Shown: positions 1-64,000 of the stretch, piece by piece | Numbering within the stretch: the first letter of the stretch is position 1 | Layout: every line of letters begins with the position of its first letter | IMG/VR virus record: IMGVR_UViG_3300043493_000130 | Coordinates: 4,348-68,347 of that record | Origin: a virus | Taxonomy: Duplodnaviria > Caudoviricetes | Direction: 5' to 3' (one strand) | DNA: 64,000 bases | Notes under the pieces: model-generated | Databases searched by the model: none | Seen by the model: only the letters and a program-made list of their open reading frames with translations | Told to the model about the DNA's origin: nothing | Made by a program: the position numbers and the translations under genes

Positions 1-1
1 T

Positions 2-2713
2 TATATAGCGCGCGTCGTAACGGGGAAAATCGTTCACCGTGTCGATGATGTCGCGCCGGTTGGTGCCGTCGTTGTTCTCGATTTGAGGCTGCTGGCCGCC
101 CGAGCTTTCGCGAATGACCATGCCAGCGCCAGGGATCTTGTAGACGGCCCCGCCGCCACTGAAGAGCACACCCTGGCCATCGGTCCCGAAATTCAAATTG
201 CCGGTCATGGTATCGCCGGCAAGATCGACTTTGCTCGCGGACAAATCCTCCAGCGAGTCCTGAACGTTGGTTTGGCCGTTGACGTTGGGGATAACCGAGA
301 CGTTGGAGGCTGTCGTCGCCGGACCGCCAATCGCCAAATGCACCCAGGCCGTTCCATCCGAGACCAGCCAGTCGCGCGCGGCGAAGGTTATGCCGGCGGC
401 CGGTCCCGTCGTTGGCGTGCCGGGGACCGTAACGATGACGTAGTGCCCCGCTGCCACTGCGGTCGCGGGCGGCAGTGCTCCGTCGGGATAGCCGGACGCG
501 AGGGTAAAGTCGCACTGCGCATCGGCGGTGCTGGCATCCATGACGCCGACGAGGAGGACAACACCGACTGCTGTCGCGACCAAATCGTCAACGTACCGTT
601 TGTGCGTTGCCTCGCGATCGGCGACCGGAGCTGGCAGCGGCAGTATCAGCGGCCCGGTCATCGTGTCGCCAACCTTCTTGACGAAGTCGGCGGCGGCTGT
701 GTCCACGGCCCACCCGGCGTCTTTGCGTATGTACGCCTGACCGTCTAAAGGAGCCTCGGGCAGATTGATCTGCACCCACTGCGACGAGCTGCCGTCGTTG
801 TAGCGAACGTAGGTGTCACCCGTGAGGCTGTTGAACCAGATTGTATCGTCGACAGGTGCCGCCGGCGGCGTGTCGGAAACAATGACACCGCCCGCTGCGA
901 TAACTTCCTGCCATGTCGAGTTACCGAGAAGATCGCGGACGCGCGCGTAGTGCTTGTCGTCCGGCGGCGGCTCGACGATCGCGCCGGCGAGCAGATCGGT
1001 CGCGAGCGGCACCACCAGCATGCCGTCACCGCCGGAGGCATCGACGTCAGCTGCTTGAGTGGCAGAACGTGGCGGCACGTAAACACCGCCAAGGAATTGC
1101 GGCGCGATGCCGGCCGGCTGCAGGTGGACGATGTCTGGTGTGGTGCTGGTATCCTTGGTCAGGCCGGTGCCGAAGTCGAGCTGCTCGGAAACAAACGGTT
1201 GCCATGCCGGCGGGCCTGCAGCCGGGTTGACCCTTGCGTACTGCACCCCGTCCGCTGGCGCCGGCTCCACGATCGAACCCGCCAGCAGGTTGGTGGCCAG
1301 CGGCACCACCAGCCGGCCATCGCCACCGGAAGTGTCGACGTCGGCACCCTGCGTTGGACTCCGCGGTGGCACCCAAACGCCACCGAGGAATTGAGCCGCG
1401 ATGCCAGCCGGTTGCAGGTGAACGATGTCTGGTGTGGTGCTGGTATCCCGGGTCAGACCGGTGCCGAAGTCGAGCTGCTCGGCGAGAATTCGGGTCCAGT
1501 CGCCGCTGAGAGTCGTGCGCGACCTTGCATACTGCAATCCGTCAGCGGGCGGCTCGACCAGGGTGCCCGCGAAGGCACCTTGCGCAATCGGAGCCGTCAA
1601 TACGCCAGCGGCGCTCAGCGTAAGACCCTGATTGTTATCCCGCACCGGCACCGTGACGCCGCCGATTTCACCCAACGTGTTGGCGATCTGCAGGTTGACG
1701 GTGTTGCCAGTGGCATCGAGACCGATGCCAAAGTTCATGATCGCTACTTCGACATGATTGAACAGCTGAGCCGCGTCATTCCAGATGGCGTAATCGCCCT
1801 CTTTAAGCAAAACGCCATCGAGGCCGGGCGTGCTGCCAAGCGGCGGGGTTTCCGACACCGCAGGATCGGCGCAATCGACAATCCAGTAATCGCCATTGGC
1901 CTTGGCGGGGATAGCGCCGATGTTCGGCACGTTAGGAGCAGGCTGCCACATGCCCTGATAGGTCAGGTCGATCGAGCTGGTCACCGGCGTCCATGAGCTG
2001 ACGCCGGCATTGGTGCGGGTGCGCGCCCACAATTGCCCGGTGCCGTTCTGCGGCTCGACGATGCTGCCAGCCAGCGACTCAGTCGCCAGCGGCGCGGTCA
2101 GTATTCCAAGGCCGGTGTTTAGGTTGAGACCTTGGGAGACCGAACGCGGCGTGATGCGCACGCCGCCAATCTCGTTATTGGTATTGGCGATCTGCAGATC
2201 GATGGTGTTGCCGGTCATTTCCAGACCGATGCCGGCATCGATCGGCGTGCCTTCGATCCACGAGCTGGCCCCGCCTGTGGTGCGCGTGCGGGAATAGATC
2301 AGACCATCCGGCGGCGGCTCGACGATCGAACCCGCGAGCTGATCGGTTGCAAGCGGCACCACCAACTGGCCATCGCCGCCGGAGGTGGCGACGTCGGCAG
2401 CTTGCGTCGGGCTGCGCGGTGGCACCCAGACGCCGCCAAGAAACTGCGGCGCGATACCGGCCGGTTGCAGATGGACGATCGGTGGCGTCGCGGTCTCGTC
2501 CTTGGTCAGGCCGGTGCCGAAATCGAGCCCCTCGGCGGGAGCGACTAACTGCCAAGTACCGTTGACGCGGACATAGGAATTGCCGTCGGCCGGTGCCTCT
2601 TCGGTGACCGGCACCCACGACTCGTTGATGCGGCCATAGCGCTCGCCATCGACCGGCGCTTCGCCGACGATCTCCTGCTCGACCGGCAAAGGGGTTTTGC
2701 TCATGTCGTTCAT
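2..2713 (-). CDS. Large modular fibre-like virion protein (head or tail fibre); partial, runs off the left edge
   Basis: Translated by hand from ATG 2713 (MNDMSKTPLPVEQEIVGEAPVDGERYGRINESW...); no stop seen down to base 2, which is why the ORF track misses it. Contains EAPxDGxxYxR motifs, GDTMTG fibre motifs and internally repeated modules; shares a module with fibre gene 40116-41264. Confidence 0.8.
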   Translation of the reverse strand, partial: MNDMSKTPLPVEQEIVGEAPVDGERYGRINESWVPVTEEAPADGNSYVRVNGTWQLVAPAEGLDFGTGLTKDETATPPIVHLQPAGIAPQFLGGVWVPPRSPTQAADVATSGGDGQLVVPLATDQLAGSIVEPPPDGLIYSRTRTTGGASSWIEGTPIDAGIGLEMTGNTIDLQIANTNNEIGGVRITPRSVSQGLNLNTGLGILTAPLATESLAGSIVEPQNGTGQLWARTRTNAGVSSWTPVTSSIDLTYQGMWQPAPNVPNIGAIPAKANGDYWIVDCADPAVSETPPLGSTPGLDGVLLKEGDYAIWNDAAQLFNHVEVAIMNFGIGLDATGNTVNLQIANTLGEIGGVTVPVRDNNQGLTLSAAGVLTAPIAQGAFAGTLVEPPADGLQYARSRTTLSGDWTRILAEQLDFGTGLTRDTSTTPDIVHLQPAGIAAQFLGGVWVPPRSPTQGADVDTSGGDGRLVVPLATNLLAGSIVEPAPADGVQYARVNPAAGPPAWQPFVSEQLDFGTGLTKDTSTTPDIVHLQPAGIAPQFLGGVYVPPRSATQAADVDASGGDGMLVVPLATDLLAGAIVEPPPDDKHYARVRDLLGNSTWQEVIAAGGVIVSDTPPAAPVDDTIWFNSLTGDTYVRYNDGSSSQWVQINLPEAPLDGQAYIRKDAGWAVDTAAADFVKKVGDTMTGPLILPLPAPVADREATHKRYVDDLVATAVGVVLLVGVMDASTADAQCDFTLASGYPDGALPPATAVAAGHYVIVTVPGTPTTGPAAGITFAARDWLVSDGTAWVHLAIGGPATTASNVSVIPNVNGQTNVQDSLEDLSASKVDLAGDTMTGNLNFGTDGQGVLFSGGGAVYKIPGAGMVIRESSGGQQPQIENNDGTNRRDIIDTVNDFPRYDARYI

Positions 2714-2726
2714 TGTTTGCCGGCCC

Positions 2727-4454
2727 TTATGTGAAAGTGAACTGCAGGCTCAGCGGTGGCGCTACCGGAACGACGTTGTCGTGCGACCCGCCATGCTGGT
2801 GACCGATCCGGATCGTGACCGGAACGGATCCAGCTGTTGCTGGCGGCGTGAGGTCAAACCGGACGTCGCTGCCGTTCACCCAGCGCGTCGGTACTGCCGC
2901 GCCGTTGACGATCACGGTTGCGGTGTTGCCGAAGTTGGCACCGAGCAATTGGACTTCCAGCTGCGCACTGCCGCGCGGCGCAGTGTTCGGCACCAGCGAA
3001 TTGAGCACCGGGTTGAGCACGCACTGCGCTTGCATGGAGTTGGACAGCGCGGTGCCGCTGCGCACCCGCATGTCAAAGGTTCCGGTGGTGGCGTTTGCCG
3101 CACTGGTCGTCGTCGTCAGCGTCGTGGCGTTGACGTACGTCGTCGTCAGCGCCAAGGCCCCACGCATCACCACGCTGGTTGGCGTGAAATTGGAGCCAGT
3201 GTAGGTGATGGTTTTCGGTGCATCGCTGAACCCAACGATGTCCGGGAAGATAGCCGACAAGGCTGGCGTCAGCACCACCTGGGTGAAGTCGAACGGGCAG
3301 GTCGAGACTGACGTGGCGGTGCCGTTGCGCACACCGACGATCGCTCGTCGCGGCGTCGCCTCAGCCGAAGGTCTGGCGGTGAAGCGCAGCTGCGTTGTTG
3401 AGACATAGATGGTGGCGACGGCAGCCCCGTCGACCAGGACGACACTGGTCGGCTGGAAGTTGCTGCCGTTGACAGTGACGACGACATCGGCCGAAAGAAT
3501 TTCGGCGCTGGCCGGCACCAGCGGGCAGAGGATCACCGGCAGCGGAATGGCCGTCAGTGTGAACAGCGGTGCGCCTTGTCCCACGGTGGCACCGTCGCGC
3601 ACGGTAACTTGGGCTTGGCGCGGCAGCGCCTCGGCGGAGGTGTCTGCGGTAAAGCGCAGCGTGGTCGGACTGACGTAGGTGGTGGTGACGTTGGCGCCGT
3701 CCCATTGCAGCACGCAAGTCGGCGTGAATTGCAAACCGGTGGCCGTGACCAGCACGTCGGGCGACAGGCACTGCGCAGTATCCGGATTGATCGAGGTGAT
3801 CATCAGCGGCGGGATCGCCGTGAAGGTGAACGTGGGCGCGCCGAGGCCGGCGGTGGCGCCGTCTTTCACGGTGACGATCGCAGCGCGCGGCGTTAGCTCG
3901 GCCGAGGAGTCCGCCATGTAACGCAACTGCGTCGGGCTGACATAGGTCGTGGCGACGTTGGCGCCGTCCACCATCAGCACGCAGGTTGCGGTGAACACCG
4001 TGCCGTTGACGGTGACCAGCACATCGGGTGACGCGCATTGCGCAGTGTTTGGAACCAGCGAGTTGATGGCGAGAAGCGGTGCTGCCGTGAAGGTGAACCG
4101 GCAGTTACCGGCGGCCGTGGCCGCGCCGTCCCTCACCGTGATGGTTGAGGCTTTCGCCGTCGGCACCGTGCTCGGGCGGATCGGAAACGTCAATTCGCCA
4201 GTGTTAACGAAGGTGGTGGTCTGCGCCACGTTGTCGAGATAGGCGACGCACGAGGCGGTAAAATTCTGGCCGATGACGCGGCAGGTCAGGTCGGCCGAGC
4301 CGCAAATCGCCGTCGACGGAATGGTCGGGCAGATCACCGCCAGGATGGTCGGGTCGAGCGGCGCGCCGCTTCCGGCCGCAGGCGGCCACGGCTCGGGCAA
4401 GGTGCAAGGGGCAGGAGGAGCGCAATTGTCAAAGCATGCGGCAAGCATCCCCAC
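2727..4454 (-). CDS. Six-repeat IPT/TIG (Ig-like) domain protein, probable virion surface protein
   Basis: Six ~90-aa repeats of the form INSLxPxTA...V.VxGxNFxxTxVxxxDGxxVxTTYVSxTxL; AGGGAG RBS upstream of GTG 4454. Confidence 0.8.
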   Translation of the reverse strand: MGMLAACFDNCAPPAPCTLPEPWPPAAGSGAPLDPTILAVICPTIPSTAICGSADLTCRVIGQNFTASCVAYLDNVAQTTTFVNTGELTFPIRPSTVPTAKASTITVRDGAATAAGNCRFTFTAAPLLAINSLVPNTAQCASPDVLVTVNGTVFTATCVLMVDGANVATTYVSPTQLRYMADSSAELTPRAAIVTVKDGATAGLGAPTFTFTAIPPLMITSINPDTAQCLSPDVLVTATGLQFTPTCVLQWDGANVTTTYVSPTTLRFTADTSAEALPRQAQVTVRDGATVGQGAPLFTLTAIPLPVILCPLVPASAEILSADVVVTVNGSNFQPTSVVLVDGAAVATIYVSTTQLRFTARPSAEATPRRAIVGVRNGTATSVSTCPFDFTQVVLTPALSAIFPDIVGFSDAPKTITYTGSNFTPTSVVMRGALALTTTYVNATTLTTTTSAANATTGTFDMRVRSGTALSNSMQAQCVLNPVLNSLVPNTAPRGSAQLEVQLLGANFGNTATVIVNGAAVPTRWVNGSDVRFDLTPPATAGSVPVTIRIGHQHGGSHDNVVPVAPPLSLQFTFT

Positions 4455-4570
4455 GTCACTTCTCCCTTAAGTGCTGCTCGGGGGCGCCTCACCGGGGCGG
4501 ACAGTATCACGCCCGCCGTCGTGGTGGTATAGAGAGCCCGGTAACCCCCTTCCATTGGAGCTCGCGCAAC

Positions 4571-5230
4571 ATGAAGAAGCTTTTGTTAGCCTGTGTAGTC
4601 GCCCTGGCGGCGTGCAGTCCTGCCCTGGCGGATGTCATCGACGTCTTCGCAACCGTGGACGCGCTGCCGCCCGCGCACACGTCCAGCGCTACCGGACAAC
4701 TGGTCATCGTCGGCGTGGCGCTGCCGTTCTTTAGCCTGAACACCGTCGTGATCAACTCGCAGGCGACGCTTCCCGCGCCGGGAATTCTCGACACCAATTC
4801 GCTGAACCTAAATCAGACGGTCGGCGGGGATCACACGCTGGTGCTCGACATCATCGCCTCGGGCCTGACCGGGCCGGGGTCGCTGCAAAACATTCTCTCG
4901 ACATTTTCCGTGAGCGGATTGACGGACGGCTGGACCGCGCGCGAGCGGACTTTCATCAATGGAACGCTTCTGTCTGACACCGGGACGTTCACAACGCCGA
5001 GCGGGTCGGCGTTTGAGATCAAGCCCGCCTTCCTGGGCGCGACGTACTCGGCCGAGGTCATCTACACGATCCATGGCGTCGGCATCGGTGGCTTTAACGG
5101 GGGCATTGATATGTCCGTGGCAGTGCCGGGGCCGATCGTTGGTGCCGGCATCCCCGGGCTTCTGACCGCTGCCTTCGCCGGCTTCCTCGGGTGGAAGCGG
5201 CGGCGGCGAGGCTTGGTTGGAAACGGCTGA
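4571..5230 (+). CDS. Secreted protein with PEP-CTERM-like (VPGP-CTERM) sorting signal
   Basis: Signal peptide MKKLLLACVVALAACSPALA; C-terminus VPGPIVGAGIPGLL + hydrophobic helix + WKRRRR; GGAG RBS. Confidence 0.85.
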   Translation: MKKLLLACVVALAACSPALADVIDVFATVDALPPAHTSSATGQLVIVGVALPFFSLNTVVINSQATLPAPGILDTNSLNLNQTVGGDHTLVLDIIASGLTGPGSLQNILSTFSVSGLTDGWTARERTFINGTLLSDTGTFTTPSGSAFEIKPAFLGATYSAEVIYTIHGVGIGGFNGGIDMSVAVPGPIVGAGIPGLLTAAFAGFLGWKRRRRGLVGNG

Positions 5231-5257
5231 GTTGTTCGCCCTTCACGGCCGTTGACC

Positions 5258-5301
5258 AAGGGGCCCCTCGTTCTTCACCCCCTGGGGGACGAGGGGTCCT
5301 T
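5258..5301 (+). terminator. GC-rich hairpin after the VPGP-CTERM gene
   Basis: aaggggcccctcgtt pairs with gacgaggggtcctt; inner cccc-ctg-gggg. Confidence 0.45.
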
Positions 5302-5319
5302 CGTGCGCGGCGCTACACG

Positions 5320-5604
5320 ATGCGGACTCAAAACGGCTTCATTCTAACCAATGTGCCCGCGCAGGAGCGCACCGTTGTGCGCGTTGCGAAAGTGCCGGGC
5401 GAGCCGGGCGACCATCCGGGCGAACAGGTCGTCACGATCTGGGCGCGGGGGCGCAAGGGGATCGAGCAGCGGAAGCTATCGAACGTTTGCACGCGGGTCC
5501 GCGAGGACTTGGCTACGACCGCGGTCGCCTATTATTCTGCCACCCTCCGGCGGGTGAGTCAGCGCTGGCAATTGCGCGAGCGCGTGCCCGATCAAGACTG
5601 GTGA
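5320..5604 (+). CDS. Hypothetical protein
   Basis: Open frame MRTQNGFILTNVPAQERT...; no motif recognised. Confidence 0.4.
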   Translation: MRTQNGFILTNVPAQERTVVRVAKVPGEPGDHPGEQVVTIWARGRKGIEQRKLSNVCTRVREDLATTAVAYYSATLRRVSQRWQLRERVPDQDW

Positions 5605-5700
5605 CTCAGGTGCGCGCTAGGCATTACGCCCTCCTCTGGACGCTCGCGCTCACCGCTGCCTGTGCTATCGTCATGGCCGTTACGCTGGCATGGTGAGGGC

Positions 5701-5976
5701 ATGGGAAAACGCCGCGCCGCAGTTGATCGTGAAATGCTGGACGCCGACTTCATCGTTTGCATGCCGGCAAGTGCTGAGACGGAATTTACCGACAACGTGA
5801 CTGCGATCTGCTGTCAATGCGGGCGCTCGGTCCAGCATCGCCCCTATGTGCCGCGGAAGGTGCGGAAACTTTGCACCGAATGCGCGCTTGGCATGGTGAA
5901 AAAAATAGAAGGGTTCACAATAACCCAACGGGTGCGCGCCGAGGTCGCGGCGGTTTTGAAACGGCGGCAGCATTGA
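5701..5976 (+). CDS. Small zinc-ribbon protein
   Basis: CCQC...CTEC cysteine pairs; GAGG RBS. Confidence 0.6.
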   Translation: MGKRRAAVDREMLDADFIVCMPASAETEFTDNVTAICCQCGRSVQHRPYVPRKVRKLCTECALGMVKKIEGFTITQRVRAEVAAVLKRRQH

Positions 5977-6135
5977 AAAAAGAGGATATGGTCCGCGCCG
6001 CCAACGCCAACGCCTGGGCGCTCGGGACGCGCGCGCACAATGGCTTTAGCGTCCGGCGCGTCGTGTGGGGCCGCCTCATGGCGCGAGCCGAGAAACGCCC
6101 GGGCGAGGAAATCCGCCGGGCGATGATCTTGGTGG

Positions 6136-6864
6136 CTACTCCTCCAAGCAAATCCGCAAGTCCGGGGCGAGCCGCCCGGGCGCGAGCATCCCGAGGCCGG
6201 GCTCGCCGGCAACCACCAGCGCCGCGCGCGGGAACAGCCGCGCGAGCGCCGCCTGCCCGAGTGTCCCGACCTCGTGAGCCTCGTCCACCAGCACCAGCGG
6301 AACATTCTCATCCGGATAGAGCCGGCCGGCCAGAATGTCCGCGTCGTCAACGACCCGCGCCCGGCGCCGGAAATCCTGCCAGCGCTCGCCGAGCTCGCTG
6401 ACGAGCGATAGCGCCGGGAGCCGCTCGCCGCGCTCTAAGGCCGCCGCATGCGCCGCCGCCATCAGCTCGCCGCGGAGCCGCGCCCGCTCCTCGAATGCAA
6501 GCCCGGCCGCGAGCTCGCGCCGCCGCTTGCGCATGAGCTTGTCGGTCGCCGCCCCCGGCTCATGCCCGCCCGCCCGCCTTATGAGCGCCATAAATTCGTC
6601 GAGGAAGCGCGCCCGGTGCTCCCACCGCACCCGGTCGAACTCCCCGCTATGCGCATAGGCGACCTCCGCCAGCGGCCCCGCCAAGGAGTCCCAAAACAGC
6701 GTCGTGAGGTCGGCGCCGAATTCGATCAGATCCGCCACCGAGCGGCGGAACATATTCGCCGCCCCGGGGTCGAGCGCCACCAGCGCAAAGCGATGCACCC
6801 GTACGTCCCACTCCTCTATTGCCTCTAATGCGACGGCGGTGAGGACGTCGCTCCGCCCGCTCAT
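6136..6864 (-). CDS. Hypothetical protein with helicase-like Walker B (LVLVDEAH) but no Walker A
   Basis: ORF track; start taken at MSGRSDV; LVLVDEAHEVG followed by ALVVAGEP. Confidence 0.5.
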   Translation of the reverse strand: MSGRSDVLTAVALEAIEEWDVRVHRFALVALDPGAANMFRRSVADLIEFGADLTTLFWDSLAGPLAEVAYAHSGEFDRVRWEHRARFLDEFMALIRRAGGHEPGAATDKLMRKRRRELAAGLAFEERARLRGELMAAAHAAALERGERLPALSLVSELGERWQDFRRRARVVDDADILAGRLYPDENVPLVLVDEAHEVGTLGQAALARLFPRAALVVAGEPGLGMLAPGRLAPDLRICLEE

Positions 6865-6991
6865 CGGCCCGCCGTCGATGGTCGCCACAAACTGCAGGCG
6901 CTTAACCAGCAGCGGCCGCAGCAGCCGCGCGGCTGACCGGCTATCGCCGCCGGCCGGCGCTTGCGGTAGACTTGGTGCGGAGGCGGGTCCC

Positions 6992-7498
6992 ATGACCGCA
7001 ACGATTATCCCTTACGAAGACGCCAGCTCAACGTTCGAGCGCGACAAAAAAGTGTTCCACCTCCGCCTTGCCGGCGTCTCGCCACGCCGGATCGCCGAGG
7101 AACTAAGTTGTTCGCTCGACCAAGTCGAGCAGTCGCTAGACCGCATGACCGGCGGCGTGAGCCCGGCGCTTCGCCAGCGCACGATCCTGATGGAGTTGGA
7201 GCGCCTCGACGCCTTGCAAAAGGTGCACTATGCCAACGCCTTGAACGGCCAAATCGGAGCCACCCTCGTGGTCGTCAAGCTCATGGAGAGGCGCTCCCGC
7301 TACCTTGGGCTTGACGCCCCGGTGCGTACCGACGACCCGCTCGGCGGCGCCGGCCAGCGGGAGTCCAGCACCGAGGGGCTCCTGCGCGAGCTCGACCGCA
7401 TCGCCGCCGAGCGCGGCCCGCCGGGCTCCGGCCCTATCATCGAGGCCGAGGTCGTCCCCGAAAGCGCCGAGGCCGCGGATGTACCTCCACGAACGTGA
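6992..7498 (+). CDS. terS: Terminase small subunit
   Basis: N-terminal HTH (RLAGVSPRRIAEEL) and ELERLDAL...LMERRSRYLGLDAP motif; overlaps the TerL start. Confidence 0.75.
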   Translation: MTATIIPYEDASSTFERDKKVFHLRLAGVSPRRIAEELSCSLDQVEQSLDRMTGGVSPALRQRTILMELERLDALQKVHYANALNGQIGATLVVVKLMERRSRYLGLDAPVRTDDPLGGAGQRESSTEGLLRELDRIAAERGPPGSGPIIEAEVVPESAEAADVPPRT

Positions 7499-8825
7499 CT
7501 TTTTTTTCGAGGAGGTCCGGCGCGTCCACGAATTCCGCGACCGCCTCGGCCGCCTGACGCAAGCCGAGCGCGAGACTTTGGCGCAGCGCATGGGCGCCAA
7601 TGCCGTCAACAATTGGAGCGTCGCGGCGCGCGGCGCGCAGCTGCCGCCGTTGAGCTTGGAAAAAGATTTCTGCTGGCTCTTCCTTGGTGGCCGCGGGACC
7701 GGAAAGTCGCGGGCAATGAGTGGCGCCGTTCATATGGCCGTGCGTGCCGGCGTGCGGCGCATCCACGTCATCGGCCCGACCACGGCAGATATTCACGACG
7801 TCTTGCTCGACGGCCCGGCCGGCATATTGCACACTGGCGGCTCCGACCCGGCCCCGCGCTGGCTGCAAAGTCGCCGCCGCCTCGAATGGCCGAACGGCGC
7901 GCACGCGGTCTTCTTTTCCGGCGAGGAACCCGAAAGCCTGCGCGGGCCCCAATGCGAATTGTGCGTGGTCGATGAGATCGCCCGCTGCCGCTACCAGCAA
8001 CTTATTTTTGATCAACTGTTCCTCGGCCTCCGCCTCGGCGCTCGCCCGCGCGTGCTCATTGCAACGACGCCGCGGCCGACGCCGTTTATGAAAAAGCTGC
8101 TCGCCATGAAGGGCGTCAGCATCACCACGGGATCGACCTATGATAATTCCCAGCATCTTTCGCCCGAGTTCATGCGCAAAGTTCGCGAGCTGTACGAAGG
8201 CACGCGCATCGGCCGGCAGGAGCTCCACGGCGCGATGCTGCTCGACCCGCAAAACGCGCTGTTCAAGGACGAGTGGCTGCAATACGACCCGGTGCCCGAG
8301 GAGCTCATTGAGCAGACGACGGTCGGCGTCGACCCGAGCGGCGGCTCGGACGAGATCGGCATTGTTGTCTCGGCTGTGCTGCGAGACGGCCGCCTCGCGG
8401 TGCTTGCCGACCGGACGCTTGTGGCGAGCCCGGCCAAGTGGGGCGACGAGGTGGTGCGCGCGCACGATGACTTCGACTGTGACGACGTGGTGGTCGAGCG
8501 AAATTTCGGCGGGGATATGTGCTCTGACGTTGTCAAGCACGCCGCAGACCGCGCCGCCCAGGCCGGCCGTCGGAAGGACAACATGATAAGGATCAAGGAG
8601 GTCGTCGCTTCGCGCGGGAAGACGATGCGCGCCGAGCCGATCTCGCTGCTGTTCGAGAAAGGAAAAGTGCTGATGCGGCCCGGGCTCGACCAGCTACAAG
8701 GCGAAATGTTATCTTTCAGCCGGGAGTGGGATCGCGCGGTTGATGGCAGTCCCAATCGGCTCGACGCGATGGTCTGGGGCCTCGCGCGGCTCGCAAAAAT
8801 TCAGATGGAAATTCCGATGGCGTGA
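7479..8825 (+). CDS. terL: Terminase large subunit
   Basis: Walker A GGRGTGKS, Walker B CVVDE, ATTPRP motif, RNase H-like nuclease VGVDP...SPNRLDAMVW. Confidence 0.95.
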   Translation: MYLHERDFFFEEVRRVHEFRDRLGRLTQAERETLAQRMGANAVNNWSVAARGAQLPPLSLEKDFCWLFLGGRGTGKSRAMSGAVHMAVRAGVRRIHVIGPTTADIHDVLLDGPAGILHTGGSDPAPRWLQSRRRLEWPNGAHAVFFSGEEPESLRGPQCELCVVDEIARCRYQQLIFDQLFLGLRLGARPRVLIATTPRPTPFMKKLLAMKGVSITTGSTYDNSQHLSPEFMRKVRELYEGTRIGRQELHGAMLLDPQNALFKDEWLQYDPVPEELIEQTTVGVDPSGGSDEIGIVVSAVLRDGRLAVLADRTLVASPAKWGDEVVRAHDDFDCDDVVVERNFGGDMCSDVVKHAADRAAQAGRRKDNMIRIKEVVASRGKTMRAEPISLLFEKGKVLMRPGLDQLQGEMLSFSREWDRAVDGSPNRLDAMVWGLARLAKIQMEIPMA

Positions 8826-8837
8826 TAAAAGGGAGGC

Positions 8838-8890
8838 GGAGCCCGGCACGGCAGTTGTGGCCGGGCTCCTGGGGTCGCCGCAGCGGCCTT
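8838..8890 (-). ncRNA. tigRNA-like unit 1 (single-spacer form)
   Basis: Minus strand AAGGCCGC-UGCG-GCGACC-CCA-GGAGCCCGG-CCA-CAACUGCCG-UG-CCGGGCUCC; same scaffold as units 2-4 but 18 nt shorter. Confidence 0.7.
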
Positions 8891-8897
8891 GCGGGCA

Positions 8898-8925
8898 AGG
8901 ATAGAGGTTAATGTGACGATGGCAA
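8898..8925 (-). promoter_or_regulatory. Candidate sigma70-type promoter of unit 1
   Basis: TTGCCA-N16-TATCCT-N7 then the first base of the leader; -35 at the same distance as in unit 4. Confidence 0.5.
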
Positions 8926-8929
8926 CACG

Positions 8930-9205
8930 ATGAGCCCCGGACCCGTCGAAGAGGTTGGCAAAGCCGCGTCCGGGTTTATGACGGCTATGTCGTCACAGCC
9001 GATTATGCTGGGCATGGTCATGATCGTGCTGGCATTGATCGGCATGCTGTTCATGACATTGCGGGCCGCGTCCGAGGCCCGTAAGAACGAATTCGAATTG
9101 ATCTTCCGGCAGCAGAAAGAAACGCAAGACATACTCTCGCGCTGCGTCGTCGTCCCGCCGCAGCAGCGTGGTGACATTGACCTGCCGCGGCTGGGCGGTC
9201 TTTGA
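8930..9205 (+). CDS. Small single-TM membrane protein (possible holin or lysis accessory)
   Basis: Hydrophobic IMLGMVMIVLALIGMLFMTL followed by a charged tail. Confidence 0.55.
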   Translation: MSPGPVEEVGKAASGFMTAMSSQPIMLGMVMIVLALIGMLFMTLRAASEARKNEFELIFRQQKETQDILSRCVVVPPQQRGDIDLPRLGGL

Positions 9206-9297
9206 TTGGTCCCGGCAGACCGGCGGCATGGAAGACCGGGGCGCGCTGGTGTAGGGTTTCCGCCACCTCAAATTCGCAAGCGAAGAGGAGAATAGCG

Positions 9298-9513
9298 ATG
9301 TCCTGTGGTGGATGCGGTCAGGCGCGCGCTCAGTTTTTTGGTGCCGTCCGGCGCGGCGACCTCGGCGGCGTCGTTCAAGCCGTGGGCACTGCGATCAATA
9401 TCAACATGGACAAAATCCGCGGCGTCGACGTCGAGAAAAAATACGGCGGCGTCAGCAAGTCTCCGATCGTCCCCGCGGTCCCGTACCGGCGGCAGCCGGG
9501 TCGGACAGTGTGA
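9298..9513 (+). CDS. Hypothetical protein (MSCGGC...)
   Basis: GAGGAG RBS; stop overlaps the portal start (TGATG). Confidence 0.6.
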   Translation: MSCGGCGQARAQFFGAVRRGDLGGVVQAVGTAININMDKIRGVDVEKKYGGVSKSPIVPAVPYRRQPGRTV

Positions 9514-10790
9514 TGCCGTCTTTTTTGTCGCGCCTCGTTTTCAAACAAGCCCCAGAGGTGGTGCCGGTGCCGACCGGCGTCGAAAGCGCCATCGGCGGCA
9601 CCGTGACCTTCGAGCGCGACAACATGATAATGCTGCGGGAGTATTACCGCTCCATCTATATGTGGCGCTGCGTGGACATGATCGCACAAATGAGCTCTTC
9701 CATTGTGCTCGACGTGGCGCCGCTGTCGAACCGCGCGCTCTCCGAGGAGGAAAAGGCGGTCGACCGGCTGATCAAGAAGCCGAACCCGCAATGGACGGCG
9801 GCGGCCTTGCAGTATTTCGTCGCAGCAAGTCTCGCGGTTGCCAATCGTTGCTACCTGCAAAAGGTCCGCAGCGAGATCGGCCGCAACGTCTTGGAGCTTT
9901 GGCCGATCCCGGCCAACGAGGTCACCACCAGATATCGCAACGGGACGCAAGTCATCGAAGCCTTCGTGCGCAGCACCGCGACCGGCATCAAGGTTTTCCC
10001 GGTCGACGATAATGGCGACTCTGACATGATCTTCATCCGGCGGCCGGTGCTCAATCATGCGTCGGACAAGTCGCCGGCTTCGGTTGCGGTGCCGCCGGCC
10101 GAGACTTTTACCCGCATCCTGCAGCGCTGCTACGACATCGTATCGAACGCCTCCAATATCACCGGGGTTCTTTCGACCGAGGCCGAGCTCGGCAAGCAGG
10201 TGGTTAAGGACGTCAAGAGCGAGGTGCAGCGCTTTCGCACCGGCGCGGCCGAGAGCGGCGGCATGCTCGTCACCGCCAATGCGAAGTGGCAGATGACGCG
10301 CCTGTCGGAAGACCCCGCGACCGCGCTCTCGGTCGAGATCAAGGACAGCCTGGCGCGCGATGTCTGCATGACCTTTGGCGTGCCGACGCAGCTCGTCGGC
10401 CTGCCGGGGACCGACACCTATAACAACCTTGCCCTCGCCCGCGTCGGCCTGCTCACGGACACCGTGCTGCCGGGCTACGTCAATCTCTATGTGAGCTCGC
10501 TCAACGACGCCTTCATGGACGACCCGGGGACCGGCGAGCGCACGGCGATGATCAAGCCGAACACGGCGGCGATCCCCTCGATGGCGGCTTCGCGGCTGCA
10601 GCTCGTCGATACCGCCGTCAAGGCCACCATGTTGACGCTCAATGAGCAGCGCGCGCTCCTCGGCTTCCCGCCCTACGAAGACGACGAGGCGGACGTTCCC
10701 GTGTTGTTGGAGGAATTGCGGATCAAGCGCTTGCAGGTCGAGAGCGGCGCCGGCAACGTTGCGGACCAGATGGCCAACGAGCCCGGGTAA
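9513..10790 (+). CDS. Portal protein, HK97 family
   Basis: WRCVDMIAQ..SS; PNPQWT; ARDVCMTFGVPTQLVG...TYNN; position after TerL. Confidence 0.9.
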   Translation: MPSFLSRLVFKQAPEVVPVPTGVESAIGGTVTFERDNMIMLREYYRSIYMWRCVDMIAQMSSSIVLDVAPLSNRALSEEEKAVDRLIKKPNPQWTAAALQYFVAASLAVANRCYLQKVRSEIGRNVLELWPIPANEVTTRYRNGTQVIEAFVRSTATGIKVFPVDDNGDSDMIFIRRPVLNHASDKSPASVAVPPAETFTRILQRCYDIVSNASNITGVLSTEAELGKQVVKDVKSEVQRFRTGAAESGGMLVTANAKWQMTRLSEDPATALSVEIKDSLARDVCMTFGVPTQLVGLPGTDTYNNLALARVGLLTDTVLPGYVNLYVSSLNDAFMDDPGTGERTAMIKPNTAAIPSMAASRLQLVDTAVKATMLTLNEQRALLGFPPYEDDEADVPVLLEELRIKRLQVESGAGNVADQMANEPG

Positions 10791-10805
10791 TGAGGAGGAT
10801 GCGCA

Positions 10806-12302
10806 ATGTCCTACAAATCGATCGTCATTTCGTCCGGACACGGTTTGTATGTCCGCGGCGCCGAAGGAATTTTAGACGAGGTTGACGAAGCCCGCCGAGT
10901 TACCAAGAAAGTGGCGGAGCTCCTCCGCGCGCGCGGCGTCACCGTCGTGGACTTCCACGACGATAAATCGAAAACGCAGGACGACAACTTGGCCGCGATT
11001 GTGGGCTTTCACAATTCGCAGAATCGCGAGCTGGACATCAGCGTGCACCTGAACGCCTACCAGCAAACATCGAAACCGATGGGGACGGAGGTTCTCTATG
11101 TCTCGGAAGCCGAGCTCGCCGGCCGGCTGTCGGCCGCCATTGCCGGCGACTGGTTCATCGACCGCGGCGGCAAGCACGAAACCGGCCTTTACTTTCTCAA
11201 CAACACGACGATGCCTGCCGTGCTCCTGGAAATATGCTTCGTGGACTCAAGCGCCGACGCAGAGGTCTACAATCAGAAGTTCGACCAGATTTGTGCGGGC
11301 ATCGCGGACGCGCTCTCCCCCTTGGAGGCCGCAGGACGACCAGACGAGGAGAATGGGGACGATATGCGCACGATTGAAGCCGGCGACGAGGGCGAAGACG
11401 TCAAGACGGTGCAGCGCATCCTTGGCATCCCGGAGGACGGCCAGTTCGGTCCGATGACCGACGCCGCGGTGCGGGCGTTCCAAGCGGCGGCGGGGCTCGA
11501 CGATACCGGCGTCGTTGACGAAATGACCTGGGAAGAGCTCAGCCAATTGGACCGCCGCAAGAGCAAAGCGGCTCCCCACTTGCCGCCCGCCTTGCAGGCG
11601 TCGATCCTTTCTAAGATTCATGGCATGCCCCTGTTCCTTTATAGCTGGGACGACCGCGGCATTGCGCCCGCCGGCTACATCAACGGCATGGCGCTAACCT
11701 TCGCCCTCCTCGTGCAGATGTACAACGATGGCGACAACTTCGCCCGCGAGCTCGCCAAGGCGCCGGCCGGTGACGAGGACGACGCGCTGGTTGTCTACGA
11801 GGACGAGTTTAAGGCTGCCAAAATGGACAACAGCGCGACGGGCCTCACGACCTTGCGGCATCTGCTCGTGCTGATGATTGGGCTCGGCATGCGCGAGAGC
11901 AGCGGCCAGTATTACGAGGGCCGCGACCAGTCGGCAGAGAACGTCGAAAGCGACACCGCCGAGGCCGGCTTGTTTCAGACCTCGTGGAATATCAACACCT
12001 GCAGCGACGAGTTCATGGACGAGCTGCTGCGTTCTTATTGGCTCGACCCGAACGGCTGGTTGCCGGTGTTCGGCGAGGGGCTGGTGCCGAATGCGACTGA
12101 CTTGGAGCACTACGGCTCCGGCGACGGCGCGCGCTATCAATTCCTGGCGAAATACGCGCCCGCGTTCGCAGTGCTGGTCGCGGCGCTCGGCCTGCGCCTC
12201 CGGTGCGACCATTGGGGCCCGATCAACCGCGGCGAAGTTGAGCTGACCAAGGAAGCGGACGAGATGCTTAAGCGCGTGCAGTCCCTGGTCTGCACCGCAT
12301 AG
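10806..12302 (+). CDS. Multidomain peptidoglycan hydrolase: Amidase_3 + PG-binding + lysozyme/SLT-like domain
   Basis: ISSGHG...E...SVHLNA...LLEICFVD amidase motifs; VKTVQRILGIPEDGQFGPMTDAAVRAFQ PG-binding domain; GMRESSG...AGLFQTSWN. Confidence 0.85.
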   Translation: MSYKSIVISSGHGLYVRGAEGILDEVDEARRVTKKVAELLRARGVTVVDFHDDKSKTQDDNLAAIVGFHNSQNRELDISVHLNAYQQTSKPMGTEVLYVSEAELAGRLSAAIAGDWFIDRGGKHETGLYFLNNTTMPAVLLEICFVDSSADAEVYNQKFDQICAGIADALSPLEAAGRPDEENGDDMRTIEAGDEGEDVKTVQRILGIPEDGQFGPMTDAAVRAFQAAAGLDDTGVVDEMTWEELSQLDRRKSKAAPHLPPALQASILSKIHGMPLFLYSWDDRGIAPAGYINGMALTFALLVQMYNDGDNFARELAKAPAGDEDDALVVYEDEFKAAKMDNSATGLTTLRHLLVLMIGLGMRESSGQYYEGRDQSAENVESDTAEAGLFQTSWNINTCSDEFMDELLRSYWLDPNGWLPVFGEGLVPNATDLEHYGSGDGARYQFLAKYAPAFAVLVAALGLRLRCDHWGPINRGEVELTKEADEMLKRVQSLVCTA

Positions 12303-12310
12303 CGCCGGCC

Positions 12311-13060
12311 ATGCTGCTCAACGTCTCGGACGACGACCATTTCCAAGCCTACCTCGACCGAGAGGAACAGCGGCTGTACGTCCCGATGGCCGGCATTCTC
12401 ACTGCCGGTGTGCGGCTTCAAGTCAATCGCACTTCAGTGGCGGCCGAGGTCTACATCGTGGAGCGCGGCGGGCCGCTTCTGCTCAAGACCTATCGGCGCA
12501 TCTATCGGGACCAGTTCCGTGCCGTCAGCGCGCTCGAACGCAAGGCGGAGGGGGACTCGATCACCGAGTTCATGGCCGAGCAGGAGCGCTATCTAAAGGC
12601 CGAAGGCGCCCGCAAGATTGTCGACATTGCCGAGAGCTTGCGTGATTTCGTGCGCGGGGTCGTGCTTGGGATGTTGCAGGACGGCAAGGGCACGGAGACA
12701 ATCGCGCGCGCGCTTTCCGGCCAAGCGCCGGAGATCGGCCGCACGCGGGCGGCGACAATCGCGCGCACCGAGACCCACAACGCCGCGCTCGCTGCTATCG
12801 ACCAGACATTGAAGTTCAAGAACATCACGGTCCAAAAAAAGACCTGGTGGGCGAACCGCGACCGCCGCACGCGGCCGACGCACCGCGCGGCGCACGGGCA
12901 GGAAAAGCCGCTCGATGAACCGTTCATTGTCGGCGGCGAAAAGATGATGCGGCCGGGGGACGATAGCTTCGGCGCGGGCGCGGAAGAGATCATCAACTGC
13001 CGCTGCAGCGTTCTCTACGAGGCCGCCGAGCCGCCGGAGCCGCCCGGCGTCGTCGTCTAG
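12311..13060 (+). CDS. Head morphogenesis protein, Mu gpF / SPP1 gp7 family
   Basis: RAATIARTETHNA; KTWW..RD.RTRPTH..AHGQ; PGD......EEIINCRC. Confidence 0.9.
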   Translation: MLLNVSDDDHFQAYLDREEQRLYVPMAGILTAGVRLQVNRTSVAAEVYIVERGGPLLLKTYRRIYRDQFRAVSALERKAEGDSITEFMAEQERYLKAEGARKIVDIAESLRDFVRGVVLGMLQDGKGTETIARALSGQAPEIGRTRAATIARTETHNAALAAIDQTLKFKNITVQKKTWWANRDRRTRPTHRAAHGQEKPLDEPFIVGGEKMMRPGDDSFGAGAEEIINCRCSVLYEAAEPPEPPGVVV

Positions 13061-13238
13061 CACTTGTAGAGTCCGGCCGCTTGCGCTACCGCCCGTAGCC
13101 GCGTGGGGGCCGGCTCCTCCTCCTAGGATTTGACCGAGGACGTCTCACCAGATTCATCGGCCGCCGGCTCCCGCGCGCCCTTTCCCACCACAGCTAAGCA
13201 GCAGTGCGCGCACGTCAACCGAAAAGGGAGAAAGCCCT

Positions 13239-13874
13239 ATGTGGTATTTGATGCAAGCGATTCCGATCGGAATTCCCGGTCACGAACTTCCCCCTGGCAT
13301 CAGTGGCGGTCCCGGATCGCTGCCGCCCTATCCGAGCCAGGGCCTGCCGGGACAGCCGCCCTATCCGAGCCAGGGCCTGCCGGGACAGCCGCCCTATCCG
13401 AGCCAGGGCCTGCCGGGACAGCCGCCCTATCCGAGCCAGGGTTTGCCGGGACAGCCGCCCTATCCGAGCCAGGATTTGCCGCCCGGCATCTGGGGCGGCG
13501 CTGGCTCGCTGCCTCCGGGCGTCAGTGGGGGGCCCGGCTCGCTGCCTCCGGGCATCAGCGGCGGTCCGGGATCGTTGCCGCCCTGGGCCACGCAACTGCC
13601 TTGGGGGCCGCCGGATCAGCCCGGGGTGACCCCGCACGGCCAGGCGGTCGCGGGCGCGCCACCTGCCACTGTAGACACAGCCACGGGCGCTTGGGTGCTA
13701 GTCAGCATCGGCGGCGCGCTGGTTTGGGCATGGGCGCAGAAGCCGCAAGCCTCCGGAACGCCGGGAACGCCTGACCACACCCTGCCGCCTGGTTCCCCTG
13801 GTGCGCCGTCGCACCCGATTGCAACGCCGCCCGGCAGCACGAAGCCCGTTCAGCCCGCGCAACCGAAAGCTTAA
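13239..13874 (+). CDS. Pro/Gly-rich low-complexity protein with PPYPSQGLPGQ repeats
   Basis: GGGAG RBS; tandem 11-aa repeats, a hydrophobic W-rich segment and PDHTLP/PSHPI motifs. Confidence 0.7.
   Translation: MWYLMQAIPIGIPGHELPPGISGGPGSLPPYPSQGLPGQPPYPSQGLPGQPPYPSQGLPGQPPYPSQGLPGQPPYPSQDLPPGIWGGAGSLPPGVSGGPGSLPPGISGGPGSLPPWATQLPWGPPDQPGVTPHGQAVAGAPPATVDTATGAWVLVSIGGALVWAWAQKPQASGTPGTPDHTLPPGSPGAPSHPIATPPGSTKPVQPAQPKA
13322..13480 (+). repeat. 33-bp tandem repeat, about 5 copies, coding
   Basis: gccgccctatccgagccagggcctgccgggaca repeated head to tail. Confidence 0.95.
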
Positions 13875-13887
13875 GGTATTGAAATGG

Positions 13888-13916
13888 TGCGCGCCCCCTC
13901 CTCCTGGGGGCGCGCA
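13888..13916 (+). terminator. Hairpin between convergent genes
   Basis: tgcgcgccccc-N7-gggggcgcgca. Confidence 0.6.
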
Positions 13917-14053
13917 TTGCTAATCGCGGAGGGCGAGCAGGGCTTTTCCCGCACGCGAGCGCTGGCGTGATGCGAAATAAAAGAGGCTGCTTGCTCCAAT
14001 CCGCCCACGCCCCCGCGTGTTGTTGCTTCGGATCAAAGCAGTCGGCCAGCGCG

Positions 14054-14368
14054 CTAATCCTCTTCCCCGGCATCGAGCAGCTCGTCGGCGAGCAGGCGCC
14101 CCTCATCATCGAGGAGCCCCGCCACCAGCTCGTCGTCGTCGCTCACCGCCTCGACAATTCGGAATAGCGCGTGCTCGGCCGCGGCGCGCTGCCGCATATG
14201 GTCTTCCTTGAACCTCCGCGCCGTCTCCAAGTTCACGGCGCGCTCGATGAGCAGCGCAAGCATTTGCAGCGCGGCCAGCGCGTTCGCGAGCGGCTCGAGC
14301 AAGTCGCGCCGCCGCATCGCGCTCAGGCGGAGCGCCAGGGCGGCATAGGCAGGGGCGGGCGCCGACAT
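14054..14368 (-). CDS. Hypothetical helical protein
   Basis: MSAPAPAYAALALRL... acidic C-terminus; lies antisense between late genes. Confidence 0.45.
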   Translation of the reverse strand: MSAPAPAYAALALRLSAMRRRDLLEPLANALAALQMLALLIERAVNLETARRFKEDHMRQRAAAEHALFRIVEAVSDDDELVAGLLDDEGRLLADELLDAGEED

Positions 14369-14459
14369 AATCCGGACTCTATCCCTTGACCTCCGCTCGT
14401 TCCCACCACTATGCTGCCGCCGCATTGGTGAGACGCATCGACGTGGGGCACGAACCGCG

Positions 14460-15155
14460 ATGCATTTCGCCGACCTTACCTTGCGCAATTTTGAAACCAA
14501 ATCCGTCACCGACGACAAGGCGACGTTCATCGGCATTGCGTCTACCAGCGACATCGACCTCGGCCAGGACATCATCGAGGCCGGGGCCTTCGGCAAATCA
14601 TTGAACTCGGTCGTGCTCCTGCGCGACCACAATCCTTCCAAAGTTATCGGAAGGGTCAACGAGTTCGAGCAGGACGGGAAGGACCTGCGCGTGGCCGGCG
14701 AGATCGGCTTCGACAGCGACACGGCGCGCGAAACCTACGCCCTGATAAAGCGCGGCTACCTCACCGGCCTCTCGCCCGGCTATGTCATCAAGCGCAACGG
14801 CGCCTCGTGGGACGAGAAGGACCAGGTTCGCCGGATCAAAAAGGCCGAGCTCTGCGAGTGCTCCGTCGTCGCGATCCCCGCCAACCCGCGGGCTCGCCTC
14901 CGCAACGTCAAGTCGGTGCTCGAGCAAGTTGGCGCGCGCGACTTCCTCTTCGACCTCGGCTTTGAGGAGGAGGAGGTCGAGGTGCTCGTCACGAAGGGCT
15001 TCGACGCCTTGCTGCGCGGCGGGCCGGGCCAGGCGCCGCAATCTCCCTCCTACTTGGCACCCGCGCCTGTAAGTGCGGCTACGCCCGTTTGGGTCGCGGC
15101 TGTTCGCGATCTTCTCAACGATATGAGGACTCGACATGTCGACGCCAACCATTGA
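14460..15155 (+). CDS. Prohead protease, HK97 family
   Basis: FIGIAST..D...DII..GAF; LLRDHN; GLSPGY; ECSVVAIPANPRARL. Confidence 0.92.
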   Translation: MHFADLTLRNFETKSVTDDKATFIGIASTSDIDLGQDIIEAGAFGKSLNSVVLLRDHNPSKVIGRVNEFEQDGKDLRVAGEIGFDSDTARETYALIKRGYLTGLSPGYVIKRNGASWDEKDQVRRIKKAELCECSVVAIPANPRARLRNVKSVLEQVGARDFLFDLGFEEEEVEVLVTKGFDALLRGGPGQAPQSPSYLAPAPVSAATPVWVAAVRDLLNDMRTRHVDANH

Positions 15156-16485
15156 AGAGACAGTCTCCGCCCTCCTCACCGAAATCAAAACCACACGCAC
15201 CGAGATTGCGACGGCCGACGAGGCGCGCAAGGCAGCGCTTGCCGAGCTGCAAAAGAGCGTCGCCACCGGCTCGAAGTCTGTCACTGACACTGAGGCCAAG
15301 GTCGAGCGCATCGCCGCGGACGTCGCGGCAAGCACGACCAAGCAGCAGTCGCTGGAGGCCGCGATCGAAAGCCTCTCGAAGAAGGTCAACCGGCCGGGCG
15401 GGAGCGAGCCGTTCTCCGACGAGGTCAACCGCAAGGCGGCGCGCGGCCTGCTCGAAATGCGGCACCTCATGCGCGTCCCGAAAACCGACCCGAGCCATCG
15501 CTTCGCCCCGACCGAGCAGGAAATCGAGGAGGCGATGGTCGCCTGCAAGGCTCTCAATACCTTGATGCACAGCATCGACGTCGCGCAAATGCCGGAGCTC
15601 GAACGCAAGGCGCTGACGTCGTTCAATATGGGTGCGTCCGGTTTCATTCTTCAGCCCGAGATGTCCTCGCGGATTCTTTCGTGCCTCGTCGACATCACCG
15701 ACGTCGCCGGCATCATGGCGAATATCTCGATCAGTGGCCCGTCGATTAAGTTCATGGTCGATGACGTGCGTATCATGCAAGCCGCCTGGGCCTGTGAGAC
15801 GTCATGCTTCGCCAACAACCCGCCGGCCGTCCTCACCGAGGGGCTCGGCGAAATCGAGATCAAGCCGGAAACACTGCGGTATGTCGTCTGCGCGTCGCGG
15901 GATATCCTTGAGGACGCGGCGGTCGACGTCGAGTCGTGGATGCTTGCGAAGGTCAACTTTGCGTTCCGCAATACCGTTTCCACCGCCATCCTCACCGGCG
16001 ACGGCATTGGGAAACCGCTTGGAATTCTCAATCCTACCGCGGGGATTCCGATCTGCGATACCGGCGTCGGCACCCCCGCGGGCCAATTCACATGGCAAGA
16101 TCTCATTATGCTCAAGTGGATGGTGCCCATGCAATTCCAGGGCGCCGGCCGGTTTCTGATGAACCAAAATTCCTTCGCCCAGGTCCTCACCATGAGCGAC
16201 GCGAACGGGCGGCCGATCATGATCGCGAGCCCGACCGAGAGCGGTGTCTTCCTTATCAACGGATCGGCTGTGCAGATTGTGACGCAAATGCCCGACGCGG
16301 TGCCAGGTGCTACTCCGGTGGCTTACGGCAATTGGAATTTGACGTACATGGTGGTCAACCGGAAGGCGGTGACCATGCAGCAAGACCCATACTCGGCGGG
16401 TTTCTGTGTGCTCTTCAAGTTCGAGGCGCGTGTGGGCGGCTCGATCATCTGTGCGAACGCAGCGCGGCTGTTGCGCATTAAGTGA
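15136..16485 (+). CDS. Major capsid protein, HK97 fold
   Basis: N-terminal coiled-coil delta domain; GFILQPEM; GDGIGKPLGIL; YGNW..TY; FKFEARVGG. Confidence 0.93.
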   Translation: MSTPTIEETVSALLTEIKTTRTEIATADEARKAALAELQKSVATGSKSVTDTEAKVERIAADVAASTTKQQSLEAAIESLSKKVNRPGGSEPFSDEVNRKAARGLLEMRHLMRVPKTDPSHRFAPTEQEIEEAMVACKALNTLMHSIDVAQMPELERKALTSFNMGASGFILQPEMSSRILSCLVDITDVAGIMANISISGPSIKFMVDDVRIMQAAWACETSCFANNPPAVLTEGLGEIEIKPETLRYVVCASRDILEDAAVDVESWMLAKVNFAFRNTVSTAILTGDGIGKPLGILNPTAGIPICDTGVGTPAGQFTWQDLIMLKWMVPMQFQGAGRFLMNQNSFAQVLTMSDANGRPIMIASPTESGVFLINGSAVQIVTQMPDAVPGATPVAYGNWNLTYMVVNRKAVTMQQDPYSAGFCVLFKFEARVGGSIICANAARLLRIK

Positions 16486-16496
16486 ACGGAGAGGGC

Positions 16497-16567
16497 GGAG
16501 CCCGGCAATCTTGCCATGGGCATCATCTAATAATTGGCCGGGCTCCTGGGGTCGCCGCAGCGACCTT
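16497..16567 (-). ncRNA. tigRNA-like unit 2 (spacers AUUAUUAGA / UGGCAAGAU)
   Basis: Minus strand AAGGUCGC-UGCG-GCGACC-CCA-GGAGCCCGG-CCA-N9-UG-AUGC-CCA-N9-UG-CCGGGCUCC; 71 nt. Confidence 0.8.
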
Positions 16568-16574
16568 AACGAGA

Positions 16575-16603
16575 ATGCTGGCGCACGGTGCGCCGTGAAG
16601 CAA
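16575..16603 (-). promoter_or_regulatory. Candidate promoter of unit 2
   Basis: TTGCTT-N17-CAGCAT-N7 before the leader. Confidence 0.4.
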
Positions 16604-16616
16604 GAGGAGAGTTACG

Positions 16617-17036
16617 ATGGGCATGTGGAGCGCCGCGGGTGCCGTCGCGGCATGGAATGTCGCCACTCCGAAATATGCGAACCTCGCGGTTGGCTACGCC
16701 TACGCCGTGATCTTCGGCAACCAGTCGGTGTCGGACATCACGTCGGGCACGTACACTTTTGAGGGCGCCGACGCGAGCCCGGCAGACGCCTGTTTGCCCG
16801 GGGCGTTCACGGCGCTGCAGACGACGCCCGCCTGCGACGCGCTTCCGGGCGCCGTAGTAGGCCCGGCAACGATCACGTTCTCGGCGGCGGCGCCGCTGCG
16901 CGCCGGGCAAATGTGCTCCTTCGCGATCGAATGCCCGAAGCAATTCCTGCGGGTTGCCGGGGCGCCGGTCGGAGGCATGGACATCATCGCGGTTGTGACG
17001 AGGCTTCGGCGGACCAACTTTGGGCAAGCCGCGTGA
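16617..17036 (+). CDS. Probable head decoration / capsid accessory protein
   Basis: Directly after the capsid gene, GAGGAG RBS, beta-rich with Cys residues. Confidence 0.55.
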   Translation: MGMWSAAGAVAAWNVATPKYANLAVGYAYAVIFGNQSVSDITSGTYTFEGADASPADACLPGAFTALQTTPACDALPGAVVGPATITFSAAAPLRAGQMCSFAIECPKQFLRVAGAPVGGMDIIAVVTRLRRTNFGQAA

Positions 17037-17407
17037 AGTTGAGCGAGGCGCACCGCGTCGAGGGCGACGTTCGCGTGGAGTTCCGCGGAACCGGCCGCGC
17101 CCGGTTTCGTTTGCAGCACACGAGGAGCTTCAACGGGGAACCCGATACCCTTAGCTGGAGTGACGTCACCCAGGTTTCGAACGGAGCGCTGGCCTCGCCC
17201 GAGGATGGCGTCGACGGGCGGACCCGCCTCGTCGGGGTTCTGGTGGACTGGGTCGAGGGCGACACGGACGTGCCGTATCGCCGGTATCGCGCCGACTGGC
17301 TTCGCGTTGTACCATTTGATGAGTTTGACAAGGAGCTCGTCGAGCAATGCCTGAGGTACGAGTTCAAAGTGGTGCCCGAGCGGAGCGCCGGATCGTCATC
17401 CGCATGA
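17033..17407 (+). CDS. Hypothetical protein
   Basis: GTGA start/stop overlap with the upstream gene. Confidence 0.55.
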   Translation: MKLSEAHRVEGDVRVEFRGTGRARFRLQHTRSFNGEPDTLSWSDVTQVSNGALASPEDGVDGRTRLVGVLVDWVEGDTDVPYRRYRADWLRVVPFDEFDKELVEQCLRYEFKVVPERSAGSSSA

Positions 17408-17712
17408 CGCAGGCGGCGCTCTACTCGCTTGATAACGGCATCACCAGGACGTCATTTCTCGACGGCGAGCTCTATGAAGTTCCGGCGTTCGCCGGCCGGG
17501 CGATGATCAGCCACGGCTGGGCGCGTGCGGCCGATGGCGACGAGGCGCCGCCGCCCGAGCGGTATCCGGAACCGGACCCGAAGCCGGAGCCACAAGACCC
17601 TGAGCCTGAGCCGGCCGTCGCGAGCGCGCCGGAGATCGAAACCGGGGCTGTGCCGAAAAATGAAACTGCGACCTACAAGCTCAAGCTGACGAAAGGAAAA
17701 CGCGATGACTAG
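17404..17712 (+). CDS. Hypothetical protein with Pro/Glu-rich tail
   Basis: ATGA overlap; MTQAALYSLDNG... Confidence 0.55.
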   Translation: MTQAALYSLDNGITRTSFLDGELYEVPAFAGRAMISHGWARAADGDEAPPPERYPEPDPKPEPQDPEPEPAVASAPEIETGAVPKNETATYKLKLTKGKRDD

Positions 17713-17872
17713 CACCTGCAGCAATTTCTGCGCGGATCCCGCTCCGTGCGTGCTCGACTGGTTCAAATCGCCTTGCGTCTGCACGGTTGCTGCCGGCGGC
17801 GTGGCGCCGACGGTTGCCATCACCCGGCCGGCGGAAGCGGAAGCGCCGCCCGCGCAGGCGGAGCCCGTGTAA
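17705..17872 (+). CDS. Small Cys-rich protein (55 aa)
   Basis: Hand translation MTSTCSNFCADPAPCVLDWFKSPCVC...; GGA RBS. Confidence 0.45.
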   Translation: MTSTCSNFCADPAPCVLDWFKSPCVCTVAAGGVAPTVAITRPAEAEAPPAQAEPV

Positions 17873-18057
17873 GGTGAAGCCTTTGCTTGCTGAGCCCGCG
17901 AGGAGCATTGGCGCCACCGGCGAGCGCAAGAACCGGCCGCTCATTGCCACCCGGCGGGCCGGCGTGGTGATTGTGCCGCCGCGGCCCGCGCGCCTCGTCG
18001 TCAAGCCGCGCGTCGGCGGCATCGTCACGGCGCGGCCGCAACCATAGGGGTCAAGCT

Positions 18058-18465
18058 GTGGCCATTTGTCAGCCGGTGGCGTGCTGCTGTGAAGAGTGGA
18101 CGATCGCGCCCGGCCTGACGTTGCCGCTCTACATCGACTGGTCGACGTGGCTCGCGCAGCTCCCCGGGTACAAGCTCACAACCGTTGCCGCCGCAACGCT
18201 GAGCAAGATCGGAGCGGTTGTTGAGCCGGCGCCGTCGAGCGAGATCGAGCTCGTCTCGGGGCGCGACCCGCCGCCGGCCAATGCCCACCCGGGCTTTACA
18301 GAAATTTTGAGCGACGGCACCGTGACGCTGAATATCGTCGACGCCGCCGAGACTGTGCCCGTCGGCAACTTGTACCGCCTCGACCTCGCGGTTTATGCGC
18401 GCGATTGCGACGGCCGCACCATCGCCCTCAAGTTCTGCGTGAGCATCTATATCACGTCCTGCTAG
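18058..18465 (+). CDS. Cys-rich hypothetical virion protein
   Basis: MAICQPVACCCEEW...YIDWSTWL; beta-sandwich-like pattern. Confidence 0.55.
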   Translation: MAICQPVACCCEEWTIAPGLTLPLYIDWSTWLAQLPGYKLTTVAAATLSKIGAVVEPAPSSEIELVSGRDPPPANAHPGFTEILSDGTVTLNIVDAAETVPVGNLYRLDLAVYARDCDGRTIALKFCVSIYITSC

Positions 18466-18475
18466 GGTCAGATGG

Positions 18476-19294
18476 TCACGCGGCTTTTGCCGCGCGCCGC
18501 TTGGCGTTAAGTTTTTGCATGCGTTCGCGGGAACGTTGGGCATGTGCCTTAGCGAATTCTGGATTGGCGTGAAGCTTCCGCATACGTTCGGATTGTGCTT
18601 TGACAAACTCTGGGGCTGTAAAGCGCTTCTTCGCGCGCTCATAATTTGCTTTGGCGAATTCTGGATTAGCATTTCGGTCGCGTAGGCGGTCGATATTTGC
18701 TTTGGCGAACTCTTGGTCCGCATTAAGCTTGCGTAACTGTTCGCGTCCTCGTTCGGCATGCATTTTGACAAGTTCCTGGTCGGCATGAAGCTTACGAAGA
18801 CGGTTGTCTCGCGCTGTGGCGAATGTTGGATCAGCATGAAGTTTCTGCATGCGTTTGGTATGTGCTTTGGCAAACTCTGGGTTTGTAAAACGCTTTTCAG
18901 CATTTCTCTTGGAGAATCCGGGGGTGGTGTTGAGCTTTCGCATGTGTTCACTAGCAGCCAAACATCCAGTCGCGCCTTCACCACCATCGGTAAGATTGCA
19001 CAGTGGACCCGTGCTAAGATCTCGCCGGCCGTATTGCGCAATCAATTCGATTTCCCGTTGGAAGGCGGCTGCTTCAACGGTGAAGTGGCTATCAATTTGG
19101 CTTATTGGCTCTAGCCAAGCATCGGCGATCTTGTTTAGCACCCGTTTGATCAACGGGTTGATGTGATTCTTGGCATTGCGCCAGTGGAAGTGCACGCGCG
19201 ATCCGTGCCCTTTACCGATGTAGAACGGCTGTGAGTTCTTGCCGGGCCGCGGGTCGCGTAGGATATAGACGTAAAATTGTCGGGCTTTGCTCAT
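18476..19294 (-). CDS. GIY-YIG homing endonuclease with repeated C-terminal DNA-binding helices
   Basis: FYVYILRDPR...PFYIGKG..SR, E..LI...G, LCNLTDGGEG; repeated xPEFAKA units; AT-richer than flanks and antisense. Confidence 0.88.
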   Translation of the reverse strand: MSKARQFYVYILRDPRPGKNSQPFYIGKGHGSRVHFHWRNAKNHINPLIKRVLNKIADAWLEPISQIDSHFTVEAAAFQREIELIAQYGRRDLSTGPLCNLTDGGEGATGCLAASEHMRKLNTTPGFSKRNAEKRFTNPEFAKAHTKRMQKLHADPTFATARDNRLRKLHADQELVKMHAERGREQLRKLNADQEFAKANIDRLRDRNANPEFAKANYERAKKRFTAPEFVKAQSERMRKLHANPEFAKAHAQRSRERMQKLNAKRRAAKAA

Positions 19295-19414
19295 ATTTGG
19301 GCGCCTCCTATTCATGTGTATATGTCGCATAGCGGCTTCAGCCGGGGTTGCTTTGGGATGCCAAAGATTTGCTTACCCATGCCAAACCCGCTCAATGTGC
19401 GCTAAGGTTGAGCC

Positions 19415-19948
19415 ATGGCCAGTGACGATCCCCGCCTCGCCGCCTATGCCTTTGCGAAGGTGCATGCCGCCGTCGATGGTGCGTTCCCCGAGTCGCTGAC
19501 GTGGGGGTGGTTTTCAGCTAGCTGGCAGCTTTGCGCGGATCACATCGGGCTCGTCTATCCGGCGCGCGAGATTCGCGAAGAGGTCCACGTCGATCCACGC
19601 ACCGGCGTGATACACCTGTCGCACGAGCCGACCGGCGCCGTGCAGTTCTTCGCGGGCGGACGGCTGGTGGCGACGCTGCCGCCGAATTCGCCGTGCTTCG
19701 GGCCGGAGCGCTATCGTCACACACTGTGCTGCCCGGCGCTGTGCTGCTATTGCGGCAGCTTGCGCGCGCACTATCAGGCGGGCGAGGATTTCGGTTGCGG
19801 CGAGGTCCCGCCAGGCTTCGTCATGGCGGTGGCGCGGGTCTTTGCCTACGTCGCCGAAAACCGAGGCGATGTGGGGCAAGAGCCGAACATACTCGGGCGG
19901 TGCGGGGCGCTCGCCTTCCTATCCTCGCGAACGACTTATGTCGCGTAA
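19415..19948 (+). CDS. Head-tail connector (gp6-like)
   Basis: YQAG...VPPGFVMAVARVFAYVAENRGD pattern typical of connectors. Confidence 0.7.
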   Translation: MASDDPRLAAYAFAKVHAAVDGAFPESLTWGWFSASWQLCADHIGLVYPAREIREEVHVDPRTGVIHLSHEPTGAVQFFAGGRLVATLPPNSPCFGPERYRHTLCCPALCCYCGSLRAHYQAGEDFGCGEVPPGFVMAVARVFAYVAENRGDVGQEPNILGRCGALAFLSSRTTYVA

Positions 19949-19995
19949 GGCGGGCTTGCTTTCCGGCGCCCTCGGCGGCAACATTCCAAGCGATA

Positions 19996-20083
19996 GGCAC
20001 GGCAAGGCGAGGCAGGCGAGGCAAGGCCGGGCGGCGCGAGGCGCGGCCCGGCACGGCGAGGCCCGGCAAGGCACGGCAGGCAA
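19996..20083 (+). repeat. Degenerate GGCNN pentanucleotide tract
   Basis: ggcac ggcaa ggcga ggca ggcga ggcaa ggccg ... Confidence 0.85.
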
Positions 20084-20132
20084 TGGACACGGGGACGGTG
20101 CGAGAAGCCCGTCCCCGTGTTATTGTTGAGCG

Positions 20133-20675
20133 ATGGCGGAACCGCTGAAAATTGAATACTGGTCAATCGGCAAATTGCTGCCGTATGCCGCCAACGCGCG
20201 CACGCACTCGCCCGCGCAAGTCGAGCAGATCGCGGCCAGCATGACGGAATTTGGCTTCACGGTGCCGTGCCTCGTCGACGCGCGGGGCGAGCTCATCGCC
20301 GGCCACGGCCGGCTGCTCGCCGCCAAGCGGCTCGGCATGAGCGAGGTCCCGGTGGTCGTTCTCGGCCATCTGACCGAGCAGCAAACCCGCGCCTATCGTC
20401 TGGCCGACAATCAAATTGCGCTCAACAGCGATTGGGACACGACGCTGCTCCTCGCCGAGCTCGAGCGGCTCCGCGAGGAAGGAATTGACCCGCGGCTGCT
20501 CGGGTTTGACGACGACATCAGTGGGCTGCTCGCCAGCATCAACGATCCCGACGAGGTGCCCGAGCCGCCTGCTGTTCCGGTGTCGCGGCTGGGCGATCTC
20601 TGGCTGCTCGGCGCGCACGTGAGCTGCCCGAAGTGTGGGAAGCAATCCAAGCTTGAGAACGCGCTGCGCAAATGA
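20133..20675 (+). CDS. ParB/Srx-domain protein (N-terminal half of the usual ParB-MTase fusion) ending in CPKC
   Basis: YAANARTHS..QVEQIAASM.EFGF..P.LVD....IAGHGRL.AA; ends PVSRLGDLWLLG-AHVSCPKCG. Confidence 0.88.
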   Translation: MAEPLKIEYWSIGKLLPYAANARTHSPAQVEQIAASMTEFGFTVPCLVDARGELIAGHGRLLAAKRLGMSEVPVVVLGHLTEQQTRAYRLADNQIALNSDWDTTLLLAELERLREEGIDPRLLGFDDDISGLLASINDPDEVPEPPAVPVSRLGDLWLLGAHVSCPKCGKQSKLENALRK

Positions 20676-21583
20676 AAGTCTGTTGCGAGCATTGTCGGCA
20701 TGAGTTCGAGGCTGTTCCCGAGGGTGGCCATCGGCTGCTGGCGGGCGACAGCACCGACGCCGCTGCGGTGGCGAGGCTGATGCAGTCTGAGCGCGCCGTT
20801 CTCGTGTTCACGTCGCCGCCGTACGGGAGCCAACGGAACTACACGACCGGCGGCATTGCCGATTGGGACGCGCTCATGCGTGGAGTTTTTGGCGTGCTGC
20901 CGGTCACCGGCGCCGCGCAAGTCCTCGTCAATCTCGGCCTCGTGCACCGTGACAACGAGTGGCAGCCGTATTGGGAGGGCTGGCTCGATTGGATGAGCGA
21001 GCAACGTTGGCGACGTTTCGGGTGGTACGTTTGGGATCAGGGACCTGGATTGCCGGGCGATTGGAGCGGACGTTTTGCGCCGTCGTTCGAGTTCGTCTTC
21101 CACTTCAATCGCGAGGCACGCAAGCCAAACAAGATCGTGGAGTGTGTATGGGGGGGCACGGAGACGCATCTACGGAAGGACGGCAGCTCCACGGCGCTGC
21201 GCAAGGCCAGCGGCGAGGTTACTGAATGGTCGCATGCCGGCACCGCGACTCAGCCTTTCCGCATTCCGGACAGCGTTCTTCGATTCATGCGGCACAAGGC
21301 GCGCGGGATTGAGGTCGATCATCCAGCAGTGTTCCCGGTGGCGCTGCCGGAATTCATCATCTCGGCGTACTCGAATGCGGGCGAGATCGTTTATGAGCCA
21401 TTTGCCGGCAGCGGCACATCGATCGTCGCCGGTGAGCGCACGGGGCGCCGCGTGATGGCGATCGACATTGCGCCGCAATACGTCGACATTTCGATCATGC
21501 GCTGGCAGAACTTCACCGGCCGCACCGCCGTGCACGCCGACGGCTACCTGTTCTCGCGTGAAGCCGCGGCCGCTGTAGCATGA
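20672..21583 (+). CDS. DNA amino-methyltransferase (N6A/N4C, beta class) #1
   Basis: TSPPY; HPAVFP; VYEPFAGSGT; N-terminal CEHC. Confidence 0.92.
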   Translation: MKVCCEHCRHEFEAVPEGGHRLLAGDSTDAAAVARLMQSERAVLVFTSPPYGSQRNYTTGGIADWDALMRGVFGVLPVTGAAQVLVNLGLVHRDNEWQPYWEGWLDWMSEQRWRRFGWYVWDQGPGLPGDWSGRFAPSFEFVFHFNREARKPNKIVECVWGGTETHLRKDGSSTALRKASGEVTEWSHAGTATQPFRIPDSVLRFMRHKARGIEVDHPAVFPVALPEFIISAYSNAGEIVYEPFAGSGTSIVAGERTGRRVMAIDIAPQYVDISIMRWQNFTGRTAVHADGYLFSREAAAAVA

Positions 21584-22467
21584 CGAAGGGTCTCCCGTGC
21601 AAGTGCGAGCATTGCGGCACCGGGTTCGAAGCCGAGCCGCAAGGTGGTCACTGGTTGCTATGCGGCGATGCGACCAGCGCTGACGACGTCAAGCGCGTGC
21701 TCGGCGACGCGCAGCCGCACCTGATGGTGACAGATCCGCCGTATGGGGTTGATTACGATCCGGCATGGCGAAAGCGCGCGGGCGTCCATTTGAACAAGGC
21801 CAAGCTCGGTAAGGTGGCCAACGACGATCGCGCCGACTGGCACGAGGCGTGGGCGCTATTTTCTGGCGACGTGATCTATTGCTGGCACTCCCACCGATAC
21901 GCCGTTGTGGTGCATGATTCGCTCGAGGCCGCACGCTTCGATATCCGGGCTCAGATAATCTGGGCCAAGGACCGGTTAGTGTTGTCGCGTGGCGACTACC
22001 ATTGGCAGCACGAGGCGTGCTGGTACGCGGTACGCAAGGGGCGCACCGGGCATTGGGCAGGAGATCGTAGTCAAACAACGCTGTGGCCGATCAAGGCGCG
22101 CGAGGACGAGGGGCATGGCCACTCCACCCAAAAGCCGGCCGAGTGCATGAAGCGCCCGATCGAGAACAATTCGGCGCCGGGCCAGGCGGTGTACGATCCG
22201 TTCGTTGGCTCGGGCACGACCATCATCGCCGCCGAGATGACCGGCCGTGTCTGTCACGCCATCGAAATCGATCCCGCCTATGCCGATGTGGCGGTTCAGC
22301 GGTGGGCCAAGTTTGCAAACAAAATCGCGACCCTCGAAGCGACCGGACAGACATTCGAGCAGGTGATGCAGGAGCGCCAGCATGACGACTTGGCACCGCT
22401 TCGTGCGGCACGAGGCAGTCCGCGATTATCTTCTGCTGGGATGGATGCCGTTTCCACAGACGCTTGA
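21580..22467 (+). CDS. DNA amino-methyltransferase (beta class) #2
   Basis: TDPPY; HSTQKP; YDPFVGSGTT; N-terminal CEHC. Confidence 0.92.
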   Translation: MTKGLPCKCEHCGTGFEAEPQGGHWLLCGDATSADDVKRVLGDAQPHLMVTDPPYGVDYDPAWRKRAGVHLNKAKLGKVANDDRADWHEAWALFSGDVIYCWHSHRYAVVVHDSLEAARFDIRAQIIWAKDRLVLSRGDYHWQHEACWYAVRKGRTGHWAGDRSQTTLWPIKAREDEGHGHSTQKPAECMKRPIENNSAPGQAVYDPFVGSGTTIIAAEMTGRVCHAIEIDPAYADVAVQRWAKFANKIATLEATGQTFEQVMQERQHDDLAPLRAARGSPRLSSAGMDAVSTDA

Positions 22468-22612
22468 TGGCAGTCACCATGCGGACTGGTCTATACATCT
22501 CGGCTGGATATGCCGGTGCGTCATGGTGGAACCGGCTGGTCAGCCGCCGACCGGAAGGCGTGGGAACTTTGCTTGCGGGAGCGGAAGGGGAGAACTATTT
22601 TCGAGAACGTAG
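22382..22612 (+). CDS. Small Trp/His/Cys protein, paralog of 60951-61163
   Basis: RxVxH...DYxxLGW...HxxW...WxCxC..EP pattern shared with 60951-61163. Confidence 0.55.
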   Translation: MTTWHRFVRHEAVRDYLLLGWMPFPQTLDGSHHADWSIHLGWICRCVMVEPAGQPPTGRRGNFACGSGRGELFSRT

Positions 22613-22643
22613 CGTCCTAATCTCAAACGGAGGAAATCCGACA

Positions 22644-22748
22644 TGGCTAACCAACCCGACCCCAAGGACCCGCCCGATCCCCCGAAGCCAACCCCTCCCG
22701 GCCAGCCGCACGACCCGAGCAAGCCGGGCCAGCCGCAGCCGCGGTAGC
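22644..22748 (+). CDS. Tiny Pro-rich peptide
   Basis: GGAGG RBS; MANQPDPKDPPDPPKPTPPGQPHDPSKPGQPQPR. Confidence 0.5.
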
Positions 22749-22758
22749 GACTAGAACG

Positions 22759-22783
22759 AAAAACCCCGCCCGAGAGGGCGGGG
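22759..22783 (-). terminator. Rho-independent terminator between convergent genes
   Basis: aaaaa-ccccgccc-gaga-gggcgggg (U-tract on the minus strand). Confidence 0.75.
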
Positions 22784-22807
22784 CTTGCCGGCGGGAGGGG
22801 GGCGGGG

Positions 22808-23557
22808 CTAGAAATCTTTGGCGACCGGCGCCGGTCGCACCGCGCGAAGGATGGTGGCAAGGGCGGCCTGACATGTCTCGCGATACCAGGACCAATTATA
22901 TCCGCTATAGAAGTTGATACGCCGTTCGTTGCTGGCCCTCGCCCATATCTCCGTGGCAGGCAATGACGGGTCCTCGGCCAATACCTTCTTCTCGATCACG
23001 ACCATTGCCTCCCGAGCCCGTTCGACCTCGGTGTCGGTGACGTAGACCATCATGTAACCATCGCGCTGGTCGTGGCACTGTTTCACGATGACGTAACTAG
23101 CATAAGCCCTGTACAGTCGGTTGCGAGGCTTGGCTGCCTCGATGGCCTCGTTGACCGCGATGCGGCGGCGTTCCTCGGCGGCCTCCTGGCGCGCCAGTAC
23201 CCCGGCGGCCTGCTTGGCCGCGATGCTGCGGCGCCAGGCCGCCGCCCATTCGGGCAAGTGCGGGAAACAAATTGCCCTTACTGTGTCGTCGTCGCCTAGC
23301 TGGTCCCAGGCAGCTTGAACGTCTGCCAGCGGCGGCCCGCTGTGGCCCAGCGCCCGGTAATTGCGAAGCGTGGTGCTCCGCCAGTCGCCCACAGTGTGAA
23401 ACGCTAGATCTGCCTCGCGCCGCACATCGGGGTGTTTCAGCATGGCGGGACACTCCACCGCCAGCGCCCGTTCGGTGGATGATTGTTGAGCGGACACCGG
23501 TCCCAATGTCGCACCGATTAGACCCAGCGTGGCGAAGCCACCCATAAATCTGTTCAT
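22808..23557 (-). CDS. Secreted/periplasmic accessory (moron) protein
   Basis: Signal peptide MNRFMGGFATLGLIGATLGPVSA; GGGAG RBS; Cys pairs. Confidence 0.7.
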   Translation of the reverse strand: MNRFMGGFATLGLIGATLGPVSAQQSSTERALAVECPAMLKHPDVRREADLAFHTVGDWRSTTLRNYRALGHSGPPLADVQAAWDQLGDDDTVRAICFPHLPEWAAAWRRSIAAKQAAGVLARQEAAEERRRIAVNEAIEAAKPRNRLYRAYASYVIVKQCHDQRDGYMMVYVTDTEVERAREAMVVIEKKVLAEDPSLPATEIWARASNERRINFYSGYNWSWYRETCQAALATILRAVRPAPVAKDF

Positions 23558-23700
23558 TGGTATCTCCCTTTTCCGGTTTAGGGGCCCCGCGGGGTTGCGG
23601 CGCGCCCTCATGTGCCTTTGTCGCATTGAACCCGTGAGATATCTTGCGCGGCCGTGCCAAAGACTTGCGCAGGTGTGCCTGGGCAGCGTCAGGGGTCGCT

Positions 23701-23898
23701 TTATCTTTCCAGCTGGATCACGATTGGCGCGGGCGGGGTTTGCCCGATTTTGAATCCGATAAAGCCCGCGCCCGCGCCCGCGATGGCGGCGGTAGTCGCC
23801 ACGATCAAAAGGATTGCACGCGGGGTTTCCCAAAATACCCGTTTGCGCCGTAACAGCACGTCCAAGCGTAACAACTCTTGCTGCACTGCGTCGCTCAT
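23701..23898 (-). CDS. Small membrane protein
   Basis: Coiled N-terminus, W(E)TP, single TM. Confidence 0.65.
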   Translation of the reverse strand: MSDAVQQELLRLDVLLRRKRVFWETPRAILLIVATTAAIAGAGAGFIGFKIGQTPPAPIVIQLER

Positions 23899-23907
23899 GG
23901 GTCCTGA

Positions 23908-23990
23908 TCCTTCTTTTCCGGGTTTTGGGGCCAGCGGAATGCTTTGCCCTCTGACCCCTTGGCCCCGCCGAGGGGGCGGGGCGAGGGCAT
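23908..23990 (-). repeat. Leader repeat copy A (hairpin + GGAAAAGAAG RBS)
   Basis: ttcttttcc..ttggggcc.gcgg.atgc...ctgacccctt.gccccgccgagggggcggggcg shared with 24221-24296. Confidence 0.8.
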
Positions 23991-24014
23991 TGCCGGGGAA
24001 AAGCCTTGTGGGGG

Positions 24015-24212
24015 CTACAGACCCATAGCTTTAACGAAAGCTATTGCCGCTGCGAACAAAGCCGCTCCTGTGCCTATGAACGTCACTGCAATTTGCCAGA
24101 TGGCGTATCTTATTTCTTGCCGCTTGCGGTCATGGTCCGCCAGCATTTGATCGATGTGTGCGAGCTTTTCGCGCAAATCGATGCTGCCGGGATCGTAGGT
24201 GGGGCTAGTCAT
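24015..24212 (-). CDS. Small coiled-coil + TM protein (DHDRKRQE family)
   Basis: LREKLAHIDQMLADHDRKRQEIRYAIWQ + TM; paralogs at 48279 and 49159. Confidence 0.75.
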   Translation of the reverse strand: MTSPTYDPGSIDLREKLAHIDQMLADHDRKRQEIRYAIWQIAVTFIGTGAALFAAAIAFVKAMGL

Positions 24213-24220
24213 TCCGGTGC

Positions 24221-24296
24221 TTTCTTTTCCCTTGGGGCCGGCGGGATGCCGGCCCTTCTGACCCCTTAGCCCCGCCGAGGGGGCGGGGCGGGGCAG
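24221..24296 (-). repeat. Leader repeat copy B
   Basis: See copy A. Confidence 0.8.
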
Positions 24297-24335
24297 GCTA
24301 TTGGGAGCGAGGCTAGCCTAATTCCGGGGTGGCGC

Positions 24336-24611
24336 TTAGGCGAGTTTGTAGCTGGTCACATCGTCGGTGCGCGTGCGCTCGATCTTCATGCCCTGCTTGG
24401 AGCCAAGCCTGCTGATGCTGGCGCGGAGCGTGTGGGCCTGCCAGCCGAGTTTCTTCATCATCGCGGCGGCGGGCGCGCCCTTCTTGAGCATCGTGACCAG
24501 CATCTCGTTCTTGGTCCCGGTGCGCTTCGCCTTCGCGGGCGCGGCCGCGCGGCGGGCGGTCTTGGTCTTCGGGAGGATGGTGCCGTTGGCGCGGCGAGCG
24601 GTCTTGGTCAT
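24336..24611 (-). CDS. DUF3489-like small DNA-binding protein
   Basis: TKNEMLVTML..GA....M...LGWQAHTLRASIS.L. Confidence 0.75.
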   Translation of the reverse strand: MTKTARRANGTILPKTKTARRAAAPAKAKRTGTKNEMLVTMLKKGAPAAAMMKKLGWQAHTLRASISRLGSKQGMKIERTRTDDVTSYKLA

Positions 24612-24882
24612 GGGTGGGCCCTTTCGGTTTGGCGGGGCGGGCGCGCCCCGACGCCGCACACATCGCTCTGAAGCCCGCGCGCATCCACTCAATTGTGAGC
24701 AATTTCATTGCGATGATCACCGCCTTTCGATCATCATCAAACGACCAACTCGTGGGTGCGTCCTTAGCCAGCAGCACCCGTTTCCCTGTTTGCGCCAGTG
24801 TTCGCCAACGGCGCGCCGCTGGGCCGCCTGCCCCGCCCCTTTTGCTCTTTCGTGCCAAAGCCGGTGGCGCTAGGCTCGGCCA

Positions 24883-25356
24883 ATGCCCAGGATTGACCAA
24901 CGCGCGCAAGCCCGGCCGGCGCCTGACATCGGGAGCCTGCGCGAGATCGCGTGGGTCTGCACCACCGTCGAGCGCCCGGACCTCGGTGGCCCCTCGACTA
25001 TCGTCGAGCGCCCGGGCGTGATCAAAGTTCATGCGCGCGTGCGTCCGCTCAAGGGCACGCAGGTTCTCGATTGGAAGGCGGTGCTCGGGAGCGAGCAAGC
25101 GCCGACGCATGAGATCACGATCCGCATGCCGCCGGACGTTTCCGTCCAGCTCAACCATTGGGTCTTTTGCGAGGACCGGTATTCGAAAAGCTGGTATCGG
25201 ATTCGCACCGTTGAGGATATGGGCGGCGTGCGGCGTTTCCTGCTGCTGCTATGCTCGCTCGAAACATTCAACGACGCGCGGCTCGACCCGGCGACGCAAA
25301 AGCCGCCGCCGGTCTTTGAGGTCCCGGAGGGCAGCGACGTGGTGGAGTCGATCTGA
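24883..25356 (+). CDS. Head closure / head-tail adaptor (SPP1 gp16-like)
   Basis: GSLRE; VHARVRPLKG; THEITIR; WYRIRTVED. Confidence 0.75.
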   Translation: MPRIDQRAQARPAPDIGSLREIAWVCTTVERPDLGGPSTIVERPGVIKVHARVRPLKGTQVLDWKAVLGSEQAPTHEITIRMPPDVSVQLNHWVFCEDRYSKSWYRIRTVEDMGGVRRFLLLLCSLETFNDARLDPATQKPPPVFEVPEGSDVVESI

Positions 25357-25517
25357 TGGCCAGCGCGAAGCGCGGCATGCTGGTTGGTGCACCGCAATGG
25401 TGGAGGCACCTGCGTGCTTGGAAGCGCGTGTTTTGGAAGCGCCAACGCAAGGCCGAACAGCGAGAGATTGAGCGCGAGGTTCGCGACATCATCAACAAGG
25501 AAAGCACCAAAGCCTGA
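25356..25517 (+). CDS. Small basic Trp-rich protein (53 aa)
   Basis: Hand translation MASAKRGMLVGAPQWWRHLRAWKRVFWKRQR...; TGATG overlaps on both sides. Confidence 0.55.
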   Translation: MASAKRGMLVGAPQWWRHLRAWKRVFWKRQRKAEQREIEREVRDIINKESTKA

Positions 25518-25936
25518 TGGCGCTCGTCGGCCTCGAAATCACCATGAAGAATTTGCCGCGCCCGCTGCGCGACGAGCATGCTGTTACGGCGTGGATCGAA
25601 GCGCGCTTGAACGATGCTCGCAACACGTTCGTCCGCAATGTCTCGCGCGGCACCGGCGGGGGCCGAGTCTACAGCCGCGGGCGCCGCACTCACCGCGCCT
25701 CGGCGCCCGGCGAATATCCCGCGACCGATACCGGGCGCTTGGTCAATTCCGTGGATTATCGGATGGTATCGCCGACCGAGGGCGTGCTGTTCTCGGATAT
25801 CGACTATGCGGAATATCTCACCAAGGGCACGCGGCACATGGCGAAACGGAAGATGATGCGCGAGGCGGTCGAGGAGGCGCTTGCGTCGCGGCCGGTCCCC
25901 GCCGATCTCAAGGGCGCCGTGAAGTTGTCGGGGTAG
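25517..25936 (+). CDS. Neck / tail-completion protein (HK97 gp10-like)
   Basis: HRASAPGEYPATDTGRLVNS; YAEYLTKGTRHM. Confidence 0.8.
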   Translation: MALVGLEITMKNLPRPLRDEHAVTAWIEARLNDARNTFVRNVSRGTGGGRVYSRGRRTHRASAPGEYPATDTGRLVNSVDYRMVSPTEGVLFSDIDYAEYLTKGTRHMAKRKMMREAVEEALASRPVPADLKGAVKLSG

Positions 25937-25938
25937 CC

Positions 25939-26319
25939 ATGACGAGCTTTTGCCCCGCAACAATGTGTCCGCTATTCGCGGCCGATGGCTCGCCGTGGTC
26001 CGGCGATAAGAACTCGCCATGCCCGCAAGCTCGTCCGCTGCCGATGATCCCCGGCGGCGGCTGCGGCTGGTGGAAAGGCTTCGGCGGCTGCGGCTGCGAC
26101 GGCGCGAGCGCGGCACTCGACCAGATCGCCGAGGTCGAGCGCACGGGCGCGACCTTGCAGATTGGGCCCGTGCGGCAAAGGCGCCAGCGCGCCGCGCCGC
26201 GCGCCTTCGACTGTCCACGCGCCGAGGATTGCCAGTGGCAGCGCGAAGCCGGCGCCAGCCTATGCCCACCGCGTCTTGCCCTGGCAAAGGGCATCGACCC
26301 AAAAGCGTGTGCCTATTGA
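25939..26319 (+). CDS. Cys-rich hypothetical protein
   Basis: MTSFCPATMCPLF...CGWW...CGC...C.WQ...LCPP. Confidence 0.55.
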   Translation: MTSFCPATMCPLFAADGSPWSGDKNSPCPQARPLPMIPGGGCGWWKGFGGCGCDGASAALDQIAEVERTGATLQIGPVRQRRQRAAPRAFDCPRAEDCQWQREAGASLCPPRLALAKGIDPKACAY

Positions 26320-26917
26320 GGAAACCGACGTGCTCGCTCGTCCCGAATTCGTCTCGCTCTACGAATTGGTCACGCTCCGCATTCGCGCGGCCGGCACGGT
26401 GTTCGGCGACAACGTGAAGCTGGTGCTGCGGCAGCGCGAGGACGAGCATTGGAGCCGTCTCCCGCTGCCCTACCTGCTGGTGGTGCCGACCGTGACGCGG
26501 CCGGAGCCCGTGCGCCCGCACAGCGAGGACGACGACACGATCGTGGTCCCGCGATCAGTGACGCTCATCGCGCAGCTCGACGGCCGCGGCTCGGAGGCCG
26601 AGCACGCCGCGGCGGCGGACATCGAGCTTGCCGAACGGCAGTTGATTTTCGCGCTGGTCAATTGGCGGCCGACGGAGTGCTACAAGGCGACGATGTATGC
26701 CGGTATGCGCCTCGCCGGCTCGCGCCTGCCGGACGTCAAGACGTCATTCGTTTTCATCTTTCCGGAAGAGATCGGCCTCCCGGACCAGACGGTCGGGCTC
26801 GACGAGCTTGAGCTCGACCGCTTTGTGGTAAATTTCAGCGCCGGCTGCTGCCCGCCCGATGAGCCGGTGGTCGGCGAGGTCCCGCCGGTTTGCGTCACAC
26901 CCAACAGGAGGATTTGA
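26309..26917 (+). CDS. Probable tail terminator
   Basis: Position before the sheath; LPYLLVVP motif; beta-rich. Confidence 0.6.
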   Translation: MPIEETDVLARPEFVSLYELVTLRIRAAGTVFGDNVKLVLRQREDEHWSRLPLPYLLVVPTVTRPEPVRPHSEDDDTIVVPRSVTLIAQLDGRGSEAEHAAAADIELAERQLIFALVNWRPTECYKATMYAGMRLAGSRLPDVKTSFVFIFPEEIGLPDQTVGLDELELDRFVVNFSAGCCPPDEPVVGEVPPVCVTPNRRI

Positions 26918-26918
26918 A

Positions 26919-27146
26919 ATGGCAAAAGAACCAGTGAAGGCGAAGCGCCATCCGCCGGTGCTTCCAGCGTATCACATGCTTGTCCGCGCCCGCGGCAAGG
27001 CGACGGTCTACACCAACGACGGCACGTTGATTTCCAACGAGACGTGGACCCCGGTTCCGATCTCGCCGGAGATCATCATGGCGATCAAAGGCGGCGACCT
27101 GGAGGAAGGCGAGGCGGTCGAGAAAGTGGACACCGTCGCAGCTTAA
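26919..27146 (+). CDS. Small protein upstream of sheath (Mu gp38-like position)
   Basis: GGAGG RBS; V.......I..GDL pattern; synteny. Confidence 0.5.
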   Translation: MAKEPVKAKRHPPVLPAYHMLVRARGKATVYTNDGTLISNETWTPVPISPEIIMAIKGGDLEEGEAVEKVDTVAA

Positions 27147-27228
27147 AGGGACCTAGCCGACCGGCCCGGTCTTATATACACTCACCTGCGGTGAGGCGCG
27201 CCCGGCTCTAGCATAGGGGCGCCTTACC

Positions 27229-28758
27229 ATGGCCAACAATCAAATCAGTTTGGCGGCGGCTCGCGGCAATTTTCTCACGTGGTGCATTTCCGGCTATCTG
27301 CCCATCGCAGAGCTTTGCAGGCCCCTCTTCATCGGCCAGCAGACCCTCGCAACTGTCCCGCCCGGCGAATTCCGCGTCGTCTATTCCGTGCAGCAGGCGC
27401 GCGACCTTTTCGGCGGCGGCTCCGTGCTGGCCAATATGGCCGTGCAGCACTTCTGCTCGTGCCCCGACATTCCGCTTTATCTCGCGCCGATCCCCGAGCC
27501 GTCGGGATCTTATGCCGAGCACTCGATCACGATCACCGGGCCGGCCACCGACCACGGCGAGCTCTCCGTCGCATTCCTCGACCAAGTCTATTCAATCGGC
27601 GTCATCGCCGGCGCGACCGCGAGCAACATGGCGACGGCGCTCACTGCCCAACTGGCGAAGAATGTCGACCTGCCCTTCGTCCCAACAGCGGTCACCAATG
27701 TCATCACGTTCAAGGCCAAGAATTCAGGGCCGGTCGGCGATTGGTTCACGCCGGTCTGGAACCCGAACTTCGGCGACCGCTTCCCCGAGGGCGTATCGGT
27801 TGCGCAAGCGACGACGCCCGGCGTTGGTGTGCTCGACATCACGCCGATGCTCCCCGTCATGACCTGTATCTGGGACTGCGTCGGGCTCGGCTTCGAGGAC
27901 GACGCCGCGGTCGACATCATGGTGGCAGCCATCCGCGCCAATTGGCGCTGCGGCGTCCAAGGCGACTTCAAGGGCGGCCACCTCTTCCATAGCCGTACCG
28001 ACACGGCCGGCTTGATCGCAAGCTATGGCCTCGACCGCAACAACCCGGAAGAGACGGTGGTGCCGGTCCGCACCGGGTACAAATATCCCGGCTATGTCCT
28101 GGCGGCGGCAACCACCTCGCGCGTTTGCTGCACGGCTTGCACGGACCCGAGCCGGCCGGTGCAATACGACAACGGCGTCCTCGGCTGCACCTACGACTCC
28201 CGGCAATGCGGGACGATATGGTCCTCGGCGGAAAAGAAAGCTTTCTACGACGCCGGCATCATGAACTGGGACGTCGCCAACTCGCGCGCCGTCCGCACCA
28301 CGCAGCTTTGGATCGAGGAGCCGCTCACGACCTGGAAATACGATCCCAACACCGGCGCCCGCGACGGCGCTTGGCAGCGCGTCGAGTCGCGCTATACCGC
28401 GACGAAGTTCGTCCGCGACCTCGGCAATTGGTATCGCCGCAACTACGCCAGCGTCTCGCTCGTGAGCGACGGGACCCGCATCCCTCCCGGCAAGCGCGCG
28501 GTCTCGCCGCGCATCCTGCAAGCCTCGATCATTGCCTGGCTGCGCGGGACGCAGATCGGCTTCACCACCGAGGCCACGCCGCAGCAGCTCGAGCAAATGG
28601 TCCGCGTCGAGCGCACAAACACGCCGAACAACTGCGACCCGAACCGCGTCAATGTCCTGATCGACCTCGACTTGGTCAACCAGCTCGCGCGCATCGCGAC
28701 CAGCATCGACGTCTCGCCGGAATTCGCCTGCATCCCGCCGGTCGCTACCGCGGCTTAG
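27229..28758 (+). CDS. Contractile tail sheath, Mu gpL-like
   Basis: LFIGQ; ARDLFGGGSVLANM; AKNSGPVG; NPNRVNVL-like C-terminus (DPNRVNVLIDLDLVNQL). Confidence 0.9.
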   Translation: MANNQISLAAARGNFLTWCISGYLPIAELCRPLFIGQQTLATVPPGEFRVVYSVQQARDLFGGGSVLANMAVQHFCSCPDIPLYLAPIPEPSGSYAEHSITITGPATDHGELSVAFLDQVYSIGVIAGATASNMATALTAQLAKNVDLPFVPTAVTNVITFKAKNSGPVGDWFTPVWNPNFGDRFPEGVSVAQATTPGVGVLDITPMLPVMTCIWDCVGLGFEDDAAVDIMVAAIRANWRCGVQGDFKGGHLFHSRTDTAGLIASYGLDRNNPEETVVPVRTGYKYPGYVLAAATTSRVCCTACTDPSRPVQYDNGVLGCTYDSRQCGTIWSSAEKKAFYDAGIMNWDVANSRAVRTTQLWIEEPLTTWKYDPNTGARDGAWQRVESRYTATKFVRDLGNWYRRNYASVSLVSDGTRIPPGKRAVSPRILQASIIAWLRGTQIGFTTEATPQQLEQMVRVERTNTPNNCDPNRVNVLIDLDLVNQLARIATSIDVSPEFACIPPVATAA

Positions 28759-28782
28759 TCGCATACCCTGGGAGTGTAACTC

Positions 28783-29199
28783 ATGGCCATCTGCCTCAAG
28801 TGCAAAGGCGTGCTGAATTTTCAAATCCGCGCGCGCACGATCCGCCTGCAGTCGGACGGCGACGTCATGATCCTCGCCTCGGACCAAAAGCGAACCGAAG
28901 CCTACGACGGCGAATGGACCCTGGAAGACCGCAACCCGCGCATCACCGCAACGCTGGTGGTGCCGAACGATCTCTACGTCAAAGACATCCAGGAGCTGTG
29001 CGACGCGCCGGTCGTGGTCGAGCTCTGCGACGGCCGCACGTTCGCGACCGAGCATGCCTCGCAGGTGTCGGAGGACGGCTACAACGCGAAGAGAAACCTG
29101 CAGCCGATCATTTTGATCTGCGACAGAATCGAGGAGATGCTGCCGCAAGTCACGGCCGCGCAGCCCCCGGGGATCGGCGCCGGCTTCGTAACCGCTTAG
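28783..29199 (+). CDS. Tail tube protein
   Basis: Directly after the sheath; P.ITATL; VVVELCDGR. Confidence 0.8.
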   Translation: MAICLKCKGVLNFQIRARTIRLQSDGDVMILASDQKRTEAYDGEWTLEDRNPRITATLVVPNDLYVKDIQELCDAPVVVELCDGRTFATEHASQVSEDGYNAKRNLQPIILICDRIEEMLPQVTAAQPPGIGAGFVTA

Positions 29200-29212
29200 C
29201 GAAAGAGGCGCC

Positions 29213-29857
29213 ATGGAACCGGAACAGTACGGAACCCTAAACCTGCGCCGGGAAGTCCTCGCCAAGAACGGCGCGACCGTCCACGACCTTGTCATCTATC
29301 GCCCAACAGCCAAGTTCATGCTGGACGTCCTCGATACGCCCGGCAACACGGCGCAAACCACGCTCTTCATGCAGACTTGCGTTCGCGCGCTCAATGGCGG
29401 CAGCGAGCCGCTCGAACTCGCCGCGGCCCTCGAATTGGACCCGGCGGACGGCAGCGAGATCAACGACACGATCGCCGCCATGGTGCTCGACGCGGACAAG
29501 GTGCGCCTGCCGCCCGACACCGGCGACGGCATCACGGCGCCGCTGGTCTACACATTGCATCGCCCGCTTAAGCTCTCGCCGCGCGAGGATGCCGAGACGC
29601 TCACGCAAATTCAGTTCGAGGCGCGCCGCATGCGCGAGGTCACGGAGTTCCTCGACGCCACGACGCGCGGCGAGCAATTCCGCGCATTCATGCGGCTGTT
29701 CGGAAAGCCGATGGGGATCGCGGTTCCAATCATGACCGACGTCCTCATCAACGCGCTCGACTTCGTGGACTATTTCGTGATCCGGGGGCCACTCATCATG
29801 GGAAAGTTGACGGGCGCGCAAGGTCGCTGGAAAAAGACGCCCTCACCCTTGCACTAG
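29213..29857 (+). CDS. Tail assembly chaperone
   Basis: Position between tube and tape measure; LD..DY motif; in-frame G GGA AAG slippery site. Confidence 0.8.
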   Translation: MEPEQYGTLNLRREVLAKNGATVHDLVIYRPTAKFMLDVLDTPGNTAQTTLFMQTCVRALNGGSEPLELAAALELDPADGSEINDTIAAMVLDADKVRLPPDTGDGITAPLVYTLHRPLKLSPREDAETLTQIQFEARRMREVTEFLDATTRGEQFRAFMRLFGKPMGIAVPIMTDVLINALDFVDYFVIRGPLIMGKLTGAQGRWKKTPSPLH

Positions 29858-29988
29858 ACTATCACTGGTCGCCGGGCTCGTGGGACACGCTTAGCATCGC
29901 CCAGCTTCTCCGGATCATTGAGCGGGCAAAGGAGCGGTGGGAGGAAAGCCGCTCGCACACGGAGACCGTAGAAACGAGCGACGAATAA
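29800..29988 (+). CDS. -1 frameshift extension of the tail chaperone (gpT / P2 E'-like)
   Basis: GGGAAAG at 29800-29806 in X XXY YYZ register; -1 frame GKVDGRARSLEKDALTLALDYHWSPGSWDTLSIAQLL...TAA 29988. Confidence 0.8.
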   Translation, partial: GKVDGRARSLEKDALTLALDYHWSPGSWDTLSIAQLLRIIERAKERWEESRSHTETVETSDE

Positions 29989-30005
29989 AGCGCGCCGAGA
30001 AAGAC

Positions 30006-30076
30006 GGAGCCCGGCAGCGTCTTCCTGGGTGTCACCATCGAAATGGCCGGGCTCCTGGGGTCGCCGCAGCGGCCTT
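30006..30076 (-). ncRNA. tigRNA-like unit 3 (spacers UUUCGAUGG / GGAAGACGC)
   Basis: Minus strand AAGGCCGC-UGCG-GCGACC-CCA-GGAGCCCGG-CCA-N9-UG-ACAC-CCA-N9-UG-CCGGGCUCC; 71 nt. Confidence 0.8.
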
Positions 30077-30115
30077 GAATAGCTCGTAGCGCAATTCGCA
30101 CGACGGTGTAAGCCA

Positions 30116-33100
30116 GTGGTAGACGTATCCTCCGAAGCTCGCATCAAAGTCGTCGTTGAAGGCGAGGAGCAAATTCCGCGGCTGACAGCCGCCATCGCCG
30201 CGCTCAATCGCGAAGCCGGCAAAACTCAAACCATCAACGCCGCGGCCGGAGCTCGGCCGAGCTCGGCGCCCGGCCGGCCGCCGCAGGCTCCGGCCCTCCC
30301 GCTTCCGGTGATCCCGCGCTCCTACGGCGAACGCCTGGGCGAGCAGTTCGGTCGAAACGTCCTCGCGCCCGCGCTCAAGGCACCGTTTCAGGTCGTAGCC
30401 GCGGCGACACAGGTGGCCGGCGTAGCGCTATTCGGCCTCGCCGGCCCGCTCGCGCTGGTCGCCGCTCGCTTCCCGCCGGTCGCGCTCGGCATCACCGCGC
30501 TCGGCGCCGCCCTCACCGGCTTGGCCGTGCCGCTCCTGCAGGTGATCGCGAGCGTGAAGTTAATGACGTTGTCGTTCCAGTGGGCGCAGGAGGAGGCGCA
30601 AGAAGCGCTCCGGATCCGCGCCGCCGCCCGCCGCTATTACCCCGGCGCCAGCGGGGCCGAGCTCAAGCGCGCCGAAGACGCCATCGAGACGAGCATGGAG
30701 ACGATGAGTTCGCTCATCGGCGAGTCCGCACATGGCATACAAGAGCGCGTCAACAAGCGCCTGCGCGACGTGCGGCTTGGCAAAGGACTGTTCGGAGATA
30801 GGGAAGCGTTCCAACGTTGGGGAATCACGCCCGAATCCCGCGACGCTTTCGAGCGCCAAGCCGGCAAGCGGCTCGACCTCACCGACTGGACAAGGCAATG
30901 GATCCTGCAGCGCGAGCGGCTGCAAAAAACATTCGACGAAGCGCCGCCCGGGCCGCGGAAGGACAAGACCCAGCACGCGCTCGCGGAACTCGCCGAGTTT
31001 ACCGCGCAGTTGTACGGGCCAAAGGTGGCCGAGGTCATTCAGTCGTTTTCGTCCGCCGATTTCGCCAAGCTGCAGGCCGGCATTGCGCAGACACAGAAGC
31101 TCGGCGAGTCGCACGCCGACACCGCGCAGAACGCCATTGAACTCACCATCGCGACCACCAAGGTCCACACCGCCTTCAATGAACTTACGAAGGGAATCGC
31201 GCGCGATGTGAACCCGGCGATTACCGACTTCCTCGACACGCTGCATGGAAAGCTGGCCGGCGGTCTCGGCCAAAGTCTTCGCGCGCTCGGCTCGGCTATC
31301 ACTATCCGTGGGTTTGAGACCTTGACGGTATTGCTCAAGGGCTTCGCGCCGACGATTGAAAACATCACGACGGCAATTAACGAGATGAAGCCCGCCGACA
31401 CCGCCGCGGGCATCAAGTCGTGGGGCGAAGGGCTTGTGTCGGTTGGCTCTTCGATCTGGAACGTGGTGCAAGGAACAGAAGCGCTTCTCGTAAAATTAGA
31501 TGCGTGGCTCGTGTGGCTTAACGACTTCAACCCAATAGAGCGTGAGCGGCAGAACGTAAACCGGCCGGCGCCACAAACTGCTTTGGAGTGGTTGCTCCAA
31601 GGCCCGCGCACGCTCGAAAGGCGTTTCGACCCGCTCCCGCGCGGCGGGAACGCCCCACCGGCCGCGCCGGGCACCCGCGCGTGGCCGGGCACGCCCGCGG
31701 TGCCGGCGTGGCCGAGCGACTTTATGGTGCCGCCGGGCGCCGCGCCGAGCACGGCGCCGGTGGAATCCCCGTGGGGGCCGGACGCGCTGCCGCCCTCGGG
31801 CTTGCCCCCCGGCGCGGCGTCGAGCGCACCGGCGCCCTCCGGGATCCCGAGCGGAGCGCCGCCGGGCTTCAGCCCCATCTCCTATGTGCCTGGCGGCGGC
31901 ATGCCCGAGGCGGCAATCGCGCCCAGGATCGGCGCCGGGCGCTCCGGCCTGTTTCTCCCGCCCCCGGCAGGCGCTCCCCCGGGCGGCGGTCTCGCCGACG
32001 TCCGTAGCCGGTTCGCCGGGGAGATGGCTAACCCGGCGGTGCGCGACCGCTTGGCGGCCTACACGCAGGCCGAGGTCGGCGGCCAAGGGCCCGAGGCGCA
32101 GCAAGCCTTCATGGAATCGATCTTCAACCGGGCCGCCGCGCGCAACCAAAGCATCGAGACGACGCTCTCCGGCAAGTATTTTCCCGGCAGCACGCATGCG
32201 CGCGCGGCGCGCGGCGTCTCCGAGGATCAGCGCGCGCGATACGGGCCGATGGCCGAGAGCGTGCTGGCAGGCTCGAACGTCTCGAACTTTGCGACCGGCA
32301 ATGCCTCCGGCACCGTCGGCTTCGGCGGCGGGCCGCAAACATTCGCCGCGGGCGGCGAGAGGTTTGGCATCGAAGGAGCCGACCGCGGCTGGGCGGCAAG
32401 GCAGAGAGCCGGCGGCGGCCCGATCATTGTCCCGCCGTCTGTCGCGGCTGCCGTGGCGGCAGGCGGCGGCGGCGACCGGATGATGCCGGGTCGCAATCTC
32501 AAAGGCACTGACCCGCGCCTCGCCGAAATCGTCGGCGCCGCGGCGCGGGGCTTGCCGGAGGGCTACAAAATTCAACCGACGTCAGGACTGCGCGATCCGC
32601 GCGCGCCCGGCTTCCATCCAAGCGGCAGGGCAACCGACTGGCAAATCATCGGGCCGGACGGCAAGCCGGTGAGCAACCGCGGTGAGGACAGCACCGGGCT
32701 CTACACGCAGCTCGCGCGCAATGCTTACGGCTATCAGGAAGCAATGCATCCGGAACTGACCGGCACATTCCAGTGGGGCGGACAATTCGGAACCTCGAAG
32801 CGCAACCCGAACGAGCCCGACTTGATGCACTTCGATATCGGCGGCCGGCGCGGCCGGCTCTCCCGCTATAGCCGGGAGGCAATCGGCGCGACCATGCCGC
32901 CGGCCGAGACCGCCGACCTCGGCGGCAAGGCGCCGCCCTCGGCCGCGGTGCCTTATGCCGAATTCAGCAGGCAGATGGGCGGAGCGCCCGGCGGCCTCGA
33001 CGGCCGCAAGCTCGGAAGCGAATTCGGAAACGCCGCCGCCGAATCGTTCCGCTCCGGCGTCGACGGAGTGTCGGTCCCGCTCGACACGTCCGACACGTCC

Positions 33101-33163
33101 CGCGGCGTGCCGCCCCGCAGCGCGCCCAAGGCCGTCGGCGGCGACTCGGCGACGGAGGCGTGA
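30116..33163 (+). CDS. Tape measure protein with two C-terminal cell-wall hydrolase domains
   Basis: Helical N-terminal region; Pro-rich linker; AEVGGQG..Q.AFMESIFNR (SleB/lysozyme-like) and TSGLR...H.SG.ATD...WGG.F...D.MHFD (M15-like peptidase). Confidence 0.8.
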   Translation: MVDVSSEARIKVVVEGEEQIPRLTAAIAALNREAGKTQTINAAAGARPSSAPGRPPQAPALPLPVIPRSYGERLGEQFGRNVLAPALKAPFQVVAAATQVAGVALFGLAGPLALVAARFPPVALGITALGAALTGLAVPLLQVIASVKLMTLSFQWAQEEAQEALRIRAAARRYYPGASGAELKRAEDAIETSMETMSSLIGESAHGIQERVNKRLRDVRLGKGLFGDREAFQRWGITPESRDAFERQAGKRLDLTDWTRQWILQRERLQKTFDEAPPGPRKDKTQHALAELAEFTAQLYGPKVAEVIQSFSSADFAKLQAGIAQTQKLGESHADTAQNAIELTIATTKVHTAFNELTKGIARDVNPAITDFLDTLHGKLAGGLGQSLRALGSAITIRGFETLTVLLKGFAPTIENITTAINEMKPADTAAGIKSWGEGLVSVGSSIWNVVQGTEALLVKLDAWLVWLNDFNPIERERQNVNRPAPQTALEWLLQGPRTLERRFDPLPRGGNAPPAAPGTRAWPGTPAVPAWPSDFMVPPGAAPSTAPVESPWGPDALPPSGLPPGAASSAPAPSGIPSGAPPGFSPISYVPGGGMPEAAIAPRIGAGRSGLFLPPPAGAPPGGGLADVRSRFAGEMANPAVRDRLAAYTQAEVGGQGPEAQQAFMESIFNRAAARNQSIETTLSGKYFPGSTHARAARGVSEDQRARYGPMAESVLAGSNVSNFATGNASGTVGFGGGPQTFAAGGERFGIEGADRGWAARQRAGGGPIIVPPSVAAAVAAGGGGDRMMPGRNLKGTDPRLAEIVGAAARGLPEGYKIQPTSGLRDPRAPGFHPSGRATDWQIIGPDGKPVSNRGEDSTGLYTQLARNAYGYQEAMHPELTGTFQWGGQFGTSKRNPNEPDLMHFDIGGRRGRLSRYSREAIGATMPPAETADLGGKAPPSAAVPYAEFSRQMGGAPGGLDGRKLGSEFGNAAAESFRSGVDGVSVPLDTSDTSRGVPPRSAPKAVGGDSATEA

Positions 33164-33164
33164 C

Positions 33165-34391
33165 ATGGCAGTGAACTTTGGCGCAGGCGTTGGCCAGCCG
33201 GAAACGCAAAAGCCGGGCCCGGCGCCGGTTTGCAGAATCCCCGAATATCTCGCGGCAAGCTGGAAGGGCGTGCCCTTTTTTGTGCTCACGTCGACCGATG
33301 ATTTCGGGCGCCGCGGCGATCTCTACGAGTACCCGCTCAACGACAACACCGGCTACGTCGACCTCGGCCGCAAGGCGCGGCGCTTCAAAATTGAAGGCTA
33401 TCTGATCGGCTCGGACCAGATCGCGCAAACGAGGACGATGCGCGACGCGGCGGAAAAGGCGCAGCCGGGCGTGCTGGTTCACCCGATGTACGGGCCGCAA
33501 ATCGTCGCATGCGTCACGCTCTCCGCCAGCGCGGATTACCGCAAGGACAAGAAGCGCACCAAGCTCGCGTTCGACTTCATCGAGGCGGTCACGATCCTTG
33601 ACCAGGAGTTCGCGCCGGTAATCATTACGCCGGAGTCGGTGGAGCGGGCGGGCACCGCCGCCTGGCGGGCGCACGGACATCGGGTCAGACGGACACTTGG
33701 CGCGTGGGTGCCGGGCGCGCGGACACGGCGCGCCGCCCAATGGGTGCACAGCGACCTCGCCCAGAAGATCAAGCCGGCCCGCGACGAAAGTTCCTGGGAC
33801 GCGGTCGACACGCTGTCCCCCTCAATCCCGCTGGACGCGCCCCTGCTGGACTTTGATGCCGTTGCGGACCCGATCGAGATCGGGACCATGACGGTCCGCC
33901 GGCTCTGGGGCAGCGGCGGCAGCGCACTCGCGCGCCTGCGCCTCTTCAACGGAACCGTCGTCCGGGTCGAGGACGAATTCGGCAGCGGCATGAGCATTGA
34001 GTCACTGATCGTCACGGCGCGCTTGGCGCTGATCCGGGACTTTGCCGTCGCCGCCAGGATGACAAAATACCCGACCAAAAACGCCGCCTTCGCCGACCTT
34101 GACTTCATCATGGCCGTCTATGACGACGAGGAGCGCGCCGCCGCAGCGCATTCGTGGGACGACGTCGTGGTCGCGATCCGCGCCGCGCGCGCAACCGCCG
34201 CGCAAGCCATGCTCGTCGTCAACGCCACACTGCCGGGGATATTCACAACGAACGTCGACGGGGTGTGGCCCTCGCTGGTCGTCGCCCATAAGCTTTATGC
34301 CGATGGGTCGCGCCACGAGGTGGTCGAGCAATACAATCCGCAAATGATCCCGTTCTTTATCGGGCGCGACGCCGTCGCACCTGGGGCGTGA
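33165..34391 (+). CDS. Mu gpN-like DNA circulation / tail-baseplate protein
   Basis: ASWKGVPF; YEYP......VDLGRKAR; GVLVHPMYG; SLVVAHKLYADGSR. Confidence 0.88.
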   Translation: MAVNFGAGVGQPETQKPGPAPVCRIPEYLAASWKGVPFFVLTSTDDFGRRGDLYEYPLNDNTGYVDLGRKARRFKIEGYLIGSDQIAQTRTMRDAAEKAQPGVLVHPMYGPQIVACVTLSASADYRKDKKRTKLAFDFIEAVTILDQEFAPVIITPESVERAGTAAWRAHGHRVRRTLGAWVPGARTRRAAQWVHSDLAQKIKPARDESSWDAVDTLSPSIPLDAPLLDFDAVADPIEIGTMTVRRLWGSGGSALARLRLFNGTVVRVEDEFGSGMSIESLIVTARLALIRDFAVAARMTKYPTKNAAFADLDFIMAVYDDEERAAAAHSWDDVVVAIRAARATAAQAMLVVNATLPGIFTTNVDGVWPSLVVAHKLYADGSRHEVVEQYNPQMIPFFIGRDAVAPGA

Positions 34392-35605
34392 ATATGAGCG
34401 TGACCTACGACGCAGTTCCCCGCCAGCCCGAAGCAGTCGCGAGCTTTGTAATCGGGGGCGTGAACTACAATGAAATCCTCAAGCTGCGTGTCCACCGCGA
34501 CATGAACGAGGCGACCGGCGAGGGCGAGGTGACCTTGTCATGGCCGGGGGCCTCCACCATCAAAGCCCTGATCGTCGAAAACCAGATGCTCTCGCCGGCA
34601 TTCATGGACGGCGCCGCCGGCACCATCCTGCTCGACGGGCAGCTCGCAATGTCATTTGTGTTCGATACGCGCACATCGCACGGCTCGCCGACCCAGTACG
34701 AGTTGGAGCTGCATTTTCGCGGGCGGGCGGCCGCGATCGTCGACGGCCCGCCGAAGCACGAGACCGGACAAGAGAACGACAAGACCATCCCGCAAATTGT
34801 AAAGAAGCTCATGGAGGGCTACGACGCTGCCTTCGTCGACAAGAGCGGCAGCACGCGAAAAATCAAGCGCTTCATCATCGCACAAGGCGAAACCACCGAA
34901 CGCGCAATGCGCCGCGCCACGCGCGAATTCAGCCACAACTTTTTCGAGAACGAGGAAGGCCAGATCGTTCTGTGGAACAAGGACGACAACGAGGGCACCG
35001 GGGGGCAACTGGTGCTCGGCGACCGCAAGATTACGCATTGGTCGGTCAAGCGTGACATCGCGCCGCGCTTCACGGAAGGCGAGGTGCTCGCCAACGCCAT
35101 CCCGACCGATGAAAAGTACGGCAAGGCCGCCGAGATGCTGAGCAGCAGCGTGATGGCCTCCGCAGGCGCCTTCATGCGAAGGCGCACATATCTGGCCGAT
35201 GGCGATCACGACTGGAGCACGATCAAGGATCGGGGCGGCTTCGAGTTCACGCGCAGCTCGTCGCAAGGGCTCAACGTGACGCTGCGGGTGTCAACTTGGA
35301 CCGATGTCAATGGCGAGCTCTGGAAACTCAACAAGCTCTATCCGGTCACGATCCCGGTCGATGGTGTCAATGAGACACTCATGCTTTCGGCGGTGACTTT
35401 TGTCCTCACGCCAACCGAGCGCTACGCCACGCTCGTGCTGACGTCGGCCAATTCCTACGGGAAACTCGGCGACGTGCTTTCTAAAGGCCCGAACAGCATG
35501 ACGGAGATATATAAACTGCAGACGGGGCCGCGCAAAACGCCGGAGGAAGAAAAGAAAGAAGAGGAGGAGGCGGAGACACCACCACCGCCTGGGCGAGGAA
35601 GGTAA
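34388..35605 (+). CDS. Baseplate hub (Mu gpP/gp44-like)
   Basis: GRAAAIVD; GET.ERA.RR; WTDVNGELWKLN. Confidence 0.85.
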   Translation: MNMSVTYDAVPRQPEAVASFVIGGVNYNEILKLRVHRDMNEATGEGEVTLSWPGASTIKALIVENQMLSPAFMDGAAGTILLDGQLAMSFVFDTRTSHGSPTQYELELHFRGRAAAIVDGPPKHETGQENDKTIPQIVKKLMEGYDAAFVDKSGSTRKIKRFIIAQGETTERAMRRATREFSHNFFENEEGQIVLWNKDDNEGTGGQLVLGDRKITHWSVKRDIAPRFTEGEVLANAIPTDEKYGKAAEMLSSSVMASAGAFMRRRTYLADGDHDWSTIKDRGGFEFTRSSSQGLNVTLRVSTWTDVNGELWKLNKLYPVTIPVDGVNETLMLSAVTFVLTPTERYATLVLTSANSYGKLGDVLSKGPNSMTEIYKLQTGPRKTPEEEKKEEEEAETPPPPGRGR

Positions 35606-35612
35606 CGCGGCC

Positions 35613-36473
35613 ATGGGTACTGATAACTGGAACCACTCGAAGTTTCTGCATCACAAAGCACGCAACGCAACGCGCCGCGGCTACCTGCAGAAAACCTACT
35701 ATGATAAAAAATTGATGCAGTCTCGGTTCGCGACCGGCGAGAAAAACCAGAACGACCGTATCGACATCATTCAGCCCGCGGGCTTCCTCGGCCGCCATCC
35801 GCCCGGCGAGAAGACCGAGATCGTGACCAGCGACATCGGCGGCGACACGTCGCGCCGGGTCTGCACGGCCGTCATCGGCGACCGCGAGCACCACCCCAAA
35901 ATCGACGAAGCCGAGTCGATCCTGTACTCGCCGGGCGACAAGCTCAACTACATGCGCATCAAGGGCGAAAAGCCGAAGCAGGAAGGCCAGGGCAAGCACG
36001 GCTCCGGCGCGGAATTCGAGGACCCCTACGACGGCGACGGCAACGAGGACAAAAACCCGAAAGGCATTCACATAGCATCGGAAACGAATGAAACGCACAA
36101 AATCAAAGAAACCTTTCAGGTCGAGGCCGAAAAGGATATCCGCATCAAGGCGCCCAAGATCTACATCAAGGGCGTCATACATCTCGACGGCACGATCATC
36201 GCAAAGGCCGGCCTGAAAGTCGGCAACGGGATGTGGGGGGACCAGAAACCCGACGACTACCCGGGCGCCGTCCCAACCACACGCGAGCCGCCGGCGCCGG
36301 AAGCCGAGCCCGGCCCGGTAGTGGAGTCGAGCGCGCCGCGGCCGTATCTTGTCGACGCAGAGGGCAACGTCACCTTTCTCGGTACGGTCACGTTCAAGGG
36401 GCCGGTCCAGTTCGACTCGCCCGTGACATTCGAGGACGTCGTCACTTTCGCACTTGGGGAAGACAATGGTTGA
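35613..36473 (+). CDS. Baseplate spike (Mu gp45 / gpV-like)
   Basis: QPAGFLG.HPPG; beta-helix-like repeats (I.IKAPKIYIKG; GNVTFLGTVTFKGPVQF). Confidence 0.8.
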   Translation: MGTDNWNHSKFLHHKARNATRRGYLQKTYYDKKLMQSRFATGEKNQNDRIDIIQPAGFLGRHPPGEKTEIVTSDIGGDTSRRVCTAVIGDREHHPKIDEAESILYSPGDKLNYMRIKGEKPKQEGQGKHGSGAEFEDPYDGDGNEDKNPKGIHIASETNETHKIKETFQVEAEKDIRIKAPKIYIKGVIHLDGTIIAKAGLKVGNGMWGDQKPDDYPGAVPTTREPPAPEAEPGPVVESSAPRPYLVDAEGNVTFLGTVTFKGPVQFDSPVTFEDVVTFALGEDNG

Positions 36474-37041
36474 GCCCTGCGCGCCTGCGCCGCCCCGCTG
36501 CGGCACCCGGTATGCCGAGACGTTCAAGCCTGGCATCTCGGCGCGGCGAATTCCCTCGTGCAGTTATTCGCATTGCGGCTTGCATTTCGGCGACCCGAAT
36601 TGGCGCGTAACAGCGGAGGGTACGCTCGACCGCGCCCGCTGGATCGAAGGCTGGATCGCAATCCAACTCTTTACCCGCGGGCAGATCGAATGCGACGAGC
36701 ACGTCCTGAAAGAGCGCTCTGGCGGATGGTGGGCCGACGCTTTCCGCAGCAACAATTTCAAAACCGGCTCCAAGCTGTGGTCGCTGCAATGGGCACTCGT
36801 TAACAACGACGCGCTGCTGCAGGCCAAAGCCTACGCGACCGCGGCGCTCTCCTATCTGCTGCAATGGGGGGTCGCGACCCGGCTCGACATCAAGCCAACC
36901 TACGTCAGCCGGTTTGTGATGCACTTGGCCGTGGCGGTGCACGGGCCCGGCTACATGGCCAGCATGATCGCGGAAGGGCGGCTCGTTAACGGCGCGTGGC
37001 TGTTCGCGGAATATGACCAAAAAACGAACCTGAGTCAGTGA
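36466..37041 (+). CDS. Baseplate protein, Mu gp46-like
   Basis: IQLFT; GGWWAD; GSKLWSL; AKAYA..ALSYL. Confidence 0.88.
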   Translation: MVEPCAPAPPRCGTRYAETFKPGISARRIPSCSYSHCGLHFGDPNWRVTAEGTLDRARWIEGWIAIQLFTRGQIECDEHVLKERSGGWWADAFRSNNFKTGSKLWSLQWALVNNDALLQAKAYATAALSYLLQWGVATRLDIKPTYVSRFVMHLAVAVHGPGYMASMIAEGRLVNGAWLFAEYDQKTNLSQ

Positions 37042-37042
37042 C

Positions 37043-45451: not shown

Positions 45452-45575
45452 ATCACCTCCCGAGAGGTCGTTGGGGAAAACACCGGGGATAACGCGAATC
45501 AACATTTAGCACAGCGGCCGGCAGCAGCCAGCCGCCCTCTGGGGACAAATATGTGGATAGGCCTCCCTTAGCGCC

Positions 45576-45664
45576 CCCCGCAGGCCGCCACAGGAGGCCA
45601 AGGGCGCGTTCGCCGGGCCGGCGGGCCCCCTTGCCCCCAGGCGCTCGCCGCGCCGCCCAGGCGC
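45576..45664 (+). repeat. ~88-bp direct repeat copy 2
   Basis: See copy 1. Confidence 0.9.
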
Positions 45665-46026
45665 CCTCCCGCGGGGCCCTCCCCCTCCCCCATTCCATAT
45701 CGTTTTTTCGCCCGGAAAAGAGGGCGCGCCCGGGATTCCGGAAAAGCTTGGGGGACGGGATCGACAATTTTCGTAAGCCTTTGTTATTAAAACATAATTC
45801 GCGTGTTGGAGAGTCTCGGCGCCATAATCCCTCTGCGCTTTTCTGCGCGCCCCTGCGCGCTCTTGCGCGCCACTGCGTGGCGAGAATCCCTTGCGGCGCT
45901 TGCCTTCCCCTTGCATTTGTCCCGCGCATAGGATAGCACGTCCGCGCGGGGCGGCGCCGACAAGCGCAGCACAAACCCCGGAAAATTTCCGGGGGCTGTC
46001 CCCGGCCGGCAAAAGGAAAAGAAGCC

Positions 46027-46971
46027 ATGTCTATCCATCTCCTCACAACTCTCGATGTCGAGCGCACCACTTGTGACGGCGGCGGCCTCTACCTCACTGT
46101 CGACCCAAATGGCGGACGCTATTGGGCCTTTAGGTACGTGCTCAACGGGAAGAGAATGGTCATGGGGCTCGGTAACGCTCTCAAAAAGAGCCTTGCCCAA
46201 GCGCGCGAAGAGGCGGCCAAATACCGGGCCATTAAAGCGCTCGGTCGTTGCCCGCTCACGGAACGGCGAGAAAGACAGGCCGCCGCCAAGGCCGCGGCCG
46301 CAGCCGAATCTCCTATCCATCTCCTCACAACTCTCGATGTCGAGCGCACCACTTGTGACGGCGGCGGCCTCTACCTCACTGTCGACCCAAAATGGCGCAC
46401 GCGCTGTTGGGCCTTTAAGTACCGGTTCAACGGGAAACCCCGCACCATGGGGCTCGGCTCCGCTCGCGACGTGACCCTCGCCCAAGCGCGCGAAGAGGCG
46501 GCCAAATACCGGGCCATCAAAGCACTCGGTCGTTGCCCGCTCGCGGAACGGCGAGAAAGACAGGCCCCCGCCAAGGCCGCGGCCGCAGCGCTCACAGCCT
46601 CCCGTAGGTCCACCACAGCCCCTGGCGTATACAGGGACGGCCGCGGCCTCTATCTTTTAGTCCGCCCCAACGGCGGACGCCATTGGCTCTACGAGTACAC
46701 GTTTGACGGAAAAAAACGCACCATGGGGCTCGGCTCCGCTCACGTCGTGACCCTCGCCCAAGCGCGCGAAGAGGCGGCCAAATACCGGGCCATCAAAGCA
46801 CTCGGTCGTTGCCCGCTCACGGAACGGCGAGAAAGACAGGCCGCCGCCAAGGCCGCGAACGCGACCGCAAGGCTCACGCTCGCCCAAGCCAGGGTCAAGA
46901 AATTTGCCGAAATGCTCGCGCTCGCCCAAGCCAGGGCCGAGAAGCTCGCCCAAACCCGCACCCAACCTTAA
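46027..46971 (+). CDS. Protein of three tandem integrase arm-DNA-binding domains, no catalytic domain
   Basis: Three DGxGLYL.V...G..W.F.Y...GK...MGLG....LAQAREEA units; near-identical DNA duplications. Confidence 0.8.
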   Translation: MSIHLLTTLDVERTTCDGGGLYLTVDPNGGRYWAFRYVLNGKRMVMGLGNALKKSLAQAREEAAKYRAIKALGRCPLTERRERQAAAKAAAAAESPIHLLTTLDVERTTCDGGGLYLTVDPKWRTRCWAFKYRFNGKPRTMGLGSARDVTLAQAREEAAKYRAIKALGRCPLAERRERQAPAKAAAAALTASRRSTTAPGVYRDGRGLYLLVRPNGGRHWLYEYTFDGKKRTMGLGSAHVVTLAQAREEAAKYRAIKALGRCPLTERRERQAAAKAANATARLTLAQARVKKFAEMLALAQARAEKLAQTRTQP

Positions 46972-46992
46972 AAACTCAAAGGAAAAGAAGCT

Positions 46993-48264
46993 ATGGCATA
47001 CCCCCTCCACAAGCTCTCGGCCCTCGACGTCAAGCGCGCTACCGCTCCCGGCAATTACCGGGACGGCGGCGGCCTCTTCCTCCAAGTCCGGCCGAACGGT
47101 GGACGATATTGGCTCTTCGAATACATGCTCGACGGGAAGTCCCATGTAATGGGGCTCGGCTCCGCTCGCGACGTGACCCTCGCCGACGCGCGCAAAAAGG
47201 CCGGCGTATTCCGGAACATGAAAGCGAACGGAGCCTGCCCGCTCACCGAAAAGAAGGAAAAAAAGAAGGCCGAAAAGGCCGCGGACACGGCCGCAAAAAT
47301 CACCTTTGGGATTTGCGCCGAGGATTGGCTTAAGCGCAACACCATCAGCACTGCCGAACAGACCAAGCAGAACCGCGAGTCCGAACTACGGCGCTATGCC
47401 CGTGCCCTCTACGACATGCCGGTTAGCAAGATCGAGCCCGAGCACGTCGCTGACTTATTCCGCGGCGAGGACGGCGACTTTGAGGACGGCCTTTGGGTCA
47501 CCAACCACATGATCGCAAAACGAGTTCTGAATCAGGTCCTCAGAGTGTTCAAGGACGCCATCCTCCGGCGCAAGCGGCCCCGGCCGAACCCTGCCGATGA
47601 CATCAAAGAACTCCTCCCCAAGGTCGTGTACAAAACCAAGCATCGAGCGGCGGTGCCATTCAAAGACTTGGCGGCCTTCATCGCTCGGCTGCGCGCCTTT
47701 GATCGCATCGAGGCGCGCGCGCTTGAGTTCGTCATCCTGACCGCGGCGCGGGTTAATACCGTCGCGCTCATGACATGGGGCGAGATTGATGGCTCAGTAT
47801 GGACGGCACCCGCCGAGCACATGAAGGGGAGCAAAGATAAGCGCGCCGAGCACCGCTGCCCGCTCTCAGACCGCGCGCTCGAAATCCTCCGCGGCTTGCC
47901 GCGCGGCAAGCCGGGCGACCTAGTCTTCCTCCCCCGTCTTGCCCACCCGAGGTCGCGAGGGAAAGGGCACATCAAGCTGGGGCGGAGCATTCACGACTTT
48001 TTGCGCGGGCCCATGGGCGAGAAGGTGGTCACGATCCACGGCTTCCGCGCTTCCTTTAGCCAATGGTGTGACGACGTCGATGTCTCGCCCGCGGTCTCCG
48101 AGCAAGCGCTGGCGCACGTCTTCGGCAATCGAGTATCGCAAGCGTACAAGGAGGGCAGCGAAAAGCGCTTCAAGCAGCGGATCCCCGTCATGCAGGCGTG
48201 GGCGGACTATTGCACCGGCAAGGTTGGCGGCGACAACGTCGTCCAGTTCGCGGCAGCGAAGTAG
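46993..48264 (+). CDS. int: Tyrosine integrase, P4-like with arm-binding domain
   Basis: Arm domain; TAARVN (R), HMKG (K), TIHGFRAS (HxxR), LAH, AY catalytic residues. Confidence 0.95.
   Translation: MAYPLHKLSALDVKRATAPGNYRDGGGLFLQVRPNGGRYWLFEYMLDGKSHVMGLGSARDVTLADARKKAGVFRNMKANGACPLTEKKEKKKAEKAADTAAKITFGICAEDWLKRNTISTAEQTKQNRESELRRYARALYDMPVSKIEPEHVADLFRGEDGDFEDGLWVTNHMIAKRVLNQVLRVFKDAILRRKRPRPNPADDIKELLPKVVYKTKHRAAVPFKDLAAFIARLRAFDRIEARALEFVILTAARVNTVALMTWGEIDGSVWTAPAEHMKGSKDKRAEHRCPLSDRALEILRGLPRGKPGDLVFLPRLAHPRSRGKGHIKLGRSIHDFLRGPMGEKVVTIHGFRASFSQWCDDVDVSPAVSEQALAHVFGNRVSQAYKEGSEKRFKQRIPVMQAWADYCTGKVGGDNVVQFAAAK
48190..48258 (+). repeat. 3' end of int, duplicated at 48524-48592
   Basis: atgcaggc.tgggcggactattgc.ccggcaaggt.ggcggcgacaacgtcgtccagttc.cggc.gcg. 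Confidence 0.92.
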
Positions 48265-48278
48265 GGAGAGGGGGAGTG

Positions 48279-48518
48279 ATGACCACCTATGACCTTGACA
48301 GTGTCGAATTAAGAGAACGGCTGATCCGCATAGACCAGATGTTGGCCGACATAGATCGCACGCGGGCGGATCACCTCCGCACGATTGCGGACCATGACCG
48401 CAAGCGCCAGGAAATACGCTTTGCCCCGTGGCAACTTGTATTTACCGGCATAGGTGCGGGCGTGGCGTTGCTCACCGTCGCATTGATCCTGCTTAAGGCG
48501 GTGGGGATACCCGGTTAG
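48279..48518 (+). CDS. Small coiled-coil + TM protein (DHDRKRQE family)
   Basis: LRERLIRIDQMLAD...DHDRKRQEIRFAPWQ + TM. Confidence 0.75.
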   Translation: MTTYDLDSVELRERLIRIDQMLADIDRTRADHLRTIADHDRKRQEIRFAPWQLVFTGIGAGVALLTVALILLKAVGIPG

Positions 48519-48523
48519 CAGAC

Positions 48524-48592
48524 ATGCAGGCCTGGGCGGACTATTGCGCCGGCAAGGTGGGCGGCGACAACGTCGTCCAGTTCTCGGCGGCG
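48524..48592 (+). repeat. Duplicate of the int 3' end
   Basis: See 48190-48258. Confidence 0.92.
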
Positions 48593-48603
48593 GGAGGAAT
48601 GTG

Positions 48604-48804
48604 ATGGCCGTAATGATGGCTAAACTATACGCCGCGCTGAAAGAAGCCGGCGCCAGTGAAGACAATGCTATCAAAGCCGCTGAAGAGGCGGCCGGTTACG
48701 AGAACCGGCTCGCGAAAATCGAGAGCGATCTGCTTGTGATGAAGTGGATGCTCGGCGGCATTGGCAGCGGCGTTCTCACCCTCGTTATCAAAGCATTCAT
48801 CTAA
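48604..48804 (+). CDS. Small coiled-coil + TM protein (CCDC90/DUF1640-like)
   Basis: LYAALKEAGASED.A..AAE...RLAKIESDL..MKWM. Confidence 0.75.
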   Translation: MAVMMAKLYAALKEAGASEDNAIKAAEEAAGYENRLAKIESDLLVMKWMLGGIGSGVLTLVIKAFI

Positions 48805-48823
48805 GCGGGGAAAAGGAATCACC

Positions 48824-49162
48824 ATGACTGATTTAACCCTAGAGGCCCTGCAAACCGCTCTTGCGCCAATCCATGAGCAGCTTGCAAAGTTGACCGAGAG
48901 AAGTACGGCCCTCAACGAGGACGTTGCCGCCCTCAAAGTTCAAACAACGTCCATTCCTTTGATTTGGGCGGCGGTTAGCGCCATCCAAGAACAGGTCCGC
49001 CATATAGCGCCGATCCGCGCGGCGCTGAAAGATTTGGCCCTCACGCGGGTGTCCCTCGGCGAGGTTGAAACCGTCGCCGAGGACCTCGAACATCTCACCG
49101 CGCGGCAATCCGAACTTGAGGCGCGCGTTAGGGCGCTCGAAACCGGAAAAGAAGCACCATGA
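48824..49162 (+). CDS. Coiled-coil protein
   Basis: Heptad pattern ending ELEARVRALE. Confidence 0.65.
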   Translation: MTDLTLEALQTALAPIHEQLAKLTERSTALNEDVAALKVQTTSIPLIWAAVSAIQEQVRHIAPIRAALKDLALTRVSLGEVETVAEDLEHLTARQSELEARVRALETGKEAP

Positions 49163-49380
49163 CCGACCTAGATTTACGCGAGCAGATTGCCCGCATCGAC
49201 CGCGAGCAAGCCCACCTTGCGCAATTGCAAGCCGACCGGGACCGCAAGCGGCAGGAAATGGCCCTCGCCCCTTGGCAACTGATCCTGGCGGGCGTCACCG
49301 CCGGGGCCGGACTGATGGCGGCCGGCGCCGGCCTCTTCGCCGCGGGCGGCGTGTATTTGAAATTCATGGGGGGGCTTTGA
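49159..49380 (+). CDS. Small coiled-coil + TM protein (DRDRKRQE family)
   Basis: LREQIARID...DRDRKRQEMALAPWQ + TM. Confidence 0.75.
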   Translation: MTDLDLREQIARIDREQAHLAQLQADRDRKRQEMALAPWQLILAGVTAGAGLMAAGAGLFAAGGVYLKFMGGL

Positions 49381-49381
49381 C

Positions 49382-49579
49382 ATGACGCTGGAAACCCTGC
49401 ATGCGGACTTGATCGCGCTACGCCACGATATGATTCGCTTGGAGTCTAAGATCGATTCCAAGCCTTCCCTTATGGCAATGTTTACCGGCATCGTTGTGGT
49501 GGTATTCGGCATGGCTGGCGTCATCGCCAGCACGATTGCGGCGCTGAATGCGCTAGGGTTTATCAAAGCTATCTCTTGA
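49382..49579 (+). CDS. Small coiled-coil + TM protein
   Basis: RLESKIDSKPS + long hydrophobic segment. Confidence 0.7.
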   Translation: MTLETLHADLIALRHDMIRLESKIDSKPSLMAMFTGIVVVVFGMAGVIASTIAALNALGFIKAIS

Positions 49580-49604
49580 CAAAGCCAATCGTGAGCGCCG
49601 CCCC

Positions 49605-50495
49605 TCAGCTTGCTAGCGCCCGCCGGGCGCTCTCCACTAGCCGCGGAATATCATTGAAGCGCTCGGCCCAGCGGACGTCGCGAGCCGCGCTCGTGCTCTC
49701 CATCAGCGCGCGCAGCATGTTGACCACGGCACCGGGCGAGGTGCCGGCCACGACCAGCTTGGCGGCGAGGTCGCGCAGCGAGTCGTGTAGCGCGCGGCCG
49801 GCGTGGATATTGTCGAGCAAGACCTTCCAATCCGCGGAGCGGTCGAGCGGCTCGGCACCGGCGCCGTCGCGCATGCGCCGGGCGCTCCGGGTATAGCGCC
49901 ATTCCTTTTCTAGCAATTGCGCGAGGCGCTCGACGAGCGCGCCGGCCTCGCCCGCGGAAATCGCGGGGAGCTCCGCGAGCTTGACCTGTCCGGGCTCGCC
50001 GCCGTGCCAGCGATAGGGGCGCTTTGTCTCGGGATGAATTCCGTCAACGGCAACCTGCTGGCCGTCGCCGAGGAATTCAATTTTTTCAGACCCGCCGCTC
50101 GGCGCCGCGAGGTTAGCGACGATCTTGGCGAACGGCGCCTCGGTGCGGAATGGGATTGCGCGCTTCGGCGGCTTGCCAATGCGCACGAGCACGCGGCCGC
50201 GCGCCTCGAATTGCTCGCGCACGAGGTCTTCAAGCTCGCAGGCCGCCAGCTCGTTGAGAATGTCGAGGTCGAGCGTCGGCATCAGCCGCGTCAAGCACCC
50301 GGTGTTGAGCGCGTCCGGCCACATGCGGACCGCCATACGGACCTGGTCGGGCGTGCCGCCCGCCTGCTGCCAACCGGCGAAGCCCTTGCGCGAATTGTTG
50401 CGCCCGAACACAGGCGGCTCCTTGCCGAAGAGCGGGATCGGGACGAAGCCCGCGGCCAGGAGCGCGAGCCGACGCGCGAGCAGCTCGGCCGTCAT
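49605..50495 (-). CDS. Bifunctional primase/polymerase (Prim-Pol) N-terminal-type protein
   Basis: GFVPIPL.GK.P; NTG.LT...TLDLD; G...KRAIPF; EFLGDGQQVAV.GIHP.T..PY.W. Confidence 0.85.
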   Translation of the reverse strand: MTAELLARRLALLAAGFVPIPLFGKEPPVFGRNNSRKGFAGWQQAGGTPDQVRMAVRMWPDALNTGCLTRLMPTLDLDILNELAACELEDLVREQFEARGRVLVRIGKPPKRAIPFRTEAPFAKIVANLAAPSGGSEKIEFLGDGQQVAVDGIHPETKRPYRWHGGEPGQVKLAELPAISAGEAGALVERLAQLLEKEWRYTRSARRMRDGAGAEPLDRSADWKVLLDNIHAGRALHDSLRDLAAKLVVAGTSPGAVVNMLRALMESTSAARDVRWAERFNDIPRLVESARRALAS

Positions 50496-50722
50496 TTTTG
50501 ATGGGTCGTTCGTTCGATCCAATCGTCGATGTCTTCTTCGCGCCAGCGGCCTAGCTTCGGGCTGCCCCAGAGATAGTGGCCGCGGGGAAAGGTTCCGGCG
50601 GCGATGTAGCGGTTCAGCGTCGCCCGATGAATCCCGAGTTTTTTGGCAACCTCTTCGACCCGCAGCATTCTGCCGTGGATATTGTCCGGCGGAATTTGCG
50701 TCGGAATTTGCTTTTTACTCAT
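50492..50722 (-). CDS. AlpA/excisionase-like HTH protein
   Basis: MLRVEEVAKKLGIHRATLNRYIAAGTFP...RWREEDIDDWI. Confidence 0.85.
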   Translation of the reverse strand: MSKKQIPTQIPPDNIHGRMLRVEEVAKKLGIHRATLNRYIAAGTFPRGHYLWGSPKLGRWREEDIDDWIERTTHQK

Positions 50723-51137
50723 GGTCGCCTTCGTCGGGCTCGCGCGGGACGACTTGGCCGCCGATGGCGGCCGGCTGCTCGGCAATTGTCGCGGCGACCT
50801 TGAGCACCGACTCGCGGTGCCGCTGCATCGCACTGGCGGCCTCTTGGCAGCAGGAGACATAACTCGCCATGCGCGCCGCCAAATTGCTCGCGTGGTGCCG
50901 GACCTCGGACGAGAATGTCTCGGTCTCCTCGCGCAGCATCTGCAAGATGCCCTCGGCCGCGGTGAGCGCCGCCATCGCGTTGGCGATCATCATCTCGGCG
51001 CTCGTGCGTATAACTTCGTCGCTGCCCGCGGGCGCCGCGTGCTCCTGCGTTGCGCCGCGGCGCCCGTAGGTGTCGATGACTTCGACGGCGGTGAGTTTTG
51101 GCGGCGCGCCGTTAAGCCGTTCGCTGAGTATTGTCAT
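50715..51137 (-). CDS. Hypothetical coiled-coil protein
   Basis: MTILSERLNG...; overlaps neighbours. Confidence 0.6.
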   Translation of the reverse strand: MTILSERLNGAPPKLTAVEVIDTYGRRGATQEHAAPAGSDEVIRTSAEMMIANAMAALTAAEGILQMLREETETFSSEVRHHASNLAARMASYVSCCQEAASAMQRHRESVLKVAATIAEQPAAIGGQVVPREPDEGDHE

Positions 51138-51745
51138 CTGCTGCCTCCACGCTGGCTTTTTTCTGAGAATTGAAACACGCCCCACGCCGCCAGCAAGGTC
51201 GCGAGGCATGCACCGCTAATGATGAATAGCCAGGGGATTGCCCGCGGCGGCGTGTATTGAATGGTCCGCACCGGGCGCGCGTCCTCGGCACCAAGCGCGG
51301 AAAATTCGTCCGTCCAGGCGAAGCGCTGTTGATCTTTTGCGCCAAAATTCGGGATCTGTTGTTCGGCGTATAAAGGCAAGGCGGCGGGGGCGAGCGTAAT
51401 TCGGCGGCTGGTCTCTCCCCCGTCGCCCTTGGCGCTGCTGTTGGGCCGCGGGTGCGATTCCCAATGCAGCTCCGACTTTTCGAGCTTCCGGCGGCCCGGA
51501 AACCAGCACCTCCTTTCGGAAATCTGGCGCCACTGCCAGTAGGCTCCATCCTTGAGGGGCACCGCCCGGCACTCGAGCGCGCCCGCGGCGCTGATGGAGA
51601 GCACGATCGTGAGCACGATCACGACCAAATAGGTGAGCCCGGCAGCGAGAGGGCGGCCGGGCTCGGCGGCTGGACGCAAAACATTGCGGCCGCATTCGCG
51701 GGGGATGTGTATTTGTTTGGCGCACACGACGAGTTCAATCCGCAT
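51134..51745 (-). CDS. Membrane protein with periplasmic C...YWQWR....CW motif
   Basis: Two hydrophobic segments around ECR...GAYWQWRQISERRCWF. Confidence 0.55.
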   Translation of the reverse strand: MRIELVVCAKQIHIPRECGRNVLRPAAEPGRPLAAGLTYLVVIVLTIVLSISAAGALECRAVPLKDGAYWQWRQISERRCWFPGRRKLEKSELHWESHPRPNSSAKGDGGETSRRITLAPAALPLYAEQQIPNFGAKDQQRFAWTDEFSALGAEDARPVRTIQYTPPRAIPWLFIISGACLATLLAAWGVFQFSEKSQRGGSR

Positions 51746-52310
51746 TGATGTGAGAGGGCATTGGTGCGTTGACGTCCGACCACGACCGCCATCCGGCGGC
51801 CGTGAGTTCGGTGGAATAGACTTCGCCGCGCGGCTTGATCGCGCGCCATGCTTGGTCACAGAAGACCCGGTAATGGAGCATGTCGCACGCCGCGCCCTCC
51901 GGAGACTTGGGAGTTTCGATCCACGCGAGGCGCGCGTCGGGGAAAAACAGTTTGTCGCCCCATTGCCGCGCGAGCGAATGGTCATAAGGCGCGGAGGCGA
52001 TATCTAAGCCAAGCGTCTGCAGCGCGTGCACGCTCATCAAGCGCCGCGCCGGCCAAAGAAGCTGCGGCGCGCGGAACGAAAGGCTCAAATGCAGGCACCG
52101 CTCGTAGTCGGGATTTTTGAACCAACCACCGGAGTGGTGGCCGACGTCGCGTGTGAAGAAGATGACGGTGCCGGTCTGTCCGTGAAAGTGGCAGCAGGCG
52201 GCGAAGTAGGCGCTCGAGCGCGGAGAATTGAGGAGGCCGTCAAACACGCCGCGCGCCGCGCGCTGCCGGATGAAGCCGATCATGTTTTCGGGGATTTCGA
52301 GCATCGTCAT
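51735..52310 (-). CDS. Hypothetical protein
   Basis: RD.GHH..GWFKNPDYERC.HLS.S motif. Confidence 0.7.
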   Translation of the reverse strand: MTMLEIPENMIGFIRQRAARGVFDGLLNSPRSSAYFAACCHFHGQTGTVIFFTRDVGHHSGGWFKNPDYERCLHLSLSFRAPQLLWPARRLMSVHALQTLGLDIASAPYDHSLARQWGDKLFFPDARLAWIETPKSPEGAACDMLHYRVFCDQAWRAIKPRGEVYSTELTAAGWRSWSDVNAPMPSHINAD

Positions 52311-53314
52311 GTGGCTCCGTTCTCGCTTGGCATGGCGTCGAGGTCCGCCCGATGCTTATCGAGGGCGGCTTGAAGATGTTTGGACATTTTGGGCGCGGCG
52401 GCTTTCATCTCGGCAAGCGCACCATCATTCTGCGTAAGCCACTGGTCGATCTCGGCGGCGGTGCGCGCCGAGCGCGCGGCGGCGATGAAGCTTTGGCCCC
52501 AGGCGCGCCAGTCGATTTGCCCGTCGGCGAGGTAGGCGAGCGGGAGCGCGTTCGGCGGCTCCGGTTCCGCGGCGGTGATCTCGCCGGTGTCCGGGTCGAC
52601 GGTCTCCGCGGGTGGTGCCGGGGCTGGCGGCGCTGGCGGCGTCCACTTTGGCTCAGGCGGTTCGGGGCGCGTTTCGACCATCTGACCGGCCATCTCCTCG
52701 GCGGTTAAAGCCCCCTCTTCTGGGAATGCGGCGCGGAGCGCGAAAGCTTTCGCGACCTTGGCGAGCTGGCCGCGCGGCCGCTTTAACCACTGCGCGTTTG
52801 GGAGCTCCGTGCCGCCCTGGCGGCCATACGCTTCGAGCCAGTAGACCTCTTCCGCGAAAGCGCGCGGCGCGCCGTCAACAATTTTGTAGACAGTGATCGA
52901 ACACCATTCCGGGAATTCGACCTTTTGCTCGACCTTGACCCAGCTGTCTTTTCTCTTGACCTCGCCGCGGAAGGTGCGCGTGTCCGTCGGGCCCCAGACG
53001 GGGCGGTCCATGCCGGCCCAAAGGCCGGTCCGTGCGGCCGTGATCTCGACCTCGGCTATCGAGGGCCAGATCGTTTCCACATTGCGGCCGAGCTCCGAGT
53101 TCCAGACCGGGACGATATTGACCGGACGTTTTAAGACGTCGAGGCCGCGCGCGCGGCAGTAGTCGAGGGCAAGAAGAATTGACCCGGCGCTGCGCGCCAT
53201 GGGGAAGATCGCTTCAGTGAGGACGCGCCAGCGGCCGGCGTCGAGGTCGGCGACGCCCGCGGGCATCGGAAGCCGGAATTCCGGCGCGGCGGTGGCGAGG
53301 GCGGTGGTGGTCAT
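52307..53314 (-). CDS. bet: Phage single-strand annealing protein, Bet/RecT family
   Basis: LDYCRARGLD.LKR.V.IV; RITAART-like; W.KRPRGQL.K.A.A.ALR.AFP. Confidence 0.88.
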   Translation of the reverse strand: MTTTALATAAPEFRLPMPAGVADLDAGRWRVLTEAIFPMARSAGSILLALDYCRARGLDVLKRPVNIVPVWNSELGRNVETIWPSIAEVEITAARTGLWAGMDRPVWGPTDTRTFRGEVKRKDSWVKVEQKVEFPEWCSITVYKIVDGAPRAFAEEVYWLEAYGRQGGTELPNAQWLKRPRGQLAKVAKAFALRAAFPEEGALTAEEMAGQMVETRPEPPEPKWTPPAPPAPAPPAETVDPDTGEITAAEPEPPNALPLAYLADGQIDWRAWGQSFIAAARSARTAAEIDQWLTQNDGALAEMKAAAPKMSKHLQAALDKHRADLDAMPSENGAT

Positions 53315-53316
53315 TG

Positions 53317-53856
53317 TTAGTTGCGTCTTTCGTAGAGTTTGCGCACCTCGGCTTCTTGCAACACCGTGCCGACAATCTCGCCGGGCTTCAGCTTGTCCGC
53401 GATCCGCGCCAGCCAAGGCGACATCTTAGTGCTCATCCGCCTGCATTCGCGCCCGGTGCAGTCACGCAGCGCCTTTCCGTTCGGGAGCACCAAGTCGAGC
53501 AGGATTTGCTGTGCCGTTGCGGCCGCCGCTTGTACGGCGCCCTCCTTGATGCGTTCCGCCCGCTGTTGCGCGGCTCGCCGGGAAGCCTCAATCCGATTCG
53601 CCCGCGACGGAGCGCCCGGGATCGGAAAGTAGTCCAACAGACTGCGATAGTTGTTGGTGAACGCGTGCTCAATGGCCTCCTCCAGAATTTCCTCATCGTT
53701 CAGTGCCTGCTGGCGGAAGTCCGCGCGGATGGTCTTGCGATCCTCCGGCGAGTGCGGGTTTGCCACCCCCTTCATCAGTTCCATCAGCGCTGTACGCAAA
53801 GGCGAACGGTCGCTTTGCTTGGTGGCACCGTATGCGCGGTCTACTTCAAACGTCAT
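53317..53856 (-). CDS. Hypothetical protein
   Basis: LLDLVLPNGKALRDCTG motif. Confidence 0.65.
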   Translation of the reverse strand: MTFEVDRAYGATKQSDRSPLRTALMELMKGVANPHSPEDRKTIRADFRQQALNDEEILEEAIEHAFTNNYRSLLDYFPIPGAPSRANRIEASRRAAQQRAERIKEGAVQAAAATAQQILLDLVLPNGKALRDCTGRECRRMSTKMSPWLARIADKLKPGEIVGTVLQEAEVRKLYERRN

Positions 53857-54817
53857 GCTGTCCTCCAATGTCAGCCGGCAATCCAAAGTGCGCGCGCAAG
53901 GCCGCCGGCAGTACCTTGAACATGCGCAGAGCGGCGGGGCCGTCCTTCCATTCGCAAGGTCCGTAGAGCTCGCGGTAGGCCAGGACGGCGGCGCGGTATT
54001 CGATATTCAAACGCTGGCTTATTTCGCGGCGTCGTTCCGGATTCTCGGCCGCCCAGCGTTGGGCCATTTCACGACGGAGCTCCGGATTTTCCCAATATCG
54101 CTGTCGTGCCTGCTCACGCCTGAGCTCAAGGTTCTTGGCATAATCCCGGCGTGAAAAGTTACGGCTGAATTCGCGCCGGCGTTCCGGATTTTTAGCGATC
54201 CAGCGCTTCATGCTTTCACGGTTAAGCTTCCGGCGGCACTTTTGCGAGCACGTTTGGCTGCGATGGGTGAGAAACTCCGTGCCGCAAACGCGGCAGGACG
54301 CGGTCCGGGGCGGGTGGCGCCTGGCATACGATTGGCGCCCTCGCTCTCTACAGTATTCGCGGTACGTGACATCATGCTGCAGCCGATATTTCCGACGTTT
54401 GTTTATCCACACCCGGTCAAGCCGTTGACGCCTTAGCTCATTAATGTGGTCGCGATGCTCAGCACGCCGTTGGCGGCTCCTTTCCTTCGCCAGTTCCGGA
54501 TTTCTAATACGCCACCGACGCGCATGTGCACGCTTATGCTTTAGCCTGAGTTCCCGACGACAGAATTTCGAGCAGGTCATGGCGTTATGACCTTTACCCC
54601 TGGCGACGAACTCATTTTCACAGATGCAACAAGCGCGCGGTGGTAATTCCCGGCGCCGTCGTTCGCGGCTTAGGCGATAATACTTGCGCGCCCTTTCGTG
54701 CGCCCTTTCCCGACTGCAATCCGGCGAGCACGTCACGGGGGGGCCGCGGCCCTTGAGGATAAACCCCTTTCCGCAAACCCGGCACTTGCGCATAACCGGT
54801 GGTTTCGTTTTGCTCAT
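53846..54817 (-). CDS. Basic multi zinc-finger protein (CxxC...TCSxxC x3), no nuclease motif seen
   Basis: CRVCGKGF..TCSPDC; CCICENEF..TCSKFC; CRVCGTEF..TCSQKC; Arg-rich W..xNPE repeats. Confidence 0.7.
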   Translation of the reverse strand: MSKTKPPVMRKCRVCGKGFILKGRGPPVTCSPDCSRERAHERARKYYRLSRERRRRELPPRACCICENEFVARGKGHNAMTCSKFCRRELRLKHKRAHARRWRIRNPELAKERSRQRRAEHRDHINELRRQRLDRVWINKRRKYRLQHDVTYREYCRERGRQSYARRHPPRTASCRVCGTEFLTHRSQTCSQKCRRKLNRESMKRWIAKNPERRREFSRNFSRRDYAKNLELRREQARQRYWENPELRREMAQRWAAENPERRREISQRLNIEYRAAVLAYRELYGPCEWKDGPAALRMFKVLPAALRAHFGLPADIGGQHDV

Positions 54818-55302
54818 GGCGATTGCTCGCGCGTGCGGATGACAGCCTTTTTGATGTTGTCGGGCAGTTCGCGCGCCGGTTCGACTTCCACCAGCTTGCC
54901 GTCGCGAATTTCTAAGACCGGCTGCGCAACCGCCTTCGTCATCTCGGCCAAGACCCAGAACAGATCCGCGCGCGTTTCCGCTGCGACGGCCACCGGATCG
55001 GTCCAGCTTGTTGGGACCGGGTCGCCCTCGGTGTAATAGCATTCGTGAATGGCGTAGTTGACGTCCGCCCCGTCCTCGCTGCGGATCACCCGATAATTCC
55101 AATTCACGCTCGCCTCCGATTGCGGTTTAGGGATCACGGCGCCGTCCGCACGCGCGACCTCAGCCCAGGCCGCGGCCGCGCTAGCGGCGTCGGCGAGCGC
55201 CTCATCCACCGTCCCCCCCATCGCCGTGCAGCCGGGCAAATCAGGAATGACGACGCCGTAAGCGCCGGGCTCGCCATCGACGATGGCGCGGTAGCGAGTC
55301 AT
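54814..55302 (-). CDS. HicB-like N-terminal domain fused to a WNYRV-type phage domain
   Basis: YGVVIPDLPGCTAMG.TVDEAL.DA..A followed in frame by NWNYRVIRS...IHECYY. Confidence 0.72.
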   Translation of the reverse strand: MTRYRAIVDGEPGAYGVVIPDLPGCTAMGGTVDEALADAASAAAAWAEVARADGAVIPKPQSEASVNWNYRVIRSEDGADVNYAIHECYYTEGDPVPTSWTDPVAVAAETRADLFWVLAEMTKAVAQPVLEIRDGKLVEVEPARELPDNIKKAVIRTREQSP

Positions 55303-56117
55303 GTCAGGACCTTTATTGACACCGCGCGTGCGCGGTTGCGCTTGACGATCGTGCCGCCGCTGATGAGTTCGCCGCAGTCGTCGGGCAAAAGTTTTTTCAC
55401 GTCGGCGCTCGCGGCGGCGTGCAGCTCGGCCGCGGCGCGCGTCTCGCGCCATTGCGCAAGATTCCATTGCATGGTTGCACGCCAGTTCAGATTTTCGGTG
55501 GCGGGATCGTCGAGGTCGATTTTGGTCCAACGCTCGGGCGGCGGCGGGAGCGGGGGGAGCGGCACCGGCGGCGTCAGGTTCTCGACGCAGGCCCAAAACT
55601 GGTCGATGCGAAGCCAGATGCTTTCCTCATAATCCGGCGTGATGTTGGCAAACAATTCCTGCGGCTCGGCGCCGCCGTGGACGACGACGAGGGCGGCGAA
55701 CTCGGCCTCGGGCACGCAGGCGCGCTGCACGACGAGCTGCGGCGTGTAATAGGCGAGCCGGTCGTCGAGCCCTAAGCGGGAGTCGATCCACTTGGCGTCG
55801 AGGACGGCGCGGTCGCTGGCGCGGTAGCCGTCGAGCGTCGCGGCGACGTGCGGCCGCGTCGGGTGAAAGACGACTTCGCCGCGGCGCGAGATTTCCGATT
55901 TGGTTTTTTGCTCGCGCCAGTCGAGAGCGAGGCCTTCGACGTGCGAGCCGAGCGCCATCGGCCAGCTCTTCGAGAAGTCCTCGGGCTCCCACGTCGGGTC
56001 GCCGACCAATTCCTTCCACTTCGAGAGGATCGCCGCGCTGTTGCCGGAGATGAGCTGGGGCACGAAGGACGCGGTGATTTTTCCATCGCGGAGGATTTTT
56101 TGAGCGGGGCTCAGCAT
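55299..56117 (-). CDS. YqaJ-like viral exonuclease
   Basis: RDGKITAS; G.HVE; ATLDG; DAK; YY.PQL..Q; partner of Bet. Confidence 0.88.
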   Translation of the reverse strand: MLSPAQKILRDGKITASFVPQLISGNSAAILSKWKELVGDPTWEPEDFSKSWPMALGSHVEGLALDWREQKTKSEISRRGEVVFHPTRPHVAATLDGYRASDRAVLDAKWIDSRLGLDDRLAYYTPQLVVQRACVPEAEFAALVVVHGGAEPQELFANITPDYEESIWLRIDQFWACVENLTPPVPLPPLPPPPERWTKIDLDDPATENLNWRATMQWNLAQWRETRAAAELHAAASADVKKLLPDDCGELISGGTIVKRNRARAVSIKVLT

Positions 56118-56688
56118 GGCACAATGGTTCCTTGTTCGCGCAAAGCGCGCGCGGCGGCGTAGTCATGCAATGGCGCTTAGAGGGAGAAAGATGATCTCAT
56201 TCGGTAGGGTTTCCCTTCCGCGCACAAAGCGGGTGCGGTTGGAGGTGTGGAATTCCCAAACCCGGCGAGCAAGTGTCTCGAAAAAAATTAAAGCGCAGGA
56301 AGATTGAATGCGCAAGCCTGCGCCGCCCTGCACGGATATGAGCGAAGAGCGAAATTGCGTAGTTGATACTGAAAGAGTTTTTTTGCGAGGAGGCGCGCTC
56401 TCGGCGCGGCCAGCTTTTTTCGCGCCGCCCGGAAAATTTCATGCGCGCATCTTCTTGCGCGGACTTTTGAATTTTTGGCCGGTGGTAAGATAGTCCGGCA
56501 CAAATTTTCAGTCTCACATTGGCGCACAGACGCGCAGAGCGGCGCACGCGCTCACGCGAGGGGCTTTGTTTGATTTGCGCGCGCCGGTGTGGCTAATTTT
56601 TTTTCGCATAGCTGTCATTTGGTGACTTCCAAGCGCTCGACAATTTATCGGCCATAGCCGCGCGTGCTTGCGCGCGAGGAGCCCGCGC

Positions 56689-57132
56689 GTGAGCAGAGCA
56701 GCCCGGCAGCTCAATCTGTTCAAGTCGAAGCGCCAGCGCGGAGTGGCGCCGCCGCCGCCGCTCGAGTTCGAGGTCCAGTGCATGGTCGCGGACGACTTGC
56801 GGCGCTGGGCGGTGCCGGGCTGGCAATGGACGCATATCCCGCTCGGCGAGGAGCGCTCGGCGATTACCGGCGCGCGCTTGAAGCGGATGGGCGCGCAGCC
56901 GGGCTGGCCGGATTTCATTTTGATTCCGCCGCTCCGGCTTCAACTACTTTCGGTACCGCACTTCCTCGAATTGAAGCGCAAGGGGAGCGCGCGGCTGACG
57001 CCCGCGCAGCAGGCGTTTGCAGACTGGTGCGGCGAGAACGAATGCCCGCACGCGGTCGCCGATAGCTACCGGGACGCTTTCCAAATTCTGCAAGGCTGGG
57101 GCGCGTTGCGCTCGGACGTGAGGGTGACATGA
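56689..57132 (+). CDS. VRR-NUC nuclease
   Basis: E..VQ; G...G.PD; FLELKR...RLTPAQ. Confidence 0.88.
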   Translation: MSRAARQLNLFKSKRQRGVAPPPPLEFEVQCMVADDLRRWAVPGWQWTHIPLGEERSAITGARLKRMGAQPGWPDFILIPPLRLQLLSVPHFLELKRKGSARLTPAQQAFADWCGENECPHAVADSYRDAFQILQGWGALRSDVRVT

Positions 57133-57431
57133 GCGACGGCACATGCCCGCATTGCGGCCGGCCGCTGCTCGCGGCGCGCCTCGGCGTCCGCCTCTCCCCG
57201 CTCAAGACGCGCATCTTCGACGCCCTCACGCGCGCCGGGCCGGACGGCATCGACGCGGACGAATTATTCGCGATGGTTTTTTCCGGGCGGGCGGTGCTGC
57301 GCACGGTGCTCAAGTCGCACGTCAGTCAGATCAACGAGCTGCTCGCGGAGACCGACTACCGGATCGTCGGCGTGCGCGGGCAAGGGCGCTGGTACACGCT
57401 CGTGCACAGGAAAGTGGAGGAGGCGGCATGA
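57129..57431 (+). CDS. Zn-ribbon + winged-helix DNA-binding protein
   Basis: CPHCG; LSPLKTRIFDAL; LKSHVSQINELL; IVGVRG.G. Confidence 0.75.
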   Translation: MSDGTCPHCGRPLLAARLGVRLSPLKTRIFDALTRAGPDGIDADELFAMVFSGRAVLRTVLKSHVSQINELLAETDYRIVGVRGQGRWYTLVHRKVEEAA

Positions 57432-58306
57432 GGAAGCATGTCAAAGTTCTGGCGAATTTTCTAGGAGCGGCCAAGGAATTAACCGGCGAATATGTCGACC
57501 TCGCCGAGATCACGGAGAACGAGCAGAATCAAATTCGGCTTAGCCTCACATCGCGGCCCGACCGCAAGGAGACCGCGAAGCTGATGGCGGCGAAGGGAAT
57601 GTCCACCCGCGAGATCGCAAAGATCACAGGGTGGCACTTCACCACGATTGCGGAGGACTTGCGTGTAGGAAAACCTACAAAATCTGTAGGAAATCCTACA
57701 CCACCATCCACCACCCGCGCCGACAAGGACGAGCGCGCCGCAGAGGTAGCAGCGGCGGCGGCGGAAGAGGGCGTCACACCGGCGCCCACGGGCCAGTATC
57801 GCATCATCTATGCCGATCCGCCTTGGTCTTACGGCAACACGATGCCGAAGGGCACAACGGAGCCGCGCGATCACTATCCAGTCATGGAATTGCAAGCGAT
57901 CTGCGACCTCCCGGTCAGGGATTGGGTCGAGGACAACGCGGTGTTGTTCTTGTGGGTGACCTCACCAATCCTCTTTGACTCGCGCGACGTCGTTGAAGCG
58001 TGGGGCTTCGAGTACAAAGGCTCGTTTATTTGGGACAAGATCAAGCACAACATGGGGCATTACAATTCGGTGCGCCACGAGCTTCTTTTGATCTGCACGC
58101 GCGGATCATGCCAGCCCGATAAGCAGCAACTGTTTGACAGCGTGCAAAGCATCGAGCGCGGCAAGCACAGCGAAAAGCCCGTCGACTTCTTCGACATCAT
58201 CGAAACTAACTACACGCACGGCCGCAAACTACAAATCTTTGGCCGCCGCAAGCGTGAGGGGTGGGAGACCTATGGACACGTTGCCGAGCTAGAGGCTGCG
58301 GAGTGA
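57428..58306 (+). CDS. HTH + MT-A70 family adenine methyltransferase
   Basis: YRIIYADPPW; AVLFLWVT; WGFEYK; HSEKP; LQIFGR. Confidence 0.92.
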   Translation: MRKHVKVLANFLGAAKELTGEYVDLAEITENEQNQIRLSLTSRPDRKETAKLMAAKGMSTREIAKITGWHFTTIAEDLRVGKPTKSVGNPTPPSTTRADKDERAAEVAAAAAEEGVTPAPTGQYRIIYADPPWSYGNTMPKGTTEPRDHYPVMELQAICDLPVRDWVEDNAVLFLWVTSPILFDSRDVVEAWGFEYKGSFIWDKIKHNMGHYNSVRHELLLICTRGSCQPDKQQLFDSVQSIERGKHSEKPVDFFDIIETNYTHGRKLQIFGRRKREGWETYGHVAELEAAE

Positions 58307-58929
58307 TGAACGATATTCCCCAGTACCCCGACGCGCCCGACCCGCAAACCTACGAGCACGGGATGGAATATCAGGATTGGGTACGCCCACGCCTCGCGTG
58401 CGTCGGCTTCAACGTGCAAGTCAACACGTCGAAAAAATTCCAACTGCAACAAGGCGAGAGCGCGCAGGGCGTCGAGATCAAGCTGGACAATCGCTGCTGC
58501 ACCCCTCCTTACAATCAAGTCTCCATCGAGATTGAAGAGAAGAGCCGGCGGTCGATGGAGCGATGGACGCCGAGCGGAATCTTCGCCGCCGACAATCACC
58601 TCTGGTATGTCGTCGGCAGCTACAAGATCGTCTTCATATTCGCGCGCAAACACCTGAAGTCGATCTTCCGTCATGAAAATCCGAGAGTGGTCGAATACAA
58701 CGGGACCATGCGCCGGTTTTTCATTCCCGCGCGCCGTGCCCTTGCCGTTGCCGGCGTCGTACTCGCGACCAGGGATTCTCCGTTCGGCCAGCAGCTTGCC
58801 CTTCAGTTCGAAGGCAGCACCAAGTCGCTGTTCGGATGGGACGGCGGCGAGCACCAGATCGTGCGCGCCCGGCCCAACGGGGACAATCTGGTGCTGGAAG
58901 TTTCACAAAAGCTCACGGATGCAACATGA
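58306..58929 (+). CDS. PD-(D/E)xK nuclease-like protein
   Basis: G.EYQD; VEIKLD; SIEIEEK; W.PSGI; coupled to MT-A70. Confidence 0.65.
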   Translation: MNDIPQYPDAPDPQTYEHGMEYQDWVRPRLACVGFNVQVNTSKKFQLQQGESAQGVEIKLDNRCCTPPYNQVSIEIEEKSRRSMERWTPSGIFAADNHLWYVVGSYKIVFIFARKHLKSIFRHENPRVVEYNGTMRRFFIPARRALAVAGVVLATRDSPFGQQLALQFEGSTKSLFGWDGGEHQIVRARPNGDNLVLEVSQKLTDAT

Positions 58930-58971
58930 CTTGGATAGCCACATGAAACCAAACTAGGAGGAGGACCACAA

Positions 58972-59877
58972 ATGACACAGGCAGCAAATGGAGCGCACAA
59001 GTCACGTCCCGCCAAGCCCATCTTTTCCGCGGACGAGCAGAAGCTGTTGAAGAAAATTCTCGATCAAAATCCACCCATCGTGGAGTTGTCGGCCGGCGAC
59101 CTCAACGTCGACCTGAGCTACCAAGACCGGCCGCGGGACCGCATTGTCACTCAGATTGTGAACCATTTCTCGCCCGCTTTTTTGGGCGTTCTAAAGATCG
59201 CGCAGCGTCCCGATGGGACCTATTGGGTCTGCGATGGGGCGACGCGCGTCCAAGCGCTTTTGGCCCGAGGCGATAAGGAGCGGCTGGTGCGCTGCGAAGT
59301 GTTCCAGACCGAAGGCCAGCGGCAAGAAGCGTTGCTGTTTGCCTTTTTCAACTCCAAGCGCTCAAAAGAGCCGACCAAGCTCATCACCAATCTCCAGGCA
59401 TACAGCGTCGCCGGCACCGACAAAGGGTTCGGCGCGGCGATTGAGCACTGCGGGTTCAGTCTCACCAAGGGCAGGCGTCAGTTGCATGGCCCGAGCTACG
59501 TGATGCAGGCGTGGCAATTGGACGGCGACGGCACCGCCATGAAGAAGGCTCTGTTCACGCTCAAGGAGGCGTGGCGCGATTTGTATCCCGTTCACGGCTA
59601 CATGGTGAAAGGCGTAGCTCTACTTTATCACACGCAACGGCGGTCCATCGACGAACAACTGCGGCGCGTTCTGCAACGAACGCCGCCCGAAGAAATAATG
59701 GATCGCGTCACCCGGCGATATGCAGCCGCTGGCGCCAAGCGCTCCCGCATCCACCCTGACGACAAGCCACACCTCGTCGCCCGAATTCTCGCGGACGCAA
59801 TCAACCGGAATCCAGGCAAGTCAGGAACGATTGATATCAACAAGCTTGCTCAAGCTGACCAGCATGCCGGAGCCTAA
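58972..59877 (+). CDS. ParB-like domain protein (DUF6551-like)
   Basis: VDLSYQ; I..HF.P...G.L.I.QR.DG.YWVCDG.TR; EA.LF..FN. Confidence 0.78.
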   Translation: MTQAANGAHKSRPAKPIFSADEQKLLKKILDQNPPIVELSAGDLNVDLSYQDRPRDRIVTQIVNHFSPAFLGVLKIAQRPDGTYWVCDGATRVQALLARGDKERLVRCEVFQTEGQRQEALLFAFFNSKRSKEPTKLITNLQAYSVAGTDKGFGAAIEHCGFSLTKGRRQLHGPSYVMQAWQLDGDGTAMKKALFTLKEAWRDLYPVHGYMVKGVALLYHTQRRSIDEQLRRVLQRTPPEEIMDRVTRRYAAAGAKRSRIHPDDKPHLVARILADAINRNPGKSGTIDINKLAQADQHAGA

Positions 59878-59880
59878 GCA

Positions 59881-60771
59881 ATGGACGACATCGGCGAACG
59901 AGATGCCCTCGCCATCGGCAGGCTTTACAGCAGCGCGCGAGGGTCGAGCAGCGGCCGTGTTTTTTACCTCAAGGACGCGGGTGACCGCCTGCTGCTCAAA
60001 AAGGAGTCGCTTGGCCACGGCCTCTGGCTTGCATGGCTTCGCAGCAATCAAAGCCTGCTCGGCCTGACACCTCGCGCGGCGCAAAATCTGATCCAGGGCG
60101 CGCAATGGCTGGCCTCTAATTGGCAGATCGCTAACAGGCTCGAAGAAATTGTCACCGACCCTTTCGCCACCGGCGAGGCTCTCGCGGCAGCAGACGAAAT
60201 CAGGCAGCTCATCGCTGCTCAATTCCGGCCGGCAGTTCGCGGGACGCTTGGCCGGCGGCAGCAGCGGATGGAGTGGTACACGCCGCACGAATATATCGCG
60301 CTCGCCCGCGCTGTGCTCGGCGACATTGACATCGACCCGGCCTCTACCGAGTACGCGCAGGAGACGGTCAAGGCACGGCAGTTCTTCGACAAAGCGCAAA
60401 ACGGGCTGCTGAATCCATGGTACGGGCGCGTGTGGCTCAACCCGCCTTACGCGCAGCCGCTGATCAGCAGATTCATCAACAAGCTGCTCATGGAGTGGAA
60501 TGCCGGGCGGATTCAGTCCTGCATTACGCTCACTCACAATTACACCGACAGCGTATGGTTTCACGACGCTGCGGCCGCTGCCGACGCGGTTTGCTTCACG
60601 CAAGGGCGCATCAAGTTCTACGATCCGGACGGCGAGCTCGCCAAGCCGACACAAGGCCAGGCCTTTTTCTATTTTGGCTCTGAGGTCGATACGTTCAAGC
60701 AAACATTTGGGCGCGTTGGCCTGATCGTCAGGTCAGACGAATTGTCCCGGCGGCGGATGGTTGCGCCATGA
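59881..60771 (+). CDS. DUF3102-like N-terminus + phage Dam-type N6-adenine methyltransferase
   Basis: G..L...KE.LGHG.WL.W; EWYTP; IDIDPAS; VWLNPPY. Confidence 0.9.
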   Translation: MDDIGERDALAIGRLYSSARGSSSGRVFYLKDAGDRLLLKKESLGHGLWLAWLRSNQSLLGLTPRAAQNLIQGAQWLASNWQIANRLEEIVTDPFATGEALAAADEIRQLIAAQFRPAVRGTLGRRQQRMEWYTPHEYIALARAVLGDIDIDPASTEYAQETVKARQFFDKAQNGLLNPWYGRVWLNPPYAQPLISRFINKLLMEWNAGRIQSCITLTHNYTDSVWFHDAAAAADAVCFTQGRIKFYDPDGELAKPTQGQAFFYFGSEVDTFKQTFGRVGLIVRSDELSRRRMVAP

Positions 60772-60950
60772 AGAAGCGGCAGCAGCCTGACGACAAAATT
60801 CCCGTGGTGTGTGCACGCTGCGGTTGGCGCGGCAAACGCAGCCGCACGACCGGGTGGCCCGCTTGTCCGCGCTGCGGCGCGCGCGCCGAACTCATCGTGC
60901 CGCGAAAAGACAACGTGCAGCCAATCAAGCCAGCCTTTCGGGTGAACTAG
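60768..60950 (+). CDS. Small Zn-ribbon protein
   Basis: CARCG...CPRCG. Confidence 0.6.
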   Translation: MKKRQQPDDKIPVVCARCGWRGKRSRTTGWPACPRCGARAELIVPRKDNVQPIKPAFRVN

Positions 60951-61163
60951 ATGATCGCCTGGCGCTCGTGCACCAAGTGGACGCGCATCGTGCCGCACGA
61001 TCGCGCCGAGGATTACGCCCGCCTCGGCTGGGCCCTCGCGGACGCGTTCGAGCCCGGCGGCTGGCACGCCGAATGGTGCGTGCTCGCCGCTTGGCTCTGC
61101 GACTGCCCCCTGCGCGAGCCCGCGGGGCCGCATAGCGCTGTGAAACACAAACGCGAGCAATAG
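60951..61163 (+). CDS. Small Trp/His/Cys protein, paralog of 22382-22612
   Basis: Shared motif, see 22382. Confidence 0.6.
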   Translation: MIAWRSCTKWTRIVPHDRAEDYARLGWALADAFEPGGWHAEWCVLAAWLCDCPLREPAGPHSAVKHKREQ

Positions 61164-61199
61164 CTTCCAACATTTCACGTGGAACACTGGAGGCCGCGC

Positions 61200-61394
61200 A
61201 TGAGCAATGTCAGACACCTGCACCGCGGCCTGCCGGCGCTCCGCTGCGTCCAATGTCGCCGCTCGCCGCGGCACAGCGCCTATACCCGCTGCCGCGGCTG
61301 CATGGCGCGGATCTGGCGCGCCGCCGCCGCCAAGGCTGCGCGCTCGCGCAAGATCCGCCGCGAGGCCATGTCCGTTGCAGAGTTTGCGTCATGA
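61200..61394 (+). CDS. Small Zn-finger protein
   Basis: CVQC...CRGC; GGAGG RBS. Confidence 0.55.
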   Translation: MSNVRHLHRGLPALRCVQCRRSPRHSAYTRCRGCMARIWRAAAAKAARSRKIRREAMSVAEFAS

Positions 61395-61597
61395 CCGGGC
61401 ATCGCCACGACGACGACTTCCCCGGCGTGCCCGCGGCCGCCTCGGTTAGCCTGCAGTTTTGCGAATGCGGCGTGCTCACCGTCTCGATGCATGACAAGGC
61501 CGGCGCCTGCATCACCTTCGCCGCGCTCGACCGCGCCGAGGTGATCCGCATGGTCCAGAGCTTCGTGCAGCCCGCGGGCCCGGAGGCGGTGCACTGA
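61391..61597 (+). CDS. Hypothetical protein
   Basis: ATGA overlap; MTGHRHDDDFP... Confidence 0.5.
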   Translation: MTGHRHDDDFPGVPAAASVSLQFCECGVLTVSMHDKAGACITFAALDRAEVIRMVQSFVQPAGPEAVH

Positions 61598-61598
61598 C

Positions 61599-62990
61599 AT
61601 GGCGGACGAGGAAAAGCCCGACAACGTCATCCCGCTGGTGCCGAAAAAGCCGACGGCGGCCAAGGGCGACGTCGGCGACCCCGGCTTCGCCATCACCGCC
61701 GAAATGATGCTTAGCAAATTCGAGGAGCGCTATGCCGGCAAGCTCCGCTTCGTCCCCGCTTGGGGCTTTTGGCTCGAGTGGACGGGCAAGGTTTGGAGCC
61801 GCGACTATTGCGCCGTCAACAAGGTGGTCACGCTCCTCGCCGAGCTCGGCAAGGAGCGCAAGAACAAGGACCGCACCAAAATCGACTCGCACCACATGAT
61901 CAGCGGCACCGAGCGCCTCGCCCGCAGCTCGCCGGTCTTCTCCGCCGCGGTCGAGCGCTTCGATGCGGATCCGTGGCTGCTCAATACCCCCGGCGGCGTC
62001 GTCGAGCTCCAGACCGGGAATTTGCGGCCGGGCCGGCCCGAGGACTACTGCACCAAATTAACCGCGGCCGCGCCGGACTTCGACGCCCCCGCCCCGCTCT
62101 GGGACAAATTCATTAAAACCGTCACCGGCGGCGACGACGCCCTCGCCGAATACTTGCTCCGCGTCCTCGGATACTGCCTGACCGGCGAAACTAGCGAGCA
62201 ATGCCTGTTTTTCCTGTTCGGTACCGGCGCCAACGGCAAGTCGGTATTCTTGAATACCGCCCAGCATATCCTCGGCGACTACGCCGCCACCGCCGCCATG
62301 GAAACCTTCGCCCACACCGTCCATGAAAAGCACGCGCAGGACTTGGCCTCGCTCCGCGGCGCCCGCTTGGTCCTCGCCTCCGAAACCGAGGAAAGCAAGG
62401 GCTGGAACGAAGCCAAGGTCAAGCAGCTCACCGGCGGCGATAAGATCCGCGCTAACTTCATGCGCCAGGACTCGTTCGAATACCGCCCCGCTTTTAAGCT
62501 CCTCATCGCCGGCAACCATAAGCCAAAGCTCCGCTCCGTCGACGAAGCCATCCAACGCCGCCAGCAAATCATCCCGTTCGCCATCACGATCGAAAAGCGC
62601 GACACCGCCCTCACCGCCAAGCTCCGCGCCGAAGCCGGCCCAATCCTCGCCGCCATGGTCCGCGGATGCCTCGCCTGGCAGGCCGAGCGGCTCAATCCCC
62701 CCGAGGCCGTCCTGGCGGCGGTCAAGGACTACCTCGAAGAGGAGGACATCCTCGGCCAATGGCTCGACGAATGCTGCACCCTCTCACCCGGCGCCTTTGC
62801 ATCAACCGAAGACCTCTTCGGCTCATGGAAAATCTGGGCCGAAAACCACGGCGAACCCCTCGGCAAGCAAGCCGGCCTCACCCGCCGCCTCAAGAACAGA
62901 CCCGGCCTCCGCTACACGAAAAAGCCGCGCCGAGGCTTCAACGGAATATCAACCCACGCAACTCTTAAGGATGCAGATGACCAAATCTAA
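61599..62990 (+). CDS. P4/D5-family primase-helicase (D5_N + SF3 helicase)
   Basis: FDADPWLLNTPGG; FGTGANGKS Walker A; RLVLASE; GGDKIRA.FMR.D.FEY; AGNHKP. Confidence 0.93.
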   Translation: MADEEKPDNVIPLVPKKPTAAKGDVGDPGFAITAEMMLSKFEERYAGKLRFVPAWGFWLEWTGKVWSRDYCAVNKVVTLLAELGKERKNKDRTKIDSHHMISGTERLARSSPVFSAAVERFDADPWLLNTPGGVVELQTGNLRPGRPEDYCTKLTAAAPDFDAPAPLWDKFIKTVTGGDDALAEYLLRVLGYCLTGETSEQCLFFLFGTGANGKSVFLNTAQHILGDYAATAAMETFAHTVHEKHAQDLASLRGARLVLASETEESKGWNEAKVKQLTGGDKIRANFMRQDSFEYRPAFKLLIAGNHKPKLRSVDEAIQRRQQIIPFAITIEKRDTALTAKLRAEAGPILAAMVRGCLAWQAERLNPPEAVLAAVKDYLEEEDILGQWLDECCTLSPGAFASTEDLFGSWKIWAENHGEPLGKQAGLTRRLKNRPGLRYTKKPRRGFNGISTHATLKDADDQI

Positions 62991-63336
62991 AACCATCACG
63001 CTCGTGCCCGCGCTACCGGGCTGGTCCGTCGCTCACCTCACATTCAGCGACAGCAATTACGACCCCGCCACCGCTAGCTTGGCATTCGACCCAATCCTCG
63101 CCTGGGAAATCACACGCGGGGAAGACTACTACGGGAAAGACTACTACGACGTCTCGCCCATCACCCTCGACGGCATCCCAAGCGACAGTGACCATTGGGC
63201 GATCAAGCGGTCGGACGGCATATTCGAAATCCCGGCGACCCGCACCTTCGGGACCGAGGAAGAGACCCTCGACTACCTCCGCGAATCCTACCGCGAGGCC
63301 CGCGAGGAGGCCCGCAAAAAGGCCGCCACCACCTAG
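62977..63336 (+). CDS. Hypothetical protein
   Basis: MTKSKTITLVPALPGW... Confidence 0.6.
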   Translation: MTKSKTITLVPALPGWSVAHLTFSDSNYDPATASLAFDPILAWEITRGEDYYGKDYYDVSPITLDGIPSDSDHWAIKRSDGIFEIPATRTFGTEEETLDYLRESYREAREEARKKAATT

Positions 63337-63364
63337 CTATGCAAGCCTGCGGGGACTCCGCAGG

Positions 63365-63594
63365 GGCGCTTTGAAACCCCTGAGCTATGTGAACCACGCA
63401 TAGCTCGGAACTTTGGGGGCGCTTTGAGCCGTTTCCGGGGCGCTTTTTTTTGCAATGCGCCCCCGCCTAAGTATCTCAAGAGTCTTGCCTAAAGGCGCTT
63501 AGAGCGCTTTAGGCGCTTTATTACCTACTATACGATACACACACGCCTGTATAGAGTACATACCCGAATCGCGCCTCAAAGCGCCCAAAGCGCC
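63365..63594. other. Probable replication origin: converging GGCGCTTT iterons around an AT-richer core
   Basis: Six direct copies (63365, 63418, 63439, 63494, 63503, 63512) and two inverted AAAGCGCC (63578, 63587), downstream of the D5 helicase. Confidence 0.65.
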
Positions 63595-64000
63595 CTGATC
63601 TAGCTAGCGGCCGGGCCCGAGGCCCCCTTTGCTATGCGCTCGCCGCGCGGCGAGCGCCCTTTTTGGGTAAAAGCGTCTCGCTCAGACGCTCCGCTCCCTC
63701 GGAAAGCCTTGCGGAGCAAGGCTTTCCTCCTCCGCTGCCCGCCGTTCCCCCAACTCTTTCCCTATACTCGACCGCGTTCAACCTTCCTTGCCCCGCGCTT
63801 AAGTCTTTCTAAAGCCTCGGAAAAACAGGCCTTGGGCGCGAAGCTCTCGCAAAAGGGCGCGGGGAGGGCTCCTGTAGCCGATCGGGTTTTTTGGGTTTTG
63901 AGGGGCCTTGGAGGGGGGGCATGCGGGTTTTGCATGCACGACAGAATCGGCGGTGGAAAAAAAACTTTTTTGGGGGCAGGGGGCGGCATACGGCGCCCCC

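Follow-up and report, generated by a model that had tools for sequence, protein, structure and literature searches.

The closest described systems are the stem-loop TIGR-Tas systems of the TasA clade (Faure et al. 2025, PMC12045711; Xu et al. 2026, bioRxiv 10.64898/2026.09.09.750476). The units that we describe here, from the genome of a temperate phage, resemble these systems in that a palindromic stem replaces the edge repeats, two 9-nt spacers each lie between a box C (CCA) and a box D (UG), a 9-nt loop repeat is present and, perhaps, most units place a C/U-rich tract containing CUU close to where the stem starts. In addition, identical units elsewhere adjoin genes for Tas proteins of ~270-300 aa that are homologous to TasR and TasH. 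Unlike the described systems, the present record has no tas gene, and its units are solitary, 7.7-13.5 kb apart, rather than in tandem. Late structural genes run antisense to four of the five units, and two units have a single spacer. IS110-family bridge RNAs and box C/D sRNAs also carry guide segments between box C/D-like motifs and are bound by a Nop-type domain, a likeness that they share with the units (PMC12045711). Here, however, there is no DEDD or Transposase_20 protein, and the units have neither K-turns nor a two-loop bridge architecture.

Some viruses carry solitary repeat units or orphan mini-CRISPR arrays that rely on host Cas. The present units are similar in that guides occur in a virus without an effector, which would make them dependent on an outside effector and may give them a role in conflict between viruses; they differ in that the partner would be of the Nop/Tas type instead of Cas, and a search of 783 kb of own and related phage DNA turned up no competitor matched by a spacer at <=1 mismatch. 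RNA anti-CRISPRs are phage-encoded repeat mimics. Like them, the units are effector-less, repeat-like RNAs in a phage that could potentially bind a foreign effector, but they keep variable spacers and occur in the same form in phages that do encode Tas. Published TIGR surveys reportedly begin from tas genes, and TIGRFinder is said to operate around tas loci. Such surveys would therefore not see a unit that has no tas gene beside it. We found no mention of orphan tigRNAs in the literature searched.

The window, that is, the whole 64,000-nt stretch that was analysed, corresponds to bases 4348-68347 of a 68,347-bp IMG/VR phage record. Pfam scans of ~70 ORFs revealed the gene set of an ordinary temperate myovirus. 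A megablast search against annotated phages returned no relative, and a search of metagenomes for closer relatives gave none with more than 78% capsid identity. A search for the host through the capsid protein among 301 Xanthobacteraceae genomes gave only ~30% identity and is therefore uninformative for host assignment.

The units lie on the minus strand and follow one design: stem, CCA-N9-UG, 4 nt, CCA-N9-UG, stem. Every spacer measures exactly 9 nt, and no two are alike. Two spacers within the range of 8-12 nt, each between CCA and UG, are found in U2, U3 and U4, and a single module in U1 and U5. U2 (16490-16568, minus strand) is an intact dual-spacer unit, reading CCA-N9-UG-AUGC-CCA-N9-UG inside 9-bp stem arms, and is located directly 3' of the major capsid gene in antisense orientation (CM R1 score 62.5 bits; fold z-score -3.1). 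Five relatives with capsids 61-78% identical lack it at the capsid site, and it is an insertion specific to the lineage. U3 (30005-30077, minus strand), just 5' of a 1015-aa tape-measure-like gene and antisense, is also an intact dual-spacer unit, with the loop variant UGACACCCA (54.2 bits), and its stem folds. U4 (41279-41351, minus strand), a dual-spacer unit 3' of a tail-fibre gene, has both boxes and the loop repeat intact (55.6 bits). Its stem carries two mismatches (CUAGGCUCC) and its upstream hairpin is altered, from which we infer that it is probably decaying; the stem is absent from the minimum-free-energy fold (z +0.64).

The two remaining units have one spacer each, and in published work single-spacer tigRNAs did not guide cleavage (PMC12045711). 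U1 (8826-8891, minus strand) is a half unit composed of stem GGAGCCCGG, CCA, 9 nt, UG and stem CCGGGCUCC, with a spacer-less hairpin, GGCCGC-UGCG-GCGACC, upstream and a C/U-rich tail downstream. It is located 12 nt past the large-terminase stop codon, antisense to the terminase, and its stem folds (35.2 bits, E 3e-5). U5 (51629-51710, minus strand) is degenerate, GAGCCCGG-CCG-N9-UG-CCGGGCUC-ACCUAU, and is preceded by the remnant of a type-1 unit (GCGGCCGC...GCCGCC). The degenerate unit itself occupies 51629-51670 of the early region and shares its strand with the RecT and YqaJ genes. U5 scored 25.3 bits (E 0.004 in the search of the complete contig), with a fold z-score of -4.4. The four late-region units all lie 11-17 nt past stop codons, in antisense orientation, with start-to-start spacings of 7677, 13509 and 11274 nt. 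A candidate for the CUU that serves as processing site at the stem base of stem-loop tigRNAs is seen within ~3-12 nt of the 3' arm in U1, U3 and U4, though not in U2. Rfam and tRNA scans gave no match, and exact 19-mers of the unit flank found no match in viral contigs. Explanations of the units as coding repeats or ordinary terminators were rejected after the minus strand was read and the wider unit family was discovered.

For that family, the DNA pattern GGCCA-N9-TGATGCCCA-N9-TGCC recovered 121 units in 64 other viral stretches. As background, 911 kb of DNA from other phages contained 0 dual units, and shuffled contigs averaged 0.04 each. At least four further stem pairs were present in 90 of the 107 distinct units. 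Stem cells were paired in 90.9% of cases versus 68.4% in shuffles (35-47% in slid controls), and double-change stem cells numbered 131 versus 38.5 expected, a count reached by none of 500 shuffles. Changes were seen on both sides in 8 of the 10 stem pairs. This covariation supports a palindromic closing stem, as in a stem-loop tigRNA, U4 with its two mismatches being an exception. In order, the tigRNA design shown here runs from a covarying stem through box C (CCA), a spacer of 9 nt and box D (UG) to the loop repeat UGAUGCCCA, then through CCA-N9-UG once more to the closing stem. A scan of genome collections with the pattern returned mostly chance or coding matches; those judged true were in two Xanthobacteraceae MAGs and one Verrucomicrobiaceae MAG.

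The same type of unit is tied to a Tas protein elsewhere, as a protein cluster adjoins units in 26 of the other viral loci. Its members have weak Transposase_20 matches in Pfam, and the cluster is identified by sequence as Tas, homologous to the TasR of Faure et al. 2025 (PDB 9MTY) and to TasH. The stem-loop TIGR-TasA system appears widespread in high-GC temperate phages. In phages that encode Tas, some units stand well apart from the gene: one is ~20 kb from tas in G001, and others in G019 are ~42 kb and further from it. Since satellites also occur in these phages, this form is not specific to Tas-less genomes. Six units are dispersed over G050, an 87,982-bp Tas-less genome that is complete with terminal repeats; their boxes are intact, their spacers are 9 nt long and their stems measure 9-10 bp. 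A weak Transposase_20 match in this genome was set aside as spurious, because it runs antisense to the homologue of a sheath gene and is not backed at the whole-protein level. At least two complete or nearly complete phage genomes carry units without Tas, and with G050 and G002 beside the present phage, Tas-less phages that bear units appear to recur.

The earlier note on this DNA had reported guide-like units with no recognisable Nop or Tas effector. The units were borne out, as four units and a fifth degenerate one, and the absence of an effector was confirmed for both the window and the whole record. Six-frame HMM searches of the whole 68,347-bp contig with PF01798 (Nop), PF02371 (Transposase_20) and PF01548 (DEDD_Tnp_IS110) produced no match at E<=1. 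Nor was there a match at E<=10 in the six frames of the contig with A2, a Tas profile specific to the family and derived from 26 phage proteins that adjoin units of the same kind; a local hmmsearch of the same contig gave a best value of E 0.12. In positive controls, A2 scored E 3.8e-125 in G001 and 1e-66 to 1e-131 in 25 other records, and PF02371 detected the Tas of the related phage G001 at E 1.5e-5. The reach of A2 extends to TasR 9MTY (E 6e-26) and TasH (E 1.7e-8). The record encodes no Tas protein with a Nop domain, and no head-to-tail array was found upstream of, downstream of or inside a tas gene; both would belong to a complete TIGR-Tas locus.

An effector could have been missed if tas resides in a part of the genome outside the 68-kb record, or if the partner is one of the uncharacterised proteins and too divergent to be recognised. 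The note had stated that the element extends beyond the window, which is correct on the left, by 4,347 bp, and incorrect on the right, where the window ends with the contig. It had also named what would reduce the case to an ordinary TIGR locus with satellite units, a canonical tas gene and an adjacent standard array just beyond the window. The 4.3 kb outside contain small ORFs and the gene for a second IPT/TIG protein, and neither tas nor an array. An unassembled remainder is conceivable because the record, classed as 'linear', has no terminal repeats. No terminal overlap was found, and when the ends are joined the frame that leaves the contig on the right finds no continuation on the left. 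Circular closure of the contig was rejected, and both observations are consistent with missing sequence. However, CheckV estimates completeness at 100%, and together with the complete, Tas-less G050 and its six intact units this makes a remainder with tas less likely. The recombination module (52307-56117, minus strand), with RecT at 52307-53416 and a YqaJ-like exonuclease at 55299-56117, is the site of tas and arrays in relatives; here it is fully present and has no tas inside. The note had offered an effector elsewhere in the phage as one option; within the record none was found.

A divergent partner might still be sought among the ORFs without assigned function, which include P0002, P0004 and those at 19415-19948, 22808-23833, 43065-44426 and 58261-58929. 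The note had singled out four ORFs as possible hiding places for such a protein. This was not supported by hhalign, which gave probabilities below 1% against the Tas profile for all four, and the structural comparison that it had proposed, carried out on models of two of them (P0003 and P0004), produced no match to a solved Tas, Nop or IS110 structure. P0001 (6136-6993, minus strand; 285 aa) is not Tas and resembles the N-terminal part of UvrD helicases, with an Atlas feature score of 0.97, TM 0.65-0.69 to UvrD-helicase clusters and an hhalign probability of 0.1% against the Tas profile. P0002 (44984-45505, minus strand; 173 aa) has no similarity to Tas (0.05%), no Pfam or PHROG match and no Atlas match of 0.9 or more. 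P0003 (51735-52310, minus strand; 191 aa) has an alpha/beta fold (AF2 model, pLDDT 84) with no PDB fold match and belongs to a large phage family of 634 homologues. It was rejected as a partner, as this family has no link to Tas or to units: 80 homologue loci in other phages (911 kb) held no Tas and no dual units. P0004 (53317-53886, minus strand; 189 aa) is all-alpha with no Tas or Nop match. In the Tas-less contig G002, a homologue of 46% identity is found immediately upstream of a mini-array of 4 units, which lends something to the idea of a missed partner, but hhalign, Foldseek and VIA-align did not support P0004 in that role and the G002 neighbourhood is a loose lead. No effector-like protein is common to the three Tas-less records that bear units. 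With the Tas profile that spans TasR to TasH blank, we consider a missed effector distinctly unlikely.

Other candidates were also discarded. The HNH ORF at 53846-55102 (minus strand; 418 aa) is homing-endonuclease-like, lacks a Nop part and matches PHROG 1271 at E 1e-10; it was rejected as TasH, having no PDB sequence match and an hhalign probability of 0.05% against the Tas profile. Two minus-strand ORFs near U2, at 16700-17347 and 17452-17823, are shadows of plus-strand genes that have ribosome-binding sites, and were dismissed as hidden tas genes.

Expression signals for the units were limited. A sigma70-like promoter on the tigRNA strand was matched for U1 only, TTGCCA-16-TATCCT at 8925->8898; none was matched for U2-U4. 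The units might be non-functional relics of a lost or transferred TIGR module, or strong GC-rich hairpins exapted in the late operon to stabilise mRNA 3' ends or to terminate antisense transcription, in either case with no RNA-guided role. This explanation would fit the broken stem of U4, the degenerate U5 with CCG in place of CCA, the loss of one spacer module from U1 and U5, the placement of the four late-region units shortly after stop codons in antisense orientation, the C/U-rich tail that follows the stem on the minus strand, and the lack of a promoter match for U2-U4. Against it, no box is missing from U2 or U3, their loop repeats are kept and their spacers have the exact length of 9 nt; all spacers are different; the complete but Tas-less G050 retains six units of intact design, more than decay predicts; and the closest relatives manage without any hairpin at the capsid site. 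Relics or exapted hairpins are, in our estimate, an unlikely explanation.

No target for a spacer pair was found at <=1 mismatch in 783 kb of the phage's own and related phage DNA, and the four matches at 2 mismatches in the same 783 kb are at chance level. A collection-wide spacer-target scan is expected to give ~18 chance matches, and spacers of 9+9 nt hold too little information for calling targets.

We favour the reading, at roughly even confidence, that the units are orphan satellites of the phage stem-loop TIGR-TasA family, whose likeliest function would be with Tas supplied in trans. As the record has no tas gene, they would be orphan guides, usable only with the protein of another phage, or leftovers. 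The lineage may once have owned a tas-plus-array module in the RecT/YqaJ early region, or exchanged DNA with one, leaving U5 there. Single units, each a spacer-less hairpin with one type-2 unit and a linker, would then have been copied into intergenic gaps of the late operon, as in Tas-encoding relatives, and U4 and U5 would since have been decaying. U2, U3 and perhaps U1 would act only if transcribed from the minus strand; their RNAs could be loaded by a compatible TasA from a putative co-resident prophage or co-infecting relative, leading to RNA-guided DNA binding or repression. The units are predicted to be structurally compatible with a foreign Tas because their stems and boxes are identical to those of units in Tas-encoding phages. 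A Tas borrowed from a putative donor, another option in the note, is plausible, because stem, boxes, loop repeat and spacer length match those of units beside tas in relatives; the interpretation in the note as a whole is partly supported. Features counted against use in trans are the antisense orientation of four of the five units to the late operon, the restriction of the promoter match to U1, the failure of the spacer pairs to match a target in the 783 kb, the single spacers of U1 and U5, the broken stem of U4 and the lack of terminal repeats, since an absent piece of the genome might carry tas.

Similarity to units of Tas-encoding phages could also serve a different end. By analogy with RNA anti-CRISPRs, the units might be tigRNA look-alikes, expressed so as to sequester or divert Tas made by competitors or resident prophages. 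Units without an effector, identical stems and boxes, the existence of spacer-less hairpins and single-spacer half units, and the recurrence of Tas-less carriers (G050, G002) would all agree with such decoys without favouring them specifically. Nevertheless, their copy number is low, a separate spacer pair in each unit is needless for a pure decoy, and the same satellites occur in Tas-encoding phages, so we regard anti-TIGR decoys as very unlikely.

Returning to orphan guides with Tas supplied in trans, a broader form of this proposal is that the present phage, G050 and probably G002 belong to a recurrent class of temperate guide-only phages, with intact dispersed tigRNA genes and no tas, that would act on TasA made by a related prophage or a co-infecting phage, either reprogramming or titrating it. 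We advance this only tentatively, as a possibility that is more doubtful than the orphan-guide reading itself.

These data show that a simple DNA pattern suffices to recover a large phage family of stem-loop units, and that satellites can stand tens of kilobases from tas. If the units are relics, they record the loss of TIGR modules and the spread of units inside genomes. Should the orphans prove active in trans, they would offer the first natural hint of what TIGR-TasA is used for, namely interactions between related phages, and either U2 or U3 could be paired with an L050/L019-type Tas as a small, directly testable system. The guide-only reading, if true, would mean that phage-phage conflict includes an RNA-only weapon or regulator that tas-centred surveys have missed.

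The guide-like units from which the earlier note had started are present as a 34-72-nt repeat in four dispersed copies, each immediately 3' of a plus-strand late gene and each with tigRNA design when read on the minus strand (U1, 8838-8891; U2, 16496-16568; U3, 30005-30077; U4, 41279-41351). On that strand, U2, U3 and U4 run from a small hairpin through CCCA, the stem arm GGAGCCCGG, CCA-N9-UG, 4 nt, a second CCA-N9-UG and the stem arm CCGGGCUCC to a C/U-rich tail; U1 has a single CCA-N9-UG module. This design is that of published stem-loop tigRNAs, in which two 8-12-nt spacers are flanked by box C (CCA) and box D (UG), a palindromic stem replaces the edge repeats and CUU lies near the stem base (PMC12045711; bioRxiv 10.64898/2026.09.09.750476). 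The U4 stem was not formed in the fold, and U1 is alone among this phage's units in having a match to a sigma70-like promoter on the strand of the tigRNA. No targets for the spacer pairs turned up either within the phage or across 783 kb of related DNA. No unit was found behind the capsid gene in the closest capsid relatives (61-78% amino acid identity), indicating that U2 is a lineage-specific insertion.

The pattern GGCCA-N9-TGATGCCCA-N9-TGCC recovered 121 units from 64 stretches in IMG/VR, many of them multi-copy, and 90 of 107 distinct units have at least four stem pairs beyond GG/CC. In an alignment of 77 units, which was pre-filtered for a stem so that these figures are somewhat inflated, stem pairing was 90.9%, against 68.4% for shuffled controls and 35-47% for slid ones, and 131 double-change stem cells were observed against 38.5 expected. 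The dual-unit background was 0.04 per shuffled contig, and 911 kb of unrelated phage DNA contained no dual units. The guides of this phage are genuine members of a TIGR stem-loop family. Arrays of Tas-encoding phages (fetched stretches L050, 1175-1700, and L019, 3900-4800) contain two alternating unit types with a period of ~110 nt and stems GCGGUCG/CGACCGC and G(A/C)GCCCGG/CCGGGC(U/G)C. The alternating types in these arrays are joined back to back, with one period's downstream arm, GCGGUCGC, complementing the upstream arm GCGACCGC. Each unit in the window resembles a single ~110-nt period of such an array in which the first unit has been reduced to a hairpin lacking a spacer.

Pfam and PHROG scans of ~70 ORFs predict a temperate myovirus. 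Its 68,347-bp IMG/VR record, of which the window covers bases 4348-68347, is classed as linear, with an estimated CheckV completeness of 100%; the contig ends showed no overlap and no readable frame across the join, and G+C in the window is 58-69% (2-kb windows). The scans located the large terminase (7305-8825), portal (9312-10790), amidase (10806-12302), Mu-F-like protein (12311-13060), prohead protease (14460-15155), major capsid (15136-16485), tail tube (28783-29199), a 1015-aa tape-measure-like gene (30116-33163), baseplate (32955-39310) and fibre genes (39945-44426), integrase (46993-48264) and a D5-type primase-helicase (61599-62990); Prim-Pol, RecT and a YqaJ-like exonuclease are also encoded. 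Of four DNA methyltransferase genes (20133-22467, 57143-58306, 59881-60771), two are N6_N4 methyltransferases that follow a ParB-like gene, one is MT-A70 and the last is Dam-like.

Several repeats accompany these genes. Immediately 5' of the integrase, a 314-aa ORF (46027-46971, plus strand) encodes three tandem Arm-DNA-binding domains (PF13356, three stretches, E 9.5e-52) without a catalytic domain, from a ~280-nt repeat in 2.9 copies. The 3'-terminal 81 nt of the integrase gene (48178-48258) recur 334 nt downstream (48512-48592) at 88% identity, which may be linked to an attachment site or past recombination. Perfect 33-nt tandem repeats (13322-13579) lie inside an ORF without a Pfam match (13239-13874) between the Mu-F-like and protease genes, and a 62-nt direct repeat with a GC-rich hairpin (23925-23986 and 24232-24293, 85% identity) encloses a small ORF (24015-24212, minus strand). 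Two homing-endonuclease-like genes with internal repeats are present, GIY-YIG (18476-19330, minus strand), in a part of the late region with reduced G+C, and HNH (53846-55102, minus strand). Encoded at the left end, against the direction of the late operon, are a 1132-aa protein (L001 3662-7060, minus strand) and, one on either side of it, two IPT/TIG-repeat proteins (L001 2211-3962 and window 2727-4454, both minus strand).

The earlier note saw no Nop or Tas effector in the window, and this holds for the whole record. Six-frame searches with PF01798, PF02371 and PF01548 gave no match at E<=1, and A2, a Tas profile built from phage proteins beside such units, gave none at E<=10; in a local hmmsearch of all ORFs of at least 60 aa, its best E was 0.12. 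As positive controls, A2 reached E 3.8e-125 in the Tas-encoding phage G001 and between 1e-66 and 1e-131 in another 25 records, and PF02371 detected the G001 Tas. Nor did a canonical tas gene with an array lie just outside the window, where the remaining 4.3 kb hold the second IPT/TIG protein and small ORFs and no unit. As far as the 68,347-bp record goes, the lack of a Tas gene is genuine.

In relatives, all-against-all BLAST of ORFs from the fetched loci placed one protein cluster directly beside units in 26 loci. Five of six members tested had sub-threshold Transposase_20 matches at a common position, and A2 matched both PDB 9MTY (E 6e-26), which is the TasR RNP described by Faure et al., and chains of TasH (E 1.7e-8). 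These matches identify the proteins as Tas, and as TasA-like since most are 270-300 aa. In a Verrucomicrobiaceae MAG (L082 6565-7998), the reading frame of a Tas homologue contains a unit, in keeping with the intragenic tigRNAs of Xu et al. (bioRxiv 10.64898/2026.09.09.750476). The tas genes of relatives occupy the early region, adjoining YqaJ and RecT genes. Covariance model R1 found a degenerate single-spacer unit in our phage, U5 (51629-51670), on the early-gene strand within the recombination module, preceded by a type-1 unit remnant. Since relatives keep tas and arrays in this module, U5 suggests that the tas/array module was lost from this phage lineage. The units could be relics or exapted hairpins, the next most probable reading after use with a Tas supplied in trans.

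An effector that was missed is less likely. The earlier note had suspected a divergent partner among four unassigned minus-strand ORFs, and all four scored below 1% probability against A2 in hhalign. P0001 (6136-6993) is UvrD-helicase N-terminal-like, and P0002 (44984-45505) had no informative neighbour. P0003 (51735-52310) belongs to a 634-member family and across 80 other phages never adjoins units or Tas; its model (alpha/beta fold, pLDDT 84) had no PDB matches. The all-alpha model of P0004 (53317-53886; pLDDT 85) had no Foldseek match at E 0.001 and no VIA-align match at Z 5, which gives no support for Tas. In the window, P0004 is flanked by RecT and the HNH gene; a homologue (46% identity; L013 5073-5696, minus strand; G002 22469-23173) is immediately upstream of a four-unit mini-array on a Tas-less contig. 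The HNH ORF was ruled out as TasH, being homing-endonuclease-like and unrelated to it.

Units remote from tas also occur in Tas-encoding phages, as satellites ~20 kb away in G001 and ~42 kb and more in G019, and the orientation of solitary units relative to their flanking genes varies between loci, some antisense and some sense. In G002 (72% complete) there are at least five units, and Tas was not found. G050 (IMGVR_UViG_3300015371_000009), a complete record of 87,982 bp bounded by direct terminal repeats, has six dispersed units (contig positions 5663, 10333, 14759, 14867, 37969 and 58618) whose stems, boxes and 9-nt spacers are all intact, and no recognisable Tas; its sole Transposase_20 match is spurious, antisense to a sheath gene homologue. 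Decoys, which the earlier note had envisaged if the effector were absent by design, rank with a missed effector below relics or exapted hairpins, all these functional readings being hypotheses. The most economical reading is that the units are satellites, now orphans, belonging to a TIGR-TasA system of phages. The best-supported functional hypothesis is that they would work with Tas supplied in trans, because their design is identical to that of Tas-linked units and orphans of intact design recur in the complete G050 genome.

Follow-up and report, generated by a model that had tools for sequence, protein, structure and literature searches.

The hairpin that follows the terL gene in the phage genome of IMG/VR record IMGVR_UViG_3300043493_000130 raises the question of whether a guide-like unit with a single spacer might be a working RNA, either as a guide in its own right or as a decoy, or whether it is what remains of an ordinary two-spacer unit. 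The window considered here is a stretch of 64,000 nucleotides (positions 4,348 to 68,347 of the record) and it contains four hairpins built on a common scaffold, which we number as units 1 to 4 in their order along the window (Table 1). Units 2-4 are 71 nt long and have the layout CCA-N9-UG, a 4-nt linker and a second CCA-N9-UG, whereas unit 1 (8838-8890, minus strand) is 53 nt long, the difference being one 18-nt module. The sequence agrees on this point with the original prediction, which described unit 1 as keeping the leader and a perfect 9-bp stem around a single CCA-N9-UG, 18 nt short of the other three.

By the published definition, the guide units of TIGR systems carry a box C (CCA) 5' and a box D (UG) 3' of each spacer (PMC12045711) and have spacers of 8-12 nt and palindromic stems (PMC12045711; 10.64898/2026.09.09.750476). 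[quoted passage not shown] 2026, 10.64898/2026.09.09.750476). Unit 1 has CCA directly 5' and UG directly 3' of its spacer, a palindromic stem around these boxes and, by sequence, the CUU at the stem base, but a single 9-nt spacer stands where the definition asks for two (8-12 nt each, with a loop of ~9 nt between them), and the inter-spacer loop is absent. When folded, its stem comprises 9 perfect base pairs (10 if the C-G pair of boxes C and D is counted) and the one box C/D pair closes a 9-nt loop. Its leader is identical to that of unit 3.

Table 1. Positions in the window of unit 1 and its parts, of the neighbouring signals and of the other three units
Feature	Position	Strand	Basis or remark
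Stop codon of terL (terL ORF 7305-8825)	8823..8825	+	Terminase homologues; unit 1 starts 12 nt downstream
Unit 1, pyrimidine-rich 3' tail with CUU at stem base	8827..8837	-	Motif parse and preprint 10.64898/2026.09.09.750476
Unit 1, stem 3' arm	8838..8846	-	Sequence and fold
Unit 1, box D (UG)	8847..8848	-	Definition in PMC12045711
Unit 1, sole 9-nt spacer, CAACUGCCG	8849..8857	-	Motif parse
Unit 1, box C (CCA)	8858..8860	-	Definition in PMC12045711
Unit 1, stem 5' arm	8861..8869	-	Sequence and fold
Unit 1, 22-nt leader with small hairpin	8870..8891	-	Motif parse, X-Y pair comparison and fold
Sigma-70-like promoter match directed at the unit 1 leader (TTGCCA, 16 nt, TATCCT)	8898..8925	-	Consensus match only; 1 found, 0.2 expected
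Unit 2, two spacers, downstream of the major capsid gene	16497..16567	-	Motif parse
Unit 3, two spacers, in a ~130-nt insert missing from L283 and L284	30006..30076	-	Motif parse and relatives
Unit 4, two spacers; stem with one wobble and one mismatch; leader hairpin broken	41280..41350	-	Parse and fold

An assembly error at a locus that is truly 71 nt long is ruled out, since independent, gap-free contigs from four public metagenome runs cross the one-spacer loop. The Logan contigs of runs X1, X2 and X3 span it over 578 nt (8310-8887) with 0 differences and 0 gaps, and a Logan contig of run X4 does so over 458 nt (8698-9155) with one substitution, at 8765. These runs come from four studies and represent soil and sediment; X1 and X2 may be source samples. 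A two-spacer allele of the type found in a related phage (L098, described below) was not detected at a share of at least 10% in the four runs, a result of little weight given that short contigs break at the repeat.

The four units are dispersed along the genome, at 8.8, 16.5, 30.0 and 41.3 kb, as lone units and not as the tandem array of a TIGR-Tas system. All of them lie 11-17 nt downstream of the stop codons of plus-strand late genes (terL, capsid, chaperone and fibre), and on the leader side each has ~40 nt of flanking sequence of its own. An 18-mer that extends across stem and tail occurs in exactly four copies in the 68,347-bp record, and searches for the stem-plus-tail 16- and 18-mers elsewhere, in viral, metagenome and genome collections, returned chance matches to coding sequence only, which speaks against a dispersed repeat of the REP or MITE type from the host. 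Rfam gave zero families at gathering thresholds across the window. A repeat of another kind is present at 13322-13579, where a 33-nt sequence is repeated in tandem (4.6 copies at 98% identity, followed by 3 more-diverged copies) inside a 211-aa ORF without assigned function, between a Mu-F-like gene and a protease gene.

To place the units among known elements, IMG/VR was scanned with a pattern of the box motifs and a 9-nt loop alone, which returned more than 116 loci, and again with the stem of the phage's own units. Together, the two scans yielded 290 unique dual (two-spacer) units, 282 of which have 9+9-nt spacers, as do units 2-4. The dual-unit motif with flanking stems was matched 156 times in the fetched loci and 0 times in the same sequences reversed; this control and the four stem-plus-tail 18-mers in the record argue that the motif is not a product of chance. 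Fifty-five of the related units have the same stem as the units of this phage. In related phage contigs the units are arranged as pairs, X followed by Y, and the units examined here match Y in stem, loop and tail. The closest relatives by sequence are units linked to a Tas gene in the contigs L142 (IMGVR_UViG_3300036828_000592), L138 (3300044492_000185) and G413 (3300020016_000008), with which they have the Y stem (near-identical), the 9-nt loop, the tail and, upstream, the core of the partner stem in common. The leader hairpin occupies the position of partner X and retains the X stem core, so that it is probably a relic of X minus both spacers. These sequence features identify all four as homologues of stem-loop TIGR guide units, carried on the minus strand; the assignment to this type made in the original prediction is thus borne out by the box motifs, the stem, the tail and the homology to Tas-linked units. 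Two of the contigs (L142:2100-4800, minus strand, and G413, in L272-L274) have X-Y pairs with two alternating stems, which amounts to four spacers per pair. Most of the G413 units lie less than 3 kb from tas, and one pair is 20 kb away; remote lone units thus occur in Tas-positive phages as well.

The differences from these relatives are as instructive as the similarities. The contigs with Tas-linked pairs encode a Tas of 270-360 aa next to the units (in L142 at 2272-3339, minus strand) and have an X with two spacers; the phage considered here lacks Tas, its X has shrunk to a small hairpin and unit 1 is short of one module. A second comparison is offered by the stem-loop TIGR arrays that are associated with nuclease-less TasA or dead TasR (PlTasA, BlTasA, PateTasR and CsTasR; Faure et al. 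2025, PMC12045711; Xu et al. 2026, 10.64898/2026.09.09.750476; Guan et al. 2026, 10.64898/2026.08.11.744272). The palindromic stem, the CCA/9-nt spacer/UG order, the CUU, the phage origin and the flexible position of units are common to both. Unlike those arrays, the units here are spread singly over 32 kb, antisense to their neighbours, in a complete record that has no tas gene, and unit 1 has one spacer, one box C/D pair and no inter-spacer loop. Among the papers covered by our search, none deals with orphan or one-spacer TIGR units.

How firmly can the absence of Tas be stated? In 17 of 41 related loci the units adjoin members of one protein family of 270-460 aa. A profile built for this family (A1) matches PDB entry 9mty_A, an IS110 C-terminal-domain protein, at E 6e-32, TasH at 1e-12 and the IS621 bridge recombinase at 4e-3, and single members give weak matches to Pfam Transposase_20. 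These profile matches identify the family as Tas, apparently without nuclease activity, as a nuclease domain was not detected in it. A six-frame search of the 68-kb record with A1 and with the Pfam profiles Nop, Nop5 N-terminal and Transposase_20 found no Tas. The same A1 profile, as a positive control, finds Tas in 7 of 10 other records that have the same stem (E 1e-87 to 1e-92), including both of those that are at least 90% complete. As the record itself is rated 100% complete by CheckV, the units of this phage are orphans. A 285-aa ORF (6136-6993, minus strand) was considered as a candidate Tas and rejected, with zero support from PDB or Pfam. The genes that accompany Tas elsewhere are also missing here, except for one weak match that belongs to an unrelated early-gene family. 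The 189-aa protein encoded next to RecT (53317-53886, minus strand) resembles weakly (E 1e-7) a small family encoded just upstream of tas in L103, L110, L114 and L206.

In other respects the genome is an ordinary one. Pfam searches with 40 ORFs describe a temperate siphovirus-like phage with genes for terminase, portal, protease, capsid, tail and amidase, for integrase, Prim-Pol and D5 helicase, for the recombination proteins RecT (52307-53416, minus strand) and a YqaJ-type exonuclease (55299-56117, minus strand), and for methylases. The names of terL and capsid homologues point to a Bradyrhizobium-like soil alphaproteobacterium as the probable host. A supply of Tas in trans from Rhizobiales, the likely host group, is possible, because a Tas of the same family is encoded in 3 of 401 sampled Rhizobiales genomes (L241:9826-10115, L242:10058-10348 and L240:9972-10174; E 1e-49 to 1e-59). 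Stem-loop units lie alongside these bacterial Tas genes, with another inter-spacer loop (CGCAACCCA type). The phage capsid protein found zero matches in the 401 Rhizobiales genomes.

The most direct information about the history of unit 1 comes from the same locus in relatives of the phage, where the original prediction had proposed to look for a two-spacer form. Such a form exists in L098 (JGI sample 3300043473), whose terL product is 100% identical to that of the window at the C-terminus. At the exact site behind terL, L098 has a full 71-nt unit with 9+9-nt spacers and a 9-nt loop between them, and ~200 nt around the unit are identical to the window except for the loop. Neither of the two spacers resembles that of unit 1, so that L098 is not the direct ancestor of the one-spacer allele. 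Over a longer distance (window 7961-9613), L098 alternates between blocks that are 100% identical to the window and blocks of ~88-90% identity, which we take as a sign of frequent recombination. A search of IMG/VR for a dual unit with the spacer of unit 1 gave 7 matches, none of which belongs to a unit, and no relatives of terL were found in the genome-contig collection.

Other, more distant relatives are without units at these junctions. The post-terL unit is absent from L010 and L099, the post-capsid unit from L100 and L101 and the post-chaperone unit from L283 and L284, which have 7 nt between the chaperone stop and the tape-measure start where the phage has the ~130-nt insert with unit 3 (window 29989-30115 compared with L283:2800-2978 and L284:748-926). 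The vacant terL, capsid and chaperone junctions mark the units as insertions that come and go. The presence of unlike spacers between identical flanks in unit 1 and in L098 indicates, furthermore, that the spacers change at a far higher rate than the scaffold, and the completeness of the difference suggests active turnover, or exchange with other units or arrays, as opposed to plain decay. Two observations made on these relatives deserve mention. The terL relative in L099 (1579-3939; 83% identical, 786 aa) contains an intein (Pfam Intein_splicing), and in the post-capsid gap, where the phage has unit 2, relatives carry long tracts with a period of 5 nt (NNAGC in L101:2400-2620 and GGCAT in L100:1000-1080).

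If single-spacer units were a functional class, they might be expected to recur. Hairpins of the form stem-CCA-N8-10-UG-stem were not more common in loci with dual units (26) than in the reversed controls (20), and none of them has the stem of the neighbouring dual unit. The IMG/VR scan for one-spacer units with the same stem returned five copies of one ordinary terminator and one chance match. The terminator copies, which are in five unrelated phages (L243, L244, L246, L247 and L248), consist of an A-tract, a hairpin with always the same loop and a T-tract; they fit the one-spacer TIGR pattern exactly and are a trap for searches based on the motif. No genuine single-spacer unit was found among the ~290 related units, and because of this a one-off deletion fits the uniqueness of unit 1 better than a functional class.

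We consider it fairly probable that unit 1 is a relic, formed by deletion of one module from a two-spacer unit within an orphan set of a phage without Tas, and that it is most likely inactive as a guide, recent and neutral. The homology, the exact 18-nt difference, the two-spacer allele in L098, the absence of Tas and the presence of the allele in four data sets are direct observations; how the module was deleted, that guide activity was lost and that the unit is neutral are our reading of them. The four orphan units would have entered a temperate soil phage without Tas by insertion between its genes, antisense to the late operon, and an ancestral two-spacer unit would then have lost one spacer, the 4-nt linker and one set of boxes C and D, which add up to 18 nt. 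The modules of a dual unit are direct repeats of each other at CCA and UG only, and deletion between the two copies of either motif takes out exactly 18 nt, with a perfect hairpin of one module as the product. The original prediction of a precise deletion by recombination between the two CCA motifs is supported as regards the loss of exactly one module, to which the L098 allele and the lack of other single-spacer units also testify; the UG pair would give the same product as the CCA pair. The event was probably a replication slippage in the hairpin or a short-homology recombination between the repeated CCA or UG, in a phage that encodes RecT and a YqaJ-type exonuclease of its own.

The consequences of such a deletion for guide function can be anticipated from work on tigRNAs. 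The two box C/D pairs of a tigRNA, at the stem and at the loop, are each bound by one Nop domain of the Tas dimer, its spacers base-pair with opposite strands of the DNA, and one-spacer tigRNAs do not guide cleavage by TaTasR (PMC12045711). An RNA from unit 1 would have room for at most one Nop domain of the dimer and would be unable to pair with both strands of a target; its single box C/D pair and the inactivity of one-spacer tigRNAs with TaTasR make guide activity unlikely. The units of this genome can also be arranged as a possible series of decay, with units 2 and 3 intact, unit 4 with mismatches in its stem (and folding no better than shuffled sequences), unit 1 minus a module and the leader hairpin minus both spacers. 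A relic of this kind might persist if it were recent and neutral.

Several points count against a relic. The scaffold of unit 1 is perfect, and its sigma-70-like promoter match, which lies at a suitable distance upstream of the leader, is the only one among the four units at the threshold of the tool used, with none at units 2-4 (unit 4 has, by eye, TTGCCA, 17 nt and CACCAT, equally far from its leader); a search of the runs listed for this DNA found no RNA run. Four metagenomes contain the one-spacer allele, which is not obviously selected against, and the direct two-spacer ancestor has not been seen, the spacers of L098 being different ones. The undecayed stem and promoter had been taken in the original prediction as evidence of selection. 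This argument fails, because the ~200 nt that flank the unit are 100% identical to those in L098 and in the four metagenomes, and there has been too little time for decay to become visible. Unit 1 is most likely a decaying unit, or at best a decoy, and not a new kind of guide.

Among the alternatives, the one that survives best is that unit 1 is a working decoy, whose RNA, with the stem and one box C/D pair retained, would bind a Tas protomer of the host or of a co-resident prophage and so blunt the system to which that Tas belongs. The scaffold is intact, a promoter-like site is present, the allele is found in four data sets and Tas of the same family is available both in the three Rhizobiales genomes and in other soil phages whose units have this stem; in a phage without its own Tas, any activity would have to be exerted in trans. 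However, the ~290 related units include no other one-spacer unit, so that the solution does not recur; the three intact dual units of the phage would be at least as good for the purpose, and selection has had no time to show. We find a decoy rather unlikely on balance, and the non-targeting sponge of the original prediction is left unsupported.

A different alternative makes the TIGR ancestry irrelevant and lets the hairpins act on the plus strand, where they would stabilise the 3' ends of late mRNAs or terminate them weakly, in which case unit 1 would be no more than a tighter hairpin. The position of all four units just behind late-gene stops, which they share, as GC-rich hairpins, with the intrinsic terminators and 3' stabilisers of phage late genes, is in keeping with this, as is the lack of a minus-strand promoter match at units 2-4. 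The small second hairpin, in the leader, is clearly stronger on the plus strand, where three G-U pairs take the place of mismatches on the minus strand. Intrinsic terminators are nevertheless not supported, as a terminator search of both strands gave nothing at units 1-4 and the U-tract is absent. Close relatives manage without a hairpin at the same junctions, and unit 1 has its family-specific leader and tail in common with units 2-4, unlike terminators or 3' stabilisers. The box motifs, the loop length, the 9-nt spacing and the CUU tail make sense on the minus strand only, antisense to the late genes, and the wholesale exchange of spacers between identical flanks would be needless for an mRNA loop. 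We consider a role as an mRNA hairpin clearly unlikely.

The weakest alternative, which we regard as extremely improbable, is that unit 1 works as a half guide, two copies of which, or one symmetric Tas dimer, would target a palindrome composed of the spacer and its reverse complement. The geometry is right, inasmuch as TasR cuts leave 8-nt 3' overhangs, from which it follows that a target consists of spacer A and then the reverse complement of spacer B, and one spacer used twice requires that palindrome. The palindromic 18-mer, for which the original prediction had suggested a search, is missing from the phage (best match with 4 mismatches) and has only 3 matches in IMG/VR, all with a 2-nt gap and at about chance level, two of them at one locus in phages related to each other. 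With its single box C/D pair, one RNA would be unable to fill both protomers, one-spacer tigRNAs are inactive in vitro (PMC12045711) and the phage has no Tas, so that the functional one-guide form that had been claimed finds no support. Targets for the other spacers did not emerge either. A search of the phage for self-targets of all its spacers, in both geometries and with gaps of 0-2, found nothing below 3 mismatches; the spacers of 150 foreign units compared with this phage, and the phage's spacers compared with 1.6 Mb of fetched related loci, gave 2-mismatch matches only, at chance level in both cases.

Taken together, the possibility that the one-spacer hairpin is a selected and expressed RNA that binds the Tas of a host or rival prophage, whether as an anti-TIGR decoy or as a half guide, appears quite improbable. 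Were it true, a Tas-less phage would be a user or a saboteur of another's RNA-guided system. Solitary CRISPR repeat units of phages act as RNA anti-CRISPRs that blunt Cas proteins, and viruses also bear orphan mini-CRISPR arrays. The units considered here are like these in being guide-like pieces in a virus without the effector, which could act only through an outside effector; they differ in belonging to another RNA-guided system.

If unit 1 is a module-loss relic, it is probably a dead end in itself, and its value would lie in marking the route of the deletion and in its use as a natural negative or decoy control in binding assays. What appears to be new is a one-spacer derivative of a known element, set among orphan guide units of a complete phage genome that lacks Tas. 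The origins and natural targets of TIGR spacers are unknown (Faure et al. 2025, PMC12045711), and the locus behind terL provides two natural alleles between the same flanks, with one spacer in this phage and two unrelated ones in L098, which show that precise drop-out of whole modules can occur and that the turnover of spacers is much faster than that of the scaffold. Guide units evidently live here in a phage genome that is complete and yet lacks the effector, a situation to which the published surveys, being anchored on tas, are blind, and the existence of such orphan units raises the idea of guides or decoys that might act in trans.
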